Origin: an uncultured delta proteobacterium | GTDB lineage: Bacteria > Myxococcota_A > Polyangia > Polyangiales > Polyangiaceae | Length of the DNA stretch: 64,000 nucleotides | Reading direction: 5' to 3' | NCBI GenBank assembly: GCA_963763745.1 | Contig: CAVXQJ010000016.1 | Location: forward strand, 513,029-577,028 | Shown here: piece after piece, positions 1 through 64,000 of the stretch | Numbering within the stretch: the stretch's first letter is position 1 | Layout: each line of letters starts with the position of its first letter | Notes under the pieces: generated by a model | Databases searched by the model: none | The model's input: only the letters and a program-made list of their open reading frames with translations | Told to the model about the DNA's origin: nothing | Position numbers and translations under genes: made by a program

Positions 1-639
1 GAAACGATCATGGACGGTCTTGCACTTGACCGAAGACTGTCACCGATGGTGCGAGGAGAGCGTGTGTCGCCTGGCATACTTGCGTACTTGCGTGGTGGCG
101 TGGGGTATGGAGGGAGTTGCCTTCCGAAAGACATTGCCGCGCTTCAGGCCTACGCACGTGGATGTGGAATTCCTACGCCCCTCCTCGACGCAGTCACCAC
201 GGTAAACATCGCGCGTCCGACGTCGATCGCGGACGTTCTAGGCCGGACGCTTTGCGGGCTTGAAGGAAAGACGATCGGCGTCCTTGGTTTGGCATTCAAA
301 CCGGAAACGGACGATCTGCGCGACTCACCAGCCCTGCCGCTCGTCGAAGAGTTGCTCAGGCGTGGTGCGCGTGTGCGCGCTTATGATCCAAAAGCGCATG
401 CTGCTGCCGCAGTGAAGCTTGGCGATCGTATCCAAATCGTTCTCGGCTCGGAAGAGCTTTTCATCGACGCACATGCCGCCGTCGTTACAACCGCATGGCC
501 GACGTTCAAGACGTGGGACTATGCAACGCTGGTTGACTCGATGAAGGAAAAAGTGATCGTTGACGGTCGCAACGCTTTACGCCACGTGGTGTGGCCCAGC
601 GGTACGCGGTACGTTCCCGTTGGTCGAGGGCTGGAATGA
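1..639 (+). CDS. Nucleotide-sugar (UDP-glucose/GDP-mannose family) dehydrogenase, C-terminal fragment (5' end outside window)
   Basis: ORF 10..639; catalytic-Cys motif GGSCLPKD and C-terminal UDP-binding domain pattern typical of the UDPG/MGDP dehydrogenase family; no start in window. Confidence 0.8.
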   Translation, partial: ETIMDGLALDRRLSPMVRGERVSPGILAYLRGGVGYGGSCLPKDIAALQAYARGCGIPTPLLDAVTTVNIARPTSIADVLGRTLCGLEGKTIGVLGLAFKPETDDLRDSPALPLVEELLRRGARVRAYDPKAHAAAAVKLGDRIQIVLGSEELFIDAHAAVVTTAWPTFKTWDYATLVDSMKEKVIVDGRNALRHVVWPSGTRYVPVGRGLE

Positions 640-1622
640 CGAGGCCGGGCGACGGCGTCTTGGCACGTTACGTAAGGGCACTGGATGTCGCATTCCGCGC
701 GCCGAACAAGCACTTGGCCCAGGAGCAAGCCCGCAACGTGCTGCTTGACATGGCGGCCGACGAGCGTGCGCTCAGAGCCACCGTTGCCCGCCATTTGTCG
801 CAAACCGAAAGTCTCAATACCAAGAATTTTCCGTCGCTCGGGTTCGAGATCTCGACGACACCCCATTATGCGCTCGTGGCGAACGCATTCTTTCCGCATC
901 CACGGGCGGACACGGACGTCACGTGCAACTCCGTGCATCACCACGGCGAGATGCTACTGACTACCGTCACGGCGTTTGGCTCCGGTTACGAGCATTGGCG
1001 GTTCACGACTCCGGAGGTGCTCGATCCCCAGCGTCATCTTTTCAGGATCGCCCTGGTTGATCGCGAGCTCCACAAACGTGGGCACGCCTCGTTCGTCGAC
1101 GCATACATGCCGCATGCTGTCATGTTCCCGCGGTCGCTCACGCTAACGTATGCACTGTGGAGCAGTCGCCGGCGCGTGAGGTGGACAGATCATGTGAAGC
1201 GTTGGAGGCTCTTTCGCGGTCGTGAGAAGGCGCTCCGCGCCGTCGCGGTTCGGCTCGGGCTCCGCCGCGCCCTCGATTTGAAGGTCGCACGCTACTTCGA
1301 CTACTATCCGGTCGACGGCGGCTTCTGCGGGATGCGCGAGCGGCAGCAGTTTGAGCGTGGCTCAAACGAAGACTATCTCCAGAATCTGTTCTTTATAATG
1401 CAACAAACGCAGTGCGACGATCTTGCCGTCGATATCGAGCGCCACCTCGGCTCGGGGCGTGTCATGAACGTGCTGGCGGTGCGGCGATTCCTCGAGAAGC
1501 TACGCCGTGGGGAGCCCATGGCGCCGCGGTTTTCGGACCGCATTCACATGGATATCCCGCACATGAACTTCAAGTCTGACGCAATCCTGCGGAACGTGAG
1601 CGCGCGCGCGCCGGCGGCATAA
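636..1622 (+). CDS. Hypothetical protein (His-rich; possibly cupin/oxygenase-like)
   Basis: Frame of ORF 591..1622 with start moved to ATG 636 (MTRPGDG) that overlaps the upstream stop as ATGA; protein-like composition; no confident family. Confidence 0.45.
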   Translation: MTRPGDGVLARYVRALDVAFRAPNKHLAQEQARNVLLDMAADERALRATVARHLSQTESLNTKNFPSLGFEISTTPHYALVANAFFPHPRADTDVTCNSVHHHGEMLLTTVTAFGSGYEHWRFTTPEVLDPQRHLFRIALVDRELHKRGHASFVDAYMPHAVMFPRSLTLTYALWSSRRRVRWTDHVKRWRLFRGREKALRAVAVRLGLRRALDLKVARYFDYYPVDGGFCGMRERQQFERGSNEDYLQNLFFIMQQTQCDDLAVDIERHLGSGRVMNVLAVRRFLEKLRRGEPMAPRFSDRIHMDIPHMNFKSDAILRNVSARAPAA

Positions 1623-1625
1623 GCA

Positions 1626-2465
1626 ATGAGCGCGAACTCTCTGCCTCGCCGAATCGTCAAGCGCGTCGCCAGGCGCGTCCTCGACGAAGATAAGTACAGC
1701 TACATCCAGTGTGGCGCCAAAGCGTGGGATATCTGGCGTGGCAGCTGGTACGAGCCCGAATTGGACATCATTCCCTTCGCCGTCAAACAGGGTGACGTCG
1801 TAATCGACGTTGGCGCGAATTTCGGGTTGTACTGCTATCACCTATCACGTGCCGTCGGTGTGACGGGCAAAGTATGGGCGTTCGAGCCCGTGCCTTTCAC
1901 GCACAAGACGCTGAAGCGTGTGGCCGGTGTCTTTAGCTTGAAAAACGTCGAAGTCGTTCCGAAGGGGTGCTCCGAGCGGAACGAACGAATCACTTTCAGT
2001 GTCCCACTCGCGCCGATGGGCACGATGAGCGCGGGCATGGCCTTCATTGGCACGCGAACGCACGACCACCCCGGCCGGGAGACGCAGGTTCGTTGGCAGG
2101 CAACGCGAGAAGTCAGCGGCGATGTCGTTCGCTTGGATGACTATATGCCCAGCGTCGCGGACATCTCGTTCTTGAAGTGTGATGTCGAGGGTGCCGAGCC
2201 GTTCGTATTTAGAGGGGCGACGCGATTGCTCGACAAGCACTTACCAACACTCGTCTGTGAGATTAACCCGTTCTATCTCGCAGGATTCGACATGCAACTC
2301 GACGATTTGCTTGGGCCCCTGTACGCGCGTGGATACGAGAGCTATCGTCTCGATGATGCGACGAAGAAGCTTGTGCGCGTGAAACCGACCGATATCGTCG
2401 AGGACAACTACGTCTTCGTGCACCCGCGGCGCCGCGCGCGCCTCTTAGCGTTACTACAATCATAG
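1626..2465 (+). CDS. FkbM-family methyltransferase
   Basis: VIDVGANFG ... FEP motifs characteristic of FkbM-type SAM methyltransferases; sits in sugar-nucleotide gene context. Confidence 0.75.
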   Translation: MSANSLPRRIVKRVARRVLDEDKYSYIQCGAKAWDIWRGSWYEPELDIIPFAVKQGDVVIDVGANFGLYCYHLSRAVGVTGKVWAFEPVPFTHKTLKRVAGVFSLKNVEVVPKGCSERNERITFSVPLAPMGTMSAGMAFIGTRTHDHPGRETQVRWQATREVSGDVVRLDDYMPSVADISFLKCDVEGAEPFVFRGATRLLDKHLPTLVCEINPFYLAGFDMQLDDLLGPLYARGYESYRLDDATKKLVRVKPTDIVEDNYVFVHPRRRARLLALLQS

Positions 2466-2469
2466 ACCA

Positions 2470-3243
2470 TCACGGCCACTTCTTCCACGCGGCGCGCCCG
2501 CTCGCCCATTCGTTTTCGAGAATGTGCTTGTCACGAAGGGTGTCGAGCGGATGCCAAAATCCGCGGTGCAAATACGAACCGAGTTGGCCGCTCGATACAA
2601 GACTCTCGAGCGGCTCGCGCTCCCAAACGGTGTCGTCGCCACCGATGTAGTCGAGCACCTTGGGCTCGAGGACGAAGAAGCCTCCATTGATGTAGCCGCC
2701 GTCGCCCATCGGCTTTTCTTGAAACCGCCGAACGCGTCCAGCGTCGAGCTCGAGCGCACCGAAGCGCCCTGCGGGTTGTACGGCGGTCAATGTCGCGAGG
2801 AGGCCATTTTTTCGGTGCGTTTCGATGAGCGCTTTGATGTCGATGTCCGCCACGCCGTCGCCGTAGGTCATACAGAACGGCTCCGCCTCGCTCAGGTGTG
2901 AGCGAACGCGCTTCACGCGCCCACCGGTTTGCGTCAACTCGCCCGTGTCGACGAGTGTCACGCGCCAGGGCTCGGCCTTTGTGTCGTGAACCTCCACGCT
3001 GTTTTTTGCGAGGTCGATCGTGACGTCCGAAGTGTGGAGGAAATAGTTCGCGAAGTATTCCTTGATGACATAGCCCTTGTAACCAAGCGCAACGACGAAG
3101 TCGCAGATGCCATGCGACGCGTAGATCTTCATGATGTGCCAGAGGATCGGCTTGCCACCAATCTCGATCATGGGCTTCGGGCGAACGGCGGTCTCTTCGC
3201 TGAGCCTCGTACCAAGACCTCCTGCGAGAATGACGGCTTTCAT
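2470..3243 (-). CDS. rfbF: Glucose-1-phosphate cytidylyltransferase
   Basis: [18 protein letters not shown]...[18 protein letters not shown]-terminus and length (257 aa) match RfbF/DdhA. Confidence 0.85.
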
Positions 3244-3270
3244 GAGACTCGACCGGGTATCATGACGCTT

Positions 3271-4092
3271 CTACCAATCCAAGCCCGTCTCCGCACCGAA
3301 CCACGCGACGCGCAACACCGAACGGGCACGGTCGAGCGGCTTGTCGGGACCGAGTCGCGTGAGGAGAGTCGCCAGAAGACCGTCGACGTCGCGATCGGAC
3401 GCTCGGCGCAATGCGCTCAAGTAGAGCTGGCGTCCGGGCTGAAGGCGATCGCGCATCATCTCCCATGCTCGACTCCCGTGTGATCGCGACATCCAATCCG
3501 CAACGACCCAACCGATGGTGGTGCACTTCGCTTCACGAAGGCGCGCGACCAATGCGTCGGCATCGAACAGGGGATGGAGGACTACGCGTTCGAGATCGCG
3601 GACGGACCACGAAAAGCTCTTGAGCAGCTTGTCCTTGAAGACGTTCACCACGAGCACAACCGCGTGATCGTGAAAGTCGGGGACCAGACAATCGAAGCCG
3701 TGCTCGCGCGAGTGCGTCGCGCGTTGGATCATGTCCGTGACCTGTAGTCTGCACATACCCGGCGGGCCGACGTGACCTTCGACGTCGATGCACACGTGGT
3801 CGATTGCGGCGACGACGTTCACGTAGCTGTGAAGCCGCTGGACGATGGGCCAACCTTTGCGACTCGCAAGGCGCGCGACCCGCGCAACGTCGCGCGGTGC
3901 GACGCGCACGTCCACGTCCGTCAACATGCGCTCCGCCGGATCGTCATACAACGTGTACGCCGATACGATCCCCTTCACCGGAAGCACCGGAATTCCCTCC
4001 GCGTCACACGCCTCGATGAACGTGCGCGCCGCGCGCAAGTACGTCATGTGGCGCGCCCACGCGGCGACCTTCGACGAAGCTTCAGCGGCCAC
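3271..4092 (-). CDS. Uncharacterised nucleotidyltransferase-family protein
   Basis: GIPVLPVKG...DVDVRV pattern resembling the NTP_transf_5-type family; 27 nt upstream of rfbF on same strand. Confidence 0.45.
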   Translation of the reverse strand: MAAEASSKVAAWARHMTYLRAARTFIEACDAEGIPVLPVKGIVSAYTLYDDPAERMLTDVDVRVAPRDVARVARLASRKGWPIVQRLHSYVNVVAAIDHVCIDVEGHVGPPGMCRLQVTDMIQRATHSREHGFDCLVPDFHDHAVVLVVNVFKDKLLKSFSWSVRDLERVVLHPLFDADALVARLREAKCTTIGWVVADWMSRSHGSRAWEMMRDRLQPGRQLYLSALRRASDRDVDGLLATLLTRLGPDKPLDRARSVLRVAWFGAETGLDW

Positions 4093-4150
4093 GTTTCGAG
4101 GTGTAGCGCGTCATGGTATGTTCGTCGCCCTTCCGCGAGGGGTCTTCGAC

Positions 4151-5605
4151 ATGAAATTCGTCTATGCGCTCGGTGGTTGTTCGCTTCTTGCTGGGTTCGC
4201 GCTGTTCGATTGCAGCAGCCCGAGCCCGTGCACCGGTGCCTCATGCGTCGATGCGTCCCAAGTGCCCGGCGTGTCGGGCGGCGGCTGCGATTCGGGCAAA
4301 CCCGCTTCGCAAGGCGGATGCGCCGTCGACGACAGCGATGGGTTCTTCGTTTCGCTCACCGGGAGCGACACGGCGACGGGCGCGAAGACGGCGCCGTTTC
4401 AGACGATCAACAAAGGGATCTTGGCGGCCGCAGCGAACGCGCAGAAACCGAACGTCTACGTGTGCGCGGGGACGTACGCCGAGAATCTCGTGATTCAAAA
4501 TGCGCCCGCGGGCGTCGCGATTCACGGCGGGTTCGACTGCGCGAGTTGGGCGCCGGGCACCGCGCCGACGACGGTCGCACCCGCGTGGCAAACGGGGAGC
4601 ACGTCGCCGCAGTTCGTTCTTCACGTGCTCGGTGTTGCGGCGGTCGTGGAGGGCATGACGCTCACCGCGCCCGACGCGACGGACCCGGGCGCGTCGAGCG
4701 TCGTGGCGTACGTCGATGGATCGCCGGGGATGACATTTCGTCGTGCGACCGTGACGGCAGGCGCGGCGAGTGATGGTGTGACCGCTACACCTCCCGCGCC
4801 GCTTGCTGCAGCGGCGAACGGGAACGCTGGTGCGTTCGAGACGGTTGCACCAGCGAAGAGCTGTCAGTGCGCGTCGGATACGACGATTGGTGGACAGGGT
4901 GGTGGGCTCAACGATGCGGGCGTGCAGATCGACGCAGCGCCCGGTGCTCCGGTGATCAACGGCGACACGACGAAAGGGCAGGCGGGGATCGGCTACGACA
5001 TCGACGCCTCGTGTTTTGGCGGCGTCGGCTCCGACGGAATCGTGGGCAAAGCAGGCACGAGCACTGGAACGTATGGCGGGCTCACGAGCACCGGTTGGAT
5101 GCCTTCACCGGGCGGCGCGGGAACGAGCGGCGGCACGGCCCAAGGTGGTGGAGGTGCGGCGTGGCCCATCTCTGGGAACACGGCATGCGGCGGAAGTGGT
5201 GCGTGTGGAGGGTGCGGAGGGATTGGCGGAATGGGCGGCAGCGGTGGTGGTGGAAGCATTGCGGTTGCGGCATCGAGCTCCGTGCTGCGCGTCCAAGCAT
5301 CGACCATTCACGCCGGCAAAGCAGGTAACGGTGGTGATGGGAGTGCGGGTCAAGCAGGTCAGCCTGGTGGCACTGGTGGAGGAGGCGTGTGCACCGGCGG
5401 CAACGGCGGAACCGGCGGCGCAGGTGGCGCAGGTGGCGGCGGCGCCGGTGGCGTCTCGATCGGCATCGCGACGTTCGCGACGACACCGGACGTCGACGCG
5501 CAAAGCACCGTGCTCTCGGGCACCGCAGGTCAAGGCGGTCACGACGCGACGGCCACACAAACGAAAGCGATCGACGGCATCGCCGGCGCCGTTCACTCCT
5601 TCTGA
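4151..5605 (+). CDS. Gly-rich right-handed beta-helix lipoprotein (DUF1565-like)
   Basis: Start moved to MKFVYALGGCSLLAGFALFDC (lipobox) within ORF 3845..5605; FFVSLTGSDTATG...PFQTI resembles DUF1565 / pectin-lyase fold; long GGxGG tracts. Confidence 0.6.
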   Translation: MKFVYALGGCSLLAGFALFDCSSPSPCTGASCVDASQVPGVSGGGCDSGKPASQGGCAVDDSDGFFVSLTGSDTATGAKTAPFQTINKGILAAAANAQKPNVYVCAGTYAENLVIQNAPAGVAIHGGFDCASWAPGTAPTTVAPAWQTGSTSPQFVLHVLGVAAVVEGMTLTAPDATDPGASSVVAYVDGSPGMTFRRATVTAGAASDGVTATPPAPLAAAANGNAGAFETVAPAKSCQCASDTTIGGQGGGLNDAGVQIDAAPGAPVINGDTTKGQAGIGYDIDASCFGGVGSDGIVGKAGTSTGTYGGLTSTGWMPSPGGAGTSGGTAQGGGGAAWPISGNTACGGSGACGGCGGIGGMGGSGGGGSIAVAASSSVLRVQASTIHAGKAGNGGDGSAGQAGQPGGTGGGGVCTGGNGGTGGAGGAGGGGAGGVSIGIATFATTPDVDAQSTVLSGTAGQGGHDATATQTKAIDGIAGAVHSF

Positions 5606-5609
5606 TCGT

Positions 5610-8075
5610 TCATCGACCGCGCGGCGGCGGAGGCTGCGCGTTCAGCGGATCCTCCGGCCACGCGTGCCGCGGATACTTCCGCATCAGCTCGCGTCGCAGC
5701 TTCGGGTAGTGACGCTCCCAGAAACCGGCGAGGTCCGTCGTGACTTGCACGGCGCGGTGGTTCGGCGCGAGCAAGTGGAGGACGAGCGCGACGCGTCCGC
5801 CGCCGATGCGCGGCGTGTCGCGCAGGCCGAAGAAATCTTGAAGGCGTGATTCGACGTAGGGATCTTTTCCGGGCTCGTACGCAACGCGCGCGACGCGGCC
5901 GCTCGGGAGCGTGACGCGCGCGGGGGCGAGGCGATCGAGCGCGGCATGATCGATCGACGCGCGCACGAGATCGGCGACGCCCGCTTCGCGAAGCTCGGCG
6001 AAGCTCGCGCGGCCGTCGCAGCACGCGCGAAGCGCATTTTCGATCGCCGCATCATCGACGAGCGCGACGGACGCATCGACGCGATGCGCGAACGCGGCGC
6101 GCTCGCGCACGGAGTCGAGATCGCTCGCGTTCGACGGCGTGAACGCCGCCGCGCCGCGCTCCTTCGCGGCAGCGAACAAAAGCGCGCTCGCTGTTTCGCC
6201 CGCTGCGGCGGCGCGCGTCTCTTCGATCGCGAGCCCGTCGAAGCGAAGACGCGTGACGCGCTCGGCGCGCTCGGCTTGCGCGTTCCACTCGTCGCGTGTC
6301 TCTTCATCGAGTCGCTCGGGCGCGATCTCGACGAGCTGCTCCGGCGTCACTTCGCTCACGATGCGCGCCAAGACCGAGCTCCCGCGCTGCTCGACGTCGA
6401 CGACCACCATGAGCGGCGCGTCGCGCACGACGCTCGTCTCGGCGAGCTCCGCCTTTCCACCCGCGAGCGCGAGCGAACGCCCAGAAAGCCGCCGCGCCAC
6501 GCGATCCGTGTATCCTGCAAGTATCGCCGCGAGCAGCGCGTCCTCCGCCGCCTTCTCCGAGAGCCGCTGCTTCTCTCGAACGAGCCGGCGCAGTTGTTTG
6601 CGCGCGAGCTCGACGCGCCTCACCGCGCCGCGATCCACGTCTGTCATGTCGTGGAGGCTGTCCATCATCGCGAGCACGTCGGAGCGATCCGTCGGGAGGT
6701 CCGCCGCGCGAACGTGCTGGCCGGGGCGCATGCGCGTTGCGAGTCGGATGTCGCGTTCGCCGAGGAGCGCGGCGGCGGTGACTGCGTCGTCCGCGACGCC
6801 GCGCGCGATGCCTTCGACGACGACGCGCGCGACGCGCGGGTGAAGTGGAAGACGGATCATCGCGCGTCCGATGTCGGTGAGGCGCGGGTCGATCGCACCG
6901 AGTCGTGCGAGCAGATCCTCCGCCGCGGCGATCGCTTTTTGTGGTGGCGCGTCGAGCCACGCAAGCTCCTTCGGGTCGATCCCGTTCGCGCGAAGCTCGA
7001 GAACGACCTCGGCGAGATCGGCGCGGAGAAGCTCGGGTGTTTCGTGCTCCGGGCGCGCTTCGAAGTCCGCGCGCGAGTACAGACGAAACGCGCGTCCTTC
7101 ACGCGTGCGACCCGCGCGGCCGGCGCGCTGCACGCACGACGCGCGCGACGCCTTCTCGACGCGAAGCGACGGAAGCCCCGTGTACGGCGAATGCTCCGCG
7201 CGCCGCACGAGCCCGCTGTCGACCACGCATGCGACGCCGTCGATCGTCACGCTCGACTCGGCCACGTTCGTCGACACGATCACTTTGCGATCGCGCGACG
7301 GGAGCACGGCGCGATCCTGTTCGTCGGGTGGCAGGTCCCCGTGGAGCGGAAGAACGATCGCGCCGTGCTTCTGCGCGGCGCTCGCGCACGCGTCCATCGC
7401 GCGGCGGATCTCCGCTGCGCCCGGCAAGAAGACGAGCACGTGACCGTCCGTCTCTTCTGCGAGCGCGCGCCTCACCGCGGATGCGACGCGAAGCTCGAGG
7501 ACGCGATCATCGGGTGCGTCTTCATACGCGACGCTGACGGAATACGGACGCCCCGCGGAGCGCACGATCGGCGCGCCCAAGAACTTCGCGATGGGCTCCG
7601 CGTCGAGCGTCGCGGACATCGCGACGATGACGAGATCGCGCCGCGTCGTCTCTCGCAGCCGCTTGATTCGCGCGAGCGCAACATCGGTGTGCACGCTTCG
7701 TTCGTGGATCTCGTCGAGCACGATCGCCGACACGTTCTTCAAATCCGGATCGCTCGACAGCATTCGACCGAGCACGCCTTCGGTCACGAAGACGAGACGC
7801 GTGCGCTCGCCGCGCGCTTCTTCGAATCGCACGACGTACCCGACGCTCTCGCCGACTCTTTCGCCGCGCTCCTCCGCGACGCGACGCGCCGCCATGCGCG
7901 CTGCGATCCGCCGCGGCTCGAGCACGATGACGTCGCGTTCGAGCGCATCGAGAAGCATCGGCGGGACGCGCGTCGTCTTCCCCGCGCCCGGCGGCGCTTC
8001 GAGCACGCACGCACCCGCGCGCGCGATCGCATCGCGCACCTCACTGAGCACGTCGTCGATCGGAAGCGGCTTCAC
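5610..8075 (-). CDS. hrpB: ATP-dependent RNA helicase HrpB (DEAH-box)
   Basis: 821 aa; Walker A PPGAGKTT, DEIH box, HA2 and HrpB C-terminal region. Confidence 0.9.
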   Translation of the reverse strand: MKPLPIDDVLSEVRDAIARAGACVLEAPPGAGKTTRVPPMLLDALERDVIVLEPRRIAARMAARRVAEERGERVGESVGYVVRFEEARGERTRLVFVTEGVLGRMLSSDPDLKNVSAIVLDEIHERSVHTDVALARIKRLRETTRRDLVIVAMSATLDAEPIAKFLGAPIVRSAGRPYSVSVAYEDAPDDRVLELRVASAVRRALAEETDGHVLVFLPGAAEIRRAMDACASAAQKHGAIVLPLHGDLPPDEQDRAVLPSRDRKVIVSTNVAESSVTIDGVACVVDSGLVRRAEHSPYTGLPSLRVEKASRASCVQRAGRAGRTREGRAFRLYSRADFEARPEHETPELLRADLAEVVLELRANGIDPKELAWLDAPPQKAIAAAEDLLARLGAIDPRLTDIGRAMIRLPLHPRVARVVVEGIARGVADDAVTAAALLGERDIRLATRMRPGQHVRAADLPTDRSDVLAMMDSLHDMTDVDRGAVRRVELARKQLRRLVREKQRLSEKAAEDALLAAILAGYTDRVARRLSGRSLALAGGKAELAETSVVRDAPLMVVVDVEQRGSSVLARIVSEVTPEQLVEIAPERLDEETRDEWNAQAERAERVTRLRFDGLAIEETRAAAAGETASALLFAAAKERGAAAFTPSNASDLDSVRERAAFAHRVDASVALVDDAAIENALRACCDGRASFAELREAGVADLVRASIDHAALDRLAPARVTLPSGRVARVAYEPGKDPYVESRLQDFFGLRDTPRIGGGRVALVLHLLAPNHRAVQVTTDLAGFWERHYPKLRRELMRKYPRHAWPEDPLNAQPPPPRGR

Positions 8076-8077
8076 AA

Positions 8078-8139
8078 AAGATCGAAGGTCAGAAGAACCA
8101 AAATTCTTCTGACCTTCTGACCTTCCTGCTTCTCTTCTG

Positions 8140-8140
<1 letters not shown>
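8078..8140 (-). terminator. Rho-independent terminator-like hairpin; repeat family 3 copy 1 (approximate coordinates)
   Basis: Perfect 14-bp inverted repeat gaaggtcagaagaa / ttcttctgaccttc with 6-nt loop, followed on minus strand by a CUUUUG tract; lies directly 3' of the Q-rich gene. Confidence 0.5.
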
Positions 8141-9039
<899 letters not shown>

Positions 9040-9181
9040 GTGGGCGATCTCCTGTTTTGCGCGGCCTGAGCCGCCGTCTTTCGCGCGGGAAAGTGTCGCA
9101 GGTTTCTCGCAGAAGTGAAAGACCGCAAAATAAGGCAAAAACAGGGCGAAAACGGCATGTTTGTGCGAAAACGTTCATCGC

Positions 9182-10195
9182 ATGGAACTCGCGACGTGCA
9201 CGACGCTCGGGCTCGGTGGCGAGGCGCGAAGGCTCATCGAGGCGCGCGACGAGCGCACATTGATCGACACGGTGCGCGAGTGTGACGCGCGCGGCGAGCC
9301 GGTGTTCGTTCTCGGCGGTGGAAGCAACGTCGTCTTCGCCGACGAAGGATTCGATGGAACGATCGTGCGCGTCGCGACGCGCGGCATCGTGATCGGCGAC
9401 GGAGTGATCGACGTCGCGGCGGGCGAGCCGTGGGACGATCTCGTTTCGTGGATGGTGACGAGTGGCCTCGCGGGCACGGAGTGCATGTCGGGCATTCCCG
9501 GTCTCGTCGGCGCGACGCCGATGCAGAACGTCGGCGCGTACGGACAAGAAGTGAAGGACACGCTCCGCGAAGTGCGCGTGTGGGATCGTCAGAGCGCGCG
9601 CATGATGGCGCTCTCGCGCGAAGCATGCCGACTCTCGTATCGCCACAGCATGCTCAAGGAGACCGCGTCGCGATGGATCGTCTTGCGCGTCGCTTTCTCC
9701 GCGTCGAAATCATTGCAGAGTGCACCCATTCGGTATGCCGAGCTCGCGCGAGCTCTCGGCGTGAAGGAAGGCGACACGGCGCCGCTCGCGCGCGTTCGCG
9801 AAACCGTGATCGCGCTGCGAAGAGCGAAGGGCATGGTCCTCGATCCGAACGACGCGGACACGAAGAGCGCGGGTTCGTTCTTCGTGAACCCGACGATGGA
9901 CGAAGCGGCGTACGAAGCGCTCTCCGCGCGCGCGAACGAAAAGGTGCCGCGGTTTCAAGACGGCGATCGCGTGAAGGTGCCGGCAGCGTGGCTCATCGAG
10001 CGCGCGGGGTTTGCGAAGGGGACGGCGCGCGGGGCTGCGGCGATTTCGACGAAGCATGCGCTCGCGATCACCAATCGTGGCGGGGCGACGACGAAGGAAG
10101 TGATGGAGCTCGCACGCGCGGTGAGGGATGGGGTGGAGGGGAAATTTGGCGTGCGGCTCGAGGTGGAGCCGGTTTTGGTGGGGTGTTCGATTTGA
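9182..10195 (+). CDS. murB: UDP-N-acetylenolpyruvoylglucosamine reductase
   Basis: FAD-binding N-terminus (FVLGGGSNVVF) and MurB C-terminal domain; start chosen at MELATCTTLG. Confidence 0.9.
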   Translation: MELATCTTLGLGGEARRLIEARDERTLIDTVRECDARGEPVFVLGGGSNVVFADEGFDGTIVRVATRGIVIGDGVIDVAAGEPWDDLVSWMVTSGLAGTECMSGIPGLVGATPMQNVGAYGQEVKDTLREVRVWDRQSARMMALSREACRLSYRHSMLKETASRWIVLRVAFSASKSLQSAPIRYAELARALGVKEGDTAPLARVRETVIALRRAKGMVLDPNDADTKSAGSFFVNPTMDEAAYEALSARANEKVPRFQDGDRVKVPAAWLIERAGFAKGTARGAAAISTKHALAITNRGGATTKEVMELARAVRDGVEGKFGVRLEVEPVLVGCSI

Positions 10196-10204
10196 CGGGG
10201 GAGA

Positions 10205-10370
10205 AGAGGGGCACCCCTCCGCCGTGCTCGCCGTCGTCCTCGCTCGTGCTCGCCGGCAATGCGTGCAATATACATGTTTCGGCTGCGCGCGAGCTTGCGG
10301 GCGACGGCTGCGCGCGGCGGGTCCCCTCAGGCGTTCGCTTCGCGAACGCGAGGGGACGGGGTCTTCAATG
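10205..10370. repeat. MITE-like palindromic repeat family 1, partial copy A (approximate)
   Basis: Shares the family-1 modules ctcgtgctcg, tgcaatatacatgtttcg, gctgcgcgcgagcttgcgggcga and cccctc..gcgttcgc-t/g-aagcgaacgc..gagggg with copies at 18.8 and 25.5 kb. Confidence 0.6.
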
Positions 10371-10403
10371 GGTCGCTCGCGGTGATGGGCTGCGAAACGG
10401 TAC

Positions 10404-10526
10404 GGGCTGTCGTGTGATTGCACGCCAAACGCGAAAGATTCCTGCCAGCGCCGAGTGAGCAGCGAGTCGTGATTGCGCTGTCATGAATCTTTCGCTGGGG
10501 ATTGGCATGCAATCACACGACAGCCC
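10404..10526. repeat. Palindromic hairpin element family 2, copy 1; overlaps start of DUF559 gene (approximate)
   Basis: Arms gggctgtcgtgtgattg...gcgaaagattcctgccagcgc and gcgctgtcatgaatctttcgc...caatcacacgacagccc are reverse complements; second copy at 11.2 kb. Confidence 0.65.
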
Positions 10527-10863
10527 TTCTCAGTTCTTTCTCATCCAACGTGCGCGCGAGATGCGGCGTGAGCCGACTCGGAGCGAAGCTTTGCTCTGGG
10601 CGCAGATTCGCGGGCGCAAGCTCGGCGCTCGCTTTCGCCGGCAGGCTCCGCTCGATCGCTACATCGTCGATTTCTACGCGCCGTGCCACCGGCTCGTCGT
10701 CGAAGTCGATGGCGCAATTCACGATTCGCGAATCGAAGCCGATGCGATTCGCCAACGCGAAATCCAAGCGCTCTTCGGCGTTCGCTTCATTCGCATTCGC
10801 GCAGAGCTCGTCGAGCGCGACGTGCGCGCCGCCGTCCAGCTCGTTCGCGCCGCGCTCATATGA
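10483..10863 (+). CDS. DUF559 (Vsr-like endonuclease fold) domain protein, paralog 1
   Basis: RSEALLW...FRRQAPLDRYIVDFYAP...VVEVDGAIH matches the DUF559 signature; N-terminal 17 codons lie in the family-2 hairpin. Confidence 0.7.
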   Translation: MNLSLGIGMQSHDSPSQFFLIQRAREMRREPTRSEALLWAQIRGRKLGARFRRQAPLDRYIVDFYAPCHRLVVEVDGAIHDSRIEADAIRQREIQALFGVRFIRIRAELVERDVRAAVQLVRAALI

Positions 10864-11242
10864 GCGCCGCGCAGATGATGTCGAGTGCGGCTTGGATGTC
10901 GCGCTCGACGAGGTCGGACGAGATTCGGAGAACGCGGACGCCGTAGAGACGAGCAAGCTCAGCGTCGCGCCGCGCATCGCGCTCGCGTTGCTCCGCGTGA
11001 ATGCCACCGTCGACTTCGATGACGAGCTTGTAAGAAGCAACGAAGAAGTCCGCGATGAACGGATGAAGCGGATGCTGCCGCCGAACGCGAACGCCGAGCT
11101 GTTTGCCGCAAACGCGGCGCCAAAGCAGCGCCTCGCTTCGTGTCGGAGCTTTGCGCATCTCGCGAGCGCGTTGCGTGATTGAGAAGAGCGAAGGGCTGTC
11201 GTGTGATTGGTCGTGCATGCCAACTACGAGCGAAAGATTCAT
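10856..11242 (-). CDS. DUF559 domain protein, paralog 2 (convergent, 3' ends overlap by 8 nt)
   Basis: MNLSLVVGMHDQSHDSPS...RSEALLW...RRQHPLHPFIADFFVASYKLVIEVDGGIH; N-terminus is nucleotide-identical to the paralog over about 50 bp, the rest diverged at DNA level but conserved as protein. Confidence 0.7.
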   Translation of the reverse strand: MNLSLVVGMHDQSHDSPSLFSITQRAREMRKAPTRSEALLWRRVCGKQLGVRVRRQHPLHPFIADFFVASYKLVIEVDGGIHAEQRERDARRDAELARLYGVRVLRISSDLVERDIQAALDIICAALI

Positions 11243-11327
11243 GACAGCGCACTCACGCCTCGCTGCTCACTCTGCGCTGGCAGGAATCTTTCGCGTTCGG
11301 CGTGCACGACCAATCACACGACAGCCC
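11193..11327. repeat. Palindromic hairpin element family 2, copy 2 (inverted relative to copy 1; approximate)
   Basis: gggctgtcgtgtgattgg...cgaaagattcatgacagcgc / gcgctggcaggaatctttcgc...caatcacacgacagccc. Confidence 0.65.
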
Positions 11328-11385
11328 GAAGTGTTCGCGCCACCAACCTGCGACGAGCCCCCATCCCCGCTACCAACCCACCTCA

Positions 11386-11473
11386 ATTTCGGCGAAGCCG
11401 AAATATGAGGGGGCGCCAACACGCGCAGGCTCGAAACTTCCGCCTCACGCGTCTCGTGCGTGAAGTTTCGAGC
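11386..11473 (-). terminator. Two tandem hairpins at the 3' end of the radical-SAM operon (approximate)
   Basis: atttcggc-gaa-gccgaaat palindrome and gctcgaaacttc...gaagtttcgagc 12-bp stem with 21-nt loop spanning the rSAM stop codon at 11445. Confidence 0.3.
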
Positions 11474-12593
11474 CGAGCATGTTGGCGGGGGGAGAGAGAA
11501 GCAGAAGCAACAAACCGCACAACGCGCGGACACTCCGGATCCCCCCATCCCCCGCACCCAAAAACCGCGAAACCGCCTTGCACCCGCCACGACACACGTC
11601 GCGCAAGGCACACGCATCACACGGCGCGCTCGTCCCGTGCGCCGCCACTTCACCCGGCTCCAAAAAACTGCACGGCGCGCTTCGCCCATCGGAGCGCACC
11701 GCGGACAGCGCCGCGCCCGCTTCGCAACCGAAGACGCCGAGCGCGCGCAAGTCGGCCGCGCGATCGTAGAGCGCGTCGGAGAGGAGCGCGACCATCGCGC
11801 AGTCGATGCGGAGGCGAAAACCCGATGCGTGCATTCTGCACACGATGTGCTCGATCGCCTCTCCCAGCGACGCGACTTGTTCGCGCGTGAGACGCTTCGC
11901 GAGGTAGTCGAGCTTCGCAGCGCGGCCAGCCGGTTTGTATCGGAGGAGCTGCGCTTCGCGCGCGCCGAGATCGCGAGCGCGCGCGATCGTGTCGCCCAGC
12001 GCGGGGAAGCTCTGGCGCGTGAGGACGACGTTGACGCCGAACGGGACGTTCGCTTCGTGGAGGAGTCGCATCGCGCGCTCGGCGACGCGCGCGCCGGGGA
12101 ACGCGCGGACGGAGCGATACACTTCGTCCTCGCCGTCGTAGCTCACGTTGACTTGCGCGAACGCGCCGAGCGCGCGTGCCTTGTCGCGCGTCATGCCGAC
12201 GCCGCTCGTCGTGACGACGGGGATGAGGCTGTGTGCGCGCGCTCTCTTTGCGAGCTCGCCGAGGTCGTCGCGAAGGAGCGGCTCGCCGCCGCCGAACGCA
12301 ACCGTGAAGACGCCGCTCTGCGCGAGCGCTTCGAGCGTACGTTCGAGCGCGTCGCGTTCGACGTGCGCGCCATCGGGGCGCGCATCGAGATAACAACCTT
12401 CGCATCCGACGTGACACTGCGACGTGACCGCGACGTGCGCCTCGAGCGGCGCGCTCTTCGTGATCGCGATGTCGCGCCACGCATCGCCGCCGTCGATTCC
12501 AATCTTGCGCGCACCTTCGCGATCGAGCGCGACGAGCGCCGCGGGCTCATCGACCCGCACCCATGCCCCCCAACTCTCGATGCGCGTCCTCAC
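11445..12593 (-). CDS. Radical SAM enzyme with C-terminal SPASM domain (peptide-modifying maturase-like)
   Basis: CHVGCEGC (CxxxCxxC) radical-SAM cluster motif and C-terminal CDACALRDVCRGGC (Cx2Cx5Cx3C) SPASM motif. Start set at GTG 12593 because it overlaps the upstream peptide stop as GTGA; the long 645-aa ORF upstream of this point is Arg-rich off-frame junk overlapping two real genes. Confidence 0.75.
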   Translation of the reverse strand: MRTRIESWGAWVRVDEPAALVALDREGARKIGIDGGDAWRDIAITKSAPLEAHVAVTSQCHVGCEGCYLDARPDGAHVERDALERTLEALAQSGVFTVAFGGGEPLLRDDLGELAKRARAHSLIPVVTTSGVGMTRDKARALGAFAQVNVSYDGEDEVYRSVRAFPGARVAERAMRLLHEANVPFGVNVVLTRQSFPALGDTIARARDLGAREAQLLRYKPAGRAAKLDYLAKRLTREQVASLGEAIEHIVCRMHASGFRLRIDCAMVALLSDALYDRAADLRALGVFGCEAGAALSAVRSDGRSAPCSFLEPGEVAAHGTSAPCDACALRDVCRGGCKAVSRFLGAGDGGIRSVRALCGLLLLLLSPPANMLGSKLHARDA

Positions 12594-12829
12594 GACTCCG
12601 TCTCCGTCCCCGACTCCGACGCCGTCCCCGTCTCCGTTCCCGACCCCGACTCCGACTCCGTCTCCGCCTTCGCCGCGACGATCGCCGCGCACGCCGCGGC
12701 CACGATCGCACCCGCCGCGATCTGCGCGATGAACAGCGTGTCGATCACGCTCCCGATGCTCGAACAGTTCGCGCCGTGCCCTTCGCGCACGACGACGACG
12801 TGGTCTTCGAGCTCTTTCGGGTCGCTCAT
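12590..12829 (-). CDS. 79-aa small protein: hydrophobic helix plus C-terminal (E/G/A)(T/S) dipeptide-repeat tail; candidate substrate/precursor of the adjacent radical-SAM enzyme
   Basis: MSDPKELEDHVVVVREGHGANCSSIGSVIDTLFIAQIAAGAIVAAACAAIVAAKAETESESGSGTETGTASESGTETES; ATG overlaps the upstream gene stop (ATGA) and its stop overlaps the rSAM GTG (GTGA); about 90% G/C at codon third positions in this frame. Confidence 0.55.
   Translation of the reverse strand: MSDPKELEDHVVVVREGHGANCSSIGSVIDTLFIAQIAAGAIVAAACAAIVAAKAETESESGSGTETGTASESGTETES
12596..12675. repeat. Imperfect hexanucleotide microsatellite (GACTCC/GTCTCC/GTCCCC)n of about 13 units (approximate)
   Basis: Read on minus strand it encodes the ET/ES/GT tail of the small peptide; the -1 frame gives GD/GV repeats; a related (GGGGAC/GGAGAC)n tract encodes the (GD)n C-terminus of HflX at about 27393-27445. 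Confidence 0.6.
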
Positions 12830-13803
12830 AGGCCGAAGCTCTCGAGGTATCGGACGTCGATGCCATAGAGGACGATGAACGCGGCAGACGCAACGGCGGC
12901 GACGGAGACGATCGCGCGACCGACGCGCGCGGCGCGGGTGTGCGCGCCCGCGAGACCCCATGCGCGTGCGACGAGGATGATGGGGAACATCGCGGCGGGG
13001 AGCGCCAAGAATGGCGTCGCGTGCCCGCGCTCGTACGCCGTCGCGAGGACCGCGGCGAATGTTGCAAGATACACGCAAATGAGGGCGGCTTTTGGCGCGA
13101 ATCGGAGCATCGATCGCGCGCTCGCGCCGCGGAGCTTTCGAGCGCTCGCGGCGATGCCGAGCACGCCAAAGACGACGAGCACCCCGATCGACGCGCGAAA
13201 CACGAAGCGACGACGCGTCCACCGCGCGACGCGAGCGACGAGATCGGGCGCGCTCTTGCCCGCGCGGGCGGCGGCGTGCTTCGCGGCGGTCGCGTCGCCG
13301 CGTTCCGTCGCGAGGTCGACGAGGCGCGACGCGGCTTGCGCGCGGAGCGGCACGTCGCTCTTCGGCTCGTCGAGGAGCGCATCGAGCTCGCGCTCCGCGT
13401 CGGCGGGTCGCGCGAGCTTCGACGCGTAGCTCTCGGCGACGAACATGCGCGCCTCGGTACGCACTTCGCCCGGCGGGAACGCTTCGAGATCGCGCGCGAG
13501 CCCGTCGACGAGCGCGGCGTTCGCTTGCGCGTTCGGATCGCGGCGTGCGCGTTCGAGCTTCACGAGCGGCGCGAAGTCGCCTTCGGATCGATCATGCAGC
13601 CAGCGCGCGCGCGCCGAGGAGCGGAGCGCCCAGCGATTCGACGGATCCGTTTGGATCGATGCTTCGTAGTGCGCGAGCGCGCTCGCGAAATCGAGATCGC
13701 GCTCTTCTTGCTCGGCCGCCGCGTAGAGACGCTCCGCCTCGGCGCGTGATGACGAGTCGCTCGATGCGACGGCGATGGCGCCAAAGAGAATGAGCGCGGT
13801 CAC
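12826..13803 (-). CDS. Membrane protein with N-terminal signal peptide, periplasmic TPR-like region and C-terminal multi-TM domain
   Basis: MTALILFGAIAVASS signal; helical TPR-like segment (ALAHYEASIQTDPSNRWAL...); 4 predicted TM helices at C-terminus; first gene of the coupled three-gene unit. Confidence 0.6.
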   Translation of the reverse strand: MTALILFGAIAVASSDSSSRAEAERLYAAAEQEERDLDFASALAHYEASIQTDPSNRWALRSSARARWLHDRSEGDFAPLVKLERARRDPNAQANAALVDGLARDLEAFPPGEVRTEARMFVAESYASKLARPADAERELDALLDEPKSDVPLRAQAASRLVDLATERGDATAAKHAAARAGKSAPDLVARVARWTRRRFVFRASIGVLVVFGVLGIAASARKLRGASARSMLRFAPKAALICVYLATFAAVLATAYERGHATPFLALPAAMFPIILVARAWGLAGAHTRAARVGRAIVSVAAVASAAFIVLYGIDVRYLESFGL

Positions 13804-13831
13804 GCAGGGAAGTTGATGCAGCGCGCGAGCG

Positions 13832-15682
13832 TTGTACAGAGCAAACGTGCTCTGCTACTCGTGTCGCGTGCGGCGTTCCGTTTTTGCGCTGTCGCTTCTG
13901 CTCTTCGCAGGTTGCAAGGGATGCAAAAACGAGCATCCGTACGTTCCGTACACGATCGCCGACGACGCGGGCGACGCAGAGGTCGCCGCAAGCGACGCGG
14001 GCGATGACGCCATCGCGCCGATTCACGAGACCTCCGCGACGCAAGCGCCCGCCGGAACGGCGCGATGGACGCTCGATGGCGTGACGCTCGTCGCGCCGAC
14101 CGGAATGGTGTTCGAGCTCGGCGTCGTTCGCGACTTCGATGGTGACGGCAACAAAGACGCCGCCGCGATCGCGCGACGCGACGGACAAGAAGGCGATCTC
14201 GGGACGCTGCTCTATTACCGCGGCGATCCGGCGGGCCTGCGATCTCCGCTGACGGTCGCGCCGTCGCCGACGTTTGCGCCGGCGGGCGCGGCGTGTACGG
14301 CGAAGCGGAGAATGTCCGCCGTCGGTCGTCACTCGCTCTTCGTCGAGCTCGGCGCGCTTTGCACGGCGCCTTCTCCGAAAGAGCCGTCGCGACAAATCTC
14401 GGTGTGGACGCTGCGAGCCGAGCCGCGCGTGCACTTGTCGGCGCAAGTGATCGATCCGCCGGGCGCGCCGAAGCTCTCGTTCGTCGTCGATGCGAGCGAC
14501 GCGGACGGCGATGGGCTCGATGACGTCCTCTTGCGCGCGTCGGTCGAAGGCGGAGACGCGCCGTTCGAGCCGCTCCCGCGCGCGGATGCGACGCTGCGAT
14601 GGTTCGATCGTCCCGCCGGCATGAGCCGCGATCCCGACGGGCCCGATGGATCGCTTCGCGCGTTCGCCGCGGGTCTCGCGATTCGCGCGGCGAAGGCGAA
14701 GGATGCGCCGCAAGTGCTCGCGCAGGCGCGCGCGGTGCGCGTGCTTTGGAGCGCGCTGTGCGGCGATGGTCGATCGCCGCGCGTCGTGAAGATGTTCGGC
14801 GGCGCACCCATCACGTGCGGCGCGAGCCGCGCGCTCGAGGAAGCGGGTCTCGCGGAGGCTCGCGCGCACGCAGCGCTCGGCGATCCGCTCGGCGCGATCG
14901 CCGCGCTCGATCGCGCGCAAGTCCCGCCGGCGACGAAGACCGCGCAGCGAAGCAAAGACGCGGAGAATTGGATCGCGCAGATCGCGCCCGTGACGCAAGC
15001 GACGCAAGTGCGCTCGATCGCCGCAGTGCCGCAGTCGTCGCGATCGACCGCGCCCGCGTGGGGCGCGCTCGCGTTCGAGCCTTCGGGCAAGCTCCTCGTG
15101 CGCACGGCCGCGGGCGTCGTGCGCGTCGATCCCGAGCAAGGCGACGAGACGGACGCGAGCGATCAGAAGACGTGGGGCGAGGCCGTCGTGTCGCCCGATG
15201 GATCGCAGCGATTCACCGAAGCGTTCGAGCCGTGCGACGGCGCCTCGCTCCACGCGACGTTCACGCCCACCGACGGAAGCGACGCGACCGATGTGCTCTT
15301 GCCGATCGCGTCGCACACGCTCTCGCGTTGCACGAACGCAAAGGGAACGCCCGCGCCCGTCGTGCCGCTCGCGAACGGTCTTGGTGGTCTCGAAGTGATC
15401 ATCGCGGGCGAGCCCATCTTGGTCACCGCGGGTCACGCGTCGCTCCTTCGCTCCGCGCTCGGTCAACCAACGCCGCACGGTTCCGCGCGCTCGCCGGACG
15501 GCAAGACCTTCGCGTTCGCGACGTCGCTCGGCGTGCTCGTCCAAGGTCCGACGAAGTCGCGCGTCCTTCGTCAGGCGACGCTCGATGGAACGTACGCCGA
15601 GCAGCGCGATTGCACCGCCTCCGACGACGGAACGCGCGTCGCATGCGTTCGCGCGGGCAAAGCGTGGGTCGCTACGTTCTGA
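13832..15682 (+). CDS. Lipoprotein with FG-GAP/VCBS-like Asp-Gly motifs
   Basis: ORF 13832..15682; lipobox LLLFAGC (alternative GTG start at 13868 gives MRRSVFALSLLLFAGC); DFDGDGNKD and DADGDGLDD calcium-binding-like motifs. Confidence 0.55.
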   Translation: MYRANVLCYSCRVRRSVFALSLLLFAGCKGCKNEHPYVPYTIADDAGDAEVAASDAGDDAIAPIHETSATQAPAGTARWTLDGVTLVAPTGMVFELGVVRDFDGDGNKDAAAIARRDGQEGDLGTLLYYRGDPAGLRSPLTVAPSPTFAPAGAACTAKRRMSAVGRHSLFVELGALCTAPSPKEPSRQISVWTLRAEPRVHLSAQVIDPPGAPKLSFVVDASDADGDGLDDVLLRASVEGGDAPFEPLPRADATLRWFDRPAGMSRDPDGPDGSLRAFAAGLAIRAAKAKDAPQVLAQARAVRVLWSALCGDGRSPRVVKMFGGAPITCGASRALEEAGLAEARAHAALGDPLGAIAALDRAQVPPATKTAQRSKDAENWIAQIAPVTQATQVRSIAAVPQSSRSTAPAWGALAFEPSGKLLVRTAAGVVRVDPEQGDETDASDQKTWGEAVVSPDGSQRFTEAFEPCDGASLHATFTPTDGSDATDVLLPIASHTLSRCTNAKGTPAPVVPLANGLGGLEVIIAGEPILVTAGHASLLRSALGQPTPHGSARSPDGKTFAFATSLGVLVQGPTKSRVLRQATLDGTYAEQRDCTASDDGTRVACVRAGKAWVATF

Positions 15683-16300
15683 TCAAGCCGAGGAGCTGAT
15701 CAGCGCAGCGCGGATGGTGCGCGCGAGGAGCTCCGTCGCAGCCGAAGGCGACAGCTGCATCGCGTAACGCATCGTGTCCCACGTGCGACCGTGCGAGAGG
15801 AGATCGAGCGTATCGAGGAGCTCGCGGCGCGACTCGCTCGCGTCGAGCTCTTCGGCGAACACTTGCTCCACCTCGCGACGACGGCGCTGCCACGCTTCGT
15901 CCGTCGCGCGTCCGATCGCGGTCGAACCGGTCTTTGGCGTCGCACCGACGACGGATGCCGCGCGCCGCACCGGCGAGCAAAACTCGAGCTCGCGCCCGCG
16001 CGCTTCGGCGAACGCATTCACGCGTTGATCGAGCGTGAGTCGCGCGTCGACGTACGCCTTCATCGGCCCGACGCGCCGCGCGTGCTCCTCGACCGCCGCG
16101 ACGAACAAGTCCTCGCGCGAAGGAAAATGCTGACGAATCGATCGCACGGCGACGCTCGCGCGCTTCGCGATCTGACCTGCCGTCGGCGCGAGGTTCCCTT
16201 CCTCGATCAAGTCGATGAGCGACGCGACGATCGCCTTGTGCGTACGCGCGGACCGCTCGCGCCGGCCGTCCCGTCTCTCGAGCGCTCGCTGCGGAAGCAT
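15683..16300 (-). CDS. TetR/AcrR-family transcriptional regulator
   Basis: N-terminal HTH (AGQIAKRASVAVRSIRQHFPSREDLF) typical of TetR family; about 200 aa. Confidence 0.8.
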   Translation of the reverse strand: MLPQRALERRDGRRERSARTHKAIVASLIDLIEEGNLAPTAGQIAKRASVAVRSIRQHFPSREDLFVAAVEEHARRVGPMKAYVDARLTLDQRVNAFAEARGRELEFCSPVRRAASVVGATPKTGSTAIGRATDEAWQRRRREVEQVFAEELDASESRRELLDTLDLLSHGRTWDTMRYAMQLSPSAATELLARTIRAALISSSA

Positions 16301-16314
16301 TCACATGAGGGGTA

Positions 16315-16734
16315 TCACGGAGTGACGGTGAGCGTTCCGTGCATCGTCATGTAGTGGCCGGGGAACGTGCAGATGTAAGGATACGTTCCGGCCGCTGGGG
16401 CGGTGAACGTCACCTCGACTTGTCCACCGGGCTGGCTGAGGCCCGTGTGCGCGAGGACGTCGGCGCTGCCCTTCGGAACGTAGCCGGCCGCTTCGCCCGC
16501 CGTCATTCCCGCCGTCGCGACCTCGGCTTCTTTGCCCGGGCTGACGAGCACCCAGTTGTGCTTCATCGCCTGGGACGTCGCGTGGTTCGTCAAGACGACG
16601 TGCACCGTCTGACCGCTCTTCACGGTGAATGCGGTCTTGTCGTACGCCATCGTCTCGCCGACCGTGCCGAGGTTGATCTCGGCGGTGCCTTTGCACGCCG
16701 TCACGAGCGCGAGACACGCGATGAGCTTTTTCAT
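16315..16734 (-). CDS. Azurin-like blue-copper protein (cupredoxin) with lipoprotein signal
   Basis: Trimmed from ORF 16315..17526 to MKKLIACLALVTAC; copper-ligand motifs HNWVL and CTFPGHYMTMHG as in azurin. Confidence 0.8.
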   Translation of the reverse strand: MKKLIACLALVTACKGTAEINLGTVGETMAYDKTAFTVKSGQTVHVVLTNHATSQAMKHNWVLVSPGKEAEVATAGMTAGEAAGYVPKGSADVLAHTGLSQPGGQVEVTFTAPAAGTYPYICTFPGHYMTMHGTLTVTP

Positions 16735-16796
16735 GCCCCGGTTGTGCCGCCGCGAAGCGCGCAGGTCAAGTCGAAATATATGGGATCCCATACATC

Positions 16797-17555
16797 TCAA
16801 CGCAGTTGAAATGCCCCGATCACGTCGGCGCGCTTCACGGGTCCGCCGTGGCCCAAGTAGAAGGTCTGAACGCCGAGATCGAGGAGCGCCTGGATGTTCT
16901 TTCGGTTCTGCGCGGGGTCGGCTTGATAGAGGTGCTCGCCGGGCGAGTGTGGAAAGAAGAGCCCGCCGAGCGCACCGCCCGCGATCATGTCGCCGACGAA
17001 CGCGGTGTGATCGGCGAGCAAGATGACGATCGATCCGGGCGTGTGGCCCGGCATCTCGATCACTTTTCCGGCGATGCCCCACGGCGCGAGATCGATCGCG
17101 TCGTTCGGACGCACGATGATGTCCGGCACGAGCTCGGGGTATTCGGTCGTGAGAAATGGCTTGAGCACGGCGCCCGTGAAGCCAGTCGGTTTGAGATCGT
17201 CGTCGTGACCTGCCGCGGCGAGCGAAAAATCGCCGAGGCCGAGCATGACCTTCGCTCCGGCGAGCCTTTGGATGTCGGCTGCGAGACCGGCGTGATCGGC
17301 GTGGCCGTGCGTCACGACGACGAGCCCGACCGAGCTCCTCGCGACGCCGCGCTCGGCGAGCGCCGCCGCGAGATCGTCCATGTCGCCGAGAGTCCCCGAA
17401 TCGACGAGCACGGGATGCCGCGTGCGAATCATGAACACGTTCGAGAGACGCAGCGGGATTTGGACGATCTCCGCGGACCCACCACTGGTGAGGGGCGCCT
17501 TCCCGACGACGGTGGGTCCGGCGCAAGCGAAGAGGAGAGGGAACAGGAAGATCAA
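16797..17555 (-). CDS. Metallo-beta-lactamase-fold hydrolase (likely exported); start uncertain
   Basis: VTHGHADHAG HxHxDH motif; trimmed from ORF 16797..18539; only in-frame ATG is at 17432 (MIRTRHP) but a conserved beta-strand plus LLFACAG lipobox precede it; possible TTG start at 17555 lies inside repeat family 3 copy 2. Confidence 0.55.
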   Translation of the reverse strand: MIFLFPLLFACAGPTVVGKAPLTSGGSAEIVQIPLRLSNVFMIRTRHPVLVDSGTLGDMDDLAAALAERGVARSSVGLVVVTHGHADHAGLAADIQRLAGAKVMLGLGDFSLAAAGHDDDLKPTGFTGAVLKPFLTTEYPELVPDIIVRPNDAIDLAPWGIAGKVIEMPGHTPGSIVILLADHTAFVGDMIAGGALGGLFFPHSPGEHLYQADPAQNRKNIQALLDLGVQTFYLGHGGPVKRADVIGAFQLR

Positions 17556-17640
17556 AAGATCAGAAGGAGAGAAGTGGGGTTTCGAACCACAAATTCTTCC
17601 TGATCTTCTGATCTTCCTGTTCACTCTTCTTCCTAGCGTA
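17540..17640. repeat. Repeat family 3 copy 2: AT-richer hairpin element (approximate)
   Basis: gaacaggaagatcaaaagatcagaagga ... ccacaaattcttcctgatcttctgatcttcctgttc; related to copies at 8.1 kb and 45.8 kb. Confidence 0.6.
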
Positions 17641-17642
17641 CG

Positions 17643-18056
17643 ATGAGTGCGGTGCGGTTTGCGATGGTTCTCGTGGTGGCGGCGTTTGCGGTCGACGCGC
17701 GTGCGGACGATGCGGCGCCGAGCGATGTCGATGTCGCATTGCGGTGTCCCGCGTCGCAAGGGACGGGGCGCGTGCGGTGCACGGTCGATGCGACGGCGCA
17801 GTCGGGGCGCGCGATTTCGTGGGCGGACGTCGTCGTCGTGTCGACGCCCGCGTTCGCGACGCCGCTCCGCGGACGCCTCGCGCCGGAGGACGCGATCGAT
17901 CAGACGCGCGATCGGTGGCGTTGGGAGTTCGCGCTCGCCGCGCGAACGCGAGGTCACGGCGACGTGACGGTGCGCGTGCGCGCGATCGTATGCGTGCAGA
18001 ATGCATGCAAACCGTGGCACCGCGACGTCACCGCGCCCCTCGTCGTCGGCGAATAG
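17643..18056 (+). CDS. Secreted hypothetical protein
   Basis: Signal peptide MSAVRFAMVLVVAAFAVDARA; 137 aa; no known domain recognised. Confidence 0.45.
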   Translation: MSAVRFAMVLVVAAFAVDARADDAAPSDVDVALRCPASQGTGRVRCTVDATAQSGRAISWADVVVVSTPAFATPLRGRLAPEDAIDQTRDRWRWEFALAARTRGHGDVTVRVRAIVCVQNACKPWHRDVTAPLVVGE

Positions 18057-18101
18057 TGCAAAAGTTGGCCCTCGTCGCTGACGGGGTTTAGCGGTGGAAG
18101 C

Positions 18102-18809
18102 ATGTTCTCGCTTCCCGGCCGACTGCGCGCGACGACGCTCGGCGATTTGCTCGGCGTGCTTCACCGCGCGGGCGCGAGCGGAACCCTCGAGCTCACCGAA
18201 GATCGCGGGCGCACGCACCGCGTCCACATCACGTCGGGGCTCGTCACGTCCGTCGAGCTCGATGGCGCGAGCCCGCCGCTCACCGATCTCCTGAAGACCG
18301 CCGGTGCGCTCGACGACATGACGATTCGTCGCGCGGTGCTCCGCGCTCTCACCTCGCAGCGCCTCGTCGGCGAAGTGCTCGCGTCCGACTTCCACGTGTC
18401 GCCCAACGTGATCGACGTCGCGCTGCGCGACCAGCTCGTCTTGCGGCTGCGCGCGCTCGAGTCGATCGAAGACGCGCGCGTCGGCTTTCGTGCGTGCGTG
18501 CGTCCGCCGCGCGAAGCTCTGCGCGATCGTCCGCTCCAAGCGAGCGAGTTTCTACGCGGCCGCCGCCGCGCGCGCGATCGCGACGCGAAGACGCAAACCC
18601 CAACCCCCGCTCCATCGCGCGACTCGAGCGCGTACACGCTGCTCGGCGTGGAGCGCGACGCGGACGCTGCGGAGATCCGCCGCGCGTTTCGGCGTCTCGC
18701 GCGGGAGCTGCATCCTGATCGACATCCGGAGGCGAGCGAGGGTGAGCGACGCGCGCTTGCGTTGAAGTTCGCGCAAGTCGCGGCGGCGTATCAGGCGCTC
18801 GTCGCCTGA
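18102..18809 (+). CDS. DUF4388-domain protein with C-terminal DnaJ (J) domain
   Basis: N-terminal TTLGDLLGVL...GTLEL (DUF4388-like) and C-terminal YTLLGVERDADAAEIRRAFRRLARELHPDRHP with HPD motif. Confidence 0.7.
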   Translation: MFSLPGRLRATTLGDLLGVLHRAGASGTLELTEDRGRTHRVHITSGLVTSVELDGASPPLTDLLKTAGALDDMTIRRAVLRALTSQRLVGEVLASDFHVSPNVIDVALRDQLVLRLRALESIEDARVGFRACVRPPREALRDRPLQASEFLRGRRRARDRDAKTQTPTPAPSRDSSAYTLLGVERDADAAEIRRAFRRLARELHPDRHPEASEGERRALALKFAQVAAAYQALVA

Positions 18810-19136
18810 ATTTCTCCCCCCGCTCGTGCTCGGGCTCGTCCTCGGTCATGCTCGGCGGCCGATGCATGCATTGTACATGTTTCCGCCTGCGCGTGACCTT
18901 GCGGGCGAGCCCTGCGCGCGAGCGTCCCCCTCTCGGTGTCGGCCCAAAGCGGCCGCCACCGAGGTGGGAAGTGTCTTCACTTTCTCATTGAAGACCATTC
19001 CCCCTCGCGTTCGCGAAGCGAACGCATGAGGGGGACGCTCGCGCGCAGGGCTCGCCCGCAAGCCGCGGTGAGGATGTGTCGTGGCTCTGGACCGCGGCGA
19101 GGACGAGCCCGAGCACGAGCGGGGGGAGAACTTCTC
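18809..19136. repeat. MITE-like palindromic repeat family 1, full-length copy B (about 328 bp, nested inverted repeats; approximate)
   Basis: Terminal inverted repeats atttctccccccgctcgtgctcgggctcgtcctcg / cgaggacgagcccgagcacgagcggggggagaa; inner IR cttgcgggcgagccctgcgcgcgagcgtccccctc / gagggggacgctcgcgcgcagggctcgcccgcaag; central gcgttcgcgaagcgaacgc palindrome. Confidence 0.7.
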
Positions 19137-19141
19137 GAACC

Positions 19142-20002
19142 TCAATGCAACGCGTTCAACTGCAACAGCTGCAACTTCGCTTCCGGCGTGAAATGCGAAT
19201 CCGGAAAACGATGGATGAGCGTGCGCCACGTGTTCTTCGCTTCGTTCCACGCTTCGATGTCCATCTGACTCAGCGCGAGCATGCGGAGCGCATCGTCCTG
19301 GATCTCTCGATCTTGTGACGCGTCCGAGAGCTGCGTGAGGATCGGGAGCGCGTCGCGCGCGCGCCCGAGGTGGCGGTACGCGTCGGCGAGCCCGAGGCGC
19401 ACGTTCGGCGCGATCGACGAGCTGTCTTTGCATTTCAACGAGTCCTCGTACGCGCTCGCCGCTTCTTGCCAGCGCTGCACGCGCGCCTTGTCGAGCCCTT
19501 GCTCGTAGCTCGCCGCGGCGAGCTCGTTCTTCGCGCGTTCCACCGCGTCCGCGAACGCGGCTTGCTCGGCCTTCGTGATCGGCTCCTTCTTGATCGCTTC
19601 GTAGCCGTCGACGATCTCGATGCGCTTGCCTTGACGAATGAGCTCGTAGAACAGCACGGCCTTCTGCTCCGCGCGCGCGCGCTCTTCGTCGCGCTTCTCG
19701 GTCTCGCGCGCTTCCTTGCGGAGGCGCTCGTTGTCGGAGGTCTTCGTGTCGGTCTCCGCGCGGATCGCATCGACGCGCGCGTCCCATGCGAACTTCAACG
19801 CGACGAACACGACGAGCACGAACACGATGTACGCCGTCGCGCTGTTCCACGAGAGCCGCCGCTCGTAGCCGCCTTGCCGCTTCGCGATCGACTTGATGTC
19901 CGCGGAGAGCGCATTCGTCAGGTTGTTCGTCTTGATGACGAGCCCGCGCGACTCGATGATCTCGCGCTTGATGTCGCGCAGCTCGTCGTCGACTTCGTGC
20001 AT
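19142..20002 (-). CDS. Membrane protein with N-terminal coiled coil, one TM helix and C-terminal TPR-like domain
   Basis: Trimmed from ORF 19142..20074 to MHEVDDELRDIKREI; TM segment TAYIVFVLVVFVALKFAW; Lys/Glu-rich coiled coil; AT-richer codon usage than neighbours. Confidence 0.5.
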   Translation of the reverse strand: MHEVDDELRDIKREIIESRGLVIKTNNLTNALSADIKSIAKRQGGYERRLSWNSATAYIVFVLVVFVALKFAWDARVDAIRAETDTKTSDNERLRKEARETEKRDEERARAEQKAVLFYELIRQGKRIEIVDGYEAIKKEPITKAEQAAFADAVERAKNELAAASYEQGLDKARVQRWQEAASAYEDSLKCKDSSSIAPNVRLGLADAYRHLGRARDALPILTQLSDASQDREIQDDALRMLALSQMDIEAWNEAKNTWRTLIHRFPDSHFTPEAKLQLLQLNALH

Positions 20003-20043
20003 GGCGAGGTGCAAATACCACGAATTTGCTGCATTCTGCACGT

Positions 20044-21521
20044 ATGCTCGCCGCGCTCTTCTTCGCCGCCGCAACGATCAACATCACGCCCGCCGACGAC
20101 TACAAGAAGATCGAAGCTGCGCAGCCGGGCGACGAGGTCGTCATCGCGCCGGGCAAGTACGCCTTCCGCGTCTACCTCACGCAGCAAGCGCCCGCGAACA
20201 ATCCGATCGTCATCCGCGCCCAGGATCCGGCGAACCCGCCCGTGTGGGATCTCTCCGCGCAGAACGTGGAGGACGCGCCCGGAAGCTACACGGCCGGCGA
20301 TCGCGGGCGCGGGTGCTGGCAACTCTCGGGCGCGACGAACATCACGATCGAGAGCATCGTCTTCACCGGTTGTCACACCGCGTCGTTCAACTCGGCGGGC
20401 ATTCGCTACTACGAGACGACGACCGGCTTGATGATTCGCGACTGCGTCTTCAAGAACAACGACGACGGCCTCACCGGCGGAACGCAAAACAGCGAAGCGA
20501 CCGTCGAGTTCTCCGAGTTCGACTCGAATGGCAACTTGAACGCATCGAACGGATCACCGACGCACAACATCTACATCTACGGCGGCACGTTCACGCTGCG
20601 TTATTCGTACCTCCACGATCCGACGCAAGCTCAGAATTTTCACATCCGCGCGACGCAAGCGCTCATCGAGTCGAACTGGATTACGCACGGCAAGAGCTAC
20701 GAAGGCGACTTGATGCCGAGCGACGACTTCTCCGGCAACGGCCCGTTCTCGCAGTCGATGATTTTCGCGGCAACGTGATCGTGCAGGGAAACCCGGCGAA
20801 TCACTCGCAGATCATTGCAGTCTACAACGATGCGGGCGTGGCGAACCTCACGATGCACGTCGAGGCGGTGAACAACACGGTCATCGCGGCCGCGCCGCAG
20901 GGCGCGCTCATCCACTTGTCGAACGCGGACGGCACGAAGATGAACGGCGTCATGTCGAACAACATCCTCGTCACGTCGACGACGGCCTACGCGATCGAGG
21001 ACACGCAAAACGGCGCGATGAGCGGCCAGAACAATTGGCTCATGACGGGCACGAGCCCGGGCGCGCTCACCGGATCGGTTCTCGGGAGCGCGCCGGGATT
21101 TCAAACGGCGCTCGCGTATCGATTGGACACGGGAAGCGCCTGCATCGGCGCGGCCGCATCCGTGCAGAATACACCCATCTCCGAGTACTACTTGGACGAC
21201 AAGACGACGCGCATGTACCGCGCGCGCGCGTCCGTGAAGGACATCGGCGCGTTCGAACAGGCGACGACGGGAAGCGGGATTGGTCCGTATGGGACGCAGC
21301 CGGAGCCGGACGGTGGGGTGAATTTCGGAGACGGAGGCGGAGTCGGGGACGGAGGCGGGGGCGGAGACGGAGGCGGGGGCGGAGACGGGGGCGGAGCCGG
21401 AGGCGGAGGCAGCGGCGGGTGCGGATGCGATGTCGTCGGGGCGAGCTCGTCTTCTTATTTCGGCGTCGTCATGCTCGCGATCGGGCTTGCTTGCCGGAGG
21501 CGCGCGCGGCGTGGTACCTGA
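20044..21521 (+). CDS. Secreted parallel beta-helix protein with Gly-rich linker and MYXO-CTERM-like C-terminal sorting tail; apparent -1 frameshift near 20760-20778
   Basis: Signal peptide MLAALFFAAAT; N-part in frame of ORF 20026..20778, C-part in frame of ORF 19893..21521; adding one T to the T4 run at about 20762-20765 joins ...PFSQSMIF to RGNVIVQGNPANH...; C-terminus GGCGCDVVGASSSSYFGVVMLAIGLACRRRARR. Confidence 0.6.
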
Positions 21522-21533
21522 CGCGCGGCAATC

Positions 21534-22097
21534 ATGGGAACGACGACCGACATCCGCAAAGGGCTGAGGCTTCAGATCGACGGCGTGCCGTATCGCGTGA
21601 TCGAGCACCAGTTCGTCAAGCCCGGCAAAGGCCAGGCGTTCACGCGCGCGAAGATTCGCAACTTGCTCACGGCGAACGTGATCGAGCGCACGTGGAAATC
21701 GGGCGAGTCGGTGGAGCTCGCGGACATCGAAGAGCGGAAGATGACGTACTCGTGGGCCGAAGGTGAAGACCTCGTCTTCATGGACTCGTCGACGGGCGAT
21801 CAGATCAACGTCGGCAAAGACAAAATCGGCGAAGACGTTCGTTGGATCTCCGAAGGGATGGACCTCGAGGTCACGCTCTTCAACGGCAACCCGATCGGCG
21901 TCGAGATCCCGTCGACGGTCGTCTTGCAGATCACGGCGAGCGAGCCGGGCATCAAGGGCGACACGGCGAGCGGCGCGACGAAGCCCGCGACGCTCTCGAC
22001 GGGCGCGGTCGTGAACGTTCCGCTCTTCATCAAAGAAGGCGAATGGATCAAAGTCGACACCGAGAGCGGGAACTATCTCGAGCGCGTGAACAAGTGA
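21534..22097 (+). CDS. efp: Elongation factor P
   Basis: 187 aa; KPGKGQAF motif and three OB/KOW domains typical of EF-P. Confidence 0.9.
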   Translation: MGTTTDIRKGLRLQIDGVPYRVIEHQFVKPGKGQAFTRAKIRNLLTANVIERTWKSGESVELADIEERKMTYSWAEGEDLVFMDSSTGDQINVGKDKIGEDVRWISEGMDLEVTLFNGNPIGVEIPSTVVLQITASEPGIKGDTASGATKPATLSTGAVVNVPLFIKEGEWIKVDTESGNYLERVNK

Positions 22098-22104
22098 GCG
22101 TGAC

Positions 22105-23019
22105 GTGAGCGCCGAGCTCGACGCGATCGCCGCGAAGATTCGCGAGAACGTCCGCAAGCGCGCCGACGGCGACATCGACGTGATGCGTTCGCGCAAAGCG
22201 TTCGAGGCGATGGGCAAGCTCGCTAAGCCGGCGGAAGGCGTGAAGCACGCCTCGTCGGAGGTCCTCGGCGTTCGTTGCGACGTCACCGTGCCCGCCGAGC
22301 ACGATCGCGATCGCAGCATCATTTATTTTCACGGCGGAGCGTTCGCGCTCGGCGCGCCGGAATTTTATCGCGCGTGGCTCTCGCATCTCGCGGTCGCATG
22401 TCGCGCGGAGGTGTGGGCCGTCGATTATCGGCTCGCGCCCGAGCATCCATTTCCTGCGGCGCCCGACGATGCGCTGCGCGCATGGCGTGGCGCGCAAACG
22501 ATCACGAAGCTGACATCGGCCCGCGTCGTGATGATGGGCGACTCGGCCGGCGCGAACCTCACGCTCGCCACGATGATCGCGGCGCGCGACGCAGGACTGC
22601 CTCTGCCCGCGGCCGCCGTGCTCATCTCGCCGTGGATCGATCTCGCGCTCGGCGGCGCGTCGGTCGCGTCGAACCGCGAGCGCGATCCGCTCATTCGCGA
22701 AGGCGACAGTCGCGCGTACGCCGCGCTCTACGCGGGTCAGGCTTCCACGAGCGACGCTCGCATCTCGCCGCTCCACGGAGCCCTCGCAAAGCTCCCGCCG
22801 ACGTACGTCCAAGTCGGCAAAGACGAAATCCTCTACGACGACGCAACGCGCTTCGAAGCGAAGGCGCGCGCGGCCGGTGTCGACGTCACGCTCGACGCGT
22901 TCGATGGCGTCTTCCACGTGTGGCACTTGCTCGCGGGCGTCGCGCCCGAAGCGAACGACGCGATCTCGCGCATCGGCGAGTTCGTTCGGCGCGTCGTGCC
23001 CTCACGCGAGCCTCACTGA
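22105..23019 (+). CDS. Alpha/beta hydrolase (HSL-family esterase/lipase)
   Basis: HGGAF oxyanion motif and GDSAG nucleophile elbow; GTG start. Confidence 0.8.
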   Translation: MSAELDAIAAKIRENVRKRADGDIDVMRSRKAFEAMGKLAKPAEGVKHASSEVLGVRCDVTVPAEHDRDRSIIYFHGGAFALGAPEFYRAWLSHLAVACRAEVWAVDYRLAPEHPFPAAPDDALRAWRGAQTITKLTSARVVMMGDSAGANLTLATMIAARDAGLPLPAAAVLISPWIDLALGGASVASNRERDPLIREGDSRAYAALYAGQASTSDARISPLHGALAKLPPTYVQVGKDEILYDDATRFEAKARAAGVDVTLDAFDGVFHVWHLLAGVAPEANDAISRIGEFVRRVVPSREPH

Positions 23020-24134
23020 ATGTCGAATTTGAAGTCCGGGCCCCACGAGTTCGTGGAGGACGGGAACACGTCCGTCGTCGTGACGGTCGACGAGCAAGCC
23101 GAGATGGTGATGTTTCCGTGCGGGCCGCTCACCGTGAACGGATAACTCGGGCCGTCCTTGCGCGGGAGCACGGTGTTCACGTTCGTCATGTAGACGCCGA
23201 TCACGTAAGCCGTGTTCGCTTGCACGGTGTACGAGATGTTCGATCGATAGAACTGCTCGGTGCTGGCGCCAGTCACGTTCGAGCCGAGCGCGAGCTGCGT
23301 TTGGCTCGTGTTCCAGATCTCCGCGTGGATCGAATCGCTCGAGGCGAGGTTCGCCTTCCATTCGACGCCGCTGATCGTCTGCGATTGCGCGAACGTCACC
23401 GTGTAGGCGCGCACGCTCCACACGCTCGAGCTTCCTGGATCGTAGAGCGTGCCCGTCGGCGGGAAGATCTCGACTGCTGTCTCCGTGACGGTGCACGTCG
23501 AGTTCGCGCATATCCCGTTGCACACGACGCCGCATCCGCCGCAGTTCGCGGTGTCCGTCGTCGTGTTCGCGCAGTACGGCGAGCCCGCGTCGGGCTCGCA
23601 GAGCGTCTGACCTTGCGGGCACGTCGAGCCGCATTTCCCGGCGTCGCACGCCGTGAGCTGTCCGCATATGACGCCGCACGCGCCGCAGTTCGAGTTGTCG
23701 CTCGACGTGTTCGCGCAGTACGGACCTGCGTCGCCGCCGTCGGGCGCGCAGATCGACGTGGGCTGCGCGCATTGGAGCGCGCATTTTCCCGCGACGCATT
23801 TCTGATTCGTCGTGCACTTGGTTCCGCACGCGCCGCAGTTCGTGTCGTCGGTCTGCGTGTCGACGCAAGTCGAGCCGCAAATCTTCGTGTTGTTCGAGCA
23901 CGTCGTGCCGCACTTGCTCGCGCTGCACACTTGGCCGGACGGACACGCGTTGCCGCACGCGCCGCAGTTCGCGTTGTCGTTCGAGACGTTCACGCAGGAC
24001 GATCCGCAGAGCGTCCCGCCGCCGTCGCACTGCGAGCTCCCGCCGTCGTCGCCGGCGATGAGCCCACCCGTGGCGCACGCCATCACGGTCGCGAGGGCGG
24101 TGATCAAACCAATGACGATGCGTCGTCGTGTCAT
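23013..24134 (-). CDS. Lipoprotein with six Cys-rich NCGACG repeats (myxobacterial disulfide-repeat type) and a C-terminal beta-rich domain
   Basis: Lipobox ALATVMAC; repeats ...NCGACGxxCxxGQxCxxGxC...; paralogous architecture at 36774..37607. Confidence 0.65.
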   Translation of the reverse strand: MTRRRIVIGLITALATVMACATGGLIAGDDGGSSQCDGGGTLCGSSCVNVSNDNANCGACGNACPSGQVCSASKCGTTCSNNTKICGSTCVDTQTDDTNCGACGTKCTTNQKCVAGKCALQCAQPTSICAPDGGDAGPYCANTSSDNSNCGACGVICGQLTACDAGKCGSTCPQGQTLCEPDAGSPYCANTTTDTANCGGCGVVCNGICANSTCTVTETAVEIFPPTGTLYDPGSSSVWSVRAYTVTFAQSQTISGVEWKANLASSDSIHAEIWNTSQTQLALGSNVTGASTEQFYRSNISYTVQANTAYVIGVYMTNVNTVLPRKDGPSYPFTVSGPHGNITISACSSTVTTTDVFPSSTNSWGPDFKFDIQ

Positions 24135-25450
24135 GGCACTTCCCGAAATCCCTTTCCCACTTTTTCGGCGATGCGGGCTTCCGCTTCGACGAGCGCCTCA
24201 CCCTCCGAGGCGAACGACTTCGTTTTGACCTCGAATGTGCCGTAGCGCACGCGATGTTTCGTGCCGACGACCTCGATCTCCCAGAACGCGTTCGTCTCGT
24301 CGTCGCGCATCTCGAAACGCCTTATTTTCGGGGCGATCCCGGTTCCGGCGGACTTCTGCGTTTTTTCGAAGAGTTGGACCGGAGCGGGTTTCTCTTTCGG
24401 GTGCGGATGGAATTCGGCGTCCGCGCGCTCGCCGACGTAGCTCGGGAAGCGCGGCACGCCTCCATCGGACAGCTCTTGGTAACGGAACGTGATGATCGTT
24501 CCGATCGCAGGCGGGTGCTCGCGCTCTTTGTCCGAGAAGCCCGTGCCGACGTTGAAGCGCGTGCCGTCTTCGAGCTCGACGACGAGCGCGCCGAGCCGGC
24601 CCTTGTGCTTTCCCATGCCGGCGACGTGCTCGACGATCTTCGCCTCGGCGTCGTGGAACGTCTTCACTTTGAGGAGCGTCGTCGAGCGGCCGGCTTCGTA
24701 TTTCGATCCGGGCTTGCGAAGCATCATGCCTTCGCCGCCGAGCGCCTCGACGCGCGCGAGCTCCTCCTTCAGATGCGCTTCGTCGCGGCAGGTCTCGTGC
24801 GGATGCATCCTTGCATATTGCAACTTCTCGCCGACGACCTCGCGGATGTGAGCGAGGCGCTCTTCGAACGTGCCGCCGTGCTTGGGCGCGTCGAAGACGA
24901 GGTACTTGAGCGTCTTCCACTCCGGCGGCTTGTCTTGCCGCTTCACGATACCGACGGTTTTCTGAAACGTCTTTCGCCCGCCCCACAGCTCCCCGTCGAG
25001 CGGCGTCTTCGGAAGATCCGCGATGAACCAATCGGGCGCGTGAAAAACATTTCCGAGGCGCGAGATGAACTGCACGCCATCCCAGTACGCGCGCACGCCG
25101 TCGAGCTTCTCGCTCATCCACCAACCCTCGAGCGCGATGTCCATCTCCCACTTGTGCGCGAGGAGAAGAGGCGGCGCTTTGTCGGGCGCGTCGACCTCTT
25201 CGCCGTCTTCGTTGACGATCTTCTTGCGAGCGGGTTTTCCGGCGAGCTCCACGTTGCCGAGCCGCGCCTTCTCGGCTTCGTCGCCGCGATACGCGCGAAT
25301 GTGTTTGCACGTGCGCTGCTCGATGCCGAGCGATTGATTGCGCCACGCAGGACACGTGCACGAGTACACGCCGCCCACGTTCTTCAGCGTGTAGATGGAG
25401 GAGCCAGAGCCTTGAACTTCGACGGATGCGCCGTCTTCGAGATCGGGCAT
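24131..25450 (-). CDS. ATP-dependent DNA ligase with N-terminal SWIM zinc finger and C-terminal WGR domain
   Basis: KLDGVRA (motif I KxDG), LDGELW (motif III), LLKVK (motif V); SWIM CTCPAWRNQSLGIEQRTCKH (CxCx14CxH); C-terminal FWEIEVVGTKHRVRYGTF WGR-like; trimmed from ORF 24131..25654 because the first 68 codons are read-through of repeat family 1 copy C. Confidence 0.8.
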   Translation of the reverse strand: MPDLEDGASVEVQGSGSSIYTLKNVGGVYSCTCPAWRNQSLGIEQRTCKHIRAYRGDEAEKARLGNVELAGKPARKKIVNEDGEEVDAPDKAPPLLLAHKWEMDIALEGWWMSEKLDGVRAYWDGVQFISRLGNVFHAPDWFIADLPKTPLDGELWGGRKTFQKTVGIVKRQDKPPEWKTLKYLVFDAPKHGGTFEERLAHIREVVGEKLQYARMHPHETCRDEAHLKEELARVEALGGEGMMLRKPGSKYEAGRSTTLLKVKTFHDAEAKIVEHVAGMGKHKGRLGALVVELEDGTRFNVGTGFSDKEREHPPAIGTIITFRYQELSDGGVPRFPSYVGERADAEFHPHPKEKPAPVQLFEKTQKSAGTGIAPKIRRFEMRDDETNAFWEIEVVGTKHRVRYGTFEVKTKSFASEGEALVEAEARIAEKVGKGFREVP

Positions 25451-25470
25451 GGTGGCGAGATATATCAGAG

Positions 25471-25695
25471 GTTTCTCCTCCGCTCGTGCTCGGGCAGGGG
25501 TCTCCCCCCGCTCGTGCTCGGGCTCGTCCTCGTCAGCGGCGGACGATGCGAGCAGCGTGAATGTTCCGCCTGCGCGTGACCTCGCGCGCAGCCCGGCGCG
25601 CGCAGAGCCGCGCGGAGGCGAAACATGTATATTGCACGCATTGTCGCCGAGCACGGCCGAGCATGCCGGCGAGCACGAGCGGGGGAGAAATCTCG
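25471..25695. repeat. MITE-like palindromic repeat family 1, copy C (approximate)
   Basis: Left arm ctccgctcgtgctcggg (duplicated) ...gcctgcgcgtgacc; right arm cgaaacatgtatattgcacgcattg...ggcgagcacgagcgggggagaaatctc; lies between divergent ligase and hflX starts. Confidence 0.65.
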
Positions 25696-27520
25696 CCTAT
25701 ACTCCGCCCCCTTGGAAATCTACGGCAACACATCCGGCCTCTCGCCGTCCGCGAAGAAGACGCTCGAGCGCATCTATCGCCGGCGCGTGCCCATCGACAC
25801 GCTCGTCACGCCCGAGCTCCAGCGTTCGCTCGTCGATGCGTCGATCGAGACGGGCCGACAAGTCGGCGTGCTCGTGCATCGCTCCGGGCAAGTCGATTAC
25901 GTGATCGCGGGCGACGCGGGGAAGCTCGAGCTTCCGAACGTCGGACGCTTGCGCGCCGCGGAGGGACGCCTTCGCGGTCTTCGATTGATCCACACGCACG
26001 TGCGCGGCGAGCCGCTCACGCAAGACGATCTCATCGACCTCGTGCGGCTTCGGCTCGATCTCGTGTGCGCGATTCAGCTCGCGCCGACGGGCGAGGTGCG
26101 CGCGCTCTCGTATGCGCACAACGTTCCGGGGCAGCCGCCGTATCGCGTCATCGGACCGCTCCTTCCGGGCCGCGCGGATCTCGACGTCGGCAGGCTCGTC
26201 TCGGATCTCGAAGCCGAGTTCGGCAAGCTCGCAAAGGGCCGCGCCGTCCGCGCGAAGGACGGCCGCGCGATCTTGATCTTCGTGAACGAGAAGCGAGACA
26301 GAGATGGCTGGCACACGCAGGTCAAGATGCACGAGCTCCGCGAGCTCGCGCGCACGGCGGGCGTCGAGGTCGTCGATTCGATCGTTCAGGCGCGCGAGAA
26401 GGTCGATCCAAAAACCATCATGGGGCAGGGCAAGCTCGACGACGTCATCTTGCGCGCCGCCGAGCTCGACGCCGACGTCCTCATCTTCGACCGCAACCTG
26501 AGCCCGTCGCAGTCGAGCGCGATCGGCAAGACGAGCGAGCTCAAGATCATCGATCGCAGCCAGCTCATCTTGGACATCTTCGCGCAGCGCGCCGAGAGCA
26601 AAGACGGCAAGCTCCAAGTCGAGCTCGCGCAGCTGAAATATTCGATGCCGCGCCTCGGGCAAAAAGACGACTCGCTCTCTCGCCTCACGGGCGGCATCGG
26701 CGGACGCGGGCCGGGCGAAACGAAGCTCGAGATCGGACGACGCCGCGCGAAGGAGCGCGTCGCGCACCTCGAAGCGCAGCTGAAGAAGCTCGGCAAGCAA
26801 CGCGAGCAGCGCCGCCGCAAGCGCTCGCGCGAAGGCGTGCCGACGGTCGCCATCGTCGGCTACACGAACGCCGGCAAGAGCACGCTGCTCAACACGTTGA
26901 CGGGCGCCGACGTCCTCGCGGAAGACAAGCTCTTCGCGACGCTCGACACGCGCTCTCGCGTGCTCAAGGTCGGTTGGGCGGGCTACGGCGATCGCGAGGT
27001 CGTCGTGACGGACACGGTCGGTTTCATCCGGGACCTGCCGAAGGATTTGTTCGCTGCGTTCCGCGCGACGTTCGAAGAAGCGGCCGACGCCGATTTGCTC
27101 TTGCACGTCGTCGACGCGAGCGATCCCGCGAAAGACGATCACATCGCGACGACCGCCTCTGTGCTCGAGCAGCTCGATCTCGCGAATGTGCCGCGCGTGC
27201 TCGTGTTCAACAAAATCGATTTGCTGGAACCGCTCGAAGAAAAATCGCTCGCACGCGCGAACCCCGACGCGGTGCTCGTGACCGCGACCAAGCGCGACAC
27301 GCTGCGGCCTCTCATCGAGCGCATCGCGGCGGAGCTCGCGACGCGGTGGGAAGACGCGGCGAAGGTTCCGAGCGGGGCCTCTGTCGGGAGCGGAGTCGGA
27401 GATGGGGACGGGGACGGAGACGGAGACGGGGACGGACGCGGGCACGGCGATGCCGAGGAGCTGACGACGCTCGACGCGATGCTCGAAGCCGCGGGGCGAA
27501 AGCGGCGGCGGAGCTCGTAA
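25625..27520 (+). CDS. hflX: GTPase HflX with about 200-aa N-terminal extension and C-terminal (GD)n tail; start uncertain
   Basis: HflX N-domain (RAILIFVNEK...ELRELARTAGVEV), G-domain GYTNAGKSTLLN / DTVGF / NKID; ORF ATG at 25625 lies within repeat copy C, alternative TTG/GTG starts downstream. Confidence 0.8.
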   Translation: MYIARIVAEHGRACRRARAGEKSRLYSAPLEIYGNTSGLSPSAKKTLERIYRRRVPIDTLVTPELQRSLVDASIETGRQVGVLVHRSGQVDYVIAGDAGKLELPNVGRLRAAEGRLRGLRLIHTHVRGEPLTQDDLIDLVRLRLDLVCAIQLAPTGEVRALSYAHNVPGQPPYRVIGPLLPGRADLDVGRLVSDLEAEFGKLAKGRAVRAKDGRAILIFVNEKRDRDGWHTQVKMHELRELARTAGVEVVDSIVQAREKVDPKTIMGQGKLDDVILRAAELDADVLIFDRNLSPSQSSAIGKTSELKIIDRSQLILDIFAQRAESKDGKLQVELAQLKYSMPRLGQKDDSLSRLTGGIGGRGPGETKLEIGRRRAKERVAHLEAQLKKLGKQREQRRRKRSREGVPTVAIVGYTNAGKSTLLNTLTGADVLAEDKLFATLDTRSRVLKVGWAGYGDREVVVTDTVGFIRDLPKDLFAAFRATFEEAADADLLLHVVDASDPAKDDHIATTASVLEQLDLANVPRVLVFNKIDLLEPLEEKSLARANPDAVLVTATKRDTLRPLIERIAAELATRWEDAAKVPSGASVGSGVGDGDGDGDGDGDGRGHGDAEELTTLDAMLEAAGRKRRRSS

Positions 27521-27590
27521 CGTTCACAATTCTTCACGCGCGGAAGAGCTTGCGGCAGCATCGAATCGGTCACACGAAGACGCCTGCAAA

Positions 27591-28733
27591 ATGAGCATCG
27601 GCCGAATCCTGATTTTTCTCGCGATCGTCCTCTCGATCACGGCGGGCATTCACTACTTCTTGTGGATTCGGCTCGCGCGCGATCCCGCGTGGTCCGCGCC
27701 GATCGTGAAGGGCATGGGATGGGCGCTCGCCGCGCTCGCCGCGTCGATTCCACTCGGGCTCATCGCGTCGCGCTCGCTGTCGCGCGAGGCGGCGTCGCCG
27801 TTTTCGTGGATCGCCTACGGGTGGATGGGCGTGATGTTCGTTTTGTTCCTCACGCTCCTGCCGATGGAGCTCGTTCGCGTGGGTGCGCGCATTGGGGGCG
27901 TCGATCCGGAGCGTCGCGTCGCGCTCGCGCGGATCCTCGCGGGCGCCGCGGGCGTCATCGGTTTGCTCGAGAGCGGCGTCGGGCTCGCGTCGGTGCTCTC
28001 GCGCGTCGCCGTGAAGCAAGTGCGCGTTCCGATCGCGAAGCTCCCGAAGGGTCTATCCGGCTACACGATCGTCCAGCTCACCGACATCCACGTCGGTCCC
28101 ACGATCGGCCGCGCGTTCATCGATCAGATCGTCCGCACGACGAACGCGCTCGCGCCGGACATGGTCGCGATCACCGGCGACCTCGTCGACGGCTCCGTCA
28201 AAGATCTCGGCGCGCTCGTCGAGCCGCTCAAAGAGCTCCGCGCGAAGGACGGCGTGTTCTTCGTGACGGGCAACCACGAGTACTATTCGGGGGTCGACGC
28301 GTGGATCGCCCATCTTCGCACGCTCGGAATACGTGTATTGCGCAACGAACGCATCGAGCTCCGAGAGGGGCTCGACTTGGCCGGCGTCGACGACACGAGC
28401 GCGCACAACTTCGGCCACGGTCACGGTCAGGACGTCCCTCGCGCGATGGCGGGCCGCGACGAATCGCGCGCGATGGTTCTGCTCGCGCATCAACCGAAGG
28501 CGATCGTCGATGCGTCCAAGCACGGCGTCGATCTCCAGCTCTCGGGTCACACGCACGGCGGACAGATCTGGCCGTGGGGATACGCGGTCAGGCTCGATCA
28601 ACCGCACGTCGCGGGTCTTCACGATCACGACGGCACCGCGATCTACGTCTCCGCGGGCACCGGTTATTGGGGACCGCCGATGCGCGTCGGCGCGCCCGCC
28701 GAAATCACGCGCATCGAGCTCGTTGCGACGTGA
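27591..28733 (+). CDS. Membrane-anchored metallophosphoesterase (calcineurin-like)
   Basis: Four N-terminal TM helices then DIHVG...GDLVD...GNHE...GHTH motifs. Confidence 0.8.
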   Translation: MSIGRILIFLAIVLSITAGIHYFLWIRLARDPAWSAPIVKGMGWALAALAASIPLGLIASRSLSREAASPFSWIAYGWMGVMFVLFLTLLPMELVRVGARIGGVDPERRVALARILAGAAGVIGLLESGVGLASVLSRVAVKQVRVPIAKLPKGLSGYTIVQLTDIHVGPTIGRAFIDQIVRTTNALAPDMVAITGDLVDGSVKDLGALVEPLKELRAKDGVFFVTGNHEYYSGVDAWIAHLRTLGIRVLRNERIELREGLDLAGVDDTSAHNFGHGHGQDVPRAMAGRDESRAMVLLAHQPKAIVDASKHGVDLQLSGHTHGGQIWPWGYAVRLDQPHVAGLHDHDGTAIYVSAGTGYWGPPMRVGAPAEITRIELVAT

Positions 28734-28764
28734 ATAACGACGCGTCGGAACGCGTCGGACGCTC

Positions 28765-29508
28765 GTGACTTCCTTGCGTGGCGCCGCCACGCTCATCTCG
28801 ATTCTCTTCGCGTGCGCGTGTCAGCCGATGGTGTTTCCACGCACCGCGGAGATCGCACAGCCGAAGAGCGTCTCGCTGCAAGGCGGTGTGCAGCTTCTGT
28901 CGCTCGAGCCACAATCCGTCGTCGAGCTCTCCGGCGCCGGAAAGAGCGCGACGGTGGGATTCTTTCCCGATTGGGATCTCGAGCTCCACGTCGGGCTCGG
29001 TCGATGCGAGACGGGTCTCGTGCTCGTCGACTTCGGCGGGATGGCGGAGCTTCGCTGCATGGCGCTTCGGCGTCCGATCAGCATCGCGTTCTCGGGCGCC
29101 GCGGGCGCTGCGGCGTCGTCGGGGATTGGCTTCGCACCCGCGGCTCGCCTCGGCATCGACGTCAGCCATCGCTTCGGAAGCTTCGAGCCGCTCATCGACG
29201 TCTACGTCACGAGCGCGGCGCAGCAGCACTTCATCCAAACCGGCATCGCGAACGATCCCGTCGTTGGTCCGGTCGGCGATACGATGGGACGCCACGAAAT
29301 CCGCCTCACGATCCCGATCGGCTTCGCGATCCTCTTTCCCGACAAAGCCCACTTGCCGCTGAATCCCACGCTGCGCTCCCTCATCTTCGGAGTCGAGCCG
29401 TGGTTCGTGCTCGCGTCGCTCAAAAACATACAGTTCGATCCAATCGTCTCGAGCTACCAGACGGATCGCTTCGGCGTCGGATTCACGATGAGCCTCGCCT
29501 TCCGCTGA
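28765..29508 (+). CDS. Hypothetical lipoprotein
   Basis: Lipobox LFACAC; 247 aa, beta-rich, no recognised domain. Confidence 0.45.
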   Translation: MTSLRGAATLISILFACACQPMVFPRTAEIAQPKSVSLQGGVQLLSLEPQSVVELSGAGKSATVGFFPDWDLELHVGLGRCETGLVLVDFGGMAELRCMALRRPISIAFSGAAGAAASSGIGFAPAARLGIDVSHRFGSFEPLIDVYVTSAAQQHFIQTGIANDPVVGPVGDTMGRHEIRLTIPIGFAILFPDKAHLPLNPTLRSLIFGVEPWFVLASLKNIQFDPIVSSYQTDRFGVGFTMSLAFR

Positions 29509-29527
29509 GCGGTGATAAGCTCTTCTG

Positions 29528-29992
29528 ATGCGCGCGATCCTTTTTGCATGTGCAGTCGTCGTCGCAGCGTGTAGCTCCTCCACGCCCAGCAACTCCGATG
29601 GTGGAACCACGGGCGACGGTACCGCGGAGCAAGCGTGCGTCGATGCGATCAACAACTATCGCGCGACGCTGAGCCTCCCGTCGTACACGCGATGGAACGC
29701 CGAAGAGTCGTGCGCGGACGGGCAAGCCAAGAGCGACTCGCAGAGCGGCAAAGCACACGGCGCGTTCGGACAATGCACCGAGAACGCGCAGAACGAGTGC
29801 CCTGGTTGGCCCGGCCCGCCGTCGTCGATGATCGGCAACTGTCTCGCCATGATGTGGGCCGAAGGACCGGGCGCCGATTTTTCGACGCACGGCCACTACA
29901 TCAACATGTCGAGCACGCAGTACACGCAAGTCGCGTGCGGCTTCTACACGCTCTCCGATGGGAGCGTGTGGGCAGTCCAAGACTTCCGATGA
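29528..29992 (+). CDS. CAP/SCP/PR-1 superfamily lipoprotein
   Basis: Lipobox VVAAC; GHYINMSSTQYTQVACG CAP signature. Confidence 0.6.
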   Translation: MRAILFACAVVVAACSSSTPSNSDGGTTGDGTAEQACVDAINNYRATLSLPSYTRWNAEESCADGQAKSDSQSGKAHGAFGQCTENAQNECPGWPGPPSSMIGNCLAMMWAEGPGADFSTHGHYINMSSTQYTQVACGFYTLSDGSVWAVQDFR

Positions 29993-30010
29993 CGTGCTAA
30001 GTCGGAGGGC

Positions 30011-31678
30011 ATGACACGTTCGGTTCGCGCGCCGCGCGGCTCGGAGATTTCTTGCAAGGGCTGGGTGCAAGAGGCGGTGCTGCGCATGCTGCACAACAAC
30101 CTCGACGCCGAGGTCGCCGAGCGCCCGGATGATCTCATCGTCTACGGCGGCACGGGCAAAGCCGCGCGCTCGTGGGAAGCGTTCGACGTGATCGTGCGCG
30201 AGCTTCGCGAGCTCGCATCGGACGAGACGCTGCTCGTGCAATCGGGGAAAGCAGTCGGCAAATTCAAGACGCACGACATGGCGCCGCGCGTGCTCATCGC
30301 GAACTCGAATTTGGTTCCGAAGTGGGCGACGTGGGACGAGTTTCGCCGGCTCGAAGCGCTCGGCCTCACGATGTTCGGGCAGATGACCGCGGGCTCGTGG
30401 ATCTACATCGGCACGCAAGGAATTCTCCAAGGCACGTTCGAGACGTTCGTCGCCGCGCGGCGCGCGTATACGAAACGCACGGGAAAGCCCGCGGATTGGG
30501 TGCTCACCGCGGGCCTCGGCGGAATGGGCGGCGCGCAACCGCTCGCCGCGACGATGAGCGGCATGTCGTGTCTCGCCGTCGAGGTCGATCCGGCGCGCAT
30601 CCAGAAACGCCTCGAGACGCGCTACGTCGACGCGCAAGTCGAGAGCCTCGACGAAGCGCTCGATCGAATCGAAGCAGCACGCAAAGCGGGCAAGCCGACG
30701 AGCCTCGGGCTTCTCGGCAACGCCGCGGAGATTTATCCCGAGCTCGCGTCGCGCGGCGTCGTCCCGCCGCTCGTCACCGAACAAACCGCCGCGCACGATC
30801 CGCTGAACGGTTACATCCCGCTCGGTTTGTCGTTGCAAGAAGCCGCCGAATTGCGCGCCGAAGATCCCGAAGGCTACATCGAGCGCGCGAAGGCGAGCAT
30901 GGCGGAAGAAGTCACGGCGATGCTCGCGATGAAAAAAGCGGGCGCCGAAGTCTTCGATTACGGAAACAACATTCGCGCGTGCGCGAAGGAAGCGGGCGAG
31001 GAGCGCGCGTTCGAGATCGAGGGCTTCGTCCCGCTCTACGTGCGTCCGCTCTTCTGCACGGGCAAAGGTCCGTTTCGTTGGGTCGCGCTCTCGGGCGATC
31101 CCGAGGACATCGCACGCACGGACGAAGCCGTCCTCGCGGCGGTCGACGATCCGGATCTCAAGCGATGGATCGAGATGGCGCGCGAGCGCGTGAAGTTCCA
31201 GGGCCTCCCCGCGCGCATCTGCTGGCTCGGCTACGGCGATCGCGCGCAGGTCGGTCTCGCGTTCAACGAGCTCGTTCGCACCGGAAAAGTGAAGGCGCCG
31301 ATCGTCATCGGTCGCGATCACCTCGATTGCGGATCGGTCGCGTCACCGAACCGCGAGACCGAGTCGATGAAAGACGGCTCCGACGCGATCGCCGATTGGG
31401 CGATCCTGAACGCGCTCGTGAACACGGCGGCCGGCGCGAGCTGGGTGAGCTTCCATCACGGCGGCGGCGTTGGCATCGGCATGTCGCTACACGCGGGGAT
31501 GGTCGTCGTCGCGGACGGAACGAAAGAAGCCGCGATGCGCCTCGAGCGCGTCCTCACGAGCGATCCCGGAATGGGCGTCATTCGTCACGCGGACGCGGGC
31601 TACGCAGAAGCGATCACCTTCGCGAACGAGCACGGCGTTCACGTGCCGCACCTCGTCAAAGACCCCACTTCGCTTTGA
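30011..31678 (+). CDS. hutU: Urocanate hydratase
   Basis: 555 aa; full-length match to HutU pattern (NAD-binding [11 protein letters not shown]-terminal catalytic region). Confidence 0.9.
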
Positions 31679-32624
31679 GATACGTCTCGATCGCCGCGCG
31701 ATCGTTGTCGTTGAGGACCTTCGCGTAGAGGATGATTTCGCCGATGAGCCCGCAGTAGCTCCGATAGCCGCTCGACCCTGCGACGTAGCCCACGAAGTTC
31801 GACGTTCGCGTGACGTTCTTCGGCGTCGTCATGAAGTTGTTCACCGCGGTGACCGCGTTGCCATCGAGGTAGAGGTACCCGCTCGTCGATGCGTTTTCCG
31901 GCGATTGCGGCAAGACTGCTTCGTAGACGTGCGTGATGCCGTTGACCCAAGTCGTGCCGCCGTCTGCGGTGACGTTGCCCGTTCCGTTCGTCACTTCGCT
32001 CGCGATCCGGAAATCGCCCGACGTCGTGTTGCCCGGCGTTGGGTTGCGACCCAACCAAACTTCGCCGTTCGTGGTCGTGTCGTCTGGCGCCATGTCGAGG
32101 AAGCCGGACGCGTTGCCGATGAACGAGCTGTTGCAATCTTGAGGCTGCGCGACGACGAAAATGGCGAGCCCGTTCGTGAAGTCGGAGAAGCCCGACGACA
32201 CGGCAAAACAATTCGCGAAGTACGGATTGAACGACCACGCGGGAAGCCCGTGGAGCGAGTTCGTGAGGAGCGAAGGCGCGCTACACGACGCGTCGTTCGA
32301 GCTCACCGTGTAGCTCTTCGGCGAGCGATCCGTCCACGTGGAGAGTCCGCCGTCGACCGCGTTCGCGCCGAAATCCGCGGAGAGCCAAAGCTCGAGACCG
32401 GCGATCGACGTTGGCGAGAACCCCGCCTCGACCGGCGCGTCCGCCGAGACGTCGCTCGGTGCGTCGGCACCTGCGTCCGTCGCGGTGTCGATCGCGACGT
32501 CGGATGCGTCGTTCCCACGCAAATCGTCGAGCGGCGTGAGTAGCGTGCACGCCGTGAATGCCGCCGCCGCTGCGATCGTGAAATACCTGCCCCGCACGAG
32601 CCAAGGTTCGCAGACTTGCATCAT
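31656..32624 (-). CDS. Secreted concanavalin-A-like lectin/glucanase (LamG-like) domain protein
   Basis: Trimmed from ORF 31656..33326 to MMQVCEPW...AAAAAFTAC signal; C-terminal LamG-like [37 protein letters not shown]; convergent 23-nt overlap with hutU. Confidence 0.55.
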
Positions 32625-32651
32625 CGACTCAACTCGGCTTTCACTGGGGCG

Positions 32652-32975
32652 ATGCCGACGCGCAAGCGTTACCTCTTCGTGTGCACGAACCGTCGCAAGG
32701 ACGACGATCCGAAAGGCTCGTGCGCGCAGAAGGGCTCGGAGAAGATCGCCGATGATCTCAAGGCCGCGATCGCGAAGCTCGGCGCGCAAAAGACGATTCG
32801 CGCGTGCAAGACGAGCTGCTTGGATCTGTGCGAATGGGGCGCGTCCATCGTCGTCGAGCCGGATCACGTCGTCTACGGTCGCGTGACGGAATCGGACGTC
32901 GAGGAGATCGCGCGCGCGACCGCCGAGGGCCGCATCGTCGAGCGCTTGCGCATCACCCCCGCGACGGAGAAATGA
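32652..32975 (+). CDS. Thioredoxin-like [2Fe-2S] ferredoxin family protein
   Basis: RYLFVCTN...GSC...C...LDLCEW four-Cys pattern; start moved to MPTRKRYLFVC. Confidence 0.55.
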   Translation: MPTRKRYLFVCTNRRKDDDPKGSCAQKGSEKIADDLKAAIAKLGAQKTIRACKTSCLDLCEWGASIVVEPDHVVYGRVTESDVEEIARATAEGRIVERLRITPATEK

Positions 32976-33413
32976 GTGGCAGCGTTTCGTTTCACCGAGC
33001 GCCTCGCGGGCAAGATGTACTTGCTGGGCGATCCGCTCGTGGAGCGCGACGTGTCGCTCGACATCGACGCGCACTTGCGCAAGCTGACGACGCGCATCGC
33101 CCAGGTGACGGGGCGCATCCGCGCTGACGGCCTCGCCGCGAACGCGCCGCTGCAAGGCACGCTCGGTCTCCACGCGCTCCACGATCGACGCGTCCCGTAC
33201 GATCTTGCGTTCACGGACGACCAAGGCCGGAGCCTCCGATTGCGCGGCGAAAAAGATCTGAGCTGGCTCGCGCCCGTCGAGACGCTCGTCGTGATGCACT
33301 TCACGATCGGCACGTCCGAAGCGCACGCGTGGCGCGAAATCGCGCGAGGCACCTTGCGCACGACCAACACCGCGAGCGCGCTCGTGCGCTCCTTACGCTT
33401 TGCGCCGATTTGA
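32976..33413 (+). CDS. Hypothetical protein
   Basis: GTG start immediately after upstream stop; 145 aa; no recognised domain. Confidence 0.4.
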   Translation: MAAFRFTERLAGKMYLLGDPLVERDVSLDIDAHLRKLTTRIAQVTGRIRADGLAANAPLQGTLGLHALHDRRVPYDLAFTDDQGRSLRLRGEKDLSWLAPVETLVVMHFTIGTSEAHAWREIARGTLRTTNTASALVRSLRFAPI

Positions 33414-33428
33414 TCTTCGGAGGTTTTC

Positions 33429-33977
33429 ATGGAGCGTCTCGTCCCGGAATCGACCGTGCTCTTGGTGGTGGACGTGCAAGAGAGGCTCGCCGCAGCGATG
33501 CCGCCGAACGCGCTGGAGCGACTCGTGCATAATACACGCATACTCCTCGACGCCGCGCGTTTGTGCGGCGTGCACGTCGTCGTGACGGAGCAGTACCCGA
33601 AGGGTCTCGGGAAGACGCTTCCCCCGCTCGCGGAAAAAATCTCGGTGCCGCCGATCGAAAAGCTCGACTTCAGCGCATGGGACTCGTCCGCAGTGCGCGA
33701 CGCGATCGCCGCGCGGCCGCACAAGAGCGTGATCGTCGCAGGCATGGAGTCGCACGTGTGCGTCTTCCAGACGGCGCGCGATCTCGTGAAGGCAGGCTAC
33801 CAGGCGCACGTCGTGTCGGACGCGGTCGCCTCGCGCACGGAAGAGAACCGCCTCGCCGGTCTCGCGCTCGCCGAACGCGCGGGCGCGATCGTGAACGTCA
33901 CGGAGACGATCGCGTTCGACTGGGTGCGCCGCGCCGAAGGCGACACGTTCAAGGCGATCTCGAAGCTCGTGCGCTAG
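33429..33977 (+). CDS. Isochorismatase-family cysteine hydrolase
   Basis: LLVVDVQ...AGMESHVCV catalytic Cys context typical of isochorismatase-like hydrolases. Confidence 0.8.
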   Translation: MERLVPESTVLLVVDVQERLAAAMPPNALERLVHNTRILLDAARLCGVHVVVTEQYPKGLGKTLPPLAEKISVPPIEKLDFSAWDSSAVRDAIAARPHKSVIVAGMESHVCVFQTARDLVKAGYQAHVVSDAVASRTEENRLAGLALAERAGAIVNVTETIAFDWVRRAEGDTFKAISKLVR

Positions 33978-34459
33978 CTCACATCCATTGCAAGGAGCGC
34001 CGCGCGGAACGCGGCGAGCTCCTCTCCTTTGATACGCCCGCCGTATCTTCGCACGAGCGCGCGCAGCTCGGGACTGGAGATGTGGCAGCGGCGGCTGATG
34101 AGGCGGTGCTTGCGGACGTAAGCGAACACCTGCCGCATGCGCGGGAGCGAGACGGCTTCGACGCTCGCCGCGAAACGAACGCGCATCGCTTCGAGCTCTT
34201 CAGAGGCGAACTGCTCGTATGGTTTTCGCGTCTCGCGCTCCGACTCCCAAGGCCCGCCACTGCTCTCGTAGTGAATGCCGTCACGCCACACGCTCTTGTC
34301 GGCGAAGTGGCTCCAATGCACTTCGCCTTTCGGCACGCTCGGATCGAGCTCGAGCCACGGCGTTTGCATGCCGGAGATCGAGGCCGCCGTCAGTCGTCCG
34401 CGCGCATCGTATCGAAGACGGAGAACGCGGTCGCCGAGACGCTCCTCGATCTGCGCCAT
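33974..34459 (-). CDS. Hypothetical protein (161 aa)
   Basis: Trimmed from ORF 33974..35020 to MAQIEERLGD...; upstream part of that ORF is Arg-rich off-frame. Confidence 0.45.
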   Translation of the reverse strand: MAQIEERLGDRVLRLRYDARGRLTAASISGMQTPWLELDPSVPKGEVHWSHFADKSVWRDGIHYESSGGPWESERETRKPYEQFASEELEAMRVRFAASVEAVSLPRMRQVFAYVRKHRLISRRCHISSPELRALVRRYGGRIKGEELAAFRAALLAMDVS

Positions 34460-34461
34460 GC

Positions 34462-35049
34462 TCAATTCGTGATGAGCGCGTAGACCTCGTCGATGGTCGT
34501 CCCGCTCTGGTCGACTTGCATCTCGAGCGCGCTGCCGACGAACGCGTAGCGCGCGTGCTGCGTTGGCGTCGCGGAAGGGCAGGTCCCCGTGATGTCGAGC
34601 TCGCCGCTCGCGGGCTCCGTTCCGATCGAGCTTGTGCGTGAAATGGTTTGCGGGTTCGTGATGGCAGCGGCTTCGATGTCCCAACCGCCGCTCGTCTTCG
34701 TGAGCTGGAGCGCTGCTTGAACGGATCCGACGGTGCCGCTCGCGCCGTTCGGACCGGTGAAGACGGTGGCCGACTTCAAGATGTAGACGCCGCCGACGAG
34801 CGGCGTGGTCTGTCCCGCGAACGGCGGCGCGGACTCTGCGAGCTCTTGAATCGTGATCGTCGGTGCGAGGCCCACGTCGACTTGGTTGCACGCTCCGCCA
34901 TCGTTCGGCGGAACGACGACGTCGACCTTGGACGAGTCTTTCACGCTCACATCGGTCGCGTCGGCTGCCGCATCGGTCGCGCTCGAGTCGTCGCTGATCT
35001 GTCCGCCGCACGCGGCACAAGCGAGAACGACGACGACGACGCGCATCAT
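34462..35049 (-). CDS. Hypothetical lipoprotein
   Basis: Trimmed from ORF 34462..35304 to MMRVVVVVLACAACGG lipobox; start overlaps upstream stop (TGATG). Confidence 0.5.
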   Translation of the reverse strand: MMRVVVVVLACAACGGQISDDSSATDAAADATDVSVKDSSKVDVVVPPNDGGACNQVDVGLAPTITIQELAESAPPFAGQTTPLVGGVYILKSATVFTGPNGASGTVGSVQAALQLTKTSGGWDIEAAAITNPQTISRTSSIGTEPASGELDITGTCPSATPTQHARYAFVGSALEMQVDQSGTTIDEVYALITN

Positions 35050-35288
35050 CACCCTTGCTTGGGCTCGCTCGACTGACCTTCGAGCCAGAGCTTCGTCACC
35101 TTGAGCTTGCCGGGAATGCGCGACGGCCCGAGCTCGACGTTGATCTTCGCGCCCGGGGTGAGATCCTTGGAAGCCGCGAGCGACACGACCGCATCGAAGG
35201 AGAGCTCTCCCGTTCCTTCGATGTTCACCTTGCCGAAGCCCGCTTCCTTCTGAAACGAAACGACCACGCCTTTTCCGGTCTGCGCCAT
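35049..35288 (-). CDS. Small OB-fold (cold-shock-like) protein
   Basis: MAQTGKGVVVSFQKEAGFGKVNIEGTGELSFDAVVSL follows the G.V..F....GFG.I cold-shock pattern; 79 aa. Confidence 0.4.
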   Translation of the reverse strand: MAQTGKGVVVSFQKEAGFGKVNIEGTGELSFDAVVSLAASKDLTPGAKINVELGPSRIPGKLKVTKLWLEGQSSEPKQG

Positions 35289-35356
35289 GACTCGAGCGTA
35301 TCACGCCAGATCGTCACCGAACTTGACATCTTGTCTGGCCATGACAGAGTGACGAC

Positions 35357-36769
<1,413 letters not shown>

Positions 36770-36773
36770 GACC

Positions 36774-37607
36774 TCATTGCTTCGTGAAGACGAGGGCTCG
36801 GCCGTCCGGCGCATAAAGCGTCACCGTCGTCGGCGTGGCTTGGTATGTCGTGTACGCGAGTGTGCCTGTGAACGGGCAGCTCTGCGTGAGCGTGATCGAT
36901 CCGGCGCTCGCGACGAACGACCCGTTCGCGCGGCCCGTGCTTCCATCGTTCCCCGCGTCGTCGATGTCGTTGTCGACGAGCGCGTACTTGCCCGCGGCGA
37001 CTTCGTTCGTGATGCAGTAGGTCGCGCCCGTGGGTCCGCTGCCGCTGTCTGCGCCCGCGTACGCGTACGCGGCCGTCACGACGTACGTGCCGTCGACGAC
37101 GAAGCCGCCGTCGACCGCCGGCATCGCACTCGCGACGAACACCTCCGCGACGCTCGCGCCGATCTGAACGACCGCGTTGCACGCCGTGGCGGCATCCGTG
37201 TGCGCGTCCTGCGATGCGTCCGGAGCCGCACACGTCCCATCTGTGCACGATGTCGCATGCGGACAGACGACGCCGCACCCTCCGCAGTTGAACGAGTCGG
37301 CTTGCAAGTTCGCGCAGAACGTTGCGCCCGTTGTGCCACATGCCGTCGGGCTGGTGGGCGGACAGTCTTCGCACGTCGAGCTCTGACACAATTGGTTCGG
37401 AGCGCACGCAAGGCCGCATCCACCACAGTTGTCTCGATCGCTCGCCGTGTCGACGCACTGCCCATTGCACAGACCCACGCCCGCGTCGCAGGCGTTATCG
37501 GTGTACTCGACGTCGTACGTTCGGCACGCGCCGAAGATCGCGATCACGACGACGATGACCGAGCGACGCGACACGCTCGCAGCGTAACGCAAACGTGAGG
37601 TTGTCAC
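36774..37607 (-). CDS. Lipoprotein with Cys-rich NCGGCG repeats (paralogous architecture to 23013..24134)
   Basis: Lipobox IAIFGAC; DNCGGCGLACAPNQLC and FNCGGCGVVCPHATSC repeats. Confidence 0.6.
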   Translation of the reverse strand: MTTSRLRYAASVSRRSVIVVVIAIFGACRTYDVEYTDNACDAGVGLCNGQCVDTASDRDNCGGCGLACAPNQLCQSSTCEDCPPTSPTACGTTGATFCANLQADSFNCGGCGVVCPHATSCTDGTCAAPDASQDAHTDAATACNAVVQIGASVAEVFVASAMPAVDGGFVVDGTYVVTAAYAYAGADSGSGPTGATYCITNEVAAGKYALVDNDIDDAGNDGSTGRANGSFVASAGSITLTQSCPFTGTLAYTTYQATPTTVTLYAPDGRALVFTKQ

Positions 37608-37696
37608 TTTGTCAGCGCACCAACCATCCTACGGGGATCGCGGACAAGCTGTCGGACTTCAGTAAGGAATACCGCGGGAAATAGCAGGTTTTGTGA

Positions 37697-37712
37697 TGGC
37701 ACGTCGCTCGCA
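37697..37712 (+). promoter_or_regulatory. Candidate sigma-54 (-24/-12) promoter upstream of gspC (approximate)
   Basis: TGGCAC-gtcgc-TCGCA: GG and GC dinucleotides separated by 10 nt as in the TGGCAC-N5-TTGCA consensus; about 20 nt upstream of the gspC ATG; a sigma-54 activator is encoded 1 kb upstream. Confidence 0.35.
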
Positions 37713-37731
37713 GAGACGGACCCTTTGAAGT

Positions 37732-38694
37732 ATGGCCACGCCGTTCGATCAACTCCTCAAACGCCACTTTTGGGCGCCCACGCTCGCGCTGACCTCGGTC
37801 GCCGCGTTCTTCGGCGCTCGTGGCGTGGGTAACCTCTTCGGCGCGAGCCTCGGCGCGGACGACAAGCAACTCTCCGCGCCGCCGATGGCGACGAAGGCCG
37901 CACCCGCCTCGTCGAATGCAACGCAAAAGGCGACGAGCGCCGATCCGATCCTCGCGCGCAACCCGTTCGATTCGGTGACGGGACCGCTCCTTCGTGGCGT
38001 CGGCGACGACAACGCGATCGCAGTCCCCGTGGACATGAGCGATCCGACGAACGCGCCCACGTGCGACGGCGTGAAGGTCTTGATCATCGCCGCCTCGTCG
38101 GATCCGGATTGGTCGTTCGTCGCGCTGCAGGCCCCGGGCGATACGAAGAGCGTGCTTCGCCGTCGTGGCGGTGACTTCGCCGGTAAAGAGGTGAAGTTCG
38201 TCGGTTGGGATCGCGTGTGGCTCTCGGGTGGCGGTCAGCTCTGCCAAGCTTCGATGTTCAATCCGCAGGGCCCGCCTCCGACGACGCCCGTCGCGAGCGT
38301 CGCGCAACCTCCCCCCGCGGGCGGCGCGGGCGCCGTTCCGGACGACATCAAAAAAGGAATCGTTCGCATCAGCGCGACGGAGTTCAACATCGACCGCGGC
38401 ATCGTCGACAAGATCCTCGAGAACCAAGCCGAGCTGATGAAGCAGGCGCGCATCGTTCCCGAGCAAGAGAACGGCAAGGTCGTTGGCATTCGCCTCTTCG
38501 GCGTCCGCAACGACACGCTCCTCGGCGCGCTCGGAATGGAAAACGGCGATCGCCTTCAATCGATCAACGGATTCGACATGACCTCGCCCGAAAAAGCGCT
38601 CGAAGCCTACGCGCGACTTCGCACCGCCGATCACATGACGGTCGCGATCAACCGCAAAGGCTCCAACACGAACCTGGATTACAACATCAAATGA
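37732..38694 (+). CDS. gspC: Type II secretion system protein C (N-terminal TM, C-terminal PDZ)
   Basis: TM helix then C-terminal PDZ-like VVGIRLFGVRNDTLLGALGMENGDRLQSINGFDM; first gene of T2SS operon. Confidence 0.7.
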   Translation: MATPFDQLLKRHFWAPTLALTSVAAFFGARGVGNLFGASLGADDKQLSAPPMATKAAPASSNATQKATSADPILARNPFDSVTGPLLRGVGDDNAIAVPVDMSDPTNAPTCDGVKVLIIAASSDPDWSFVALQAPGDTKSVLRRRGGDFAGKEVKFVGWDRVWLSGGGQLCQASMFNPQGPPPTTPVASVAQPPPAGGAGAVPDDIKKGIVRISATEFNIDRGIVDKILENQAELMKQARIVPEQENGKVVGIRLFGVRNDTLLGALGMENGDRLQSINGFDMTSPEKALEAYARLRTADHMTVAINRKGSNTNLDYNIK

Positions 38695-38942
38695 ATCCCG
38701 AGACCCCGCTCCTCAAACAGACTCTTCGCACGACGGCCCTCATGGTCGTTCCCGTCGCGGCGTTTCTCGCGATCTTGAGCGCCGTCGCGCTCTTCGCCGT
38801 TCCGTCGTCTTCTCCGAGCGGCGCGACCAAGGAAGAGCGCGTCGTCACCGCGGGCGACAAGTCCGGCGATCAAGCGACGACGCCAGTCGCCAACCCGCGC
38901 ATCCCCGGCGCTCGCGCGACCGTCAAACCGAACAAGAACTGA
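38691..38942 (+). CDS. 83-aa single-pass membrane protein inserted between gspC and gspD
   Basis: ATG overlaps gspC stop (ATGA); MNPETPLLKQTLRTTALMVVPVAAFLAILSAVALFAVPSSS...; ends 2 nt before gspD start; last 83 codons of ORF 38205..38942. Confidence 0.5.
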   Translation: MNPETPLLKQTLRTTALMVVPVAAFLAILSAVALFAVPSSSPSGATKEERVVTAGDKSGDQATTPVANPRIPGARATVKPNKN

Positions 38943-38944
38943 TC

Positions 38945-41492
38945 ATGCGCGCATCCACGCTTTCGCTCGTCGCCGTCACCGCGCTCGTGAGTGCGTATTC
39001 GACCGTGCTCTTCGCGCAGCGCACGATCCAGCGCGTGCCAACCGTCGCCACGACCACCACGGCGGCGACTGGAAATCCGGGCGCTCCTCCAACGACGACC
39101 ACGCAAGGCGGCGGTGCTGGAGGCGGCGGTGCGGGAGGAGGAACGACGGGCAACACGACGCAACCGCAACAAGGCGGCGGCGCGGGTGGTGGTCAGCGCA
39201 CGACGGGCCCCGGCGGAAAAGCGCAAGGCGACACGGCGGCGCTCCCGCAATTCGAACAAGGCGTCGAATACGAACCGCGCGATCCCAATTACAAAGTATC
39301 GCTCTCGCTCGAAGACGCGGATCTCGCCGAGCTCGTACGCGTCATTGGCCAGCTCACGGGCAAACGCTTCATTTTTGGCGGCAAAGTCCGCAACATCAAA
39401 GCATCGATTTATGCGCCTCAAAAAGTGACGGTCGGCGAGGCGTATCAAGCGTTCTTGTCGATCCTCGAGACGAACGGGCTCACCGTCGTTCCGCACGGGC
39501 GCTTCCTGAAGATCGTCGAGACGGGCGGCATCGCGACGCAAGCCACGCCGACGTACAACGCGGGACAAGCCGCGCCCGGCGAAGATCGCTACGTGACGCG
39601 CATGCTCCGTTTGCAGCACGCGCCCGCCGACGAGATCGGCAACGTGCTCGGTCACTTCAAATCGAAGGACGGCGACATCACAGTTAGCGGCCTCCGGCAA
39701 CTTGCTCATCATCACGGACACGGGCGCCAACATTCGCCGCATGATGCAGATCGTCGAGGAGATCGACGTGGGCGCGGCGGGCGACCAAATGTGGATCGAG
39801 CCGATCCACTACGCGTCTGCGGCGGAGATCGCGTCGCGCATCAACGAGCTCTTCGAGCTCAAAGGCGGCGGCGAGAAGGGCAAAGGCGGCGGCGGTGGCG
39901 TCGGCGATTTGCACGTGACGAAGGTCGTCGCCGACGAACGCTCGAACTCGGTCATCATCGTGTCGACGGAGCGCGCTTACATGCGCATCCTCGAGTTCAT
40001 CAAGCGACTCGACGTGCCGCAAACGGGCGAGGGCGAGATTCACGTTCTCCCGCTGCAGCACGCGGACGCCGTCGAGCTCACGAAGACGCTCAACGAGCTC
40101 GTGCAAGGATCGAACACGGCCGCCGGCGGCGCGGGCAGGCCAGGCGCGGGGAAGGACTCGGCGCCCGTCCTCACGCAAGTCTTCGAGGGCGGCATCAAGC
40201 TCAGCGCCGACAAGGCGACGAACTCGATCGTCATCACGTCGTCGCTGCGCGATTTCGCGTCGCTCCGCGCGGTCGTCGATCGCCTCGATCAAGCGCGCCG
40301 TCAGGTCTTCATCGAAGCCGTCATCATGGATCTCTCGGTGACGCGCTCGACGCAGCTCGGTTTGAATTTTCACGGCGGCGGTTTGAGCGATCTCGGCATC
40401 GGCGGCGGACAGTCGCTTCTCTTCGGCGGTCTCAATCCGCTCGAGACGGTGAGCCCGCTCGGATCCGATCCGTCGATCCTCCAAGGTCTCGCGCTCGGCT
40501 TGCGCGGACCTGGCATCCCCGGAACGGAGAGCGCGAACGTGACGGGACAAACGATTCCCGCGTTCGGCGTGATCCTTCAAGCGCTCACGACGGCGGGCGA
40601 CACCGACGTCCTCTCGACGCCGCACATCCTCGCGACCGACAACATCAAAGCGGAGATCAACGTCGGACAGAACATCCCGCTTCAAACGAACATCGGCGGA
40701 CTGCCTCCGACGGGCGGCGCGGGCGGCTCGACGGCGCTGCCGACGGGCTTCGGTTTCGGCTTCGGCGCTTCGCCCGCGCGCCAAGACGTCGGCACCAAGA
40801 TCACGATCACGCCGCACTTGAACGAATCGAACGAAGTGCGTTTGGAGCTCGCGGAAGAAATCAGCGAAGCAGGCGACGCGATCGGCCAGCTCGGCGTCGT
40901 CCCGATCACGAAGCGCACGGCGAACACGCAGCTCGTCGTGAAAGATCAGCAGACCGTCGTCATCGGCGGGCTGATGCGCAATCGCCTCGCGCACCAAGAG
41001 ACGAAGATCCCGATCCTCGGCGACATCCCGCTGCTCGGCATCCTCTTCCGTCAGACGACGAACACCGTTCAGAAGTCGAATCTGCTCCTCGTGCTCACGC
41101 CGTACATCATTCGCGAGCAGGCGGATTTGCGCGCGATCTTCGAGCGCAAGATGCAAGAGCGCCAGGAGTTCCTCGATCGCTACTTCGTATTCTCCGAAGA
41201 TCACGATTACAAACCAGTCAAAGACTATTCGCGCACGAACGGGCTCCTCGAGGACATCAAAGCCACGTATCGCGCAGTCGACGAGCGCGAGCGCATCGAA
41301 GAGATCATGCGCCCGCGCGACGTCATCGGACACGCGCCGGGCGAGCCTCTCGATCTTCCGTCGCAAATGCGCTCCGGCGCCGGCGGCGGGACGACATCCA
41401 CCGAAGCGAAGCCGCCGACGGAGCAAGCGGGCAAGCCGGCCAACATCACGGTGACGCCGCCCGTTCGCAACATCGAGCGCATGGAGAAGTGA
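38945..41492 (+). CDS. gspD: Type II secretion system secretin GspD, interrupted by an apparent +1 frameshift near 39684-39692
   Basis: Signal peptide, N0-N3 domains (frame of ORF 38945..) then NLLIITDTGANIRRM and secretin domain (frame of ORF 39702..41492); removing one G from agcggcc reads DITVSASGNLLIITD. Confidence 0.8.
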
Positions 41493-43341
41493 TGCGCGAA
41501 GAACGATTCCTCGGAGAGCTGCTCGTTCGCCGCGGTCTCGTCGCCGAGGATCGCCTCGAGCCGCTTTACGCAGTTCAAAAAGAGCGCGGCGTGGCGCTGA
41601 CCGATTTGCTCGTGAACCAGCAGCTCGTCGATCCCGAGGCGGTCGCGCGCGCGGTCGCCGACGAAGCACAGCTCGCGGTCGTCCTCACGATCGATCCGGA
41701 GAAAATCCCAAACGCGATCGCGACGCGCACGCCCATCACGTTCGCGAAGAACCATCGGCTCCTCGCGTTCGCCGAGGACGATCAGTTCGTCCACGTGTAT
41801 TGCGCCGATCCGTTCGATACCGCGCCGCTCGACGATTTGCGATTGCTCTTCGGCAAGCCGGTCGAGTGCATCGTCGCGCCCGCCGAGAAGATCGTCGACG
41901 CCATCAACCGCGTCTTCGAGCGCGAAGCAGGCGGCGGCGAGCTCGAGACCGAAGCCGGCGAGGTGCACGAAGAAGAGGGCGGCGGAGACATCCTCGACTC
42001 TGACGACGAAGCGCCCGTCATTCGCTGGGTGAACTCCCTCTTTTTGCACGCGATGAAAGAGCGCGCGAGCGACATTCACATCGAGCCCGAAGAGAAGAGG
42101 TCATCGTTCGATATCGCATCGACGGCGAGCTCTACGTCGCGCGTCGCGCGCCGCGAAACTTCATGAACGCGATCATCTCGCGCGTGAAGATCGAGAGCGC
42201 GCTCAACATCGCAGAGAAGCGCTTGCCGCAAGACGGACGCATCACGAAGAAGATCGCCGGCAAGGGATTCGACATCCGCGTCTCGACCATCCCGACGAGC
42301 CGCGGATACGAGCGCATCGTCATGCGTCTCTTGAACAAGTCGAGCGTGCTCCTCGACCTCAGCGATCTCGGGTTCTCGCCGCGCGACTACGCGCTGATGG
42401 ACACCCTCATCCGCAGGCCCGACGGCATCATCCTCGTCACGGGCCCCACCGGCTCCGGAAAGACGACGACGCTCTACGCGTGCATCAACCGCATCAACGA
42501 TCCGAACATCAACATCCTCACCGCGGAGGACCCGGTCGAGTACGAGATCTCGGGTATCCACCAGGTGCACGTTCAACCGAAGATCGGTTTGACGTTCGCG
42601 AGCGCGCTCCGCGCGTTCTTGCGCCAAGACCCCGACGTCGTCATGGTCGGCGAGATCCGCGACAAGGAAACCGTCGACATCGCGATCAACGCGTCGCTCA
42701 CCGGTCACCTCGTGCTCTCCACGATCCACACGAACGACGCGGCGGGCGCCATCACGCGCATGATCGACATGGGCGTCGAGCCCTTCTTGATCCGTTCGAG
42801 CGTGATCGGGATTCTCGCGCAGCGCCTCGTGCGCGTTCTTTGTCCGCATTGCAAAGAGCCTTACGAGGCTCTCGACTCGGAGCTCGAAGAGCTCGGGCTC
42901 GGGCAAGATCGCATCGCGTGGCGCGGGCGTCGCCGCACGCGCGAGGGCACGGGCTACTACCCGCGCGGCACGCCCGATCGCGACGTGCTCGATCTCGAGC
43001 GCGGCGTGCGTCCGATGTTTTTTCGCGCGCGCGGCTGCGAGAAATGCGCGAACACCGGTTTTTCCGGGCGACGCGGCATTTACGAGTTGCTCTTGATCGA
43101 CGACCAAGTCGGACCGCTCGTTCTCCGCAGCGCCGACGCGCAAGCGATCAAACGCGCCGCGCAAGACCAAGGCATGGACACGCTCCGCGACGACGGCGCG
43201 CGCAAAGTGCTCGCGGGTCTGACGACGGTCGAAGAGGTCCTCGCCGCGAAGGGCGAAGACGTCGATCCCATGACACCGTCATCCACCTCGACTCCACCCG
43301 TGTCCGCGCGTACCGTCGCGCCAGTCACTGCGCGGGAGTAA
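41492..43341 (+). CDS. gspE: Type II secretion ATPase GspE, interrupted by an apparent -1 frameshift near 42095-42102
   Basis: N1E domain, then [11 protein letters not shown] (frame 1) continues as (R/E)[12 protein letters not shown]...NAIISRVK in frame of ORF 42163..43341; Walker [12 protein letters not shown]; tetracysteine CPHC...CEKC. Confidence 0.8.
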
Positions 43342-43344
43342 GAG

Positions 43345-44775
43345 ATGGCGGTCTTCGAATACCGCGGAGTCCTCGTCGCGAGCGGGAAGCAGGTGCACGG
43401 CTTCCGCGACGCCGACAACGCACGCGTCTTGCGCTCGGCGCTGAAGCGCGAAGGCGTTCTCCTCACGAACGCGACCGAAGACACCAAAGCGCAAGGCCAG
43501 AAGGCTTCGCGCAACATCGATTTCGCTCGGGTTCTTCCGCCGCATCGGCGTCGGCGATGTCGCGATGATGACGCGCCAGCTCGCGACGCTCGTCGGCGCG
43601 GGCATCCCGCTCGTCGAAGCCGTCTCGGCGCTCGTCGATGCAAATGGAGAAGCCCGAGCTCCAGCGCGTGCTCACGCAGGTGCGCGATCGATTGAACGAA
43701 GGTCAGTCGCTCGCGAAGGCGCTCGAAGCGCACCCCAAAGTGTTTCCGGCGCTCTACGTGAACATGGTCGCCGCCGGCGAAGCATCGGGAACGCTCGAGC
43801 AAGTGCTCATGCGTCTCGCGGACTTCCAAGAGAATCAAGCGAAGCTGCGCGGCAAAGTCTCCGCTGCGCTCGCTTATCCCGTTTTGATGATCATCATCGG
43901 CACCGCGCTCATCAGCGTGATGATGGTCGCCGTCGTGCCGAAGGTGACATCCATCTTCGCGAGCCTCGGCCAAGCGCTGCCTTGGTACACGGCGACGCTC
44001 ATCTTCATCTCCGACGTGGTCAGCTCGAACGAGACCGTCGGATTCGTGCTCACGCTCGGCACGCTCACGTCGATGCGCAAAGCGATGACGAAGCCGGCGA
44101 CGAAGAGCGGCGCGGAAGACACGCAGCAAAACACGGCAAGCCTCGTGTGGGTCGTCGTGACGGCGGTGTTCGCACTCACGCTCATCCTCGCCGCGTTCGC
44201 GGTGTCGTCGCTCGTCGCTTATGCGATCGGCATCGGTCTCGGAATCTTCGGCGGCGTCTTCTTGTCGCGCTTCGTCGCGTTTCTCGGAAAGCCCGAGGGG
44301 CGTTTGTGGCGCGACACGATGATCCTCGAAATCGCCGCTCATCGGCCCGCTCGCGCGCATGCTCGCGGTCGCGCGCTTCTCTCGCACGCTCGCGACGCTC
44401 CTTCAAAGCGGCGTGCCGCTCCTCAAGGCGATGGAGATCGTGAAGAACGTCCTCGACAACGCGAAGCTCGAGAAGGTCGTCGAGACCGCGGCCGGATCGA
44501 TCCGCGAAGGCGAGTCGATCGCCGCGCCGCTCAAACGAAGCGGAGATTTCCCGCCGATCGTGACGCACATGATCGCCGTCGGCGAGAAGAGCGGCGAGCT
44601 CGAGACGATGCTCGAGAACGTCGCCAAGGCCTACGACACGCAAGTCGACACGCGCGTTCAGGCGCTGACGAGCTTGCTCGAGCCGCTCATCATCGTCTTT
44701 CTCGGCGGCGCCGTCGGCTTCATCGCGTTTTCGATTTTGATGCCGCTCATCCAGATGAACGACTTCGTGCAGTAA
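43345..44775 (+). CDS. gspF: Type II secretion inner-membrane platform protein GspF, interrupted by three apparent +1 frameshifts (about 43526-43533, 43637-43641, 44326-44332)
   Basis: Four collinear frame segments (ORFs 43345.., 43565.., 43638.., 44359..44775) each matching successive GspF regions, e.g. ITRQLATL and SPLIGPLARMLAVARFSRTLATLLQSGVPLL. Confidence 0.75.
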
Positions 44776-44779
44776 GAAG

Positions 44780-45181
44780 ATGAAGACCTCGCAAAAAGTA
44801 TTTTTCCCGTGGGAGCGCCGGCGAGGGCTGCTCGGTGCGATCGCGCGGACGCGCGGGCGGTTCATCTTGGGCGCGATCGCCGTCATCGTTCTCGTCGTGT
44901 GGATCAGCCGGCGCGAAGAGCACGCGGCCGCGGTGCGCGCGACGCGCGCGACGATCGACACCGCGTTTCACGCGATGATTCAGTATCGCGCCGACCACGC
45001 CGGGCATTGCCCGCGCGATTGGAACGAAATGGTCGCAGCGGCTTACTTGCATGACGTCCCGCTCGACGCGTGGGGACGCCCTTTGCGACTCACGTGTCCA
45101 GGCCGGCGCGACGCGGCCGGATTCGATCTGGAAAGTGACGGACCCGACGGCATCGCCGGTGGGCTCGATAGAGTTGAATGA
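44780..45181 (+). CDS. GspG-like pseudopilin paralog lacking a canonical prepilin leader/cleavage motif
   Basis: TM helix GAIAVIVLVVWI then pilin-like ...AFHAMIQYRADHAGHCP and GspG-type C-terminus LDAWGRPLRL...DGPDGIAGGLDRV; no G-F/V-T-L-x-E site. Confidence 0.5.
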   Translation: MKTSQKVFFPWERRRGLLGAIARTRGRFILGAIAVIVLVVWISRREEHAAAVRATRATIDTAFHAMIQYRADHAGHCPRDWNEMVAAAYLHDVPLDAWGRPLRLTCPGRRDAAGFDLESDGPDGIAGGLDRVE

Positions 45182-45336
45182 TGATCAAGGAGACGAATAT
45201 GCGAATCGCAAAACAGTTGATGTTCTCCCATGGGGGGGACAGGGGGGGCAAAGCCCCCCGTTGGGATCGAGCTGCAGGCGAGATCCGCAGGGAAGTGAGC
45301 GCGCAAAGCGCGCGAGAAGGGACGCAGTCCCTTCTT

Positions 45337-45750
45337 GTGACTAACAAGCATTTCTCCAAGGCGCTGCGCCGTTCACTCTCACGCGGCGTCACGCTCGTCG
45401 AGATTCTCATCGTGCTCGCGATCGTCGGGCTCATCGCGGGCGGCATTGCCGTCTACGCGGTGCCGAAGTTCCAACAAGCGCAAAAAGACAACACGAAGAA
45501 CTCGCTCAAAGCGCTTCACGCCGTCGCCGAAGCGTGGCGCGCGAATCACGGAAACGATTGCCCGACGGTCCAACGCCTCAAAGAGGAGAAGGAGCTCGCG
45601 GCCTCGAGCGACATCAACGACGCATGGGGCGATCCCTACAAGATCCAATGCGACGACGACGCAACCTCCGTGATCAGCTGGGGCCCGGACAAGAAAGAGG
45701 GCACGCAGGACGACATCAAGTTCCCGGACAACACACCGGCCAAGCAGTGA
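45337..45750 (+). CDS. gspG: Type II secretion major pseudopilin GspG
   Basis: GTG start giving 17-aa leader MTNKHFSKALRRSLSRG|VTLVEILIVLAIVGLIAG; C-terminal DAWGDPYKIQCDD...ISWGPDKKEGTQDDIKF GspG signature; 138 aa. Confidence 0.75.
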   Translation: MTNKHFSKALRRSLSRGVTLVEILIVLAIVGLIAGGIAVYAVPKFQQAQKDNTKNSLKALHAVAEAWRANHGNDCPTVQRLKEEKELAASSDINDAWGDPYKIQCDDDATSVISWGPDKKEGTQDDIKFPDNTPAKQ

Positions 45751-45751
45751 A

Positions 45752-45925
45752 GAGAGGCTTTGGGCTTTGGGCCTTGGGCTTTAGGAAGAAAGATGAACAG
45801 GAAGATCAAAAGATCAGGAAGAAGAGTTGGGGGGGAATCCTCACTCCATTCTTCTGATCTTCCCGATCTTCCTGTTTTCACTTTCTTTCGCCTAAAGCCC
45901 AAGGCCCAAAGCCCAAAGCCTCGCG
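45752..45925. repeat. Repeat family 3 copy 3: about 175-bp compound hairpin with perfect 32-bp outer inverted repeat, immediately downstream of gspG (approximate)
   Basis: Outer IR gaggctttgggctttgggccttgggctttagg / cctaaagcccaaggcccaaagcccaaagcctc; inner stem gaacaggaagatcaaaagatcaggaagaag / cttctgatcttcccgatcttcctgtt. Confidence 0.65.
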
Positions 45926-46638
45926 CGCTTCGTGCGCACCAGCGCGCTGTCACGCTCGTCGAGATTCTCATCGTGCTTCTCATCGTGACGCTGCTCTTGG
46001 CTGGCGTCGTGATGGGGTCGGGGCAGCTCGCCAGCGCGAAGTTGCACAAGAGCGCGACCGCGCTCACGGGCCTCATTCGCGTCGCGTACGTGCGCGCGAC
46101 GGTCACCGCGCGCAGCGAGCGCATCGTGTTCGACATCGACAACAGCAAGTTCTGGCTCGAAGAGTCCGAGCAGCCGATGCTCGTCCAAACGCACGACACG
46201 ACCGGCACGGGCGGCGCAGACCCCGTCACTGCCGCGGAGCAACAAGCGCTCGCCGAGACGGCACGACTCGTCCATGGCCCCGAGGCGCCGCGCGCGACGT
46301 TTCACAAGGTCAAACCAGGCTTGTACGCGGCAGGCGACAACCAAGGCGGGTCGGATCAAGGTCTCCCGTTTGGAATCAAGTTCAGGGCGGTGCAGACCGC
46401 CCACGACGAAGAAGCACGTACGAAGGGGCGCGCATATTTGTATTTCTGGCCTGGCGGGCTGACCGAGCGCGCGCACGTCGTGTTGCGAAAAGGCGATTCG
46501 CTCGCAGACGCAGACGCGGAGACGCTCGTCGTCGCGCCCCTCACCGGCTCCGCCGTCATCAAAGCGGGCAACATCTCTTTTCCCACCATCACGGACGAAA
46601 AGGATCTCTCCGAACGCGTCGATCAGGGCTCGCCATGA
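45793..46638 (+). CDS. gspH: Minor pseudopilin GspH-like; start uncertain (only in-frame ATGs lie inside the upstream hairpin repeat)
   Basis: Pilin N-terminus RA|VTLVEILIVLLIVTLLLAG; 4-nt overlap with gspI; leader would be 52 aa if ATG 45793 is used. Confidence 0.55.
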   Translation: MNRKIKRSGRRVGGESSLHSSDLPDLPVFTFFRLKPKAQSPKPRALRAHQRAVTLVEILIVLLIVTLLLAGVVMGSGQLASAKLHKSATALTGLIRVAYVRATVTARSERIVFDIDNSKFWLEESEQPMLVQTHDTTGTGGADPVTAAEQQALAETARLVHGPEAPRATFHKVKPGLYAAGDNQGGSDQGLPFGIKFRAVQTAHDEEARTKGRAYLYFWPGGLTERAHVVLRKGDSLADADAETLVVAPLTGSAVIKAGNISFPTITDEKDLSERVDQGSP

Positions 46639-47354
46639 AGTCGCGTGGCTTTTCCCTTCTCGAGGTCATGGTCGCGCTCGCGATCTTCGGGTTGATGATC
46701 TCGGGCATTTTGGCTGCGCAGGCCGGGCTTGCGGCGAGCAACAAGAAGGCCGCCAACATGGGCCAAGCCACGACGCTCGCCCGGTGCAAGATGACCGAGC
46801 TCGAAGAAAAGTTGATGAAGCTCGGTTATCCCGCGATCGACGACATCGACAATGGCGTCATCTGCTGCGAGGCAACCGACCTAACGACGTATTCTTGCGA
46901 TTACAAAGTAGAGAAAATCATCATGCCGGATCCGCCGACGAGCGCGACGGATCTCGACGCCGGCGCGGCGAGCCTCCTCGGCCTCAATGATGGCGGCTCG
47001 ACGGCGACGCTCGATTTCGACGGCGGGCTCGGCGCGATGGGCGCCATGCTCGGACCGGCGGCGGGCACTGGAGGCGCGTCGGGTCTCGTCGATATGGCGA
47101 TGGGGATCGTTTATCCGATGATGAAGCCGATGATGGAAGCTTCCATTCGGAAGATCACCGTTACGGTGCATTGGAAAGAGGGCCCGAACCCAGTCGAATT
47201 CGTTCTCGCGCAATACGTGACGAACCCGCAGACGGGTGGATTTCAGGGCGGGTTCTTCGGCGATGCAGGCGGTCCGCTTCCAACCGGATCTGGTGCGCCG
47301 CCGGTGAAGGGCGCGCCGCCGGTGCGGACCGGAACCGCAGGAGCGCCGTTCTAA
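46635..47354 (+). CDS. gspI: Minor pseudopilin GspI-like
   Basis: MKSRGFSLLEVMVALAIFGL prepilin motif (G|FSLLE); ATGA overlap with upstream gene. Confidence 0.65.
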   Translation: MKSRGFSLLEVMVALAIFGLMISGILAAQAGLAASNKKAANMGQATTLARCKMTELEEKLMKLGYPAIDDIDNGVICCEATDLTTYSCDYKVEKIIMPDPPTSATDLDAGAASLLGLNDGGSTATLDFDGGLGAMGAMLGPAAGTGGASGLVDMAMGIVYPMMKPMMEASIRKITVTVHWKEGPNPVEFVLAQYVTNPQTGGFQGGFFGDAGGPLPTGSGAPPVKGAPPVRTGTAGAPF

Positions 47355-48046
47355 TGCGCAATCGTTCTCGCTCCCGCGGCCTCACGCTCGTCGAAGTGCT
47401 CGTCGCGCTCGCCGTGCTGACCATGATCGGCGTGCTCCTCTATGGCGTGTTCGACTCGCTCGCCCATGGCAAGAAAGCCGAGAGCATCCGCGGGGAGCGA
47501 GCGCGCGAAGGCCGCTCCGCCGTTCTGCGCATCACGCGCGAGATGCAAAGCGCATTTCTCTCGATGCACAACCCGGGGAACGTCGCGCTCCAAACGCGCG
47601 TCGTCGCGTTCATCGGCCAGAACGCGCAGCCGTTCGATCGTCTGGATTTTCAGGCTTTCGCGCATCGCCGTGTCGAAGCCAAGAGCCATGAGTCGGACCA
47701 AGCCGAGATCGGTTATTTCGCTTCACCCGATCCGAACGTCGACGAAAAAATGGATCTCGTGCGACGCGAGCAAACGCCCGCTGACATGGACGCGAAGCGC
47801 GGCGGCGTCGTGAACGTGCTCTGCGAAGACATCGAGAGCTTCGACGTGCGTTATCTGGATCCGCAAACGAGTCAGTGGCTCGAGGCGTGGGACACGACCC
47901 AAGCGCTCGGCCAACAAGGACGGTTGCCGCTCGAAGTACGGCTCACGCTCACGCTCAAACACGTGCCCGCTGGTTTGCAATCGACATACACGACCAAGTT
48001 CATGATGCCGATGCAGATGCCTCTCACCTTCGGGATCCCGCAATGA
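47354..48046 (+). CDS. gspJ: Minor pseudopilin GspJ-like
   Basis: MRNRSRSRGLTLVEVLVALAVLTMIG prepilin motif; trimmed from ORF 47171..48046. Confidence 0.65.
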   Translation: MRNRSRSRGLTLVEVLVALAVLTMIGVLLYGVFDSLAHGKKAESIRGERAREGRSAVLRITREMQSAFLSMHNPGNVALQTRVVAFIGQNAQPFDRLDFQAFAHRRVEAKSHESDQAEIGYFASPDPNVDEKMDLVRREQTPADMDAKRGGVVNVLCEDIESFDVRYLDPQTSQWLEAWDTTQALGQQGRLPLEVRLTLTLKHVPAGLQSTYTTKFMMPMQMPLTFGIPQ

Positions 48047-49422
48047 GACCGCGAAAGAAGACTCGCAAGTCGCGCAAGCGCGGGATCGCTCTCATCATGG
48101 TGCTCGGCGCGCTCACGATTCTCACGATGATGCTCGCGGAGTTCCAGGCGGACACGAGCGCGACGCTCGCGAGCGCGATGGCCGATCGCGATGGCGTTCA
48201 AGCGGAATACAATGCTCGTTCGGCGGTCAATCTCTCGAGGCTTCTCATCTCGATGGAACCAACGATTCGACAGGCCATCGCGCCGCTCTTCGCGATGATG
48301 CAGCGCGCACCGCCGCAGCTTCCCGTCTGGGAGTTCTCGGACAAGTTGCTCGCGCCATTCAACGACAAAACCGCAAACGACGAGTTCGCGGCCTCCATCA
48401 AAGTGAGCTTTGGGACCGGCAAGAACCTCGGCCTGCCCGCGGGTCGCTTCGAAGTGAAGATCGTCGACGAGGACGCCAAGATAGACGTCAACCTCGGCGC
48501 GTCGAACGACATCGCTCACATCCGCCTCGCCAAAGAGCTCATGGGCTTGATGGCGCCGCCGCAATACAACCCGCTATTCGAGCAGCGCGACTCGGCAGGC
48601 AACTACCACGATCGCATGACCATCTGCGCGGCCATCATCGACTGGGCCGACGTCGACGAGCTCGCGATGAATTGCGACATGCAAACGCCAAACGCGCCAC
48701 CGAGCGCGGGCGTCGAGGACGCGTATTACCAACTACTCGCCGTCAAACCTTATCGTCGTAAGAACGCTCCATACGATTCACTCGAGGAGCTCCACATGGT
48801 GCGCGGCATCACCGACGATTTCTGGGCGACGTTCGTCGATCCCGATCCGACGAAGCCCGAAAAGCGCGTGATGACGGTGTGGGGACAAGGCGCCGTGAAC
48901 GTGAACAGCGCGAACGCGCAAACGCTCCTCGGCGTCGTGTGCTCGGGCGCGCCGACGGCCACGATCTGCACCGATCCGACGCAAGCTGGCATGTTCCTTT
49001 CGGGCATGATGATGGCGCGCGCCATGACGATGGGCGCTCCGCTCTTCGGCACCGTGAACGACTTCATCGCGATGATGAAGGGCTCGGGTCCGATGGGCGG
49101 CATCCTCAAAGGCATGGGCATGACGCCCGTGAAGTTCCTCTCGGAGGCGGAGTTCGCAAAGACGATCACGACCGAGAGCAAGGTGTTTTCGATTTATGCC
49201 GTCGGCGTCATCAAAGGATACAAACGCGAAACGCGGTTGCGCGTCGTCGAGGTCGTGGATTTTCGAAACGCGCCGAATCTGACGGGCGCGCCGACAGGCG
49301 GGGCCGGATCGCCGAGCGCATCACCAACGAGCCCGCCACCCGCATCCACCTCTGCGCTGGCGAGTGGGCCCATCACCATGCCGGCGACCGGCGGCAACGT
49401 GATTTATTTTCGGATCGACTAA
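48043..49422 (+). CDS. gspK: Minor pseudopilin GspK
   Basis: RKRGIALIMVLGALTILTMMLAEF GspK-type N-terminus; ATGA overlap with gspJ; trimmed from ORF 47875..49422. Confidence 0.7.
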   Translation: MRPRKKTRKSRKRGIALIMVLGALTILTMMLAEFQADTSATLASAMADRDGVQAEYNARSAVNLSRLLISMEPTIRQAIAPLFAMMQRAPPQLPVWEFSDKLLAPFNDKTANDEFAASIKVSFGTGKNLGLPAGRFEVKIVDEDAKIDVNLGASNDIAHIRLAKELMGLMAPPQYNPLFEQRDSAGNYHDRMTICAAIIDWADVDELAMNCDMQTPNAPPSAGVEDAYYQLLAVKPYRRKNAPYDSLEELHMVRGITDDFWATFVDPDPTKPEKRVMTVWGQGAVNVNSANAQTLLGVVCSGAPTATICTDPTQAGMFLSGMMMARAMTMGAPLFGTVNDFIAMMKGSGPMGGILKGMGMTPVKFLSEAEFAKTITTESKVFSIYAVGVIKGYKRETRLRVVEVVDFRNAPNLTGAPTGGAGSPSASPTSPPPASTSALASGPITMPATGGNVIYFRID

Positions 49423-49434
49423 AAGGAAGAGCGA

Positions 49435-50952
49435 ATGGCCAGGTATCTCGGAATCGACATCGGCACGACGAGCGTGAAGGCGGCAGTGCTCCGCGTCGCG
49501 TATCGCAAGCTCGTGCTCGAAGGTCTCGGCTCCGCGCCCATTCCTCCGGACGGAGATCGCGCAGCGGCGATTCGCGAAGCGTCGCAGGCGGCGCTCGGTC
49601 AAGGCGCGGCCGACGGCGTCGCGACGGCCATCCCCGGAACCGAGATCACGCTCCGCACGGTGCGCATCCCCGAGAGCGCGCAGCGTCAGCTCGCCGAGGT
49701 CCTTCCGTTCGAGCTCGAGTCGCAGCTCCCGTTCGATCTCGACGACGCGATCCTCGATTACCGCGTCATCGAGGGTGCGACGAACGACGAAGGCCTCGCC
49801 GTTCTCAGCGCGGTCACGCGCGTCGATGACGCGCGCAAACGCGTCGATCTCGTGAAGAGCGCGCTCGGCACGGAGCCCGAGCGGCTCGGCGTGGGGCCGT
49901 TTCCGCTCGCGAACCTCGCGCCGTATGCGGCCGAGCTCCGCGCGGAAGGGACCGTTGCGCTGCTCGATCTCGGAACGAAGACGAGCGACCTCCTCTTCAT
50001 GCAAGGCGGCGAGCCCGTCTTCGCGCGCACGCTCTCGCTCGGCACCGAAGGTCTCCCACAGACGGCGGCGAGGCTCGCGCGCGAAATCCGTCTGTCGCTC
50101 GCCGCGTTCCGCGCGCAGGGCGGCGTGCTTCCGAACGAGATTTACCTGTGCGGCGGCGGCGCGTTCGTGTCGGGCGCCGAGTCGTTCCTCGCGGCGGAGC
50201 TCGAGCGACCCGTCGTGCGCATGCCTGCGCTCTCGATGGAGCTCGGCGAGCGCGTGGGTCGCATCGCGAACGACTTCCCGCTCTACGCAGTCTCGATCGG
50301 GCTGGCACTATCGCTCTCCTCGCGCGATGGCGGGCTCGACATGCGCAAAGGCCCGCTCGCGTACGAGCGCGGATACGGATGGATGCGCGATCGCATCCCC
50401 GCGCTCGTCGGTCTCGGCGCGGTGATCGCCGTGAGCTTCGTGTTCTCGTCGTGCACGGGCGTCTACGCGGCGTCGAAGGAGCGCACCACCCTCGAAGCGG
50501 CGCTCGGCAACGTGACGAAAGAAGTCTTCGGCGAAGAGACGACGAGCGCCGAGCACGCGACCGAGCTCCTCGCCGCGCAAAACGCGACGGAAGAAGATCC
50601 CCTCGCGCACGCCGACGCGTTCGACGTGATGGTGCGCCTCAGCGAGCACATCCCGCAATCGATGACGCACGACATCGAAGAGCTCGACGTGCAGAAGGGC
50701 CACATCGTCGTTCACGGCATCGTCGGCACGATCACCGAGGCGCAATCCATCGTGACGTCGCTCGCCACCGAGAAGTGCTTCTCCGACGTGAAGAACACGC
50801 GCATCAGCCAAGTCGTCGGAGGCGAGCGACAGAAATACGTGATCGAGTTCGACCTGAAGTGTCCGGAGGACGTGAAGGCGGTGAAGAAGAAGACGGACTC
50901 ATCGGCGTCCGGAAGCGCAGCGTCGAGCGCGACCAGCGCAGCGGGGAAATGA
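49435..50952 (+). CDS. gspL: Type II secretion protein GspL (cytoplasmic actin-like domain, TM, periplasmic domain)
   Basis: YLGIDIGTTSVKAAVL actin-like fold N-terminus, TM helix IPALVGLGAVIAVSFVF, periplasmic C-domain. Confidence 0.65.
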   Translation: MARYLGIDIGTTSVKAAVLRVAYRKLVLEGLGSAPIPPDGDRAAAIREASQAALGQGAADGVATAIPGTEITLRTVRIPESAQRQLAEVLPFELESQLPFDLDDAILDYRVIEGATNDEGLAVLSAVTRVDDARKRVDLVKSALGTEPERLGVGPFPLANLAPYAAELRAEGTVALLDLGTKTSDLLFMQGGEPVFARTLSLGTEGLPQTAARLAREIRLSLAAFRAQGGVLPNEIYLCGGGAFVSGAESFLAAELERPVVRMPALSMELGERVGRIANDFPLYAVSIGLALSLSSRDGGLDMRKGPLAYERGYGWMRDRIPALVGLGAVIAVSFVFSSCTGVYAASKERTTLEAALGNVTKEVFGEETTSAEHATELLAAQNATEEDPLAHADAFDVMVRLSEHIPQSMTHDIEELDVQKGHIVVHGIVGTITEAQSIVTSLATEKCFSDVKNTRISQVVGGERQKYVIEFDLKCPEDVKAVKKKTDSSASGSAASSATSAAGK

Positions 50953-51554
50953 TCATGGCGCAACGGAAACCCTTCTTCGAACGCTTCGGCCTCAACGCGC
51001 GCGAGCAGCGGCTCGCGCAGATCTTCGCCGTCGTCGCTGCGGGCATTCTTCTTCTCGGCGTGCCCATCGGACTCGAGTCGTGGGTCGCGTCGAAGCGCTC
51101 GGGCAACACGGAGCTCCGCGAGGCCATCGATGCGGTGCAAGCGTCGCGCGCGCAGATGCGCGCCTCGCAGTCGAAGCGTGACGCCATCACGAACCGCTAC
51201 GCGCGCAAAGCCCCCGAGCTCGGCGGCTACCTCGAGCAAATGGCGCGCAAACAAAAGCTCGAAGTGACCGACTCCGTCGACCGTCCGCCGCTCCCGATCG
51301 GCAAGCACTACACGGAGCGAAGCACCACGATCCACCTGAAAAAGGCTGGTTTGCTGTCGATCTCGAAATTCATGGAGTCGCTCGAGCAAGCGGGCACGCC
51401 CATCGCCATCAACCGCCTCAACTTGCGACGGCGCACGGGCGAGCAGGATTCGTACGACGTCGAGCTCGGCATCTCCGCCTACGATCGCAACGACAAGCCC
51501 AGCGCCGACGCGAAGGACGCGGGCGCGCGCGCACCGAAGGAGAGGAACAAGTGA
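50949..51554 (+). CDS. gspM: Type II secretion protein GspM-like
   Basis: Single TM (IFAVVAAGILLLGVPIGL) plus periplasmic domain; ATGA overlap with gspL and GTGA overlap with gspN. Confidence 0.55.
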   Translation: MIMAQRKPFFERFGLNAREQRLAQIFAVVAAGILLLGVPIGLESWVASKRSGNTELREAIDAVQASRAQMRASQSKRDAITNRYARKAPELGGYLEQMARKQKLEVTDSVDRPPLPIGKHYTERSTTIHLKKAGLLSISKFMESLEQAGTPIAINRLNLRRRTGEQDSYDVELGISAYDRNDKPSADAKDAGARAPKERNK

Positions 51555-52588
51555 ATCGGTGGAAGGAGCTCCTTCGCAAATACGGCAAGTGGGTTGCGTA
51601 CCCGCTCTTCTATTTGTTCATGTTCGTCCTCTGTCTTCGGCTCGTGTTTCCTTACGAGAAGGTGCGCGAGCGCATCGTCGCGAGCTTCAACTCGCAACAG
51701 CATCCCGGCCCCGGGCAGCAGCAGCTCTCGATCGACGAAGTCGGCGGGTGGTGGCTCACGGGCGTTCGCATCAAAGGCATTCGCATCGTGAGCGCGCCGA
51801 GCGAGCCGGGCGGCGCGCCGAGCGAGATGAAGATCGACGAAGCGCGCGCGAAGATCGGCGTGCTCTCGGCGATGATCGGTCACACCGACGTGAGCTTTCA
51901 CATCGATGCATTCGGCGGCGAGATCGATGGCACGTTCGAAGACAGCGCGAAGGAGCGGAGCGTCGAAGCGGAGCTCGAGGGCGTCGACTTCACGCAGATC
52001 AACGCGCTCACCGATTTGCTCGGCTTGCCCGTCGAGGGCCACGCGAAGGGAAAGCTCCTGCTCGTGATGCCCGAGCAGAAAGCATCGAAGGGAAGCGGGA
52101 CCCTCACGCTCGACGTGGCCGACGTCGCGATCGGCGACGGCAAAGCGAAGCTGAAGAACGCGCTCGACTGGCCGAAGCTCGCCGTCGGTCCGCTCTCGCT
52201 CACCGCGGAAGCGAAAGACGGCGTGCTGAAGATCACGAAGCTCTCGGCGGGCGGAAAAGATCTCGAGCTCTCGGGCGAGGGAAAAGTCCAGATGCGCGAT
52301 CTCGCCAGCGAGAGCACCGTCGACGTGAACATGAAGTTCAAGATCAACGACAGCTACCGGAGCAAGAGCAAGCTCACCGAGGCGCTCTTCGGCGCGGCCG
52401 GCTCGACCAAGGGTGGCGACGTCGATCGATTCGTGCCGAAGATGAAGAGCGCGCACCGCGCCGATGGGTTCTACGCATTTCGCTTGCAAGGTTTGCTCGG
52501 CAAGCTCGATCCGCAACCGAATCCTTCGTACGGCGGGCCGATCGCGCCCGAGCCGCGCGGCACGGCTCCACCGGATCAAGGTCCGTGA
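51551..52588 (+). CDS. gspN: Type II secretion protein GspN-like
   Basis: N-terminal TM (YPLFYLFMFVLCL) and about 300-aa periplasmic domain in the position and with the length of GspN. Confidence 0.55.
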   Translation: MNRWKELLRKYGKWVAYPLFYLFMFVLCLRLVFPYEKVRERIVASFNSQQHPGPGQQQLSIDEVGGWWLTGVRIKGIRIVSAPSEPGGAPSEMKIDEARAKIGVLSAMIGHTDVSFHIDAFGGEIDGTFEDSAKERSVEAELEGVDFTQINALTDLLGLPVEGHAKGKLLLVMPEQKASKGSGTLTLDVADVAIGDGKAKLKNALDWPKLAVGPLSLTAEAKDGVLKITKLSAGGKDLELSGEGKVQMRDLASESTVDVNMKFKINDSYRSKSKLTEALFGAAGSTKGGDVDRFVPKMKSAHRADGFYAFRLQGLLGKLDPQPNPSYGGPIAPEPRGTAPPDQGP

Positions 52589-53355
52589 AGCTCGTCGGGG
52601 TGTGCCACTTGCCCGCGTTGCCCGGAAGTCCGCGCGCGGGACGCCATGCGATGCGCGCCGCGATCGATCGCGCGCGGAGCGACGCGCGCGCGCTCGAGCG
52701 AGCGGGCTTCGACGCGATCATCGTCGAGAATTTCGGCGACGCGCCGTTCTACAAAGACGAAGCGCCCAAGGTCGTGACCGCGGCGATGACCGCATGCGCG
52801 ATCGCCGTGCGCGAAGCGGCGCCGCGACTCTCGCTCGGGATCAACGTGCTCCGAAACGACGCGGGCTCGGCGCTCGCCGTCGCGGCGGCATCGGGCGCGT
52901 CGTTCGTTCGCGTGAACGTGCTCTCGGGCGCGCGCCTGACGGATCAAGGCGTGATCGAAGGACGCGCGGCCGAGGTGATGCGACTCCGCGCGGCGATCGC
53001 GAAGGGCGTGAGCGTGTTCGCCGACGTCGACGTGAAGCACTCCGCGCCCATCGCGGTGCGGCCTATCGAAGAAGAAGTCGCCGAGCTCGCGGACCGCGCA
53101 CACGCGGACGCGATTTTGGTGACGGGCGTCGCGACGGGCGCGCCACCGGACGAACAGGATTTGCTCCGCGTGCGCCGCGCGACTCGCGCGCCGGTGTACG
53201 TCGCGAGCGGCGCGACGGAAGAGACGGTCCGCGCGCTGCTCGATCGATGCGACGGCGTCCTCGTCGGGACGGCGATCAAGCGCGCGCGCCGCGCGGGAGG
53301 CCCCGTCGATTTCGCGCTCGCGAAGCGCTTCGTGCGCGCAGCCAAGAAACGATGA
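52585..53355 (+). CDS. BtpA/SgcQ-family TIM-barrel protein, translationally coupled to gspN
   Basis: GTG overlaps gspN stop (GTGA); VKLVGVCHLPALPGSP...IIVENFGD...LGINVLRND pattern of BtpA family. Confidence 0.65.
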   Translation: MKLVGVCHLPALPGSPRAGRHAMRAAIDRARSDARALERAGFDAIIVENFGDAPFYKDEAPKVVTAAMTACAIAVREAAPRLSLGINVLRNDAGSALAVAAASGASFVRVNVLSGARLTDQGVIEGRAAEVMRLRAAIAKGVSVFADVDVKHSAPIAVRPIEEEVAELADRAHADAILVTGVATGAPPDEQDLLRVRRATRAPVYVASGATEETVRALLDRCDGVLVGTAIKRARRAGGPVDFALAKRFVRAAKKR

Positions 53356-53804
53356 GACGCGTGCCGCGCGCGCTCGCGTTCTTTCTCGTGGTCGCGTGCG
53401 AGCCCCCGCCGACCGTGCAAGTCACGGCGCCGGTCGCGCCCGCGAGCGCGCAAACGCCCATCGCGATCGACGCGCGCCTCGAGCTCGAAGAAGGACCCGA
53501 CCCGAGCTTCGGCGAAGGCGCGACGAGCGTGCGCGCCGTCCTCGTCGTCGCGGCGCTCCAAACGCACAAGCAGCTCTTCGCCGTTCCGTTTCCATATCGA
53601 TGCGCGCGAAGACCGGGCAGCGATCTCGCGATCGAGTGCAGCGGCGACGACGGAAGCGCGTTCGCCACGCTGCGCGCCGACGAGCGCCACATCGTGGCGA
53701 CGGCGCGCGACTACGGCCGCCTCGATCGCAACATCGAAACGATCGAGCTCCCGCTCCCCGTAGGTGTGGTGGTCAACATCTACGCGCCCGCGAAGCTCCC
53801 GTAG
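53352..53804 (+). CDS. Small hypothetical lipoprotein, last gene of the T2SS transcription unit
   Basis: ATGA overlap with upstream gene; MRRVPRALAFFLVVAC lipobox. Confidence 0.45.
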   Translation: MRRVPRALAFFLVVACEPPPTVQVTAPVAPASAQTPIAIDARLELEEGPDPSFGEGATSVRAVLVVAALQTHKQLFAVPFPYRCARRPGSDLAIECSGDDGSAFATLRADERHIVATARDYGRLDRNIETIELPLPVGVVVNIYAPAKLP

Positions 53805-54781
53805 ATCAAAACGTGCCCATCACGAACATGCTCGCCGGGCCCGCGCCCACGCTCACCGTGGACGATTTTCGTCGCGCCGATCACGATGAACGTCACGCCG
53901 AGCGCCGCGAGCACGCCGCCCGCGATGAACCCGATGTCCGAAATCATCGCGAGCGTTCGCGCGTCCGAGAGCGCGTTCGTTTGGCTCGATGGGCACGCGT
54001 TGCCGTTGCACTGATTCTTGATGGTGCTCGTCTCGGAGAGCGACATCACGCCGGTGACGCTCCCGACGCCGATGCCGATGACACCCGCCGCGAGCGTCGC
54101 GATGCCGACGGTCATCCACGGGCCCGAGCGCGAAGGCCGCGCGTCGCTGCTCGTCGTCGACGTGGTCGTGGTCGTGGTGATCACCGGTGTGACGACCGCG
54201 GGCTTCACCGCGACCTCCGCGAGGTCGATGGGGACCTCCTTCGCCTCGCGCTCGAGAACTTGAACGCTCACGCGTCGCTCGATCGCGCCCGCCTTGGCGA
54301 CGATGACGTGCGTGCCGGGATCGAGCTTGCGCGGCAAGCCGACGGCGATCGCGGGGAGCACGACGTCGTCGATGGTCACGGTCGCGCTCTCGGGACCGCT
54401 CTTGAGCGTCACGCGAATCGATGGGACGCGCGACTCGAGATCGTCGGCGAGCTTCTGCGCGGCGGCGCGCGCCTCCGCGAACGGCGCGGGCTCGCCGGGT
54501 GCCTGAGGGATTCGCGCGATGCGCAGCGCTTCATCGCGCGCTTCGACGAGCATGTTCATCATCGACTCGGTCTTCGCGACCTCGAACGCCGTCGTCGGCA
54601 CGTGCATGATCGCGTCAGCGGCTTGGAACGCGCGCAGCGCGGCTTTGAAATCGCTCGCGTCGCGTTTCTGACGACCCTCGGTCATGTACGCGCGCGCCGA
54701 CTCGCGATCCGCGGGGCTCGGCTCGGTGGCGGACGCGCTCACGGCGAAGAAGAGGACGATGGCGGCTGCGGCGTGACGCAT
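53780..54781 (-). CDS. Exported protein with C-terminal TM helices; downstream partner of the Ser/Thr kinase
   Basis: Signal peptide MRHAAAAIVLFFAVSASA; Thr-rich linker; C-terminal TM; start overlaps kinase stop (TGATG). Confidence 0.5.
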   Translation of the reverse strand: MRHAAAAIVLFFAVSASATEPSPADRESARAYMTEGRQKRDASDFKAALRAFQAADAIMHVPTTAFEVAKTESMMNMLVEARDEALRIARIPQAPGEPAPFAEARAAAQKLADDLESRVPSIRVTLKSGPESATVTIDDVVLPAIAVGLPRKLDPGTHVIVAKAGAIERRVSVQVLEREAKEVPIDLAEVAVKPAVVTPVITTTTTTSTTSSDARPSRSGPWMTVGIATLAAGVIGIGVGSVTGVMSLSETSTIKNQCNGNACPSSQTNALSDARTLAMISDIGFIAGGVLAALGVTFIVIGATKIVHGERGRGPGEHVRDGHVLIYGSFAGA

Positions 54782-56340
54782 CAGAAGCCATCATCCACGT
54801 TCTTCGGGGTGGCTGTCGACTTCGACGTCGCCGTTGGCTTCGGCTTCGTCGTTGTTGTGGGCGTCGCGGCGCGCACGGTCGTCGCCGTCGCAGTCGGCGC
54901 TTGAGTCGCGGTGACCGCCGCGATCGTCGATGCCGTCGCCGGTGGCGTCGCGGTCGCGGTGGCTGTCGCGGTTGGTGGAGGCGGAGGCGGAATCCGTGTC
55001 TCGACCGCCGTCGTCACGGCGGGAGGCGGCGGCGAAGGCGAGGCCGTCGTGCGTTGCGTCGATCGCGCGAGCCCGACTCCGATCGCCATCGCAAGGGCGA
55101 GCGCGCACACGCCCATCACCGCACCGACGATGGCGAATCGCTTCCCGCGCGGCGTCACGCTGTTGCGCGGCGCGACGACCGCCGCGGATCCGAGCGTCGC
55201 CGAGCTCGGCACGTCGCTCCCAGTCACGAGAGCCTCGATGTGCACGTCCGACGGCGTCTGCGCCGTGCGCGTGCGAAACGCTTCGCCGATGCCGCTCGCC
55301 GAATCGGGGTTCGACGGCTTGAGCATCTGTTGCAGCTGTTGCCGTTGCTTCGCCGCTTCGAGCGCGAGGTCCACCGCTTTGCGCCGCGACTCCACGCGAT
55401 CGACGAGCTGCTTGTTCACGAACGCGGCGACGTCCGAGTGAAGCGTCGTGTGTCCGCTCGCCGCCATCGCTTGCTCGAGCATGCGCTGAAGCTCTTCGGC
55501 GCTCGAGATGCGCTCGGCGGCGTCTTTCGTGAGCGCGCGCATGACGACGTCCGCGACTTGGGGCGGCACGTGCGGCGGAAGCGCCGGCGGCGGTTTGTCT
55601 TGCGCGAGAAGGTTCAGCGTCGCGAGCTGGTTCTCGCCTTCGAACGGCGGGACGCCCGCGAGCATGTGATAGAGCACCGTGCCGATCGCCCAAATGTCGG
55701 CGCGGCGGTCGACGGGTTTGCCGAGCGCCTGCTCCGGCGCCATGTAGAGAATCTTTCCCTTCAAGAGTCCCGTGTTCGTGTCGCCCGCGACGCGATCGCG
55801 CGCCTTCGCGATGCCGAAGTCGATGAGCTTGGCCTGTCCCTTCGTGCTCACCAGAATATTTTGCGGCGACACGTCGCGGTGCACGACGTTCAAGAGCTCG
55901 TTCTTCTTGTCGCGGAGCTCGTGCGCTGCCTGCAGTCCCGCGCACGTGTCCGCGAGGATGCGGCACACGATGCCGACGGGGAGGCGCTGCGCCGTCTTCT
56001 CCGCCGCGCGAAAGAGCTTCGACAGCGAGTCGCCGTCGATCCACTCCATCGCGAGGTAGAGCACGTCGTGCTCTTCGCCGAGGTCGAGGATCTGCGCGAC
56101 GTTCGGGTGCTCGATGCCCGATGCGATGCGCGCCTCGTCGAGGAACATCTGCTGAAAGCGGAGATCGTTCGCGAAGAGCGGAAGGATCGTCTTCACCGCG
56201 ACGAGCTTCTCGAACCCGTGTTTTCCGTGTTGCCGCGCAAGCCACACGGACGCCATTCCGCCCTGCGCGATGGGACAGAGGAGCTCATACCGATCGAGCC
56301 GATGTCCTGGCTCGAGCCTTTGCTCCGGGCGCTCGTTCAC
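54781..56340 (-). CDS. Ser/Thr protein kinase with TM helix and Pro/Thr/Ala-rich C-terminus
   Basis: Hanks motifs: VAVK, HRDVSPQNIL, DFG, APE; TM AIVGAVMGVCALALAMAIGV. Confidence 0.9.
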   Translation of the reverse strand: MNERPEQRLEPGHRLDRYELLCPIAQGGMASVWLARQHGKHGFEKLVAVKTILPLFANDLRFQQMFLDEARIASGIEHPNVAQILDLGEEHDVLYLAMEWIDGDSLSKLFRAAEKTAQRLPVGIVCRILADTCAGLQAAHELRDKKNELLNVVHRDVSPQNILVSTKGQAKLIDFGIAKARDRVAGDTNTGLLKGKILYMAPEQALGKPVDRRADIWAIGTVLYHMLAGVPPFEGENQLATLNLLAQDKPPPALPPHVPPQVADVVMRALTKDAAERISSAEELQRMLEQAMAASGHTTLHSDVAAFVNKQLVDRVESRRKAVDLALEAAKQRQQLQQMLKPSNPDSASGIGEAFRTRTAQTPSDVHIEALVTGSDVPSSATLGSAAVVAPRNSVTPRGKRFAIVGAVMGVCALALAMAIGVGLARSTQRTTASPSPPPPAVTTAVETRIPPPPPPTATATATATPPATASTIAAVTATQAPTATATTVRAATPTTTTKPKPTATSKSTATPKNVDDGF

Positions 56341-56361
56341 GTCCTAGCAGTGTACGCTTTT

Positions 56362-57000
56362 TCAGCGGCGTCGTCGCGCGGCGCCGTCGGCGAGAATCCG
56401 CTCGATTTCAGCCGCCTCCACGCTTCGGCTGCGCAAACGCGCGAGCACCGCCTCGCGATCCGGATCGTCATCGCGTGGTCTGGCGACGGCGCGCGCGACG
56501 GTCGGCTGCGCTTGCGCGGCGATCATCGCGTCGGCGCGCTCGAGCACGGCTTGCGAGATTTGCATCTCCGCGGTCTGCGTGAGAATCGGGATGATGGCGT
56601 CGGCGGAAGAAGTAGGCGGTGGCGGAGGCGCGGGCGCGGCTTCGGCCTTGGGAGCGGACGCGGGCGGCGGCGGAATCGATCGCTTCACGTCGCGAAGCGC
56701 GCCGACGCGATCGACGAGCGACTTCGATTTCGAGTCGAGCCGCGTGAAGCGAAGCGACAGACCCGGCTCGCCGCCGAACGCGTTGGCTTTGTAACCGACG
56801 ACGCGACCCTCGCCGCGAATGAGCGGCGCGCCCGATGCGAGCGTGAGCTCGAAGCGCAGCACGACTCCATCGGGCCTTTGCTGCGCGCCGACGAGCGTCA
56901 CGCCCGTGCGCGAGATCGTCTCGAGCTCCGCTGCGAAGAATTCGTCTTCCGTCTGATACGGCCGCGTGATGCGGATGGCGACGGGCTTCTGGGCGCTCAC
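56362..57000 (-). CDS. PilZ-like domain protein upstream of the kinase
   Basis: GTG start at 57000 (MSAQKPVAIRITRPY...); RITR ... ETISRTG resembles degenerate RxxxR / DxSxxG PilZ motifs. Confidence 0.45.
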   Translation of the reverse strand: MSAQKPVAIRITRPYQTEDEFFAAELETISRTGVTLVGAQQRPDGVVLRFELTLASGAPLIRGEGRVVGYKANAFGGEPGLSLRFTRLDSKSKSLVDRVGALRDVKRSIPPPPASAPKAEAAPAPPPPPTSSADAIIPILTQTAEMQISQAVLERADAMIAAQAQPTVARAVARPRDDDPDREAVLARLRSRSVEAAEIERILADGAARRRR

Positions 57001-57029
57001 GAAATCAGAATACGCAAAGAACCGCGTTC

Positions 57030-58316
57030 GTGGAAAACTCCCTGCCAGTGAAACGCGTGCTCGTTTTGGGATCGGGATCGCGCGAGCACGCGCTCGTCTG
57101 GCGTTTGGCATCGGAGGGGTGCGAGGTGCTCGCGATGCCCGGAAACGCGGGGACGGCGTCGATCGCGCGAAATGTCGAGGGCCGCGCGGATGACGTGGCC
57201 GCGGTCGTTCTCGTCGCGAAGCGTGAACGCGTCGACCTCGTCGTCGTCGGTCCGGAGCTTCCGCTCGTGAAGGGCGTCGTCGATGCGCTCGAAGCGGAAG
57301 GGGTTCGCGTGTTCGGTCCGTCGCGCGCGGCCGCCGAGCTCGAAGGCTCGAAGGTCTTCATGAAGCGCTTCTTGAAGCGCCACGCGATCCCGACGGCAGA
57401 CTTCGAAGCGTTCGACGACGCGGACGCAGCCGAACGATATGTGCAGAATGCAAATAGGCCGCTCGTCGTGAAGACCGACGGGCTCGCCGCGGGCAAGGGC
57501 GTCGTCGTCGCGAAGGACGCGAACGAAGCGCTCGCTGCGGTGCGCGCCGCGATGCGCGACCGCGTCTTCGGCGACGCGGGGGCGCGCGTCGTGATCGAAG
57601 AGGTCTTGCCGGGCGAAGAGGCGAGCTTCCACGTGCTGACGGACGGCGAACGATTCCTCTCGCTGCCCGCCGCGCAAGATCACAAACGCGTCTTCGACGA
57701 CGATCGCGGACCCAACACGGGCGGCATGGGCGCGTACGCACCAGCGCCCATCGTGACGCCCGAGATCGCGCGCGCGGTCGAAGAGCGCGTCGTCGTTCCC
57801 ACGCTCCGCGGGATGAAGAGCGAGGGCCACCCGTTTCGTGGCGTCCTCTTCGTGGGCCTGATGATTCAGTCACCCGCGACGCCCCGGGTGCTCGAGTTCA
57901 ACGTGCGCTTCGGCGATCCGGAGGCGTGCGTGCTCGTTCCGCTCGTCGACGGGAGCTTGTTCGAATTGTTGCATTCTGCATCGATCGGCGAAATGCCCGC
58001 GAATGTCCGCACGAAGAAGGGCGCGGCGCTCGGCGTCGTGATGGCGGCGAGCGGGTACCCGCAGAAGCCGCGAACGGGCGACGCGATCACCGGGCTCGAT
58101 GCGGCGTCCTCCGCGGACGTGAACGTCTTTCACGCAGGAACGAAACGAGACGGCGATCGCGTGGTGACGAGCGGCGGGCGCGTCCTCTGCGTCACCGCGA
58201 CCGCGGACGATCTGAAGACGGCGCGCGATCGCGCGTACGGCGCGGTCTCGCGCATCCACTTCGACGGCGAGCACCACCGAACCGACATCGGCGCGCGAGG
58301 CATCCGCGGGGCGTGA
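57030..58316 (+). CDS. purD: Phosphoribosylamine--glycine ligase
   Basis: 428 aa; ATP-grasp fold with PurD N, A and C domains. Confidence 0.9.
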   Translation: MENSLPVKRVLVLGSGSREHALVWRLASEGCEVLAMPGNAGTASIARNVEGRADDVAAVVLVAKRERVDLVVVGPELPLVKGVVDALEAEGVRVFGPSRAAAELEGSKVFMKRFLKRHAIPTADFEAFDDADAAERYVQNANRPLVVKTDGLAAGKGVVVAKDANEALAAVRAAMRDRVFGDAGARVVIEEVLPGEEASFHVLTDGERFLSLPAAQDHKRVFDDDRGPNTGGMGAYAPAPIVTPEIARAVEERVVVPTLRGMKSEGHPFRGVLFVGLMIQSPATPRVLEFNVRFGDPEACVLVPLVDGSLFELLHSASIGEMPANVRTKKGAALGVVMAASGYPQKPRTGDAITGLDAASSADVNVFHAGTKRDGDRVVTSGGRVLCVTATADDLKTARDRAYGAVSRIHFDGEHHRTDIGARGIRGA

Positions 58317-58328
58317 AAACGTGCGAAG

Positions 58329-59684
58329 ATGGTCTGCGCCTTGGCCGAAATCGCACCGCTCACGCCCCTCCGCTACGATTTGGATCGCGCACCGCTCGCG
58401 AGCCTCATCGCTCCGCCGTACGACGTCATCTCCGAGACCGAGCGCCAAGAGCTCGCGGCGCGCCACCCGAACAACGTCGTTCGATTGATCCTGCCGCAAG
58501 GCGAGGGTGACGCGAAATACGCGAACGCGGCGAAGCTGCTCGACGAGTGGATCGCCAGCGGCGTCGTCGTGCGCGACAACGAGCCCGCGTTCTACAGGTA
58601 CGATCAGAGCTTTCTCCCGCCTGGCGGCGGTACCCAGACGATCACGCGGCGCGGTTTTCTCGCCGCGGTGCGCTTGCATCCGTTTTCGGATCGCGTCGTC
58701 CTCCCGCACGAGCGCACGCTCTCGGGTCCCAAAGAAGATCGCCTCAAGCTCTTTCGCGCGACGAAGACGCAGCTCTCGCCGGGCTTCATGCTCTATTCCG
58801 ATCCCCGCGGCGAGCTCGACGCGCCGCTCGAAACGGGCAGCGTCGTCACGGAGTTCGCGACGCCCGACGGCATTCACCACGTGCTCGCGAAGGTCACCGC
58901 GCGAGACGCGCTCGTCGCGATCGTCGACAACTTGAGAAAATCCACGCTCCTCATCGCGGATGGACATCACCGCTACGAAACCGCGATTCACTACCGCGAC
59001 GAGATCGGCGGGCCGGACGAAGCCGAGAATCGATACTTCATGACGTTCCTCGTCAACGGCGACGATCCGAACTTGGTCGTCTTTCCGACGCATCGATTGA
59101 TTCATTCGATCCCGAAGTTCGATCTCGACGAGCTCGTCGCGAACGCGCAGCCGCTCTTCATCATCATGCGTCGCGACGATCGACCCACGGCAGAGACGCT
59201 GCTTCAGTGGCTCGCGAAGGAAGCTCCGACGCGTCAAGGCTCATCCCCGCAAGCGGGGACCCCGGCGTTCGTCGTCGTCGCGCCCGACGGTCGCGCCGCG
59301 CTGCTCGCGATGAAGAAAGACGTCGACCTCGCCACGCACCCCACGCTCGGCCCGCTCAACCCCGCGCTACGCGTCACCGACGTCGCCGCGCTTCACGCGG
59401 GCGTGCTCGAGAATTTGCTCGGCATCTCGAAAGAAGCACAAGAGAAGAAAACGAACATTCGATATCCGCAGGACGCGCGCGCCGCGCTCGCCGATCTGCT
59501 CGCGAAGAAAGACGGCGCGCAGGCGCTCTTCTTGATGACCGCGACGCCCGTCGCCCAAGTGCGCGCGGTCGCGGAGGCCGGCGAGGTCATGCCGCAGAAG
59601 TCGACGTTCTTTCACCCGAAGGTTCCGACGGGCCTCGCGCTCCACACGCTCGATCCGGCGAGGTCCGTTCCGCGCGCGACGTGA
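58329..59684 (+). CDS. DUF1015-family protein
   Basis: 451 aa; pattern APPYDVIS...ADGHHRY characteristic of DUF1015. Confidence 0.75.
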   Translation: MVCALAEIAPLTPLRYDLDRAPLASLIAPPYDVISETERQELAARHPNNVVRLILPQGEGDAKYANAAKLLDEWIASGVVVRDNEPAFYRYDQSFLPPGGGTQTITRRGFLAAVRLHPFSDRVVLPHERTLSGPKEDRLKLFRATKTQLSPGFMLYSDPRGELDAPLETGSVVTEFATPDGIHHVLAKVTARDALVAIVDNLRKSTLLIADGHHRYETAIHYRDEIGGPDEAENRYFMTFLVNGDDPNLVVFPTHRLIHSIPKFDLDELVANAQPLFIIMRRDDRPTAETLLQWLAKEAPTRQGSSPQAGTPAFVVVAPDGRAALLAMKKDVDLATHPTLGPLNPALRVTDVAALHAGVLENLLGISKEAQEKKTNIRYPQDARAALADLLAKKDGAQALFLMTATPVAQVRAVAEAGEVMPQKSTFFHPKVPTGLALHTLDPARSVPRAT

Positions 59685-59696
59685 GCTCCCCGCAAC

Positions 59697-61235
59697 TCAC
59701 GTTCCGAGTCGGAACGTGCGCTCGTATCCCGCGTCGAGGTTGCGAATCACGACGTCGACGATCCCGCGCTCGTCGAGCGAGTAGCGCTCTTCGATGCGCG
59801 GCCCATCCGTGGTGCGCTCGACTCGGACCGCCGCCGCGTCGCGCTCCGCGAGGCTCGCGTCGAACGGGAAGCACACTTCGCCGAAGAGCGTCATGTCGCC
59901 GCCGGGCTTGCCCGATGCGTCGACCGCGCTGCACTCGAAGAAGCGATAGCGCCCGACGTTGTGCGCGGCGCGGTACGCGCGCGTGCGCGTGAGCGGACCT
60001 TGCGCGCGCGCGGGGAGCGCGGTGTCGGGCGCGAAGATCGCGTCGAACGTGATCTCGCGACCCGCGCCGCCCTCGCGAAACACGCCGAACGTACGCGCGT
60101 AGCGATCCACCAGCGAGAGCGCCGCGTTGCCATCGGCCGCGATGGCGAGCCCGATCGCGACGGCCGCGGACGGATACGGCGAGCGATGCACGCGACGACC
60201 GAAGCGATCGCGGAGCGTGCGCGCCACGATGGGGAGCTCGCTCGCGCCCCCGACGACGTAGATTCCGGCGATGCTCGCGAGATCGGGCTCGCGCGCCTCC
60301 GCTTCGAAGCGCGTCATCACGGGCGCCATCGCCGCGATGGTTCGTTCGACGAGCGGCGCGCACGCTTCGTAGAAATCAGAGGCGGGCAAGACGACCTCGG
60401 GTTTGGGCGCGAGCTTGCCGAGCGCATCTTCGAGATCGACGACGATCTTCCGCGAGCTCGGCTGGAGCCGCTCCTTCGCGTCGCGACATTGCGCGAGGAG
60501 CGAGCGCGCGCAGCGCGAGGGGAGCTCGGCGAGCTCGCGATCGACTTGAAGGAGCGCCGTGCGCGCGAGCACCTCGTCGAAGTCGTCGCCGCCGAGCCGC
60601 GCGAGCCCGCACGTCGCGAGCACCTCGTGCGCGGCGCCGCTCATGCGCACCGCGGATGCGTCGAACGTTCCGCCGCCGAGATCGTAGACGATGACGAGAT
60701 CGCGCCGCGCCGTGAGCGTGCTGCGATGGCGATGCGTGTACTCGAAGCCCGCGGCGGATGGCTCGTTGAGCATCGCGAGCGCATCGAAGCCCGCGCGCCG
60801 AAACGCGTCGAGCGTCGTGAGCCGCTGCGCGCCGAGCGCGTTCGCGGGCACGGCGACCGCCGCGCGAAGCTCGGTTGCCTTGGCGCGCCGCCGCGATGAC
60901 CGCTTCACGATTGCGTCGCGCACGTATCCGAAGAATCCGGTGAGCAATTCGCCGAACGTCACGACCGTGTCGCCGATGCGGACGACGTGCGACGGCCCGG
61001 CGTTCTCGGTCGCGAAGATTCGCTTGAACGAGCGCATCACGGTGAACGTCGGATCGTTCGTCACCGCGGCCGCGTCGAAACCGAAGCGGAGCTCGCCGTC
61101 GCGCGCGGCGACCATCGACGGGATCGCGGAGGCCGCGTCGCCTTCGTGATCGATGAAATCGACGACGGGATAATTCCCGCGATCCGCGAGCGCGACGACG
61201 GTCCGCGTCGTCCCAAAGTCGATCCCAAGCTCCAC
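59697..61235 (-). CDS. Hsp70-family ATPase lacking a canonical substrate-binding domain
   Basis: GIDFGTTRT, VYDLGGGTFD and GGASELP actin-like ATPase motifs; 512 aa, C-terminal region unrelated to DnaK SBD. Confidence 0.75.
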   Translation of the reverse strand: MELGIDFGTTRTVVALADRGNYPVVDFIDHEGDAASAIPSMVAARDGELRFGFDAAAVTNDPTFTVMRSFKRIFATENAGPSHVVRIGDTVVTFGELLTGFFGYVRDAIVKRSSRRRAKATELRAAVAVPANALGAQRLTTLDAFRRAGFDALAMLNEPSAAGFEYTHRHRSTLTARRDLVIVYDLGGGTFDASAVRMSGAAHEVLATCGLARLGGDDFDEVLARTALLQVDRELAELPSRCARSLLAQCRDAKERLQPSSRKIVVDLEDALGKLAPKPEVVLPASDFYEACAPLVERTIAAMAPVMTRFEAEAREPDLASIAGIYVVGGASELPIVARTLRDRFGRRVHRSPYPSAAVAIGLAIAADGNAALSLVDRYARTFGVFREGGAGREITFDAIFAPDTALPARAQGPLTRTRAYRAAHNVGRYRFFECSAVDASGKPGGDMTLFGEVCFPFDASLAERDAAAVRVERTTDGPRIEERYSLDERGIVDVVIRNLDAGYERTFRLGT

Positions 61236-61274
61236 GCGTCACGAATACCACCGGATGCGGTATAAGACCGACTC

Positions 61275-61844
61275 ATGCGTTCGAGCTCGCTCGCCTTCAG
61301 CGCTGCCCTTGCACTCGGCGCCGCATTCACGGCGTCTCCCGCGCGCGCGTTCGAAGACTCGACGCGCGGTCCTTTCTACGTGCAGGGCGAGCTCGCCTCG
61401 TTCGGCGTGTGGACGGACCTCCCGCTCGCGGGAACGCAAACGTATTGGCACCCTGACGTCGAGTTTGGCTACCACTTCACCGGCAGACACGACGGCTTGG
61501 TCCTCGGTCTTCGCCAAGGCTTCGACATCGGCCGCAATCACTACATGATCGGGCAAACGGTCATCCGCGCGGGCTACGACTTGGCGTTTCCGTTTCGCAA
61601 CGGCCGCTTCGAGCTCACCGTCGCGCCGTTCTCGACGATCGGCATCAACTACTTCTTCGACGGCCCGCAAGCCGGCGTGCACTTCAGCGTGGGAATCGAA
61701 GGGAAGCTCTTCTTCTTCCGCGGCGTCTATCTCCTCGTGAGGCCGATCGAGCTCTCAGCAGGGCAGTTCGTGAACCTCGGCTTCGGCGCGAAGAACGTCT
61801 ACTTCAACTTGAACGCAGGCGCCGGCGCTGGTTTCGCGTTCTAA
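61275..61844 (+). CDS. Outer-membrane beta-barrel protein (OmpW/OmpA-like small porin)
   Basis: Signal peptide ...FTASPARA; alternating hydrophobic beta-strands; C-terminal aromatic residue F. Confidence 0.5.
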   Translation: MRSSSLAFSAALALGAAFTASPARAFEDSTRGPFYVQGELASFGVWTDLPLAGTQTYWHPDVEFGYHFTGRHDGLVLGLRQGFDIGRNHYMIGQTVIRAGYDLAFPFRNGRFELTVAPFSTIGINYFFDGPQAGVHFSVGIEGKLFFFRGVYLLVRPIELSAGQFVNLGFGAKNVYFNLNAGAGAGFAF

Positions 61845-61949
61845 TGCCTGCTCCGCCGCACCCAGAAAAAAGGGTAGGTGGCTGGCGCGGACCTTGCTCG
61901 GTGTTTAGCTTCCGAGTTAGTTCATTGGATAGACGAGGAAGGTCCCACC

Positions 61950-64000
61950 ATGACTGAGAAGAAAGCTCCCCCGCCGCCCGCAGGCCGTGACGACGAACCG
62001 GTCGTGTTCGGCGATGAGCTGCCGGTGCTTCCGATTCGCAATGCCGTGCTCTTTCCGGGCGCGGTCGCCCCGTTCGACGTGGGCCGCGAGAAATCGGTCG
62101 CGCTCGTCGAAGACGTCGACAATCTGACGTCGCCCATCATCGCGATCTTCGCGCAGAAGGATCCGTCGACCGACGATCCCGGCCAAGACGATCTGCATCA
62201 GGTCGGCTGCGCGGCGCGCGTGCTGAAGGCGCTCAAGCATTCGAGCGGAAATTACTCGCTCATCTTGCAGGGCCTCACGCGCATCCAGCTCAGCGATGTG
62301 ACGCAAGGCGCGCCGTACATGAAGGCGAAGATCAAGCGGCTCGAAGAAGCCCCCGTCGGCGACGACGAGGCCGAGGCGCTCTCGATGAGCCTCCGCGACA
62401 TCGCGAAGCAAGTCATCCAGCTCATGCCCGAGCTGCCGCGCGAAGCGGGCTCGCTCATCGATTCGATCCAAGCGCCTGGCGCGCTCGCGGATCTCGTCGC
62501 GGCGAACCTCGACGCGCCGGTCGACGAGAAGGCCGCGCTGCTCGAGACGGTCGACGTGAAAGAGCGCATCCGCAAGGTGCTGCGTCTTCTCACGCGCCAG
62601 CTCGAGATCTTGAAGATGCGCGACCGCATCAACTCGCAGATCAAAGAAGAGATGGGCAAGAACCAGCGCGAGTACGTTCTCCGCCAACAGCTCAAGGCGA
62701 TCAAAGAGGAGCTCGGCGAGGACGACGGCGATCAAGGCGACCTCGACGGTCTCGAGGATCGCATCGCCAAGGCGAGCCTCCCGCAAGAGGCCGAGCAAGT
62801 CGCGAAGAAGCAACTCAAGCGCCTCCGCAACATGCAGGTCGGCTCGGCGGAGTACACCGTCGTCCGCACGTACCTCGATTGGATCATGGATCTGCCGTGG
62901 AACCAGCAGACCCCGGACAACCTCGAGATCGCGGCAGTCCGCAAAGTGCTCGACGAAGATCACTACGGCCTCGAGAAGGTGAAAAAGCGCATCCTCGAGT
63001 ACCTCGCCGTTCGCAAGCTGAAGAAGGACAAGAAGGGTCCGATCCTCTGTCTCATCGGTCCGCCCGGCGTCGGTAAGACGTCGCTCGGTCGATCGATTGC
63101 GCGCTCGCTCGGTCGCAAGTTCCACCGCATCTCGCTCGGCGGCGTTCACGACGAGGCCGCGATCCGCGGTCACCGCCGCACGTACGTCGGCGCGCTGCCC
63201 GGACAAATCATCCAAGGCATGAAGAAGGTCGGAACCATCAACCCGGTCTTCATGCTCGACGAGGTCGACAAGATCGGCCACGACTTCCGCGGCGACCCCG
63301 CGGCCGCATTGCTCGAAGTGCTCGACCCCGAGCAGAACTTCAGCTTCGCGGATCACTACCTCGAGATCCCCTACGACCTCTCGAACGTGATGTTCGTCGC
63401 GACGGCCAACATCGCCGACCCGATCCCCGCTCCGCTCCGCGACCGCATGGAGATCCTCGAGATCCCCGGCTACACGCGAAACGAGAAGCTCGCGATCGCC
63501 AAGCGCCACCTCATCCCGAAGCAGCTCGAGGAGCACGGCATCTCCAAAGAGCAGCTCGACATCACGGACAAGGCGCTCGACATCATCATCGATCAGTACA
63601 CGCGCGAAGCGGGCGTTCGTACGCTCGAGCGCCAAGTGGCGAGCGTCATCCGCGGCGTCGCGGTGAAGATCGCCGAGGGCGACCTCAGCCCACGCAAGAT
63701 CGAAACCGAAGAGCAGGTGCGCGAGTTCTTGGGCGCGCAACGCTTCTCGTCGGAAGTCGCGGAGCGCACCGAAGAGCCGGGCGTCGCGACGGGCCTCGCA
63801 TGGACGAGCGTCGGCGGAGAGATCCTCTTCATCGAAGCGACGAGCATGTACGGCTCCGGCAAGCTGCAGCTCACGGGTCAGCTCGGTGACGTCATGAAGG
63901 AGTCCGCGCAAGCGGCCCTCAGCTACGTCCGCGCCAACGCGGAGAAGTTCGGCATCGCCAAGGACTTCCTCGACAAGCGCGACATCCACATCCACATCCC
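61950..64000 (+). CDS. lon: ATP-dependent Lon protease, N-terminal about 683 aa (3' end outside window)
   Basis: Found by direct reading (not in ORF table because no stop in window): [21 protein letters not shown]..., LON N-domain, Walker [16 protein letters not shown], Walker [10 protein letters not shown]. Confidence 0.9.

What the first reader, a model, noticed from the sequence alone, without database searches (positions are those of the whole stretch)
24131..25450. Minimal ATP-dependent DNA ligase fused to an N-terminal SWIM zinc finger and a C-terminal WGR domain
The ligase nucleotidyltransferase motifs I, III and V are present. The CxCx14CxH SWIM finger and the W-G-R module (FWEIEVVGTKHRVRYGT) flank the catalytic core. 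Both add-on domains are nucleic-acid/damage-recognition modules. The combination suggests a dedicated break-sensing repair ligase rather than a replicative enzyme. The gene's apparent 5' extension is an artefact of the adjacent repeat.
Basis: partly seen in the sequence, partly recalled or inferred. Interest (0 to 1): 0.5.

Follow-up and report, generated by a model that had tools for sequence, protein, structure and literature searches.

The report
Cytoplasmic Lig E ligase with SWIM and WGR
This gene encodes a small ATP-dependent DNA ligase without an export signal, with a zinc-finger module tethered in front and a WGR module behind; it belongs to a widespread family already noted in the literature but never tested in bacteria, whose eukaryotic relatives are radiation-induced repair ligases.

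Summary
Window 24131-25450 (- strand) is an intact 439-aa gene. It has an N-terminal CxCx14CxH zinc-finger domain (res 1-65) and a disordered linker. Then comes a Lig E-type NTase+OB core (res ~104-345, NCBIfam PRK09125 335 bits, 40-42% identical to solved Lig E structures). A second linker leads to a WGR domain (res 373-439, above the Pfam cut-off).

The SWIM call is only partly supported. Pfam SWIM is the only hit to the N-domain but is sub-threshold (12.4 vs 19.6 bits). Fold searches found nothing. However, the four metal ligands are present in all 120 homologues, and UniProt names fungal homologues with the same domain "SWIM-type".

The 5' ORF extension is indeed an artefact: it reads through a 261-bp MITE-like insertion that a close relative lacks.

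The architecture is not rare. At least 580 species-level genomes carry it (Myxococcota, Planctomycetota, Verrucomicrobiota and others), with no conserved neighbour genes. Two papers already noted a leaderless Lig E cluster and an NT-OB_2-WGR cluster.

What seems unreported in the papers I read: the N-domain is as conserved as the catalytic core, and in the architectures sampled it always precedes this ligase core. It also occurs with BRCT, PBZ and PD-(D/E)XK modules. A repair role is likely but inferred.

The parts
24131..25450 (-). Complete CDS, 439 aa plus TGA stop (24131-24133). The stop overlaps the ATG of the downstream gene (ATGA).
   Evidence: identical 439-aa NCBI protein P0001.
25256..25450 (-). 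N-terminal zinc-finger domain, residues 1-65. Predicted as three beta strands, a short helix, then two helices. SWIM-type signature C31-x-C33-x14-C48-x-H50 at nt 25301-25360.
   Evidence: Motif. AF2 domain model pLDDT 86.6. Pfam SWIM 12.4 bits, below GA 19.6. Mean pairwise identity 0.78 across 72 homologues. Homologous fungal domains are named SWIM-type.
25142..25255 (-). Linker 1, residues 66-103. Charged, predicted disordered.
   Evidence: AF2 pLDDT below 50 for residues 69-79 and 84-103. Pairwise identity 0.52.
24656..25141 (-). Nucleotidyltransferase (adenylation) domain, residues ~104-265. Catalytic lysine K115 (KLDG) at nt 25106-25108. Contains motifs III, IV and V.
   Evidence: Pfam PF01068.. 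Invariant columns. Alignment to Lig E structures 4d05 and 8u6x.
24416..24655 (-). OB-fold domain of the Lig E/chlorella-virus type (DNA_ligase_OB_2), residues ~266-345.
   Evidence: Pfam PF14743 E 8.9e-29. Foldseek top hits are 4d05, 8u6x and 6gdr.
24335..24415 (-). Linker 2, residues 346-372. Predicted disordered and poorly conserved.
   Evidence: AF2 pLDDT below 50 for residues 358-371. Pairwise identity 0.22.
24134..24334 (-). WGR domain, residues 373-439. It is the short bacterial type, with the triad position reading Y403-G404-T405.
   Evidence: Pfam PF05406 at 28.8 bits, above GA 22. Family profile vs PDB 2ra8_A E 1.5e-15. Translation.
25451..25711 (.). MITE-like element with terminal inverted repeats, inserted between the ligase ATG and the likely hflX TTG start (25712). 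It is not part of the gene, but it is the cause of the spurious 68-codon upstream ORF extension.
   Evidence: Inverted repeat I1/I4. Second copy at ~18806-19135. Absent from relative L001, where the two genes are about 35 bp apart.

Best explanation
The gene encodes a cytoplasmic, stand-alone ATP-dependent DNA ligase of the Lig E lineage.

Catalysis (shown by homology). A minimal two-domain core (NTase + OB) does the chemistry. K115 is adenylated by ATP, AMP is transferred to a 5'-phosphate at a break, and the 3'-OH attacks to seal it.

Accessory modules. Canonical Lig E enzymes are exported to the periplasm and have no accessory domains. This protein has no signal peptide. Instead it carries two small modules on long disordered tethers: an N-terminal Cys2-Cys-His zinc finger of SWIM type and a C-terminal WGR domain.

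Proposed mechanism (inferred). The tethered modules supply the substrate-finding or DNA-clamping function that the dedicated DNA-binding domains of larger ligases provide. They would hold the enzyme at 5'-phosphorylated nicks or ends, or bring it to partner proteins there, and the core then seals the break. This resembles the zinc finger of DNA ligase III and the WGR of PARP2/3.

Role (inferred). The enzyme most likely serves DNA-break repair rather than replication. By general knowledge, bacterial replication uses NAD-dependent LigA.
For: Core identity:
- NCBIfam PRK09125 scores 335 bits against a cut-off of 200.
- Identity to solved Lig E structures 4d05, 8u6x and 6gdr is 40-42%.
- Catalytic motifs are invariant.

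Not exported:
- The N-terminus is an acidic, folded zinc-finger domain. Maximum 15-aa Kyte-Doolittle hydropathy in the first 75 residues is 0.58.
- Published analysis found a leaderless Myxococcales Lig E cluster grouping with fungal sequences (PMC8455567).

Modular build:
- AF2 gives three confident domains joined by low-confidence linkers.

The N-domain is under selection as strong as the catalytic domains:
- Pairwise identity is 0.78, against 0.73 (NTase) and 0.81 (OB).
- It always precedes this ligase core in the architectures sampled, while WGR varies from 0 to 5 copies and sits on either side.
- A separate WGR gene lies 4 bp downstream of the ligase in L004.

DNA-damage context of the N-domain elsewhere:
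- fused to 4x BRCT (P0239);
- fused to a PD-(D/E)XK nuclease (P0219);
- PBZ + N-domain + ligase in the opisthokont Pigoraptor (P0256, 54% identical to the window protein over N-domain plus core).

Functional precedent:
- Eukaryotic Lig E homologues are induced by irradiation, account for much of the break-ligation activity, and raise the radiotolerance of human cells (PMC10665377).
- The PARP2 WGR binds 5'-phosphorylated breaks and bridges ends (PMC6294510, PMC8190142, PMC4081085).
Against: - No binding or activity data exist for any bacterial member.
- The window's WGR appears to lack the W and R of the triad (Y-G-T). In PARP2, W151 and R153 contact the DNA ends (PMC6294510). The register used here is inferred from Pfam and family alignments, not from a direct structural superposition.
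- Neither accessory domain is net basic: 8 K+R vs 8 D+E in the N-domain, 13 vs 13 in WGR.
- SWIM domains with known function (Shu2/SWS1) act in protein-protein contacts (PMC5727457).
- No repair gene is a conserved neighbour in 80 loci.
- No LexA-box-like site lies upstream (motif recalled from memory).
- Family members without WGR exist (P0085, P0049), so WGR is not essential to the enzyme.
Confidence: 0.6

Rival explanations
1. The ligase core is as described, but the SWIM-type finger and/or the WGR are protein-protein recruitment modules rather than DNA sensors. They would dock the ligase onto another repair or replication factor.
For: - The only structurally characterised SWIM domain found in the literature search (Shu2) mediates contacts with Shu1 (PMC5727457).
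- Neither accessory domain is net basic.
- The N-domain is fused elsewhere to BRCT repeats and a cyclin, which are scaffold or adaptor-type proteins.
Against: - No conserved neighbour gene suggests a partner.
- The same N-domain and core pairing persists from Myxococcota to fungi. That would require a partner conserved across domains of life.
- WGR has documented DNA-break binding in PARP2 (PMC6294510).
Confidence: 0.22
2. The enzyme acts on RNA or RNA-containing substrates (RNA repair, or sealing of RNA-DNA junctions), with WGR as an RNA-binding module.
For: - In Labilithrix luteola the orthologue lies about 1 kb from RtcR-RtcB-RtcA and a Ro60/TROVE gene (L002).
- The 2020 review describes WGR as functioning in RNA binding in other proteins (PMC7470946).
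Against: - That neighbourhood is not conserved in 80 other loci, in the window, or in its close relative.
- The core is 40-42% identical to enzymes shown to be DNA ligases.
- Characterised eukaryotic homologues seal DNA breaks (PMC10665377).
Confidence: 0.07
3. It is an ordinary periplasmic Lig E acting on extracellular DNA (competence or biofilm), and the N-terminal region is mis-annotated.
For: - The core is of Lig E type.
- Lig E is described as periplasm-targeted and linked to biofilm formation and transformation (PMC10799422; bioRxiv 10.64898/2026.03.22.713542).
Against: - There is no hydrophobic leader.
- The start codon is fixed by an identical NCBI call, by dozens of homologues, and by a relative with only a 35-bp intergenic gap.
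- A cysteine/histidine zinc finger, conserved in every homologue checked, occupies the N-terminus.
- The published analysis also calls this clade leaderless (PMC8455567).
Confidence: 0.03
4. The gene belongs to a mobile element, phage or defence system rather than to host genome maintenance.
For: - A MITE-like element abuts the start codon.
- A 485-kb uncultured phage record carries an N-domain plus core homologue at 47.6% identity (LR745208.1).
Against: - No PADLOC model matches.
- The neighbours are housekeeping genes (hflX, efp, urocanase) and are syntenic in a relative that lacks the MITE.
- GC content is uniform across the region.
- There are no integrase or phage genes nearby in the fetched loci, and no conserved neighbourhood.
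Confidence: 0.03

Closest known systems
Lig E (minimal periplasmic ATP-dependent DNA ligases of Proteobacteria; structures 4d05 Psychromonas, 8u6x Neisseria gonorrhoeae, 6gdr Alteromonas)
   Same: - The two-domain NTase + OB_2 core is the same, at 40-42% identity.
- All catalytic motifs are present.
- It matches the NCBIfam PRK09125 equivalog model.
- There is no large DNA-binding domain or latch within the core.
   Different: - It has no signal peptide and so is presumably cytoplasmic.
- It carries an N-terminal zinc finger and a C-terminal WGR on disordered tethers.
- It is found mainly in Myxococcota, Planctomycetota and Verrucomicrobiota rather than in the classical proteobacterial hosts.
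The 'leaderless Myxococcales Lig E cluster' (PMC8455567) and the 'bacterial NT-OB_2-WGR cluster' of delta-proteobacteria and Planctomycetia linked to fungal ligases (PMC7470946)
   Same: This is very probably the same family. The taxa match, the core matches, WGR is annotated in most members, and the family is connected to fungal sequences.
   Different: - In the passages I searched, those papers describe sequence-network clusters only.
- None of the four ligase papers I searched contains the word SWIM.
- I found no experimental data for bacterial members in them.
Eukaryotic ligase E / 'LigK' (Adineta vaga AvLigE, Mortierella MvLigE; PMC10665377, PMC6264785)
   Same: - Eukaryotic family members retrieved here share both the core and the N-domain: Pigoraptor P0256 is 54% identical and the fungal P0217 is 43% identical.
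- 99 of 120 fungal homologues have one or two CxCx15CxH copies before the KxDG motif.
- The Blastopirellula marina orthologue was already drawn next to AvLigE in PMC6264785.
   Different: - Eukaryotic forms add PBZ fingers and low-complexity repeats, and usually lack WGR.
- I could not check whether AvLigE and MvLigE themselves carry the N-domain.
DNA ligase III (N-terminal PARP-type zinc finger as nick sensor) and PARP2/3 (WGR as sensor of 5'-phosphorylated breaks)
   Same: The design logic is the same: a small zinc finger and/or a WGR is tethered to a catalytic unit that acts at DNA breaks (3l2p title; PMC6294510, PMC8190142).
   Different: - The finger families are unrelated (CxCxnCxH SWIM type versus the PARP type).
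- The WGR here is the short bacterial type, closest to 2ra8, and appears to lack the W and R contact residues.
- The resemblance is an analogy, not homology of the whole protein.
LigD (bacterial NHEJ ligase working with Ku)
   Same: Both are ATP-dependent accessory ligases of bacteria with a presumed role in break repair.
   Different: - TIGR02779 scores 47.5 bits against a cut-off of 227.75, and TIGR02776 34.7 against 373.2.
- There are no polymerase or phosphoesterase domains.
- The OB domain is of a different type.
- No Ku-like conserved neighbour occurs in 80 loci.

Membership tests
[quoted passage not shown] | Whole-protein score above the curated equivalog cut-off | tested here: met
   335.2 bits against a cut-off of 200, covering model positions 24-282 of 283.
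[quoted passage not shown] | Nucleotidyltransferase motifs I (KxDG), III, IV and V, plus an OB_2-type OB domain, with no extra DNA-binding domain inside the core | tested here: met
   - EKLDG with K115.
- F186-D187, E240-G241, K261 and K263 are invariant.
- PF01068 and PF14743 both match.
- Identity to 4d05, 8u6x and 6gdr is 40-42%.
[quoted passage not shown] | N-terminal signal peptide and periplasmic location (as described for canonical Lig E) | tested here: not met
   - No hydrophobic segment: maximum hydropathy 0.58 in the first 75 residues.
- The N-terminus is a folded zinc-finger domain.
- The literature notes a leaderless Myxococcales subgroup (PMC8455567).
SWIM zinc finger (Pfam PF04434; PROSITE SWIM-type) | CxCxnCxH signature with n in the typical range (6-16 according to PMC5727457) | tested here: met
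   - C31-x-C33-x14-C48-x-H50.
- Present in 120 of 120 close homologues and in 99 of 120 fungal homologues.
SWIM zinc finger (Pfam PF04434; PROSITE SWIM-type) | Score above the Pfam gathering threshold | tested here: not met
   - 10.7-12.4 bits against 19.6 for the window protein.
- 29 of 33 family N-termini hit SWIM at E<=10, with a best E of 7e-4.
- P0121, which has three copies, reaches 29.3 bits only as a sum.
SWIM zinc finger (Pfam PF04434; PROSITE SWIM-type) | Independent database recognition of the homologous domain | tested here: met
   UniRef/NCBI name P0217 and about 17 further fungal homologues 'SWIM-type domain-containing protein'. This is indirect, because the window protein itself was not scanned with PROSITE.
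SWIM zinc finger (Pfam PF04434; PROSITE SWIM-type) | Fold similarity to a solved SWIM domain, and zinc binding | tested here: inconclusive
- The PDB profile search found only chance hits.
- The solved SWIM domain I know of (Shu2) has an atypical 59-residue insert (PMC5727457), and no SWIM entry appeared among the PDB hits.
- Zinc binding is not testable with these tools.
WGR domain (Pfam PF05406) | Score above the Pfam gathering threshold | tested here: met
   23.8 bits on the long ORF and 28.8 bits on the isolated C-terminus, against 22.
WGR domain (Pfam PF05406) | Sequence relationship to a solved WGR-containing protein | tested here: met
   The family profile A6 matches 2ra8_A residues 3-67 at E 1.5e-15.
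WGR domain (Pfam PF05406) | Conserved Trp-Gly-Arg triad (W151 and R153 contact the DNA ends in PARP2, PMC6294510) | tested here: not met
   - The window has R-Y403-G404-T405-F.
- Relatives with a canonical second copy have Y-G-K.
- The register is inferred from family and Pfam alignments, not from a superposition on PARP2.
LigD / NHEJ ligase | Score above the TIGR02779 / TIGR02776 cut-offs; polymerase and phosphoesterase domains; Ku partner | tested here: not met
   - 47.5 bits against 227.75, and 34.7 against 373.2.
- No additional Pfam domains.
- No recurrent neighbour in 80 loci.
- The rest of the genome was not available.

The most novel reading that the evidence does not exclude
The roughly 65-residue CxCx14CxH domain may be a dedicated and so far unstudied DNA-break-targeting (or damage-signal-reading) module that defines an intracellular branch of the Lig E lineage.

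Three observations fit this reading:
- It is as conserved as the catalytic core.
- It always precedes this ligase core, from Myxococcota and Planctomycetota to fungi and unicellular opisthokonts.
- It has been recombined with BRCT repeats, PBZ fingers, a PD-(D/E)XK nuclease and WGR.

If it binds breaks, it would be a bacterial-eukaryotic counterpart of the PARP-type finger of ligase III. It would also mark the bacterial lineage from which eukaryotic, radiation-protective ligase E genes were acquired.
Probability: 0.35. Interest if true: 0.55.

Novelty: new member of a known kind. Interest (0 to 1): 0.35.

Why it matters
Bacterial accessory ATP-dependent ligases are poorly understood outside LigD/Ku and periplasmic Lig E. 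This gene represents a large family, found in at least 580 species-level genomes, that is intracellular and has not been tested experimentally in bacteria.

Its eukaryotic relatives have been shown to raise radiation tolerance, so the bacterial enzymes are the natural place to learn how a minimal ligase core is directed to breaks by small tethered modules.

The finding itself is an ordinary member of that family. The value lies in pointing to the conserved N-terminal finger, which the ligase papers I read do not discuss.

Tried and rejected
- The AFDB library was not available.
- An N-domain profile against PDB sequences gave only chance nanobody hits.
- NCBIfam on the N-domain found nothing.
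- Looking up the contig of the exact window protein failed: it is not on record.
- Conserved-neighbour analysis on 80 loci: only the ligase and its own shadow ORFs recur, and no partner gene is in more than 6 loci.
- A Myxococcus-type LexA box (motif recalled from memory) has no site upstream and occurs less often than chance in the window.
- The sigma-70 promoter and terminator scan found nothing meaningful.
- Rfam over 22800-26200 gave no match, so the intergenic repeat is not a known RNA.
- PADLOC gave no defence-system match.
- I considered and rejected a periplasmic Lig E, LigD/NHEJ membership, and a mobile-element cargo gene.
Full report
**1. What is at the coordinates**

The - strand of window 24131..25450 holds an uninterrupted gene. 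The mechanical ORF runs further upstream to a GTG at 25654, which would give 507 aa. The real start is the ATG at 25450, for three reasons:
- An identical 439-aa protein has been called from that ATG in NCBI/ENA (P0001).
- The aligned homologues begin with the same M-x-D-L-x-D-G at that position, apart from a few with longer called N-termini.
- In an 81%-identical relative, only about 35 bp separate this ATG from the divergently transcribed hflX (L001).

In the window that gap is 261 bp (25451-25711). It is filled by an element with 45-nt terminal inverted repeats, including a perfect 16-nt core CCCCCGCTCGTGCTCG / CGAGCACGAGCGGGGG. A second, longer copy lies at about 18806-19135. The repeat is a MITE-like insertion.

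**2. Domain content**

Pfam finds DNA_ligase_A_M (E 1.8e-8), DNA_ligase_OB_2 (E 8.9e-29) and WGR (23.8 bits, cut-off 22; 28.8 bits on the isolated C-terminus). NCBIfam places the core in PRK09125, the Lig E model, at 335 bits against a cut-off of 200. The LigD models stay far below their cut-offs.

The catalytic lysine lies in EKLDG (K115, nt 25106-25108). Motifs III, IV and V and the OB-domain RFP are invariant among homologues.

An AlphaFold2 model built on 72 homologues has a mean pLDDT of 83.8 and shows three confident units:
- residues 1-65;
- residues about 104-345;
- residues 373-439.

These are joined by low-confidence linkers. Foldseek and phmmer against the PDB put the core next to the solved Lig E enzymes 4d05, 8u6x and 6gdr, at 40-42% identity.

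**3. The WGR domain**

A profile of the family's C-terminal domains matches the N-terminal WGR of PDB 2ra8_A at E 1.5e-15, so the assignment is sound. It is the short bacterial type.

By the family and Pfam register, the eponymous triad reads Y403-G404-T405 in the window protein. It reads Y-G-K in the extra canonical copies that Myxococcaceae members carry. In PARP2 the triad Trp stacks on the 5'-terminal ribose and the Arg contacts the 3' end (PMC6294510). The window's WGR may therefore not bind DNA in the same way. I could not superpose the two.

**4. The N-terminal finger**

C31-x-C33-x14-C48-x-H50 is present. The same signature occurs in 120 of 120 close homologues. The spacing lies within the range quoted as typical for SWIM, 6-16 (PMC5727457).

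Evidence for the SWIM call:
- Pfam SWIM is the only family that hits this domain in the window protein. It does so in the correct register (profile positions 13-32 on the CxC...CxH stretch).
- Of 33 family N-termini, 29 hit SWIM at E<=10, with a best E of 7e-4.
- Independent support comes from naming. The fungal homologue P0217 and many others that carry the same C[TS]CPAWRNQ...CKH domain are called 'SWIM-type domain-containing protein' by UniRef/NCBI.

Evidence that falls short:
- The Pfam score is only 10.7-12.4 bits against a cut-off of 19.6.
- A profile search of PDB sequences gave only chance hits. No SWIM entry appeared among the PDB hits.

My reading is that this is a divergent SWIM-type finger. 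That reading is supported but not proven for this particular protein.

**5. How common it is and what is conserved**

A scan of one genome per species found more than 580 stretches encoding relatives. Most of the best 80 match residues 1-438. They come from the following groups:
- Polyangiaceae, Labilithrix and Archangium;
- many Planctomycetota, including Blastopirellula marina DSM 3645;
- Verrucomicrobiota, Obscuribacterales, Armatimonadota and others.

Across 72 homologues the mean pairwise identity by region is:

| Region | Identity |
|---|---|
| N-domain | 0.78 |
| NTase | 0.73 |
| OB | 0.81 |
| WGR | 0.56 |
| Linker 1 | 0.52 |
| Linker 2 | 0.22 |

A profile of the N-domain alone, run against 1.84 billion representative proteins, gave 1029 hits at E<=1e-3 and 499 at E<=1e-10. 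Among the best 150, the N-domain is always directly upstream of this ligase core whenever a core is present. WGR, in contrast, appears 0 to 5 times and on either side. In locus L004 an additional WGR protein is encoded 4 bp downstream of the ligase.

The N-domain also occurs in other settings:
- after four BRCT repeats (P0239);
- after a PD-(D/E)XK nuclease (P0219);
- twice in a cyclin-domain protein (P0224);
- three times between an A20 finger and a WGR (P0121);
- as tandem repeats in one protein, 8 matched stretches and 7 domain hits (P0176);
- between a PBZ finger and the ligase core in Pigoraptor chileana (P0256);
- in two copies in basidiomycete ligases (P0217, P0235).

The Pigoraptor protein is 54% identical to the window protein over the N-domain plus core. 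That is more than the 40-42% to periplasmic Lig E.

**6. Genomic context**

The neighbours in the window are:
- hflX, divergent;
- a Cys-rich Stig1-repeat lipoprotein-like gene whose ATG overlaps the ligase stop;
- an alpha/beta hydrolase;
- efp;
- a metallophosphoesterase;
- urocanase.

This order is shared only with the closest relative (L001). All-against-all comparison of the ORFs from 80 loci found no neighbour family in more than 6 loci. The gene therefore stands alone.

Further negative results:
- no Rfam family over 22800-26200;
- no sigma-70-type promoter match and no more terminator-like sites than chance in 22900-26000;
- no LexA-box-like site upstream (motif from memory);
- no defence-system model.

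GC content is even across the region.

**7. Relation to the literature**

[quoted passage not shown] A 2021 network study (PMC8455567) found that the leaderless Lig E sequences come mainly from Myxococcales and group with fungal sequences. The authors checked that the N-termini were correctly annotated.

Hecox-Lea and Mark Welch drew the Blastopirellula marina orthologue next to the bdelloid 'LigK' (PMC6264785). Nicolas et al. showed that the Adineta vaga enzyme, renamed AvLigE, is radiation-induced. It contributes strongly to break ligation and raises the radiotolerance of human cells (PMC10665377).

None of these four papers contains the word SWIM. I found no experimental work on a bacterial member. 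The family is therefore known at the level of sequence clusters, and the window gene is a new member of it.

**8. Mechanism**

Shown by homology: ATP-dependent adenylation of K115, AMP transfer to a 5'-phosphate, and sealing by the NTase-OB core.

Shown from the sequence: there is no export signal, so the protein is intracellular, unlike canonical Lig E.

Inferred: the two tethered modules direct the minimal core to its substrate or to partner proteins. Support for this inference:
- the strong conservation of the finger;
- its recombination with damage-response modules;
- the documented break-binding and end-bridging of the PARP2 WGR (PMC6294510, PMC8190142, PMC4081085);
- the repair phenotype of eukaryotic Lig E homologues.

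Points against the inference:
- the triad substitutions in this WGR;
- the lack of net positive charge in either module;
- the protein-contact role of the one SWIM domain with a solved structure that I found (PMC5727457);
- the existence of family members without WGR.

I put about 0.6 on the overall statement. Within that, I put clearly less, about 0.35-0.45, on the specific claim that the finger itself senses DNA breaks.

**9. Verdict**

This is a typical member of a widespread, bioinformatically recognised but experimentally untouched bacterial family, so its novelty as a finding is modest.

The most interesting residue of the analysis concerns the SWIM-type N-domain rather than the WGR. It is the constant companion of this ligase core across bacteria and eukaryotes, and it travels with other DNA-damage-response modules.

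Noticed in passing
window 25451-25711 and window ~18806-19135: Two copies of a MITE-like element with about 45-nt terminal inverted repeats (core CCCCCGCTCGTGCTCG). One copy sits in the 35-bp divergent promoter region between the ligase and hflX and is absent from the 81%-identical relative L001. The other copy is longer, with a central insert. It may have rewired the promoters of both genes.
   Followed up: partly
window 23013-24134 (-): A 373-aa Cys-rich protein with a lipoprotein-like N-terminus and Stig1-type repeats (PF04885, E 1.8e-13). Its ATG overlaps the ligase stop codon (ATGA at 24131-24134), which suggests co-transcription. A 315-aa gene with no Pfam hit sits in the same place in L001, but the pairing is not conserved more widely.
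   Followed up: partly
window 25625-27520 (+), hflX: The mechanical ORF start at 25625 lies inside the MITE-like element. The likely start is the in-frame TTG at 25712, matching 'ttggaaatttac' in L001. Compared with L001, the C-terminus carries a (Gly-Asp)n insertion.
   Followed up: partly
L002 (Labilithrix luteola CP012333) 10440-17235: The ligase orthologue lies about 1 kb from an RtcR-RtcB-RtcA RNA-repair cluster and a Ro60/TROVE-vWA gene. This is not seen in the other loci, so it is probably coincidental.
   Followed up: partly
L004 7288-9264: Here the ligase is followed after 4 bp by a separate 192-aa WGR protein, with RecQ-like helicase fragments (Helicase_C, RQC, HRDC) just beyond it on the opposite strand. 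The split WGR gene argues that WGR and the ligase work together.
   Followed up: no
P0239, P0219, P0224, P0121, P0176 (hits): The N-domain occurs outside ligases in several settings: after four BRCT repeats; after a PD-(D/E)XK nuclease; twice in a cyclin-domain protein; three times between an A20 finger and a WGR; and as tandem copies, 8 matched stretches and 7 domain hits. Most of these come from short metagenomic contigs of unknown organisms.
   Followed up: partly
phage record LR745208.1, 79790-80818: A 485-kb 'uncultured phage' record encodes a homologue covering the N-domain plus ligase core (query residues 1-339) at 47.6% identity. The record has no annotation.
   Followed up: no
L003 (Archangium sp.) 10620-13761: Two genes downstream of the ligase lies a giant (over 2400 aa) protein with WD40 beta-propellers, HEAT repeats and a WGR domain. 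WGR is evidently a promiscuous module in these genomes.
   Followed up: no

Follow-up and report, generated by a model that had tools for sequence, protein, structure and literature searches.

A type II secretion gene cluster with a conserved candidate sigma-54 promoter and a trailing btpA gene in an uncultured myxobacterium

The closest counterparts of the locus described herein are the "delta-type" or Leptospira-type type II secretion systems (T2SS) of the Myxococcota and the Gsp system of Myxococcus xanthus. In Leptospira, the T2SS is encoded by an operon of 13 genes, one of which is ftsA-like (PMC5243855). Component set and gene order are the same here, and the likeness extends to a GspC of the delta equivalog (NF041515), a PilM-like GspL, and a Leptospira-type GspN (TIGR04411). 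Our locus differs from these systems in that btpA trails the gsp genes, a GspG-like paralog lacking the prepilin motif is encoded, gspC and gspD are separated by a small membrane ORF, and a conserved sigma-54/enhancer-binding protein (EBP) control module is present; moreover, in the given sequence its gspD, gspE, and gspF are frame-broken. With regard to control, the nearest described case is PilR, which together with sigma-54 controls type IV pilin genes in Pseudomonas, Geobacter, Myxococcus, and Xanthomonas (RpoN2-PilRX). PilR systems have an NtrC-family regulator with a GAFTGA motif and a Fis-type HTH, a -24/-12 promoter, and tandem upstream sites.

The T2SS cluster, found in a 64-kb stretch of DNA (the window, to which all positions refer), is real and consists of normal-looking type II secretion genes of a soil myxobacterium (Myxococcota). 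As an earlier note on this DNA had described, sixteen ORFs lie tightly spaced on the same strand, all within 37732–53804. Their order is gspC, a small ORF, gspD, E, F, a G-like gene, gspG, H, I, J, K, L, M, N, btpA, and a lipoprotein ORF (Table 1). Gene identities come from Pfam and NCBIfam profile matches, and the order from gspC to gspN is common to 160 Polyangiaceae/Labilithrix loci, including that of Labilithrix luteola DSM 27648, as far as each contig extends. The secretin, the ATPase and platform protein, the pseudopilins, and the inner-membrane components C, L, M, and N were all found, D, E, and F after repair of their frames. Of the pseudopilins, G, H, I, and J carry the N_methyl motif, and J and K match T2SSJ and T2SSK_1st, respectively; the TIGR01710 and TIGR01708 matches were below cut-off. 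No prepilin peptidase (GspO/PilD) is encoded within 37.7–53.8 kb. We consider it about 75% probable that the locus is a housekeeping T2SS cluster of an uncultured member of the Polyangiaceae, driven by sigma-54 and an EBP, carried on a single mRNA with btpA at its tail, and that the indels in the sequence are assembly errors.

Table 1. Features of the T2SS cluster and its upstream region (positions in the 64-kb window)
Feature	Position	Strand	Evidence or remarks
NtrC-family response-regulator sigma-54 activator (EBP)	35357..36769	+	Pfam Response_reg, Sigma54_activat, AAA_lid_14, HTH_8
Stig1-like Cys-rich protein gene	36774..37607	-	Pfam Stig1; inserted between EBP gene and gspC control region
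Upstream site 1, TGTCACTTTGTC, candidate EBP binding site	37602..37613	+	Conserved, G[AC]CA-N3-TGTC-like
Upstream site 2, GACAAGCTGTC, candidate EBP binding site	37643..37653	+	Perfect GACA/TGTC palindrome
Putative sigma-54 -24/-12 element TGGCAC-N5-TCGCA, TGGCACGTCGCTCGCA	37697..37712	+	Only TGGCAC-N5-TNGCW match in 64 kb
gspC, delta-proteobacterial type	37732..38694	+	NCBIfam NF041515 GspC_delta, 371 bits (cut-off 150), full length
83-aa single-pass membrane protein gene, gspC-gspD interval	38691..38942	+	Coding-like GC3, 0.82
gspD secretin	38945..41492	+	Frame-broken, one extra base at 39686
gspE ATPase	41489..43341	+	Frame-broken, one missing base at 42097/42098
gspF	43345..44775	+	Frame-broken, extra bases at 43525, 43640, 44328
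GspG-like paralog	44780..45181	+	N-terminal TM helix; weak T2SSG/TIGR01710 match, C-terminal part only
Repeat element A, 108-nt GC-hairpin	45225..45332	+	In G-like/gspG spacer or gspG leader-coding region
gspG major pseudopilin	45337..45750	+	N_methyl and TIGR01710
Element B, ~170-nt near-perfect hairpin	45754..45922	+	Between gspG stop and mature gspH coding region
gspH minor pseudopilin	45793..46638	+	N_methyl and TIGR01708
gspI minor pseudopilin	46635..47354	+	N_methyl motif, residues 2-26; conserved position in relatives
gspJ minor pseudopilin	47354..48046	+	Pfam T2SSJ and N_methyl; TAATG junction with gspI
gspK minor pseudopilin	48043..49422	+	Pfam T2SSK_1st; NCBIfam T2SS_GspK below cut-off
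gspL, PilM-like actin-fold N-terminal domain	49435..50952	+	Pfam PilM_2 and T2SSL
gspM-position gene, 201 aa, one N-terminal TM helix	50949..51554	+	Conserved position
gspN, Leptospira/delta type	51551..52588	+	NCBIfam TIGR04411, 137.7 bits (cut-off 50)
btpA/sgcQ-family TIM-barrel gene	52585..53355	+	GTGA overlap with gspN stop
Lineage-specific ORF with lipoprotein signal (LVVAC)	53352..53804	+	ATGA overlap with btpA stop

Some members of the cluster lack a profile match. The Pfam and NCBIfam searches gave no family for the gene in the gspM position, which we assigned as a putative gspM from its conserved position and its homologs in 84 relatives. The same searches gave no match for the 83-aa ORF, whose homologs are confined to the closest relatives (L001–L005, L007, L081–L083, and L096), where they occupy the corresponding position. 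The GspG-like paralog has no G-F/V-T-L-x-E prepilin motif and is found in nearly every related locus covering the position (143/160 by position). The trailing lipoprotein gene of the earlier note exists as an ORF with the expected signal and with coding-like composition (GC1–3 of 0.73/0.51/0.85). However, it has no Pfam match, and because none of the 160 related loci contains a homolog, it does not belong to the conserved T2SS genes.

The genes had also been described as joined by near-continuous stop-start overlaps. This holds for nine of the 15 true junctions (C/orf83, D/E, H/I, I/J, J/K, L/M, M/N, N/btpA, and btpA/lipoprotein ORF), with overlaps of 4 nt or 1 nt, but not along the whole unit: four junctions (orf83/D, E/F, F/G-like, and K/L) have gaps of 2–12 nt, and two spacers of ~190 nt, both with structured repeat elements, surround gspG. 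Two of the ATGA overlaps quoted before, D/E at 42163–42166 and F/G-like at 44780–44783, are artefacts, since the true D, E, and F genes have other boundaries and are frame-broken by five indels. Terminator-like sites numbered 23, against 16 ± 4 in shuffles, and are not regarded as above the shuffles. We infer a single long transcript for the sixteen genes, on which translation would be coupled at ~60% of the junctions. The hairpin between gspG and gspH lies inside the unit and could break or process this transcript.

A coupling of btpA to gspN had been proposed, with its absence from relatives named beforehand as the observation that would speak against it. In 50 of 75 loci, spread over the near clade, Labilithrix, and Sorangium-like relatives, btpA directly follows gspN on the same strand; it is missing there in the other 25, in which the operon ends at gspN. 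Our literature search found no paper describing this link or connecting the BtpA family with T2SS. The protein matches the BtpA/SgcQ family (cyanobacterial BtpA, E. coli SgcQ) over its full length and above the family cut-offs (PF03437, 5.8e-77, 259 bits against 30, profile positions 5–254 of 254; TIGR00259, 253 bits against 153.4). Unlike cyanobacterial BtpA, which acts in photosystem I biogenesis, it comes from a non-photosynthetic organism, is encoded at the tail of a T2SS operon, and does not reach the NF045918 cut-off for the cyanobacterial equivalog (230.7 bits against 400). An AlphaFold2 model (pLDDT 92.4) predicts a (beta/alpha)8 phosphate-binding TIM barrel with the phosphate-binding region C-terminal.

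BtpA may have a role in secretion, but the odds are about even that it is a passenger, a cytoplasmic metabolic enzyme encoded at the end of the T2SS transcript with no such role. The passenger reading fits the loss of the gene after gspN in a third of the relatives, a protein with neither signal peptide nor TM segment, a predicted fold that is a generic phosphate-binding barrel, and the occurrence of the family, as its names suggest, in organisms and contexts unrelated to T2SS. It explains less well why the linkage has persisted between deeply diverged loci (GspF identity as low as 52%), with junctions that are tight or overlap; for a random neighbor this would be unusual.

Upstream of gspC, TGGCACGTCGCTCGCA has the -24/-12 spacing of TGGCAC-N5-TTGCW with one departure, TCGC for TTGC. 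The sigma-54 promoter and adjacent activator suggested in the earlier note hold up well in comparison with relatives. Of 60 unique regions upstream of gspC, 54 contain the -24/-12 motif, where 0.006 per region would be expected; among them, TGGCAY and TCGCW stay constant and the N5 spacer is variable. Two palindromic sites are conserved as well. Site 1 lies ~95–107 nt upstream of the -24 TGG in relatives, and its pattern occurs in 35/60 unique upstream regions (0.015–0.02 expected). Site 2 follows 40–41 bp downstream of site 1, 54–67 nt upstream of the -24 TGG. The broader pattern [GC][AC]CA-N3-TGTC, which takes in site 2 plus GACA-type variants of site 1, occurs in 49/60 (0.02 expected). The activator has the motifs GAFTGA (residue 238), Walker A GESGTGKE (191), and DEIGE (262), and its homolog lies 130–260 nt upstream of gspC in most relatives. 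In this window, a gene on the opposite strand has been inserted between the activator gene and the control region, which counts against our preferred explanation; the intruder, Stig1-like, has no homolog in any related locus and is outside the T2SS system.

Sigma-54 control of gspC is thereby strongly supported at the level of sequence comparison. Transcription would most likely start near 37723, as predicted from the -24/-12 element at 37697–37712, and the promoter would be opened by the neighboring orphan NtrC-type regulator, putatively bound at two GACA-N3-TGTC palindromes that precede the -24 element by 54 and 95 nt. The arrangement resembles PilR systems in that an NtrC-family regulator gene adjoins the machinery genes and a -24/-12 promoter is accompanied by tandem candidate sites. 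It differs in that gspC, which heads an entire T2SS operon, is the putative target rather than a pilin gene and in that no cognate histidine kinase gene is adjacent; furthermore, the GACA-N3-TGTC consensus was derived in this analysis and not taken from PilR.

It is improbable that TGGCAC-N5-TCGCA is not a working promoter and that gspC is served instead by a sigma-70-type promoter or by upstream read-through. A lone match is admittedly not rare, as 17 of 100 shuffles of the 64 kb gave at least one somewhere; the -12 box is not canonical; and the predicted gspC 5′UTR, only ~9 nt long and without a clear Shine-Dalgarno sequence, is odd. Against this reading stand the conservation of the motif at the same position in 54/60 relatives and the fixed phasing of the palindromes that accompany it. 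A scan of the gspC upstream region for sigma-70-like sites found none, which is weak evidence for Myxococcota, and read-through is unlikely because the upstream gene in the window is on the opposite strand.

The earlier gene models for D, E, and F proved wrong, and the frame breaks present in all three genes had been overlooked. The ORF at 38945–42166, taken for a 1073-aa gspD, is a chimera of the gspD N-terminus (frame 2), ~1.8 kb read out of frame, and the gspE N-terminus, which conceals the frameshifts; the gspD frame switch is visible in the GC3 and Viterbi tracks. In the given sequence, five 1-nt indels interrupt the three genes. Once these were repaired, GspD (extra base 39686 removed) matched Pfam N0, Secretin_N three times, and Secretin; GspE matched T2SSE positions 2–369 of 370 in one stretch, plus MshEN; and GspF matched T2SSF twice. 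The extra base in gspD is in none of the eight aligned relatives, the gspE deletion is likewise absent from those aligned, GspF residues 1–475 are contiguous in all 160 relatives, and none of the five indels occurs in any of the 160 loci. The repaired frames have no in-frame stops and no deviations at 599 columns (197 + 255 + 147) that are ≥97% conserved among relatives.

The five indels most likely arose as consensus errors when long metagenomic reads were assembled, and the organism probably has an intact T2SS. Apart from the absence of the indels from relatives and the unaltered conserved columns, this reading draws on similar clusters of breaks in related Nanopore-only MFD MAG loci: L005 has nine (five in gspD), L004 six, and L054 three, while among the remaining ~155 loci, mostly short-read assemblies as judged from contig names, four have one break each. 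The MFD MAGs are Nanopore-only and were Medaka-polished against indel errors (PMC12313526). The window itself is part of an NCBI/ENA contig of 607 kb. In addition, gspD is essential in M. xanthus (PMC12475490).

Real indels, by which the secretin, ATPase, and platform genes were recently inactivated and the cluster is a decaying pseudo-operon, are unlikely. Such decay would account for five independent breaks in exactly the three core genes, with none in the 9 kb downstream; five of the six indels of the 64-kb window are packed into 4.65 kb, for which a uniform error process gives ~3e-4 (binomial estimate). It would also suit the facts that none lies in a long homopolymer, that they are not homopolymer errors, and that gspH seems compromised too, with a hairpin separating its start from its mature part and Ala in place of Gly at -1. 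Nevertheless, had enough neutral time passed to gather five indels, dozens of substitutions would be expected, whereas the conserved D, E, and F columns show none and no stops have arisen; the sixth indel sits in an unrelated gene, at ~20752; and the Nanopore relatives and the essentiality of gspD speak against decay as well. Programmed ribosomal frameshifting or transcriptional slippage, which could restore full-length GspD, GspE, and GspF and would agree with the perfectly conserved proteins of the repaired frames, is effectively refuted, as it would need both +1 and -1 shifts at five sites that have no slippery heptamers, rare or stop codons, or homopolymer tracts and that 0/160 relatives share.

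The starts of gspG and gspH are uncertain. For gspG, GTG 45337 gives a 17-aa leader and ATG 45199, with an AAGGAG Shine-Dalgarno sequence, a 63-aa leader, while a third in-frame candidate, ATG 45178, would give an ATGA overlap with the G-like gene. For gspH, both ATG 45793 and TTG 45760 lie within hairpin B, and from the hairpin to the cleavage site the frame offers no start codon; at position -1, Ala replaces the Gly of relatives. Element B has 32-nt arms that are 100% complementary and a minimum free energy of -133.8 kcal/mol (z = -14.3). It is absent from the same position in L001, L002, and L005, and its core recurs at 17533–17630. In L001 and L005, copies of element A that are 87–92% identical immediately precede the mature part of the gspJ coding region, and L004 has a partial copy before gspG.

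The coding frame was traced by plotting GC3 for each frame and by Viterbi segmentation on codon usage, followed by three-frame translation. Component profiles matched, and plus-strand coding ran uninterrupted from 37732 to about 53800. [quoted passage not shown] The promoter motif and the btpA gene described there also stood, while the gene models for gspD, gspE and gspF and the near-continuous gene overlaps had to be revised.

In both frame analyses, the frame switched within these three genes of the earlier model. Because the G+C content of the window is 60–70%, long spurious ORFs are common in it, and the 1073-aa ORF at 38945–42166 that had been called gspD proved to be chimeric. It opens in frame 2 as the true GspD N-terminus, up to KDGDITV, passes through about 1.8 kb of out-of-frame, Arg-rich nonsense peptide, and ends as the true GspE N-terminus (to IHIEPEEK). 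The remaining GspD (SGNLLIITDTGANIRR...) lies in frame 0 with its stop at 41492, the remaining GspE lies in frame 1 with its stop at 43341, and GspF, which begins at 43345, is spread over four frames and reaches its true stop codon at 44775. Alignment to eight relatives showed each of the five breaks to be a one-base difference found only in the window, and long homopolymers were present at none of the five sites.

Features located in and around the T2SS operon
Feature	Position	Strand	Remarks
gspD frame break	39686	+	extra base compared with eight relatives
gspE frame break	42097/42098	+	one base missing compared with eight relatives
gspF frame breaks	43525, 43640, 44328	+	extra bases compared with eight relatives
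Element A	45225–45332		108-nt GC-rich triple-hairpin in the spacer 5′ of gspG
Element B	45754–45922		near-perfect hairpin of about 170 nt, between the gspG stop and mature gspH; MFE −133.8 kcal/mol, z = −14.3
Upstream sites 1 and 2 (putative)	37602–37613; 37643–37653	+	G(A/C)CA-N3-TGTC consensus

After correction of the five indels, GspD matched over its full length as N0, three Secretin_N and Secretin domains, GspE covered positions 2–369 of the 370 of T2SSE in a single stretch together with an MshEN domain, and GspF gave a full-length match with two T2SSF domains. A 25-residue stretch at the GspE N-terminus (41489–41570) is like the c-di-GMP-binding MshEN motif, RLGxxLLxxGLIxxxxLxxxLxxQ, a hint that the GspE ATPase could bind c-di-GMP (cf. 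PMC4624772); the Pfam MshEN match itself covers residues 66–147. A sixth frameshift of similar type, a missing base near 20752 (ATGATTTTC-GCGGCAAC), was found in an unrelated gene for a beta-helix protein (20026–21521, plus strand), where it is hidden by a 542-aa alternative-frame ORF (19893–21521). The linker of this protein is rich in Gly, and its tail (GCGC...hydrophobic...RRRARR) is MYXO-CTERM-like. In high-GC long-read metagenome-assembled genomes (MAGs), such very long alternative-frame ORFs can conceal frameshifts and lead to plausible but wrong ORF-based models.

The repaired GspF was used as the query in a scan of a genome collection and a metagenome scan, giving 160 related loci. One belongs to Labilithrix luteola DSM 27648 (L031; NZ_CP012333, 8.348–8.369 Mb), and the others come from soil metagenomes and from MAGs of Polyangiaceae/Labilithrix; the nearest locus shows 93% protein identity. 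GspF was contiguous in all 160. Frameshift-like discontinuities between adjacent tblastn segments, scored as breaks in the relatives, were concentrated in the T2SS and activator genes of three loci from Microflora Danica Nanopore MAGs: L005 (nine breaks, five of them within gspD), L004 (six) and L054 (three). Two further loci from the same long-read catalogue, L007 and L034, had none, and among the remaining loci, mostly short-read assemblies judging by their contig names, four had one break each. The proteins of the window are recorded on a single NCBI/ENA contig whose length, 607,100 bp, would suit a long-read MAG. In M. xanthus, gspD is essential (PMC12475490). We consider the five indels in gspD, gspE and gspF to be assembly errors, with a probability of about 0.8. 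Five of the six indels fall within 4.65 kb, for which a scan-corrected binomial estimate gives about 3e-4 under uniformity, and similar clustering is seen in L005. The cause may be low coverage of this region, or mixed strains where the operon is most conserved.

The reading that the three genes are pseudogenes carrying real indels was confronted with a constraint test, in which deviations of each sequence from the consensus were counted in query-anchored alignments, using the columns in which conservation across the other sequences reached 97% or more. The repaired proteins deviated at 0 of 197 (GspD), 0 of 255 (GspE) and 0 of 147 (GspF) such columns, a result that equals or beats that of the median relative. 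Neutral decay is therefore unlikely, since over the time needed for five indels to accumulate, many substitutions would be expected at positions of this kind; with substitutions at 0 of 599 ultra-conserved columns, pseudogenization was rejected as the main explanation. Programmed frameshifting was also rejected, as slippery sites are absent and the break sites are not conserved.

Most of the remaining components could be assigned by profile. GspC matches NF041515, the delta-proteobacterial equivalog, along its entire length (371 bits, cut-off 150), GspN matches TIGR04411 (137.7 bits, cut-off 50), GspJ and GspK match their own Pfam families, GspL combines a PilM-like domain with T2SSL, and the N-methylation motif is present in GspG, H, I and J. 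The 201-aa product of 50949–51554 matched no Pfam or NCBIfam family and was named GspM because its position is conserved. The product of the 83-aa ORF between gspC and gspD (orf83) is a single-pass membrane protein whose conservation is restricted to the nearest clade. The GspG-like paralog at 44780–45181 recurs in almost every related locus that includes this position. It has a basic N-terminus, one transmembrane helix and a GspG-type globular C-terminal domain, and lacks both the prepilin motif G-(F/V)-T-L-x-E and Glu5; it may resemble a pseudopilin that stays uncleaved and anchored in the membrane. The last ORF (53352–53804) encodes a lipoprotein signal and is coding-like in composition, with homologs in none of the 160 related loci. 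Because it is followed by convergent genes for a hypothetical protein and a Ser/Thr kinase, and by purD, the unit ends at about 53.8 kb.

Stop–start overlaps had been described at almost every junction. True overlaps (ATGA, GTGA or TAATG) were found at nine: C/orf83, D/E, H/I, I/J, J/K, L/M, M/N, N/btpA and btpA/lipoprotein. Gaps of 2–12 nt separate orf83/D, E/F, F/G-like and K/L, and two spacers of about 190 nt border gspG; the ATGA junctions at 42163 and 44780–44783 were products of the chimeric ORFs. Each spacer holds a structured element, A before gspG and B before mature gspH. Copies of element A, 87–92% identical, are found directly 5′ of the sequence for mature GspJ in L001 (11410–11510) and L005 (14083–14171), and a partial copy precedes gspG in L004 (11880–11914). 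The element, of about 100–108 nt, separates the region of the start codon from the mature part in differing pseudopilin genes, gspG in the window and L004 and gspJ in L001 and L005. It leaves the pseudopilin frame open in both L001 and the window, and as the two read it in different frames, it is the nucleotides rather than a peptide that are conserved. The core of element B is repeated at 17533–17630, and the element was not found at the gspG/gspH site of the nearest relatives.

In both elements, the frame of the downstream pseudopilin is open from an upstream ATG, so that they may be either intergenic or translated as unusually long leader peptides. In the spacer 5′ of gspG, the gspG frame is open in 103 of 126 loci, compared with 60 and 12 for the other two frames. 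For gspH, the only in-frame starts are TTG at 45760 and ATG at 45793, both inside the 5′ arm of element B, with none between the element and the cleavage site, and the −1 position of GspH is Ala in place of Gly; its expression or processing may therefore be impaired. A search of 37.4–54.0 kb, including the hairpin elements, yielded no Rfam family; the long hairpin gave just miRNA-like noise below the threshold. Further intergenic palindromes, long and MITE-like, are present at 10404–10526, 11193–11327, 17533–17630, 18808–19134 (a nested pair of inverted repeats) and 25448–25714, and two of them have the arm GGGCTGTCGTGTGATTG in common.

The sigma-54 control of gspC suggested in the earlier note was strongly supported. 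The sequence TGGCACGTCGCTCGCA at 37697–37712 is the sole match of its kind within the window, which is weak evidence alone, as 17% of shuffles contain one. Comparison argues strongly for a sigma-54 element at this site: of 60 unique regions upstream of gspC, 54 contain TGG[CT]A[CT]-N5-[TC]NGC[ATC], with 0.006 expected per region, and TGGCAY and TCGCW are fixed within the motif while the five spacer bases vary freely. Further upstream, two more blocks are conserved, each a palindrome of consensus G(A/C)CA-N3-TGTC. They are spaced 40–41 bp apart and, counted from the TGG, stand at about −106 and −66, or in the clade of the window at −95 and −54. The site 1 pattern was present in 35 of the 60 regions and a broader palindrome pattern in 49, against 0.015–0.02 expected.

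The NtrC-family activator encoded at 35357–36769 has a receiver domain, GAFTGA, Walker A and B motifs and a Fis-type HTH, and in most relatives its ortholog ends 130–260 nt 5′ of gspC. In the window, a Stig1-like gene (36774–37607, minus strand), whose start adjoins site 1, is interposed between the activator gene and the gspC control region; it is in none of the relatives, several of which carry other insertions at that spot. A second gene for a Stig1-like, Cys-rich repeat (CGxCG) lipoprotein lies at about 23013–24200 (minus strand). The predicted transcription start at about 37723 would leave a 5′UTR of about 9 nt before the gspC ATG, which lacks a clear Shine-Dalgarno sequence, and the closest relatives (L001, L002, L004, L005 and L081) share this geometry, with 9–13 nt. 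From these patterns we infer that the activator would bind the two sites and that transcription from this start would depend on RpoN.

The Myxococcus T2SS is essential and exports MYXO-CTERM surface proteins and slime. In the literature searched, the regulation of myxobacterial T2SS was undescribed and no link to sigma-54 was found. New here are a putative family-wide regulatory module and an accessory gene, btpA, each testable in a cultured relative; for the module (adjacent activator, two GACA-N3-TGTC sites and sigma-54 promoter), this could be Labilithrix luteola.

We know of no biochemistry for the BtpA/SgcQ family, which is widespread. The btpA product is a full-length member (PF03437, 5.8e-77; TIGR00259, 253 bits, cut-off 153) and its score stays short of the cut-off for the photosystem I equivalog of cyanobacteria. 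The linkage to gspN, claimed earlier as an undescribed T2SS feature, recurs in relatives, and our searches returned no paper linking the family with T2SS. Among the 75 loci extending far enough, btpA follows gspN on the same strand in 50, usually at 0–50 nt and even where GspF identity is just 52–58%; in the other 25, the operon stops at gspN. A functional tie to secretion is plausible; btpA may equally well be a passenger. The AlphaFold2 model of BtpA (pLDDT 92.4) is a (beta/alpha)8 barrel, and a PDB sequence search found no solved relative. The best solved fold matches, at TM of about 0.6, were hexulose-phosphate synthase, ThiE, TrpA and GGGP synthase, and because these are generic phosphate-binding TIM barrels, they do not point to a substrate. 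Many polar residues are invariant, which suggests that BtpA is an enzyme. A bolder proposal, to which we give a low probability, is that it serves the Polyangia T2SS as a dedicated accessory, is co-translated with GspN, and synthesizes or alters a phosphorylated lipid or small molecule needed for assembly of the machine or maturation of its cargo, such as the MYXO-CTERM surface proteins that are T2SS cargo in M. xanthus (PMC12475490). This would be the first functional context for the family, on which the conserved linkage offers a genetic handle.

Elsewhere in the window, three coding-like ORFs on the plus strand (32544–32975, 32976–33413 and 33414–33977) follow each other in one frame with single stops between them, representing either three genes or in-frame stops; the product of the last is an isochorismatase-family protein.

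Follow-up and report, generated by a model that had tools for sequence, protein, structure and literature searches.

The operon analyzed here, which encodes a type II secretion system (T2SS), raises the question of whether the short open reading frame lying between the genes of GspC and the secretin GspD is a gene, and, if so, what its product contributes to the secretion apparatus. This operon is located in a 64,000-nucleotide stretch (hereafter, the window) of contig CAVXQJ010000016.1, which derives from an uncultured delta proteobacterium of the Polyangiaceae. The T2SS is generally taken to have an unchanging composition of 12–15 Gsp proteins, as defined for gamma-proteobacteria; lineage differences are found in the accessory factors (GspA, GspB, GspS, and GspN), and it is there that assembly strategies diverge. 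The open reading frame encodes a tiny inner-membrane protein, predicted to cross the membrane once, which is probably an accessory subunit specific to this lineage.

Operon Context and Coding Status

The following features were located in the window.

35357..36769, + strand: NtrC-type sigma-54-dependent response regulator (Pfam Response_reg, Sigma54_activat, and HTH_8), upstream of gspC
37697..37712, + strand: sigma-54-type promoter-like element TGGCACGTCGCTCGCA, 20 nt upstream of the gspC ATG
37732..38694, + strand: gspC, 320 aa, GspC_delta type, with a C-terminal PDZ-like region
38691..38942, + strand: the small open reading frame (sORF), 83 aa plus stop, encoding a conserved, predicted bitopic inner-membrane protein without a family name
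38691..38694, + strand: ATGA overlap of the sORF start and gspC stop, a geometry compatible with termination–reinitiation coupling
38945..41492, + strand: gspD, secretin (Pfam N0, Secretin_N, and Secretin), interrupted by a +1 single-base insertion near 39684-39686
49435-50952: GspL-like gene (PilM_2 and T2SSL)
about 51030-51554: gene in the GspM position, with no family hit
51551-52588: GspN gene (TIGR04411)

The sORF encodes the 83-residue protein MNPETPLLKQTLRTTALMVVPVAAFLAILSAVALFAVPSSSPSGATKEERVVTAGDKSGDQATTPVANPRIPGARATVKPNKN. Its ATG at 38691 sits within the sequence ATC AAA TGA, the last triplet of which is the gspC stop (38692–38694), and its own TGA (38940–38942) is separated by 2 nt from the gspD ATG at 38945. 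The coordinates, the ATGA overlap, and the 2-nt gap given in an earlier note on this DNA were exact. No obvious Shine-Dalgarno sequence precedes the sORF or gspD start in the window sequence. Across the interval from gspC to gspD, a terminator/promoter scan gave no hit on the + strand, terminator-like sites included, and Rfam elements were likewise absent.

The gspC product matched the GspC_delta model NF041515 with 371 bits (cutoff 150) and gave a weak PDZ_2 hit. The pieces of gspD were found in frames 2 and 3 by tblastn, and DNA alignment located the 1-nt insertion relative to the loci L001 and L007; gspD homologues are single reading frames of 840–871 aa. Five single-base frameshifts in all were observed in gspD, gspE, and gspF of the window. 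The T2SS components C, D, E, F, G, H, I, J, K, L, M, and N are encoded separately from the sORF, which therefore replaces no core subunit; an assignment as the sole GspL, GspM, or GspN was ruled out, since these subunits have genes of their own. The element TGGCACGTCGCTCGCA has one mismatch to TGGCAC-N5-TTGCW and is not significant window-wide. Exact TGGCAC-N5-T.GC occurs upstream of gspC in 16 of 22 loci, and TGGCAT variants were recognized by eye in five of the six others. This sigma-54-type element is likely the promoter of an operon that begins with gspC, the sORF, and gspD. The NtrC-type regulator is also the upstream neighbor in L001, L002, L004, and L029.

A length of 83 codons is unremarkable in this DNA of 66% GC, because many spurious open reading frames of comparable size are present in all frames of the window. 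The base composition is that of the neighboring genes: GC3 is 0.81 for the sORF, compared with 0.80 for gspC and 0.84 for gspD, and the frame-specific GC3 shifts into the sORF frame exactly across 38700–38880. Together with the homologues, the constant position in 21 loci, and the dN/dS and codon-position diversity of the core described below, this identifies the sORF as a genuine gene. The earlier note had proposed a real, T2SS-linked small protein with a single transmembrane (TM) helix, with which the GC3, the homologues, the synteny, and the predicted helix all agree. It had also described the frame as unannotated-looking and easily missed by gene callers, and here it was mistaken: an identical protein, P0001, is already in the NCBI/ENA protein sets under the public annotation "hypothetical protein", and wherever a related locus was retrieved together with its gene calls, a homologue was among them.

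Family, Distribution, and Synteny

Close homologues of the sORF protein number 39, including P0001 at 100% identity. A broader profile collected about 376 clusters of small proteins (62–97 aa) annotated as hypothetical, whose named members are all Polyangiaceae or Myxococcota MAGs. Searching 1.84 billion representative proteins with a profile of the close-family alignment returned 10 clusters of the same narrow family, one of which, P0043, was a repeat artefact. Searches of Pfam, NCBIfam, and PDB sequences with the window protein and family members gave nothing above threshold, and literature searches found no description of a small reading frame between gspC and gspD. The family as detected in these searches is found only in T2SS operons of an uncultured Polyangiaceae group.

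In 21 of the 21 related loci where the sORF was found, it lies between gspC and gspD. Identity to the window copy drops to 20–32% within the family, which is recognized by the signature L-[LI]-[KR]-x-T-L-x-T-x-[GA]-x-M...[GA]-x-L-[ST]-x-V-A in a single TM helix, a length of 62–97 aa, and the position between gspC and gspD. The window protein carries this signature as L7, L8, K9, T11, L12, T14, A16, M18, A27, L29, S30, V32, and A33. The junction with gspC is an ATGA or GTGA overlap in 10 of the 19 loci listed, gaps of 10–83 nt also occurring, and the gap to gspD ranges from −4 to +86 nt across loci. Co-translation with the secretin, as suggested before, is consistent with the geometry in the window, but such tight junctions are not universal (overlaps in 10 of 19 loci, gaps up to +86 nt). 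A check of conservation across Myxococcota had been called for; syntenic loci were indeed found, but within a clade of uncultured Polyangiaceae-like MAGs, one sub-clade of which is devoid of the gene. The observations that had been named as refuting the proposal were a lack of syntenic conservation and a substitution pattern inconsistent with selection on this frame; what we obtained was conservation in syntenic loci and purifying selection on the sORF frame.

In locus L018, gspC directly overlaps a full-length gspD (840 aa) with no sORF, and in L011 and L010, in which gspD runs past the fetched DNA, there is no room for an sORF between the two genes. These three loci form one clade in the GspC tree, nested among sORF-positive lineages. 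Judged from this tree, one nested clade has lost the sORF and kept gspC and gspD, the latter being intact in the one fully readable locus. The sORF thus appears to be accessory and dispensable, which suggests that its product is an accessory part of the apparatus. The GspC of the sORF-less loci has an N-terminal segment of the same kind, so that nothing in GspC visibly depends on the sORF.

Protein Architecture and Selection

Three regions were assigned to the sORF product.

38691..38732, + strand: residues 1-14, short N-terminus, predicted to be cytoplasmic, with the juxtamembrane motif L7-L8-[KR]9-x-T11-L12
38733..38801, + strand: residues 15-37, predicted TM helix, with M18, G/A27, L29, S/T30, V32, and A33
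38802..38939, + strand: residues 38-83, disordered, fast-evolving tail, predicted to be periplasmic, ending in the basic patch RATVKPNKN

AlphaFold2 gave one helix over residues 6–35, which comprises the juxtamembrane segment and the TM, followed by a disordered tail. The block-mean pLDDT of the helix was 84 for residues 11–20 and 92 for residues 21–30, and pLDDT stayed below 50 across residues 43–75 of the tail. The Kyte–Doolittle maximum over 19 residues was 2.68 for the window protein and at least 2.1 in 131 of 131 members. Over these members, the N-terminal flank carries on average 2.04 K+R against 0.13 D+E, and the C-terminal flank 0.95 K+R against 2.05 D+E. From this charge bias, we infer that the N-terminus is cytoplasmic and the tail periplasmic. 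The topology read from the sequence earlier (a short cytoplasmic N-terminus, one TM helix, and a periplasmic tail) agrees with the AlphaFold2 helix and with that predicted from the flank charges. The tail had been described as Ser/Thr/Pro-rich; Ser and Thr are present alongside charged residues, but the composition is instead Ala/Pro/Gly-rich (A 20%, P 14%, and G 13.5%). Two other assignments were discarded. A cleavable signal peptide was rejected, as the hydrophobic stretch of about 22–28 residues is the most conserved part of the protein. For a type IV (pseudo)pilin or Flp, neither an N_methyl hit nor the G/FTLxE prepilin motif was found in the sORF protein.

Substitution rates divide the protein into two. 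The N-terminal and TM core gave dN/dS values of 0.09–0.29 versus 0.24–1.7 for the tail, and the diversity at the three codon positions was 0.26/0.12/0.44 for the core, compared with nearly equal values of 0.49/0.50/0.60 for the tail. Selection, as read from these values, is acting on the helix and not on the tail, which evolves almost freely. Near-invariance was observed for L7, T11, and L12 among the 131 members, and one helical face carries L7, T11, M18, L29, and A33, with positions 16 and 27 occupied by small residues and position 30 by S/T. Conservation is periodic at 100 degrees over residues 6–35 (p = 0.008). At this angle, the p value moves between 0.008 and 0.05 with the choice of residue window, and at 102.9 degrees the signal is no longer significant; for TM residues 14–37 alone, the helical-face conservation was not significant (p = 0.12). 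The tail has 46 residues in the window protein and about 24–50 across the family. A basic residue (K in 63, R in 26) closes the tail in 89 of 131 members, against a K+R share of about 10% at its other positions, and Ile closes it in 13 of 131, against 1%. The terminal Ile is kept even where the gap to gspD is 46–86 nt.

A Candidate Partner of the Inner-Membrane Platform

We consider it most plausible, with a probability of roughly 50%, that the product is a bitopic accessory subunit whose TM helix would pack against the inner-membrane platform, most likely against GspC; the "GspC partner" raised in the earlier note is thereby the leading option. Through the tight or overlapping junctions, synthesis of the protein would keep a more or less constant ratio to that of GspC and GspD, and the protein would dock onto the assembly platform by lateral helix–helix packing in the membrane. 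GspC is regarded as the likeliest partner, since the end of its gene is fused to the start of the sORF, with GspL, GspM, or GspF as alternatives. Once docked, the protein may stabilize or tune the GspC ring that links the platform to the N0 ring of the secretin, for which the tail would be at most a flexible, basic-tipped spacer.

Like GspC, the sORF protein is predicted to be bitopic and has a short N-terminus starting with LLK[RQ], followed by a TM containing VAAF, whereas GspC has about 280 periplasmic residues including a PDZ-like domain, for which the sORF protein has no counterpart. A partial duplication of the GspC N-terminus was considered on this basis, as LLK...VAAF aligns by eye and hhalign picked the same segment, but it was rejected at a probability of 1.3% (E 0.04). 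Since this similarity is not significant, the sequence holds no clue to the partner, and this also counts against packing on GspC. Further points against such packing are that the helical-face signal varies with the residue window and angle, and that GspC of the sORF-less loci has the same kind of N-terminal segment. If the gspD, gspE, and gspF frameshifts in this genome are real, the T2SS would be inactive here. The packing model also leaves the conserved basic or Ile C-terminus unexplained, which hints at a function of the tail. Docking of a tail ending in K/A/Q-Ile into the PDZ domain of GspC was dropped as a weak idea, as an I/L/F end occurs in only 17 of 131 members and the window copy ends in NKN.

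A bolder extension is tentative, and we lean against it. It would make the sORF product an undescribed 13th structural component of the myxobacterial-type T2SS, a micro-protein whose helix inserts into the TM bundle of GspC (or GspL/M/F) and is needed to couple the platform to the secretin. The family would then be a new, Polyangiaceae-restricted Gsp family, in whose sister subfamily a mid-helix Cys might be lipidated or form disulfides.

Alternative Explanations

The alternative that survives best, though unlikely, assigns the work to the tail. The sORF product would be a mini-GspB-like scaffold with the TM as a mere anchor, and the tail would contact the N-terminal region of the secretin or the peptidoglycan, in the manner of OutB with its polyampholyte C-terminal extension or of the small GspB in E. 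coli K-12, which has no HR domain. The basic tail end (terminal K or R in 89 of 131 members versus about 10% elsewhere in the tail) and the terminal Ile (13 of 131 versus 1%, persisting at gspD gaps of 46–86 nt) are in favor of this. In E. coli K-12 and related enterobacteria, the small HR-less GspB is a bitopic inner-membrane protein of the T2SS operon (PMC9239104). The sORF protein resembles it in its predicted layout, with a short end in the cytoplasm, a single TM, and a charged periplasmic tail that varies and has no folded domain, and in being accessory. The sORF protein is, however, about half as large and shows no sequence homology, its gene lies between gspC and gspD and not beside gspA, and the TM helix is its selected part, not the periplasmic part. 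The K-12-type GspB pairs with GspA, and no gspA is present within the gsp operon itself. GspB/OutB/PulB of Dickeya and Klebsiella, which work with the secretin, are single-pass, inner-membrane-anchored accessory proteins, as predicted for the sORF protein, and their periplasmic region starts with a linker of variable length. The function of OutB resides in the conserved HR domain that binds secretin N0 and in the peptidoglycan-binding C-terminal extension, and the sORF protein has no room for an HR domain. The TM segment of OutB can be replaced by a cleavable signal peptide with the tested function retained (PMC9239104), which is opposite to the sORF family, where selection is concentrated in the helix.

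A canonical GspB, another candidate of the earlier note, was not borne out. The single inner-membrane anchor is predicted (Kyte–Doolittle 2.68, N-in charge bias), but in place of a periplasmic HR domain binding secretin N0, there is a disordered, near-neutral, poorly conserved tail of 46 residues (24–50 in the family), too short and too variable for that domain. No T2SSB or other hit was obtained from Pfam or NCBIfam, where hits were considered at E ≤ 0.1–1, and enterobacterial GspB homology was found neither there nor in the profile search of 1.84 billion representatives.

Less probable again is a guard against secretin stress, in which a PspB/PspC-like bitopic protein co-expressed with the secretin senses or limits the erroneous insertion of GspD into the inner membrane. 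Psp is known to be induced when secretins are mislocalised (PMC9239104), and the sORF directly precedes the secretin gene in tight linkage. Like PspB/PspC, its product would be a small bitopic inner-membrane protein linked to secretins, here by operon context, but the context is the gsp and not a psp operon, and no PspA/PspF-type partner is evident in it. Three diverged members score 15.7–21.6 bits on PF22571 (PspC transmembrane region), below the gathering threshold of 27. This match is likely compositional, since it is sub-threshold, confined to three related members (L016, L017, and L021), and covers a single hydrophobic helix; the window protein gave no PF22571 hit.

Slightly further down in probability stands a translational-coupling cistron, in which traverse and termination of the ribosome beside the gspD start set the output of GspD and the peptide itself matters little. 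The window, with the ATGA overlap, a stop 2 nt before the gspD ATG, and no obvious Shine-Dalgarno sequence at either start, suits this explanation, as do the invariable ending near the gspD start (gap −4 to +86 nt) and the near-unconstrained tail that stays open in the 19 loci compared. Against it, the first 40 or so codons are under purifying selection at the amino-acid level, with near-invariant residues even though family members drop to 20–32% identity with the window copy. The geometry is not conserved either, as gaps of 10–83 nt on the gspC side and of up to 86 nt on the gspD side occur, and the sORF-less clade couples gspC straight to gspD.

A GspS/AspS-like secretin pilotin, i.e., an outer-membrane lipoprotein targeting GspD to the outer membrane, had also been put forward and is very improbable. 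Pilotins assist the secretin as lipoproteins of the outer membrane; they possess a lipobox Cys, and a folded domain of theirs binds the secretin S domain (PMC9239104). Like GspS/PulS/OutS and AspS/ExeS, the sORF product is a small protein encoded near the secretin gene, which its gene adjoins, and a larger sister subfamily carries a Cys in the lipobox-like context V-[GS]-[AG]-C (82 of the 131 members). This Cys, however, lies midway in a hydrophobic stretch of 26–28 residues with about 18 further hydrophobic residues after it, and it is not conserved, some members having W or S in its place. No Cys is present in the 83-aa product, in any of the 39 close homologues, or in its whole subfamily, where Pro-Val occupies that position; the window protein is thus not a lipoprotein pilotin. 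Conservation falls on the membrane helix itself, which differs from the pattern of a cleaved signal peptide, and the flank charges predict an N-in inner-membrane anchor. Neither a pilotin family hit nor a folded periplasmic domain homologous to pilotins was found by the Pfam, NCBIfam, and PDB-sequence searches, in keeping with the tail pLDDT below 50. Finally, a chance reading frame in GC-rich DNA, for which the abundance of similar-sized spurious frames would speak, has virtually no probability left, being contradicted by the GC3, homologues, synteny, dN/dS, and codon-position pattern and already refuted by the conservation data compared here.

Implications

The sORF is a candidate for joining or stabilizing the GspC–secretin junction in Polyangiaceae with no recognizable pilotin or GspB. 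Its case also serves as an illustration that, in proteins this small, the membrane helix itself can be the selected part. The practical value is modest, given uncultured organisms, a narrow family, and a function deduced from sequence. A family model would nevertheless replace the label "hypothetical protein" in hundreds of MAGs.

Position and coding status of the small ORF

The coordinates of the small ORF and of the two genes that flank it are as follows:

37732–38694 (+): gspC, 320 aa
38691–38942 (+): small ORF, 83 aa
38945–41492 (+): gspD, secretin

The start ATG at 38691 is located within the sequence ...ATC AAA TGA that terminates gspC at 38694, and the stop codon TGA (38940–38942) is followed by the gspD ATG at 38945. 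These exact coordinates bear out the geometry described in the earlier note, namely an overlap with the gspC stop and an end just before the gspD start. ORFs of this length are commonplace in DNA of 66% GC, and dozens of spurious ones appeared in the ORF listing. The GC fractions at codon positions 1/2/3 were 0.62/0.55/0.81 for the small ORF, 0.64/0.49/0.80 for gspC, and 0.64/0.44/0.84 for gspD, and the maximum of third-position GC moves into the small-ORF frame exactly across 38700–38880. The identical protein (P0001, from a 607-kb contig) is present in the NCBI/ENA protein sets, and a homologue is a called gene in all related loci retrieved with gene calls; the small ORF was therefore not missed by gene callers, as had been supposed, and merely carries no name. 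It is a real gene, and its linkage to the system for type II secretion (T2SS) is solid. It is also undamaged, with the full length expected from its homologues, unlike the nearby gspD, gspE, and gspF, for which five single-base indels across 38945–44772 were called relative to three related loci:

about 39685 (39684–39686): indel in gspD
about 42095 (42093–42097): indel in gspE
43524: indel in gspF
43640: indel in gspF
about 44329 (44327–44330): indel in gspF

None of the five lies in a long homopolymer. No damage was seen in the genes at 27.6–38.9 kb for which relatives allowed a comparison, nor in gspG and the two pseudopilin genes after it. This cluster of indels may stem from consensus errors that affect a metagenome assembly's most conserved genes, or from real and recent pseudogenisation of the T2SS.

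The gsp operon and its likely promoter

The upstream gene was verified as a bona fide GspC (NF041515 GspC_delta, 371 bits against a cutoff of 150), and the downstream gene as a secretin GspD with the N0, Secretin_N, and Secretin domains of Pfam. The remaining operon encodes GspE, F, and G, four more pseudopilins (H–K), a PilM/GspL-like protein, a gene at the GspM position, and GspN (TIGR04411), so that no core T2SS subunit is absent for the small ORF to replace. A scan of the gspC–gspD interval detected neither a terminator-like site on the + strand nor an Rfam element. Two regulatory features precede gspC:

35357–36769: NtrC-type sigma-54 activator gene, a conserved neighbour upstream of gspC that adjoins the promoter element
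37697–37712 (+): sigma-54-type −24/−12 element TGGCACGTCGCTCGCA (TGGCAC-N5-TCGCA), 20 nt upstream of the gspC ATG

Of 22 loci checked, 16 have an exact TGGCAC-N5-T.GC upstream of gspC; inspection by eye showed TGGCAT variants in five of the remaining six. This conserved element, together with the NtrC-type activator gene, suggests that the whole T2SS operon, small ORF included, is sigma-54-dependent.

Three further observations were made in the flanking genes. Between the response-regulator gene and gspC, 36774–37607 (−) is occupied by a Cys-rich ORF of 277 aa whose Pfam match is Stig1-like (E 1.8e-9); it would be an insertion specific to the lineage of the window, because the regulator directly precedes gspC in the related loci L001, L002, and L004, at a distance of only ~140–170 nt. 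The membrane segment of GspC (residues 14–40, within 37732–37860) is marginally hydrophobic and contains Arg30 and Asn34 (FFGARGVGNLFG), an unusual composition for a TM anchor; both residues are invariant in the four closest aligned sequences, while diverged lineages carry D-A-Q or N-A-K instead. GspD contains a Gly/Thr/Ala/Pro low-complexity stretch of ~75 residues between the signal peptide and N0 (residues ~30–105, ~39030–39260; TTTTAATGNPGAPPTTTTQGGGAGGGGAGGG...), and its relatives appear variable at the same place, since N-terminal tblastn alignments often begin near residue 90–107.

Distribution and loss of the family

A single-sequence search gave 39 homologues of 62–87 aa, whose profile matched just 10 clusters among 1.84 billion representative proteins, one of them a repeat artefact. 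Retrieval anchored on GspC (57–88% identity) yielded 23 loci from species-representative genomes, all hosted by uncultured Polyangiaceae, Polyangiales, or "Myxococcales" MAGs. Conservation in syntenic loci, the comparison proposed in the earlier note, was evident: including loci obtained by look-up, 21 loci contained an ORF of 63–94 aa with one strongly hydrophobic segment between gspC and gspD. The members divide into the window's own subfamily and a sister one that is larger and diverged; a common motif aligns the two. A profile of both detected 376 clusters at 90% identity, all annotated as "hypothetical", of which every named one is from a Polyangiaceae or Myxococcota MAG. As the GspC homologues number at least 2983, it appears that only some GspC_delta-type systems include the small ORF.

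The small ORF is absent from three loci. In L018 the gspC stop directly overlaps the gspD start (ATGA), and gspD is intact (840 aa); L010 and L011 have no room for the ORF, and their gspD extends past the end of the fetched DNA. In a neighbour-joining tree of GspC these three group as one clade inside a set of lineages that carry the ORF, a placement that points to one secondary loss. The small ORF is dispensable in that one lineage. In another locus, L028 from a long-read MAG, the motif is interrupted by a frameshift.

Predicted architecture and selection

AlphaFold2 with the family alignment gave a single helix at residues 6–35, with block-mean pLDDT values of 84 (residues 11–20), 92 (21–30), and below 50 over 43–75. 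The 19-residue Kyte–Doolittle maximum was at least 2.1 in all 131 family members. The mean K+R and D+E were 2.04 and 0.13 on the N-flank, and 0.95 and 2.05 on the C-flank, from which a bitopic membrane protein with N-in/C-out topology is predicted by the positive-inside rule. The single TM helix of the earlier note agrees with this prediction, and its Ser/Thr/Pro-rich tail holds in part: Pro (14%) and Ser/Thr are found along with charged residues, but Ala (20%) and Gly (13.5%) are also prominent. The tail (residues 38–83) ends in a basic patch (38916–38939), and the last residue is K/R in 89 of 131 members. It is Ile in 13, against 1% Ile in the rest of the tail, and is kept even when gspD starts 46–86 nt downstream; the pattern was viewed in the window and in L001, L004, L007, L012, L016, L017, L021, and L027. 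This conserved C-terminus may contain a ribosome-binding region within the coding sequence, or be a site of contact with peptidoglycan or a protein.

Pairwise Nei–Gojobori dN/dS for seven close loci was 0.09–0.29 in the 33-codon core (PLL...VP) versus 0.24–1.7 in the tail. The mean pairwise diversity at codon positions 1/2/3 was 0.26/0.12/0.44 in the core, lowest at the second, and 0.49/0.50/0.60 in the tail. The check on selection in this frame hence revealed a purifying pattern in the core, and the tail is nearly unconstrained. Near-invariant across the 131 members are L7, T11, L12, M18, L29, S/T30, V32, and A33, with G/A at 16 and 27; spaced at intervals of 4, 7, 11, and 4, these residues line up along a single face of the helix. 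Within helix 6–35, conservation exhibited 100-degree periodicity (p = 0.008 by shuffling), a signal that depends on residue window and angle and was weaker at others. This one helical face is under selection.

Comparison with known systems and proposed role

Searches of Pfam, NCBIfam, and PDB sequences gave no family match, and profile comparison detected no significant similarity to the GspC N-terminus; the family is uncharacterised and narrowly distributed. For these uncultured hosts we infer, with a probability of about 0.5, that the product packs against the assembly platform, most plausibly GspC, and tunes the GspC–secretin connection. Through the overlapping or close gene junctions it would be made in step with GspC and GspD, then pack laterally in the membrane on the platform, and thereby stabilise or tune that connection.

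GspB/OutB acts via a conserved HR domain in the periplasm, which binds N0 of the secretin, and via a C-terminal extension that binds peptidoglycan; the TM is replaceable by a signal peptide (PMC9239104). The product has neither an HR domain nor sequence homology, which speaks against a canonical GspB. The "remarkably small GspB" of E. coli K-12 lacks the HR domain, carries a variable polyampholyte tail, and is paired with GspA (PMC9239104). A comparable scaffold centred on the tail is nevertheless unlikely: the likeness is in architecture alone, the gene position differs, sequence homology was not found, and selection falls on the helix and not on the periplasmic part, opposite to the small GspB. 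A PspB/C-like guard against secretin mis-insertion is improbable; only three diverged members matched the PspC TM-region model, all below threshold. A cistron important mainly for translational coupling is slightly less probable still. Pilotins are lipoproteins (PMC9239104), and the product lacks both a Cys and a folded domain, so that the pilotin or GspS-like identity raised in the earlier note failed its defining tests and is very improbable. In the sister subfamily a lipobox-like Cys (M-V-[GS]-[AG]-C) is located mid-helix, in 82 of the 131 members of the whole family, where lipidation or a disulfide is possible; this position is Pro-Val in the window's subfamily, and W or S in a few members. 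A chance ORF is of negligible probability. The small ORF belongs with the lineage-specific accessory membrane proteins of T2SS operons, which are of a familiar kind.

Follow-up and report, generated by a model that had tools for sequence, protein, structure and literature searches.

The locus analyzed here raises the question of whether a Polyangiales bacterium has lost the core of its T2SS, or whether the gspD, gspE, and gspF genes, each out of frame as deposited, owe their breaks to the assembly from which they were read. Taken at face value, the breaks would lead to the organism being annotated without a functional T2SS core, with three pseudogenes. The window, that is, the whole 64-kb stretch of DNA that was analyzed, carries a Gsp-type operon that resembles those of other Polyangiales (Myxococcota), the gene order (sigma-54 activator, 320-aa gene, 83-aa gene, gspD, gspE, gspF, gspG-like, pseudopilins, gspJ, gspK, and gspL/PilM_2) being the same in the window and in L001, L081, L082, L084, L085, and L086, with the 320-aa and 83-aa genes preceding gspD in all relatives. 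It departs from Gsp-type T2SSs in the broken frames of its three core genes and, like others of its clade, in a longer GspF. The other genes found at 30011-54781 are single-frame from end to end (18 of 18, by tblastn with 21 L082 proteins), and the T2SS genes downstream, which the first-pass annotation had described as intact, indeed align by tblastn with L082 proteins in one frame and over their full length, with Pfam matches to T2SSG, N_methyl, T2SSJ, T2SSK_1st, PilM_2, and T2SSL.

The five single-nucleotide frame breaks that had been proposed in gspD, gspE, and gspF were all found within a few bases of their proposed positions by codon statistics, Pfam, and MAFFT. The GC3 frame plot and the codon-usage Viterbi path change frame at ~39695, 42098, 43525, 43638, and 44337, with no stop codons near the five switches, and the MAFFT alignment with relatives sharing ~84% nucleotide identity with the window (L001, then L081, L082, and L084) holds five gaps of a length that is not a multiple of three inside gspD/E/F, and no more. 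The Pfam domains are split in the same manner: in GspD, N0 lies in frame 2 and Secretin_N and Secretin in frame 0; in GspE, MshEN and positions 2-34 of T2SSE lie in frame 2 and positions 58-369 of T2SSE in frame 1; and in GspF, the first T2SSF domain is split at profile positions 22/25, with the second domain in a third frame. Likewise, tblastn passes from frame 2 to frame 3 at site 1 (at 39684-39688), from 2 to 1 at site 2, from 1 to 2 at site 3, from 2 to 3 at site 4, and from 3 to 1 at site 5 (table 1). Sister genomes, a comparison with which had been put forward as a check, carry uninterrupted ORFs at the break sites in all relatives (MAFFT).

Five-way MAFFT and pairwise alignments also specify which bases were gained or lost. 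One extra base near 39688 in gspD was confirmed, but it is A39686 (or T39685) in GTTAGCG and not the G of agcGgcc to which it had been assigned. Similarly, the -1 event at ~42098 in gspE stands, although the base was lost from an AAA or GG di-/trinucleotide and not from a true G-run: one base is missing from GAG-AA(A/G)-GAG-GTC, which underlies the protein EEKEVIVRY in the relatives. As for gspF, the three +1 events hold, with their positions refined to C43524/G43525, G43640, and C44327/G44328. At sites 3 and 5, the window holds both C and G, which are alternative alleles in the relatives (MAFFT), and at site 4, the inserted G matches neither neighboring base.

Table 1. Coordinates of the genes and frame-break sites discussed in the text (positions of the window).
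Feature	Position	Strand	Evidence or remark
Beta-helix / MYXO-CTERM protein gene	20026..21521	+	-1 in ATGATTTTCGCGG at 20762-20767
Two conserved upstream genes (320 aa, 83 aa), intact	37732..38942	+	tblastn; synteny
gspD, T2SS secretin	38945..41492	+	848-aa ORF once one base at 39686 is removed
Site 1 (gspD), +1 insertion	39685..39686	+	window GTTAGCG vs GT(A/C)GCG in all relatives
gspE, T2SS ATPase	41492..43341	+	616-aa ORF once one base is added; start overlaps gspD stop (TGATG)
Site 2 (gspE), -1 deletion	42092..42102	+	window GAGAAGAGGTC vs relatives GAGAAAGAAGTC (EEKEV); MAFFT, pairwise alignment
gspF, T2SS inner-membrane platform	43345..44775	+	475-aa ORF once three bases are removed
Site 3 (gspF), +1 insertion	43524..43525	+	window TTTCGCTC vs relatives TTT-GCTC or CAT-CCTC
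Site 4 (gspF), +1 insertion of G	43640..43640	+	window GATGCAA vs GATCAA in 4/4 relatives
Site 5 (gspF), +1 insertion	44327..44328	+	window CTCGAAA vs relatives CT-CAAA or TT-GAAA
Nine downstream T2SS operon genes, all intact	44780..52588	+	GspG-like, pseudopilins, GspJ, GspK, GspL/PilM_2, three conserved unknowns

Each break can be repaired by one nucleotide, as had been claimed, and the repaired ORFs match the lengths of their orthologs. After the five one-base edits, GspD, GspE, and GspF all score above the cut-offs of the curated NCBIfam equivalogs for these proteins, with 486.3 bits against 351.35 for GspD (TIGR02517, profile positions 2-600 of 600), 648.8 bits against 630.25 for GspE (TIGR02533), and 432.3 bits against 424 for GspF (TIGR02120), whose two PF00482 domains lie spread over three frames as deposited. 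The Walker A/B motifs, the Asp and His boxes, and both CxxC pairs (CPHC and CEKC) of GspE are intact. Intact gspD orthologs of 847-871 aa are present in L001, L081, L082, and L084, and intact 475-aa GspF homologs reach up to 94% identity at 100% coverage; with 475 aa against the 401 positions of the model, the GspF of this clade carries an extra conserved hydrophobic segment between its two T2SSF domains.

Tested for the relaxed selection expected of pseudogenes, the repaired genes gave a negative result: their dN/dS against L081, L082, and L084 is 0.08-0.19, equal to that among intact relatives (0.085-0.15), and there is no excess of unique amino-acid changes. Across the 1877 codons of gspD/E/F, 24 amino-acid changes are unique to the window where the sites are otherwise invariant, against 85 in 3403 codons of twelve flanking genes; GspE accounts for 4 of them and GspF for 2, though four of the five indels fall in these two genes. 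Since window-unique changes are fewer than in the flanking genes, the indels appear to have come without substitutions. If substitutions were to outnumber indels 5-10 to 1, as in pseudogenes, the probability of at most ~9 extra nonsynonymous changes would be P = 0.015 to 9e-8. No in-frame stops or larger deletions were found in the repaired gspD/E/F, and all motifs are kept.

A sixth event of the same kind lies in the beta-helix gene, where a frame switch is seen in the codon-usage Viterbi path. The repaired 498-aa protein matches single proteins of 470-514 aa that span the junction SQSMIFRGN, so that the claim of one other such event at ~20762 is borne out by homologs crossing this junction; Pfam on the two halves of the gene gave a weak result. 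Outside 30-55 kb, the lack of further frameshifts is a matter of codon statistics only. Viterbi candidates at ~12656-12829 and ~55066 were rejected, since each falls in low-complexity sequence within an intact ORF, the two ORFs being those of a radical-SAM gene and a Ser/Thr kinase. As a separate observation, the radical-SAM ORF shows no coding signal over its final 252 nt (11445-11697).

Five of the six events fall within 4642 nt of the 64 kb (scan P = 6e-4; fixed-region binomial 3.5e-5). This clustering had been called odd for random sequencing error, which holds against a uniform error model only, whereas the errors of sister assemblies are visibly overdispersed. With regard to the kind of event, spontaneous +1 events in bacteria are mostly slippage in runs, as known from mutation-accumulation studies. 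The run-associated, neighbor-duplicating spectrum that pseudogenes would be expected to show was not observed here: of the four insertions, at least three match neither adjacent base in the five-way MAFFT alignment, the inserted base at sites 3, 4, and 5 being unlike both neighbors under every relative-consistent parse; there are no homopolymer tracts at sites 1, 3, 4, and 5; and run association is limited to site 2 and the beta-helix event, possibly with site 1. Homopolymer error as the cause of sites 3-5 was rejected on the alignment context. In three of the four insertions, the added base is one that relatives show as the other allele in the adjacent column (P ~0.02-0.035, post hoc), a pattern that a collapsed two-strain pileup could produce. 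The motif TCGA, considered as a methylation motif, occurs near several sites, but its frequency of once per 75 nt in the window makes this not significant. A JGI metagenome probe for site 4 found 0 matches with any inserted base, and a control without the insertion found 1 contig, so that its power is low.

Other contigs carrying this locus are informative in this regard. L085 (contig_28112, 1.93 Mb) and L086 (contig_10082, 1.61 Mb), both on record in ENA and NCBI under long-read-style contig names, harbor many single-base insertions at the same syntenic locus, in other genes. In L085 they fall in gspD (7), gspK (2), and gspL (2), gspE/F/G being free of them; in L086, a 1.09-kb stretch of the sigma-54 activator holds 9, urocanase holds 2, and gspD and gspE hold several, with none from gspF to gspJ. 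In three stretches of these contigs read base by base, there are 20 inserted bases, 19 of them C or G and 14 of them non-duplicating; the insertions are clustered, in contexts of the C-G-C and G-C-G type, as at sites 3-5 of the window. The density of events in the window (6 per 64 kb) is far below that of L085/L086 (several per kb locally). No frame breaks were found at this locus in L001, in L082/L083, which bear MEGAHIT-style k141 names, or in L084, whose name is suggestive of a polished nanopore contig; L081 is without frame breaks as well, but has an in-frame TAG stop and an 8-aa deletion (GRRGIYEL) in gspE. The Logan contig L087 encodes a GspG-like protein 96% identical to that of the window, with DNA only 86.6% identical, and ends 247 nt short of site 5. 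Fragment proteins of the window itself (a 392-aa GspE C-terminus and a 138-aa GspF C-terminus) are on record in NCBI and ENA, on one 607,100-bp contig, a size that in soil-type Polyangiales fits long-read assembly.

How, then, should the breaks be read? A genuine and very recent inactivation, in which five real frameshifts would have left the T2SS core dead and the rest of the operon yet to decay, seems unlikely to us. It can draw on the fact that the indels stand in the deposited sequence, with the same fragments on record, and are confined to three adjacent genes, on the damaged gspE of L081, and on the compatibility of a low dN/dS with a very recent event, measured against a dS of ~0.5. However, it leaves five indels without detectable substitution excess; the later four hits would be neutral and expected anywhere in the 13.6-kb operon (the chance that gspDEF would take all five is 0.014); the inserted base is no copy of a neighbor in at least three of the four insertions; and, given L085/L086, one and the same odd mutational process would have to act in three lineages, yet be absent from the unbroken comparison loci, the k141-named contigs L082/L083 among them. 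Less probable still is the specific scenario of real, clustered, non-slippage +1 C/G insertions, arising by a process also at work in L085/L086, that have just cost a wild Polyangiales population its secretin, ATPase, and platform; were such an indel-only loss real, it would imply that these high-GC genomes possess a localized mechanism of insertion mutagenesis. A T2SS core in long decay would account for multiple disruptions per gene, typical of old pseudogenes, but a dN/dS equal to that of intact orthologs, unique changes fewer than in flanking genes, the lack of in-frame stops and larger deletions, intact motifs, and ortholog-like repaired lengths leave this reading effectively refuted, and we give it next to no weight. 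More generally, the window resembles genuine multi-hit secretion-system pseudogenes (reductive or niche-driven loss) in that neighboring genes of a single apparatus carry several frameshifts, but differs from them in lacking relaxed selection, substitution excess, stops, and larger deletions, and in a spectrum atypical of slippage.

Programmed recoding, whether ribosomal frameshifting or transcriptional slippage, could also be invoked to restore full-length GspD/E/F, both sides of each break being open and conserved. Yet DNA of 65% GC has long open alternative frames by its nature, recoding would have to occur at five sites, in both directions, across three genes, no slippery heptamer, stop, or rare codon is present at any site, and no site is conserved, the ORFs being uninterrupted there in all relatives, which makes recoding exceedingly improbable. 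An accurate short-read contig drawn from a heterogeneous population, the consensus having taken a minor or defective subpopulation, would be in keeping with three of the four insertions lying at positions polymorphic among relatives, with both alleles held; but a 607-kb contig with six one-base indels in 64 kb would be unusual for a short-read assembly, and both alleles in tandem are more naturally a consensus artifact than a real allele, so that we regard this possibility as quite improbable.

There remains the explanation that we consider most likely, namely that the five breaks are consensus errors, locally clustered, that were left in a metagenome assembly of long (single-molecule) reads. 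Of the two alternatives left by the first-pass annotation, the error-prone assembly region is thus favored and recent inactivation disfavored, because there is neither a sign of relaxed selection nor an excess of substitutions, the insertions are mostly non-duplicating, and clustered C/G insertions of the same kind occur in other genes of the locus in L085/L086. What one would look for in consensus errors was found here: genes that are conserved but for single-base indels, with no substitutions alongside, and the same signature in L085/L086 at non-homologous positions. Indels predominate among nanopore errors, give rise to apparent pseudogenes, and grow worse when coverage is low (PMC8103633); for a mock community, ONT metagenome assemblies contain ~4 indels per 100 kb, with frameshift errors commoner in soil data (PMC13087279); and the density of long-read, indel-induced false pseudogenes is coverage-dependent (PMC8103633, PMC13087279, PMC12007338). 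The window is similar to such nanopore or PacBio CLR false pseudogenes in that single-base indels fragment conserved genes without substitutions, but differs in that its events are mostly non-homopolymer C/G insertions, as opposed to the classic homopolymer deletions, and are strongly clustered in one 4.6-kb stretch.

We infer both the platform used for sequencing and what made the events cluster locally. The contig would have been assembled from noisy reads; over ~39.7-44.3 kb the pileup may have been of lower quality than on either side, with low depth and/or with reads of co-occurring strains collapsed together; and four spurious one-base insertions and one deletion would then have survived polishing. 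Several points weigh against consensus error. The link to the data class of L085/L086 is drawn from the sources and the contig size, and the lower error density of the window means that its source may be a different, cleaner project. Moreover, L084 is clean here despite its polished-nanopore-style name, residual errors of well-polished long-read assemblies are usually homopolymeric, which sites 3-5 are not, and the stop and deletion in gspE of the close relative L081 make genuine damage to this ATPase conceivable in the clade.

The consequences are practical ones: several fragment proteins from the broken genes have already entered public protein collections, and contigs of this data class call for frameshift-aware correction before anyone uses them to take stock of pseudogenes or secretion systems. 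Because errors in such assemblies are overdispersed, frameshift clusters alone are not evidence of biology. The observation is most likely a matter of assembly quality and advances no open biological question. The locus itself, to judge from its sequence, is most likely an ordinary, functional-looking T2SS operon, and is better read as an intact Polyangiales T2SS.

At a GC content of about 65%, the window holds long open frames in all six phases, so ORF length alone is little informative here. In a GC3 frame plot and a codon-usage Viterbi path, the coding frame of gspD, gspE and gspF (38945-44775, plus strand), the secretin, ATPase and platform genes of a type II secretion system (T2SS), jumps at about 39695, 42098, 43525, 43638 and 44337, and near none of these five positions does the abandoned frame meet a stop codon; a sixth such jump is seen at about 20748. 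The Pfam domains are split in the same genes: GspD has N0 in one frame and Secretin_N plus Secretin in another, GspE has MshEN and T2SSE positions 2-34 in one frame and T2SSE 58-369 in another, and GspF has its first T2SSF domain broken across frames at profile positions 22/25 and its second in a third frame. Pairwise and five-way MAFFT alignments with relatives contain, inside the three genes, five and only five gaps whose length is not divisible by three, and five one-base edits give ORFs of 848, 616 and 475 aa, the lengths of the orthologs. Frame plot, split domains and alignments thus confirm the five single-nucleotide breaks proposed by the first-pass annotation, although the extra base of site 1, which it took for the G of agcGgcc, belongs at 39686, and its "G-run" at site 2 is really AAA or GG. 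A 2-nt gap at 41491 was rejected as a frameshift, being a junction difference: the gspD stop and gspE start overlap as TGATG at 41490-41494, where the relative L001 has TGAGATG.

One-base frame breaks in the window, and single-base insertions at the T2SS locus of two sister contigs (contig coordinates)
Feature	Gene	Change	Position	Sequence or distribution
Site 1	gspD	+1	39686	window GTTAGCG, relatives GT(A/C)GCG
Site 2	gspE	-1	within 42092-42102	window GAGAAGAGGTC, relatives GAGAAAGAAGTC
Site 3	gspF	+1	43524/5	window TTTCGCTC, relatives TTT-GCTC or CAT-CCTC
Site 4	gspF	+1	43640	window GATGCAA, relatives GATCAA
Site 5	gspF	+1	44327/8	window CTCGAAA, relatives CT-CAAA or TT-GAAA
Sixth event	beta-helix / MYXO-CTERM, 20026-21521 (+)	-1	20762-20767	in ATGATTTTCGCGG
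L085	T2SS locus	insertions	5549-17765	gspD 7, gspK 2, gspL 2; none in gspE, gspF, gspG (tblastn and alignments)
L086	T2SS locus	insertions	1-9994	sigma-54 activator 9 in 1.09 kb, urocanase 2, several in gspD and gspE; none in gspF through gspJ (tblastn and alignments)

Among species-representative genomes, the GspE fragment retrieved Polyangiales/Polyangiaceae MAGs, with L001 the best among the matches listed (90% aa identity), and a protein search with the repaired GspF retrieved intact homologs, likewise of 475 aa (identity 94, 93 and 93%, coverage 100%). The contigs that encode these homologs (L081, L082/L083 and L084) are syntenic with the window over about 30.0-54.8 kb at some 84% nucleotide identity. 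When all 21 L082 proteins were searched by tblastn, the other 18 genes of 30011-54781 gave single-frame, end-to-end matches; nine of them are the downstream T2SS genes, which are indeed intact, as had been claimed. Between the urocanase gene and the sigma-54 activator, the stretches 31656-32650 and 33978-35300 match the relatives poorly or not at all by blastn, and their minus-strand ORFs (324, 168, 202 and 83 aa) have no Pfam match; they are locus-specific gene content adjoining the conserved T2SS block. As for GspF, its 475 aa in this clade compare with a 401-position model, and all close relatives carry an extra conserved segment between the two T2SSF domains (44050-44320), in which a polar stretch (KPATKSGAEDTQQNT) gives way to long hydrophobic runs.

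The sixth event, also announced beforehand, is borne out by homologs, since single MYXO-CTERM proteins (470-514 aa) align with the repaired 498-aa beta-helix protein right through the junction SQSMIFRGN. No other frameshift was detected outside gspDEF, where the search beyond 30-55 kb used codon statistics only; two further Viterbi frame switches were low-complexity artefacts in intact ORFs. A radical-SAM ORF (Radical_SAM plus Fer4_12) lacks coding signal over its final 252 nt (11445-11697, minus strand) and bears an odd leucine-rich tail after CRGGCKA, possibly reflecting a further 3'-terminal frameshift. Five of the six events fall within 4642 nt of the 64 kb (scan probability 6e-4), all five in gspDEF (fixed-region binomial 3.5e-5); judged against a uniform model, the clustering is genuine.

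The spectrum of these indels is not of the slippage type. Spontaneous +1 events in bacteria mostly arise by slippage that duplicates a neighbour in a run, whereas the base inserted at each of sites 3-5 matches neither flanking base, whichever parse consistent with the relatives is chosen. Sites 3 and 5 show a C and a G side by side in the window, two bases that occur in relatives as alternative alleles of a single synonymous position, and the A inserted at site 1 is the allele of L081. A random insertion would match a relative's allele with a probability of 0.17-0.22, and three of four did so (P ~0.02-0.035 in a post hoc test), a retention of both alleles that is suggestive of what a consensus on a collapsed two-strain mixture could give.

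The window proteins are found in a large protein collection (NCBI and ENA) on one 607,100-bp contig, and because the fragment proteins 42163-43341 and 44359-44775 are among them, the frameshifts are present in the deposited record, which is a contig of great length from an uncultured lineage of soil type. Two contigs of related Polyangiales, also in ENA and NCBI, are fragmented at the same locus by dense, patchy single-base C/G insertions: L085 (ERZ25039489 contig_28112, 1.93 Mb) and L086 (ERZ25039548 contig_10082, 1.61 Mb), whose contig_N names we take to be those of Flye. In three stretches followed base by base (L086 sigma-54 activator and gspE, L085 gspD), the inserted base was C or G in 19 of 20 cases and did not duplicate a neighbour in 14 of 20, with C|G|C and G|C|G as typical contexts, the signature of sites 3-5. 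Insertions of this type thus strike different genes of one locus on three contigs that are independent of one another and whose names or length are in long-read style; they are missing from the comparison loci: no frame breaks were found in L082/L083 (k141 names, MEGAHIT style), L084, L001 or L081. Such a pattern is that of a platform or consensus artefact. The clustering, called odd for random sequencing error and so indeed under a uniform model, ceases to be an objection, because assemblies of this class have strongly overdispersed errors. In nanopore data, indels are the dominant error type, create apparent pseudogenes and worsen when coverage is low (PMC8103633); for a mock community, ONT metagenome assemblies carry ~4 indels per 100 kb, with frameshift errors commoner in soil data (PMC13087279), and a large nanopore-only soil MAG project used a single Medaka polishing round (PMC12313526). 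Fragment proteins from contigs such as L085 and L086 already sit in public collections.

Apart from the breaks, the three genes are pristine and do not look like decaying genes. The repaired proteins pass the NCBIfam equivalog cut-offs of GspD, GspE and GspF, with Walker A and B, the His box, both CxxC pairs and the secretin core unchanged, and their Nei-Gojobori dN/dS against L081, L082 and L084 (0.08-0.19) is like that among these intact relatives (0.085-0.15). Window-specific amino acid changes where the four relatives agree come to 24 over 1877 codons of the three genes, against 85 over 3403 in twelve flanking genes, and long-standing pseudogenes are therefore scarcely conceivable. A genuine inactivation would need to be extremely recent and indel-only, and we consider it unlikely. 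One observation speaks for it: in L081, one of the closest relatives, gspE (8177-9997; JGI 3300037258, Ga0376646_0003800) is interrupted by an in-frame TAG (E459 to stop, CCTTACTAGGCT) and lacks, by an in-frame loss, the conserved GRRGIYEL segment, with gspD and gspF intact; genuine damage, a variant within the population and a faulty assembly could each account for this. However, neutral hits following inactivation should spread over the 13.6-kb operon, and all five would fall in gspDEF with a probability of 0.014. If neutral indels come with 5-10 substitutions each, a ratio from the pseudogene and mutation-accumulation literature, 18-36 extra nonsynonymous changes would also be expected where at most ~9 can be accommodated (P = 0.015 to 9e-8), so that the region has indels without substitutions; GspE and GspF have only 4 and 2 window-specific changes, yet hold four of the five indels. 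The non-duplicating insertions of sites 3-5 speak against it as well.

That an accurate assembly captured a real sub-population allele appears quite improbable, and programmed recoding can practically be set aside, as it would require five sites of two polarities, with neither slippery motifs nor conservation. Between the two alternatives originally offered, recent inactivation and an error-prone assembly stretch, the latter is the more probable: the five breaks are probably consensus errors. The reads behind the contig would have piled up more poorly over ~39.7-44.3 kb than in the flanks, because depth was low, co-occurring strains were collapsed together, or both, and four spurious single-base insertions plus one deletion would have survived polishing; the sequencing platform and the local cause of the clustering are what we infer here. 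The five-break cluster would accordingly be neither a biological feature nor novel, and the operon an ordinary, most likely functional Polyangiales T2SS.
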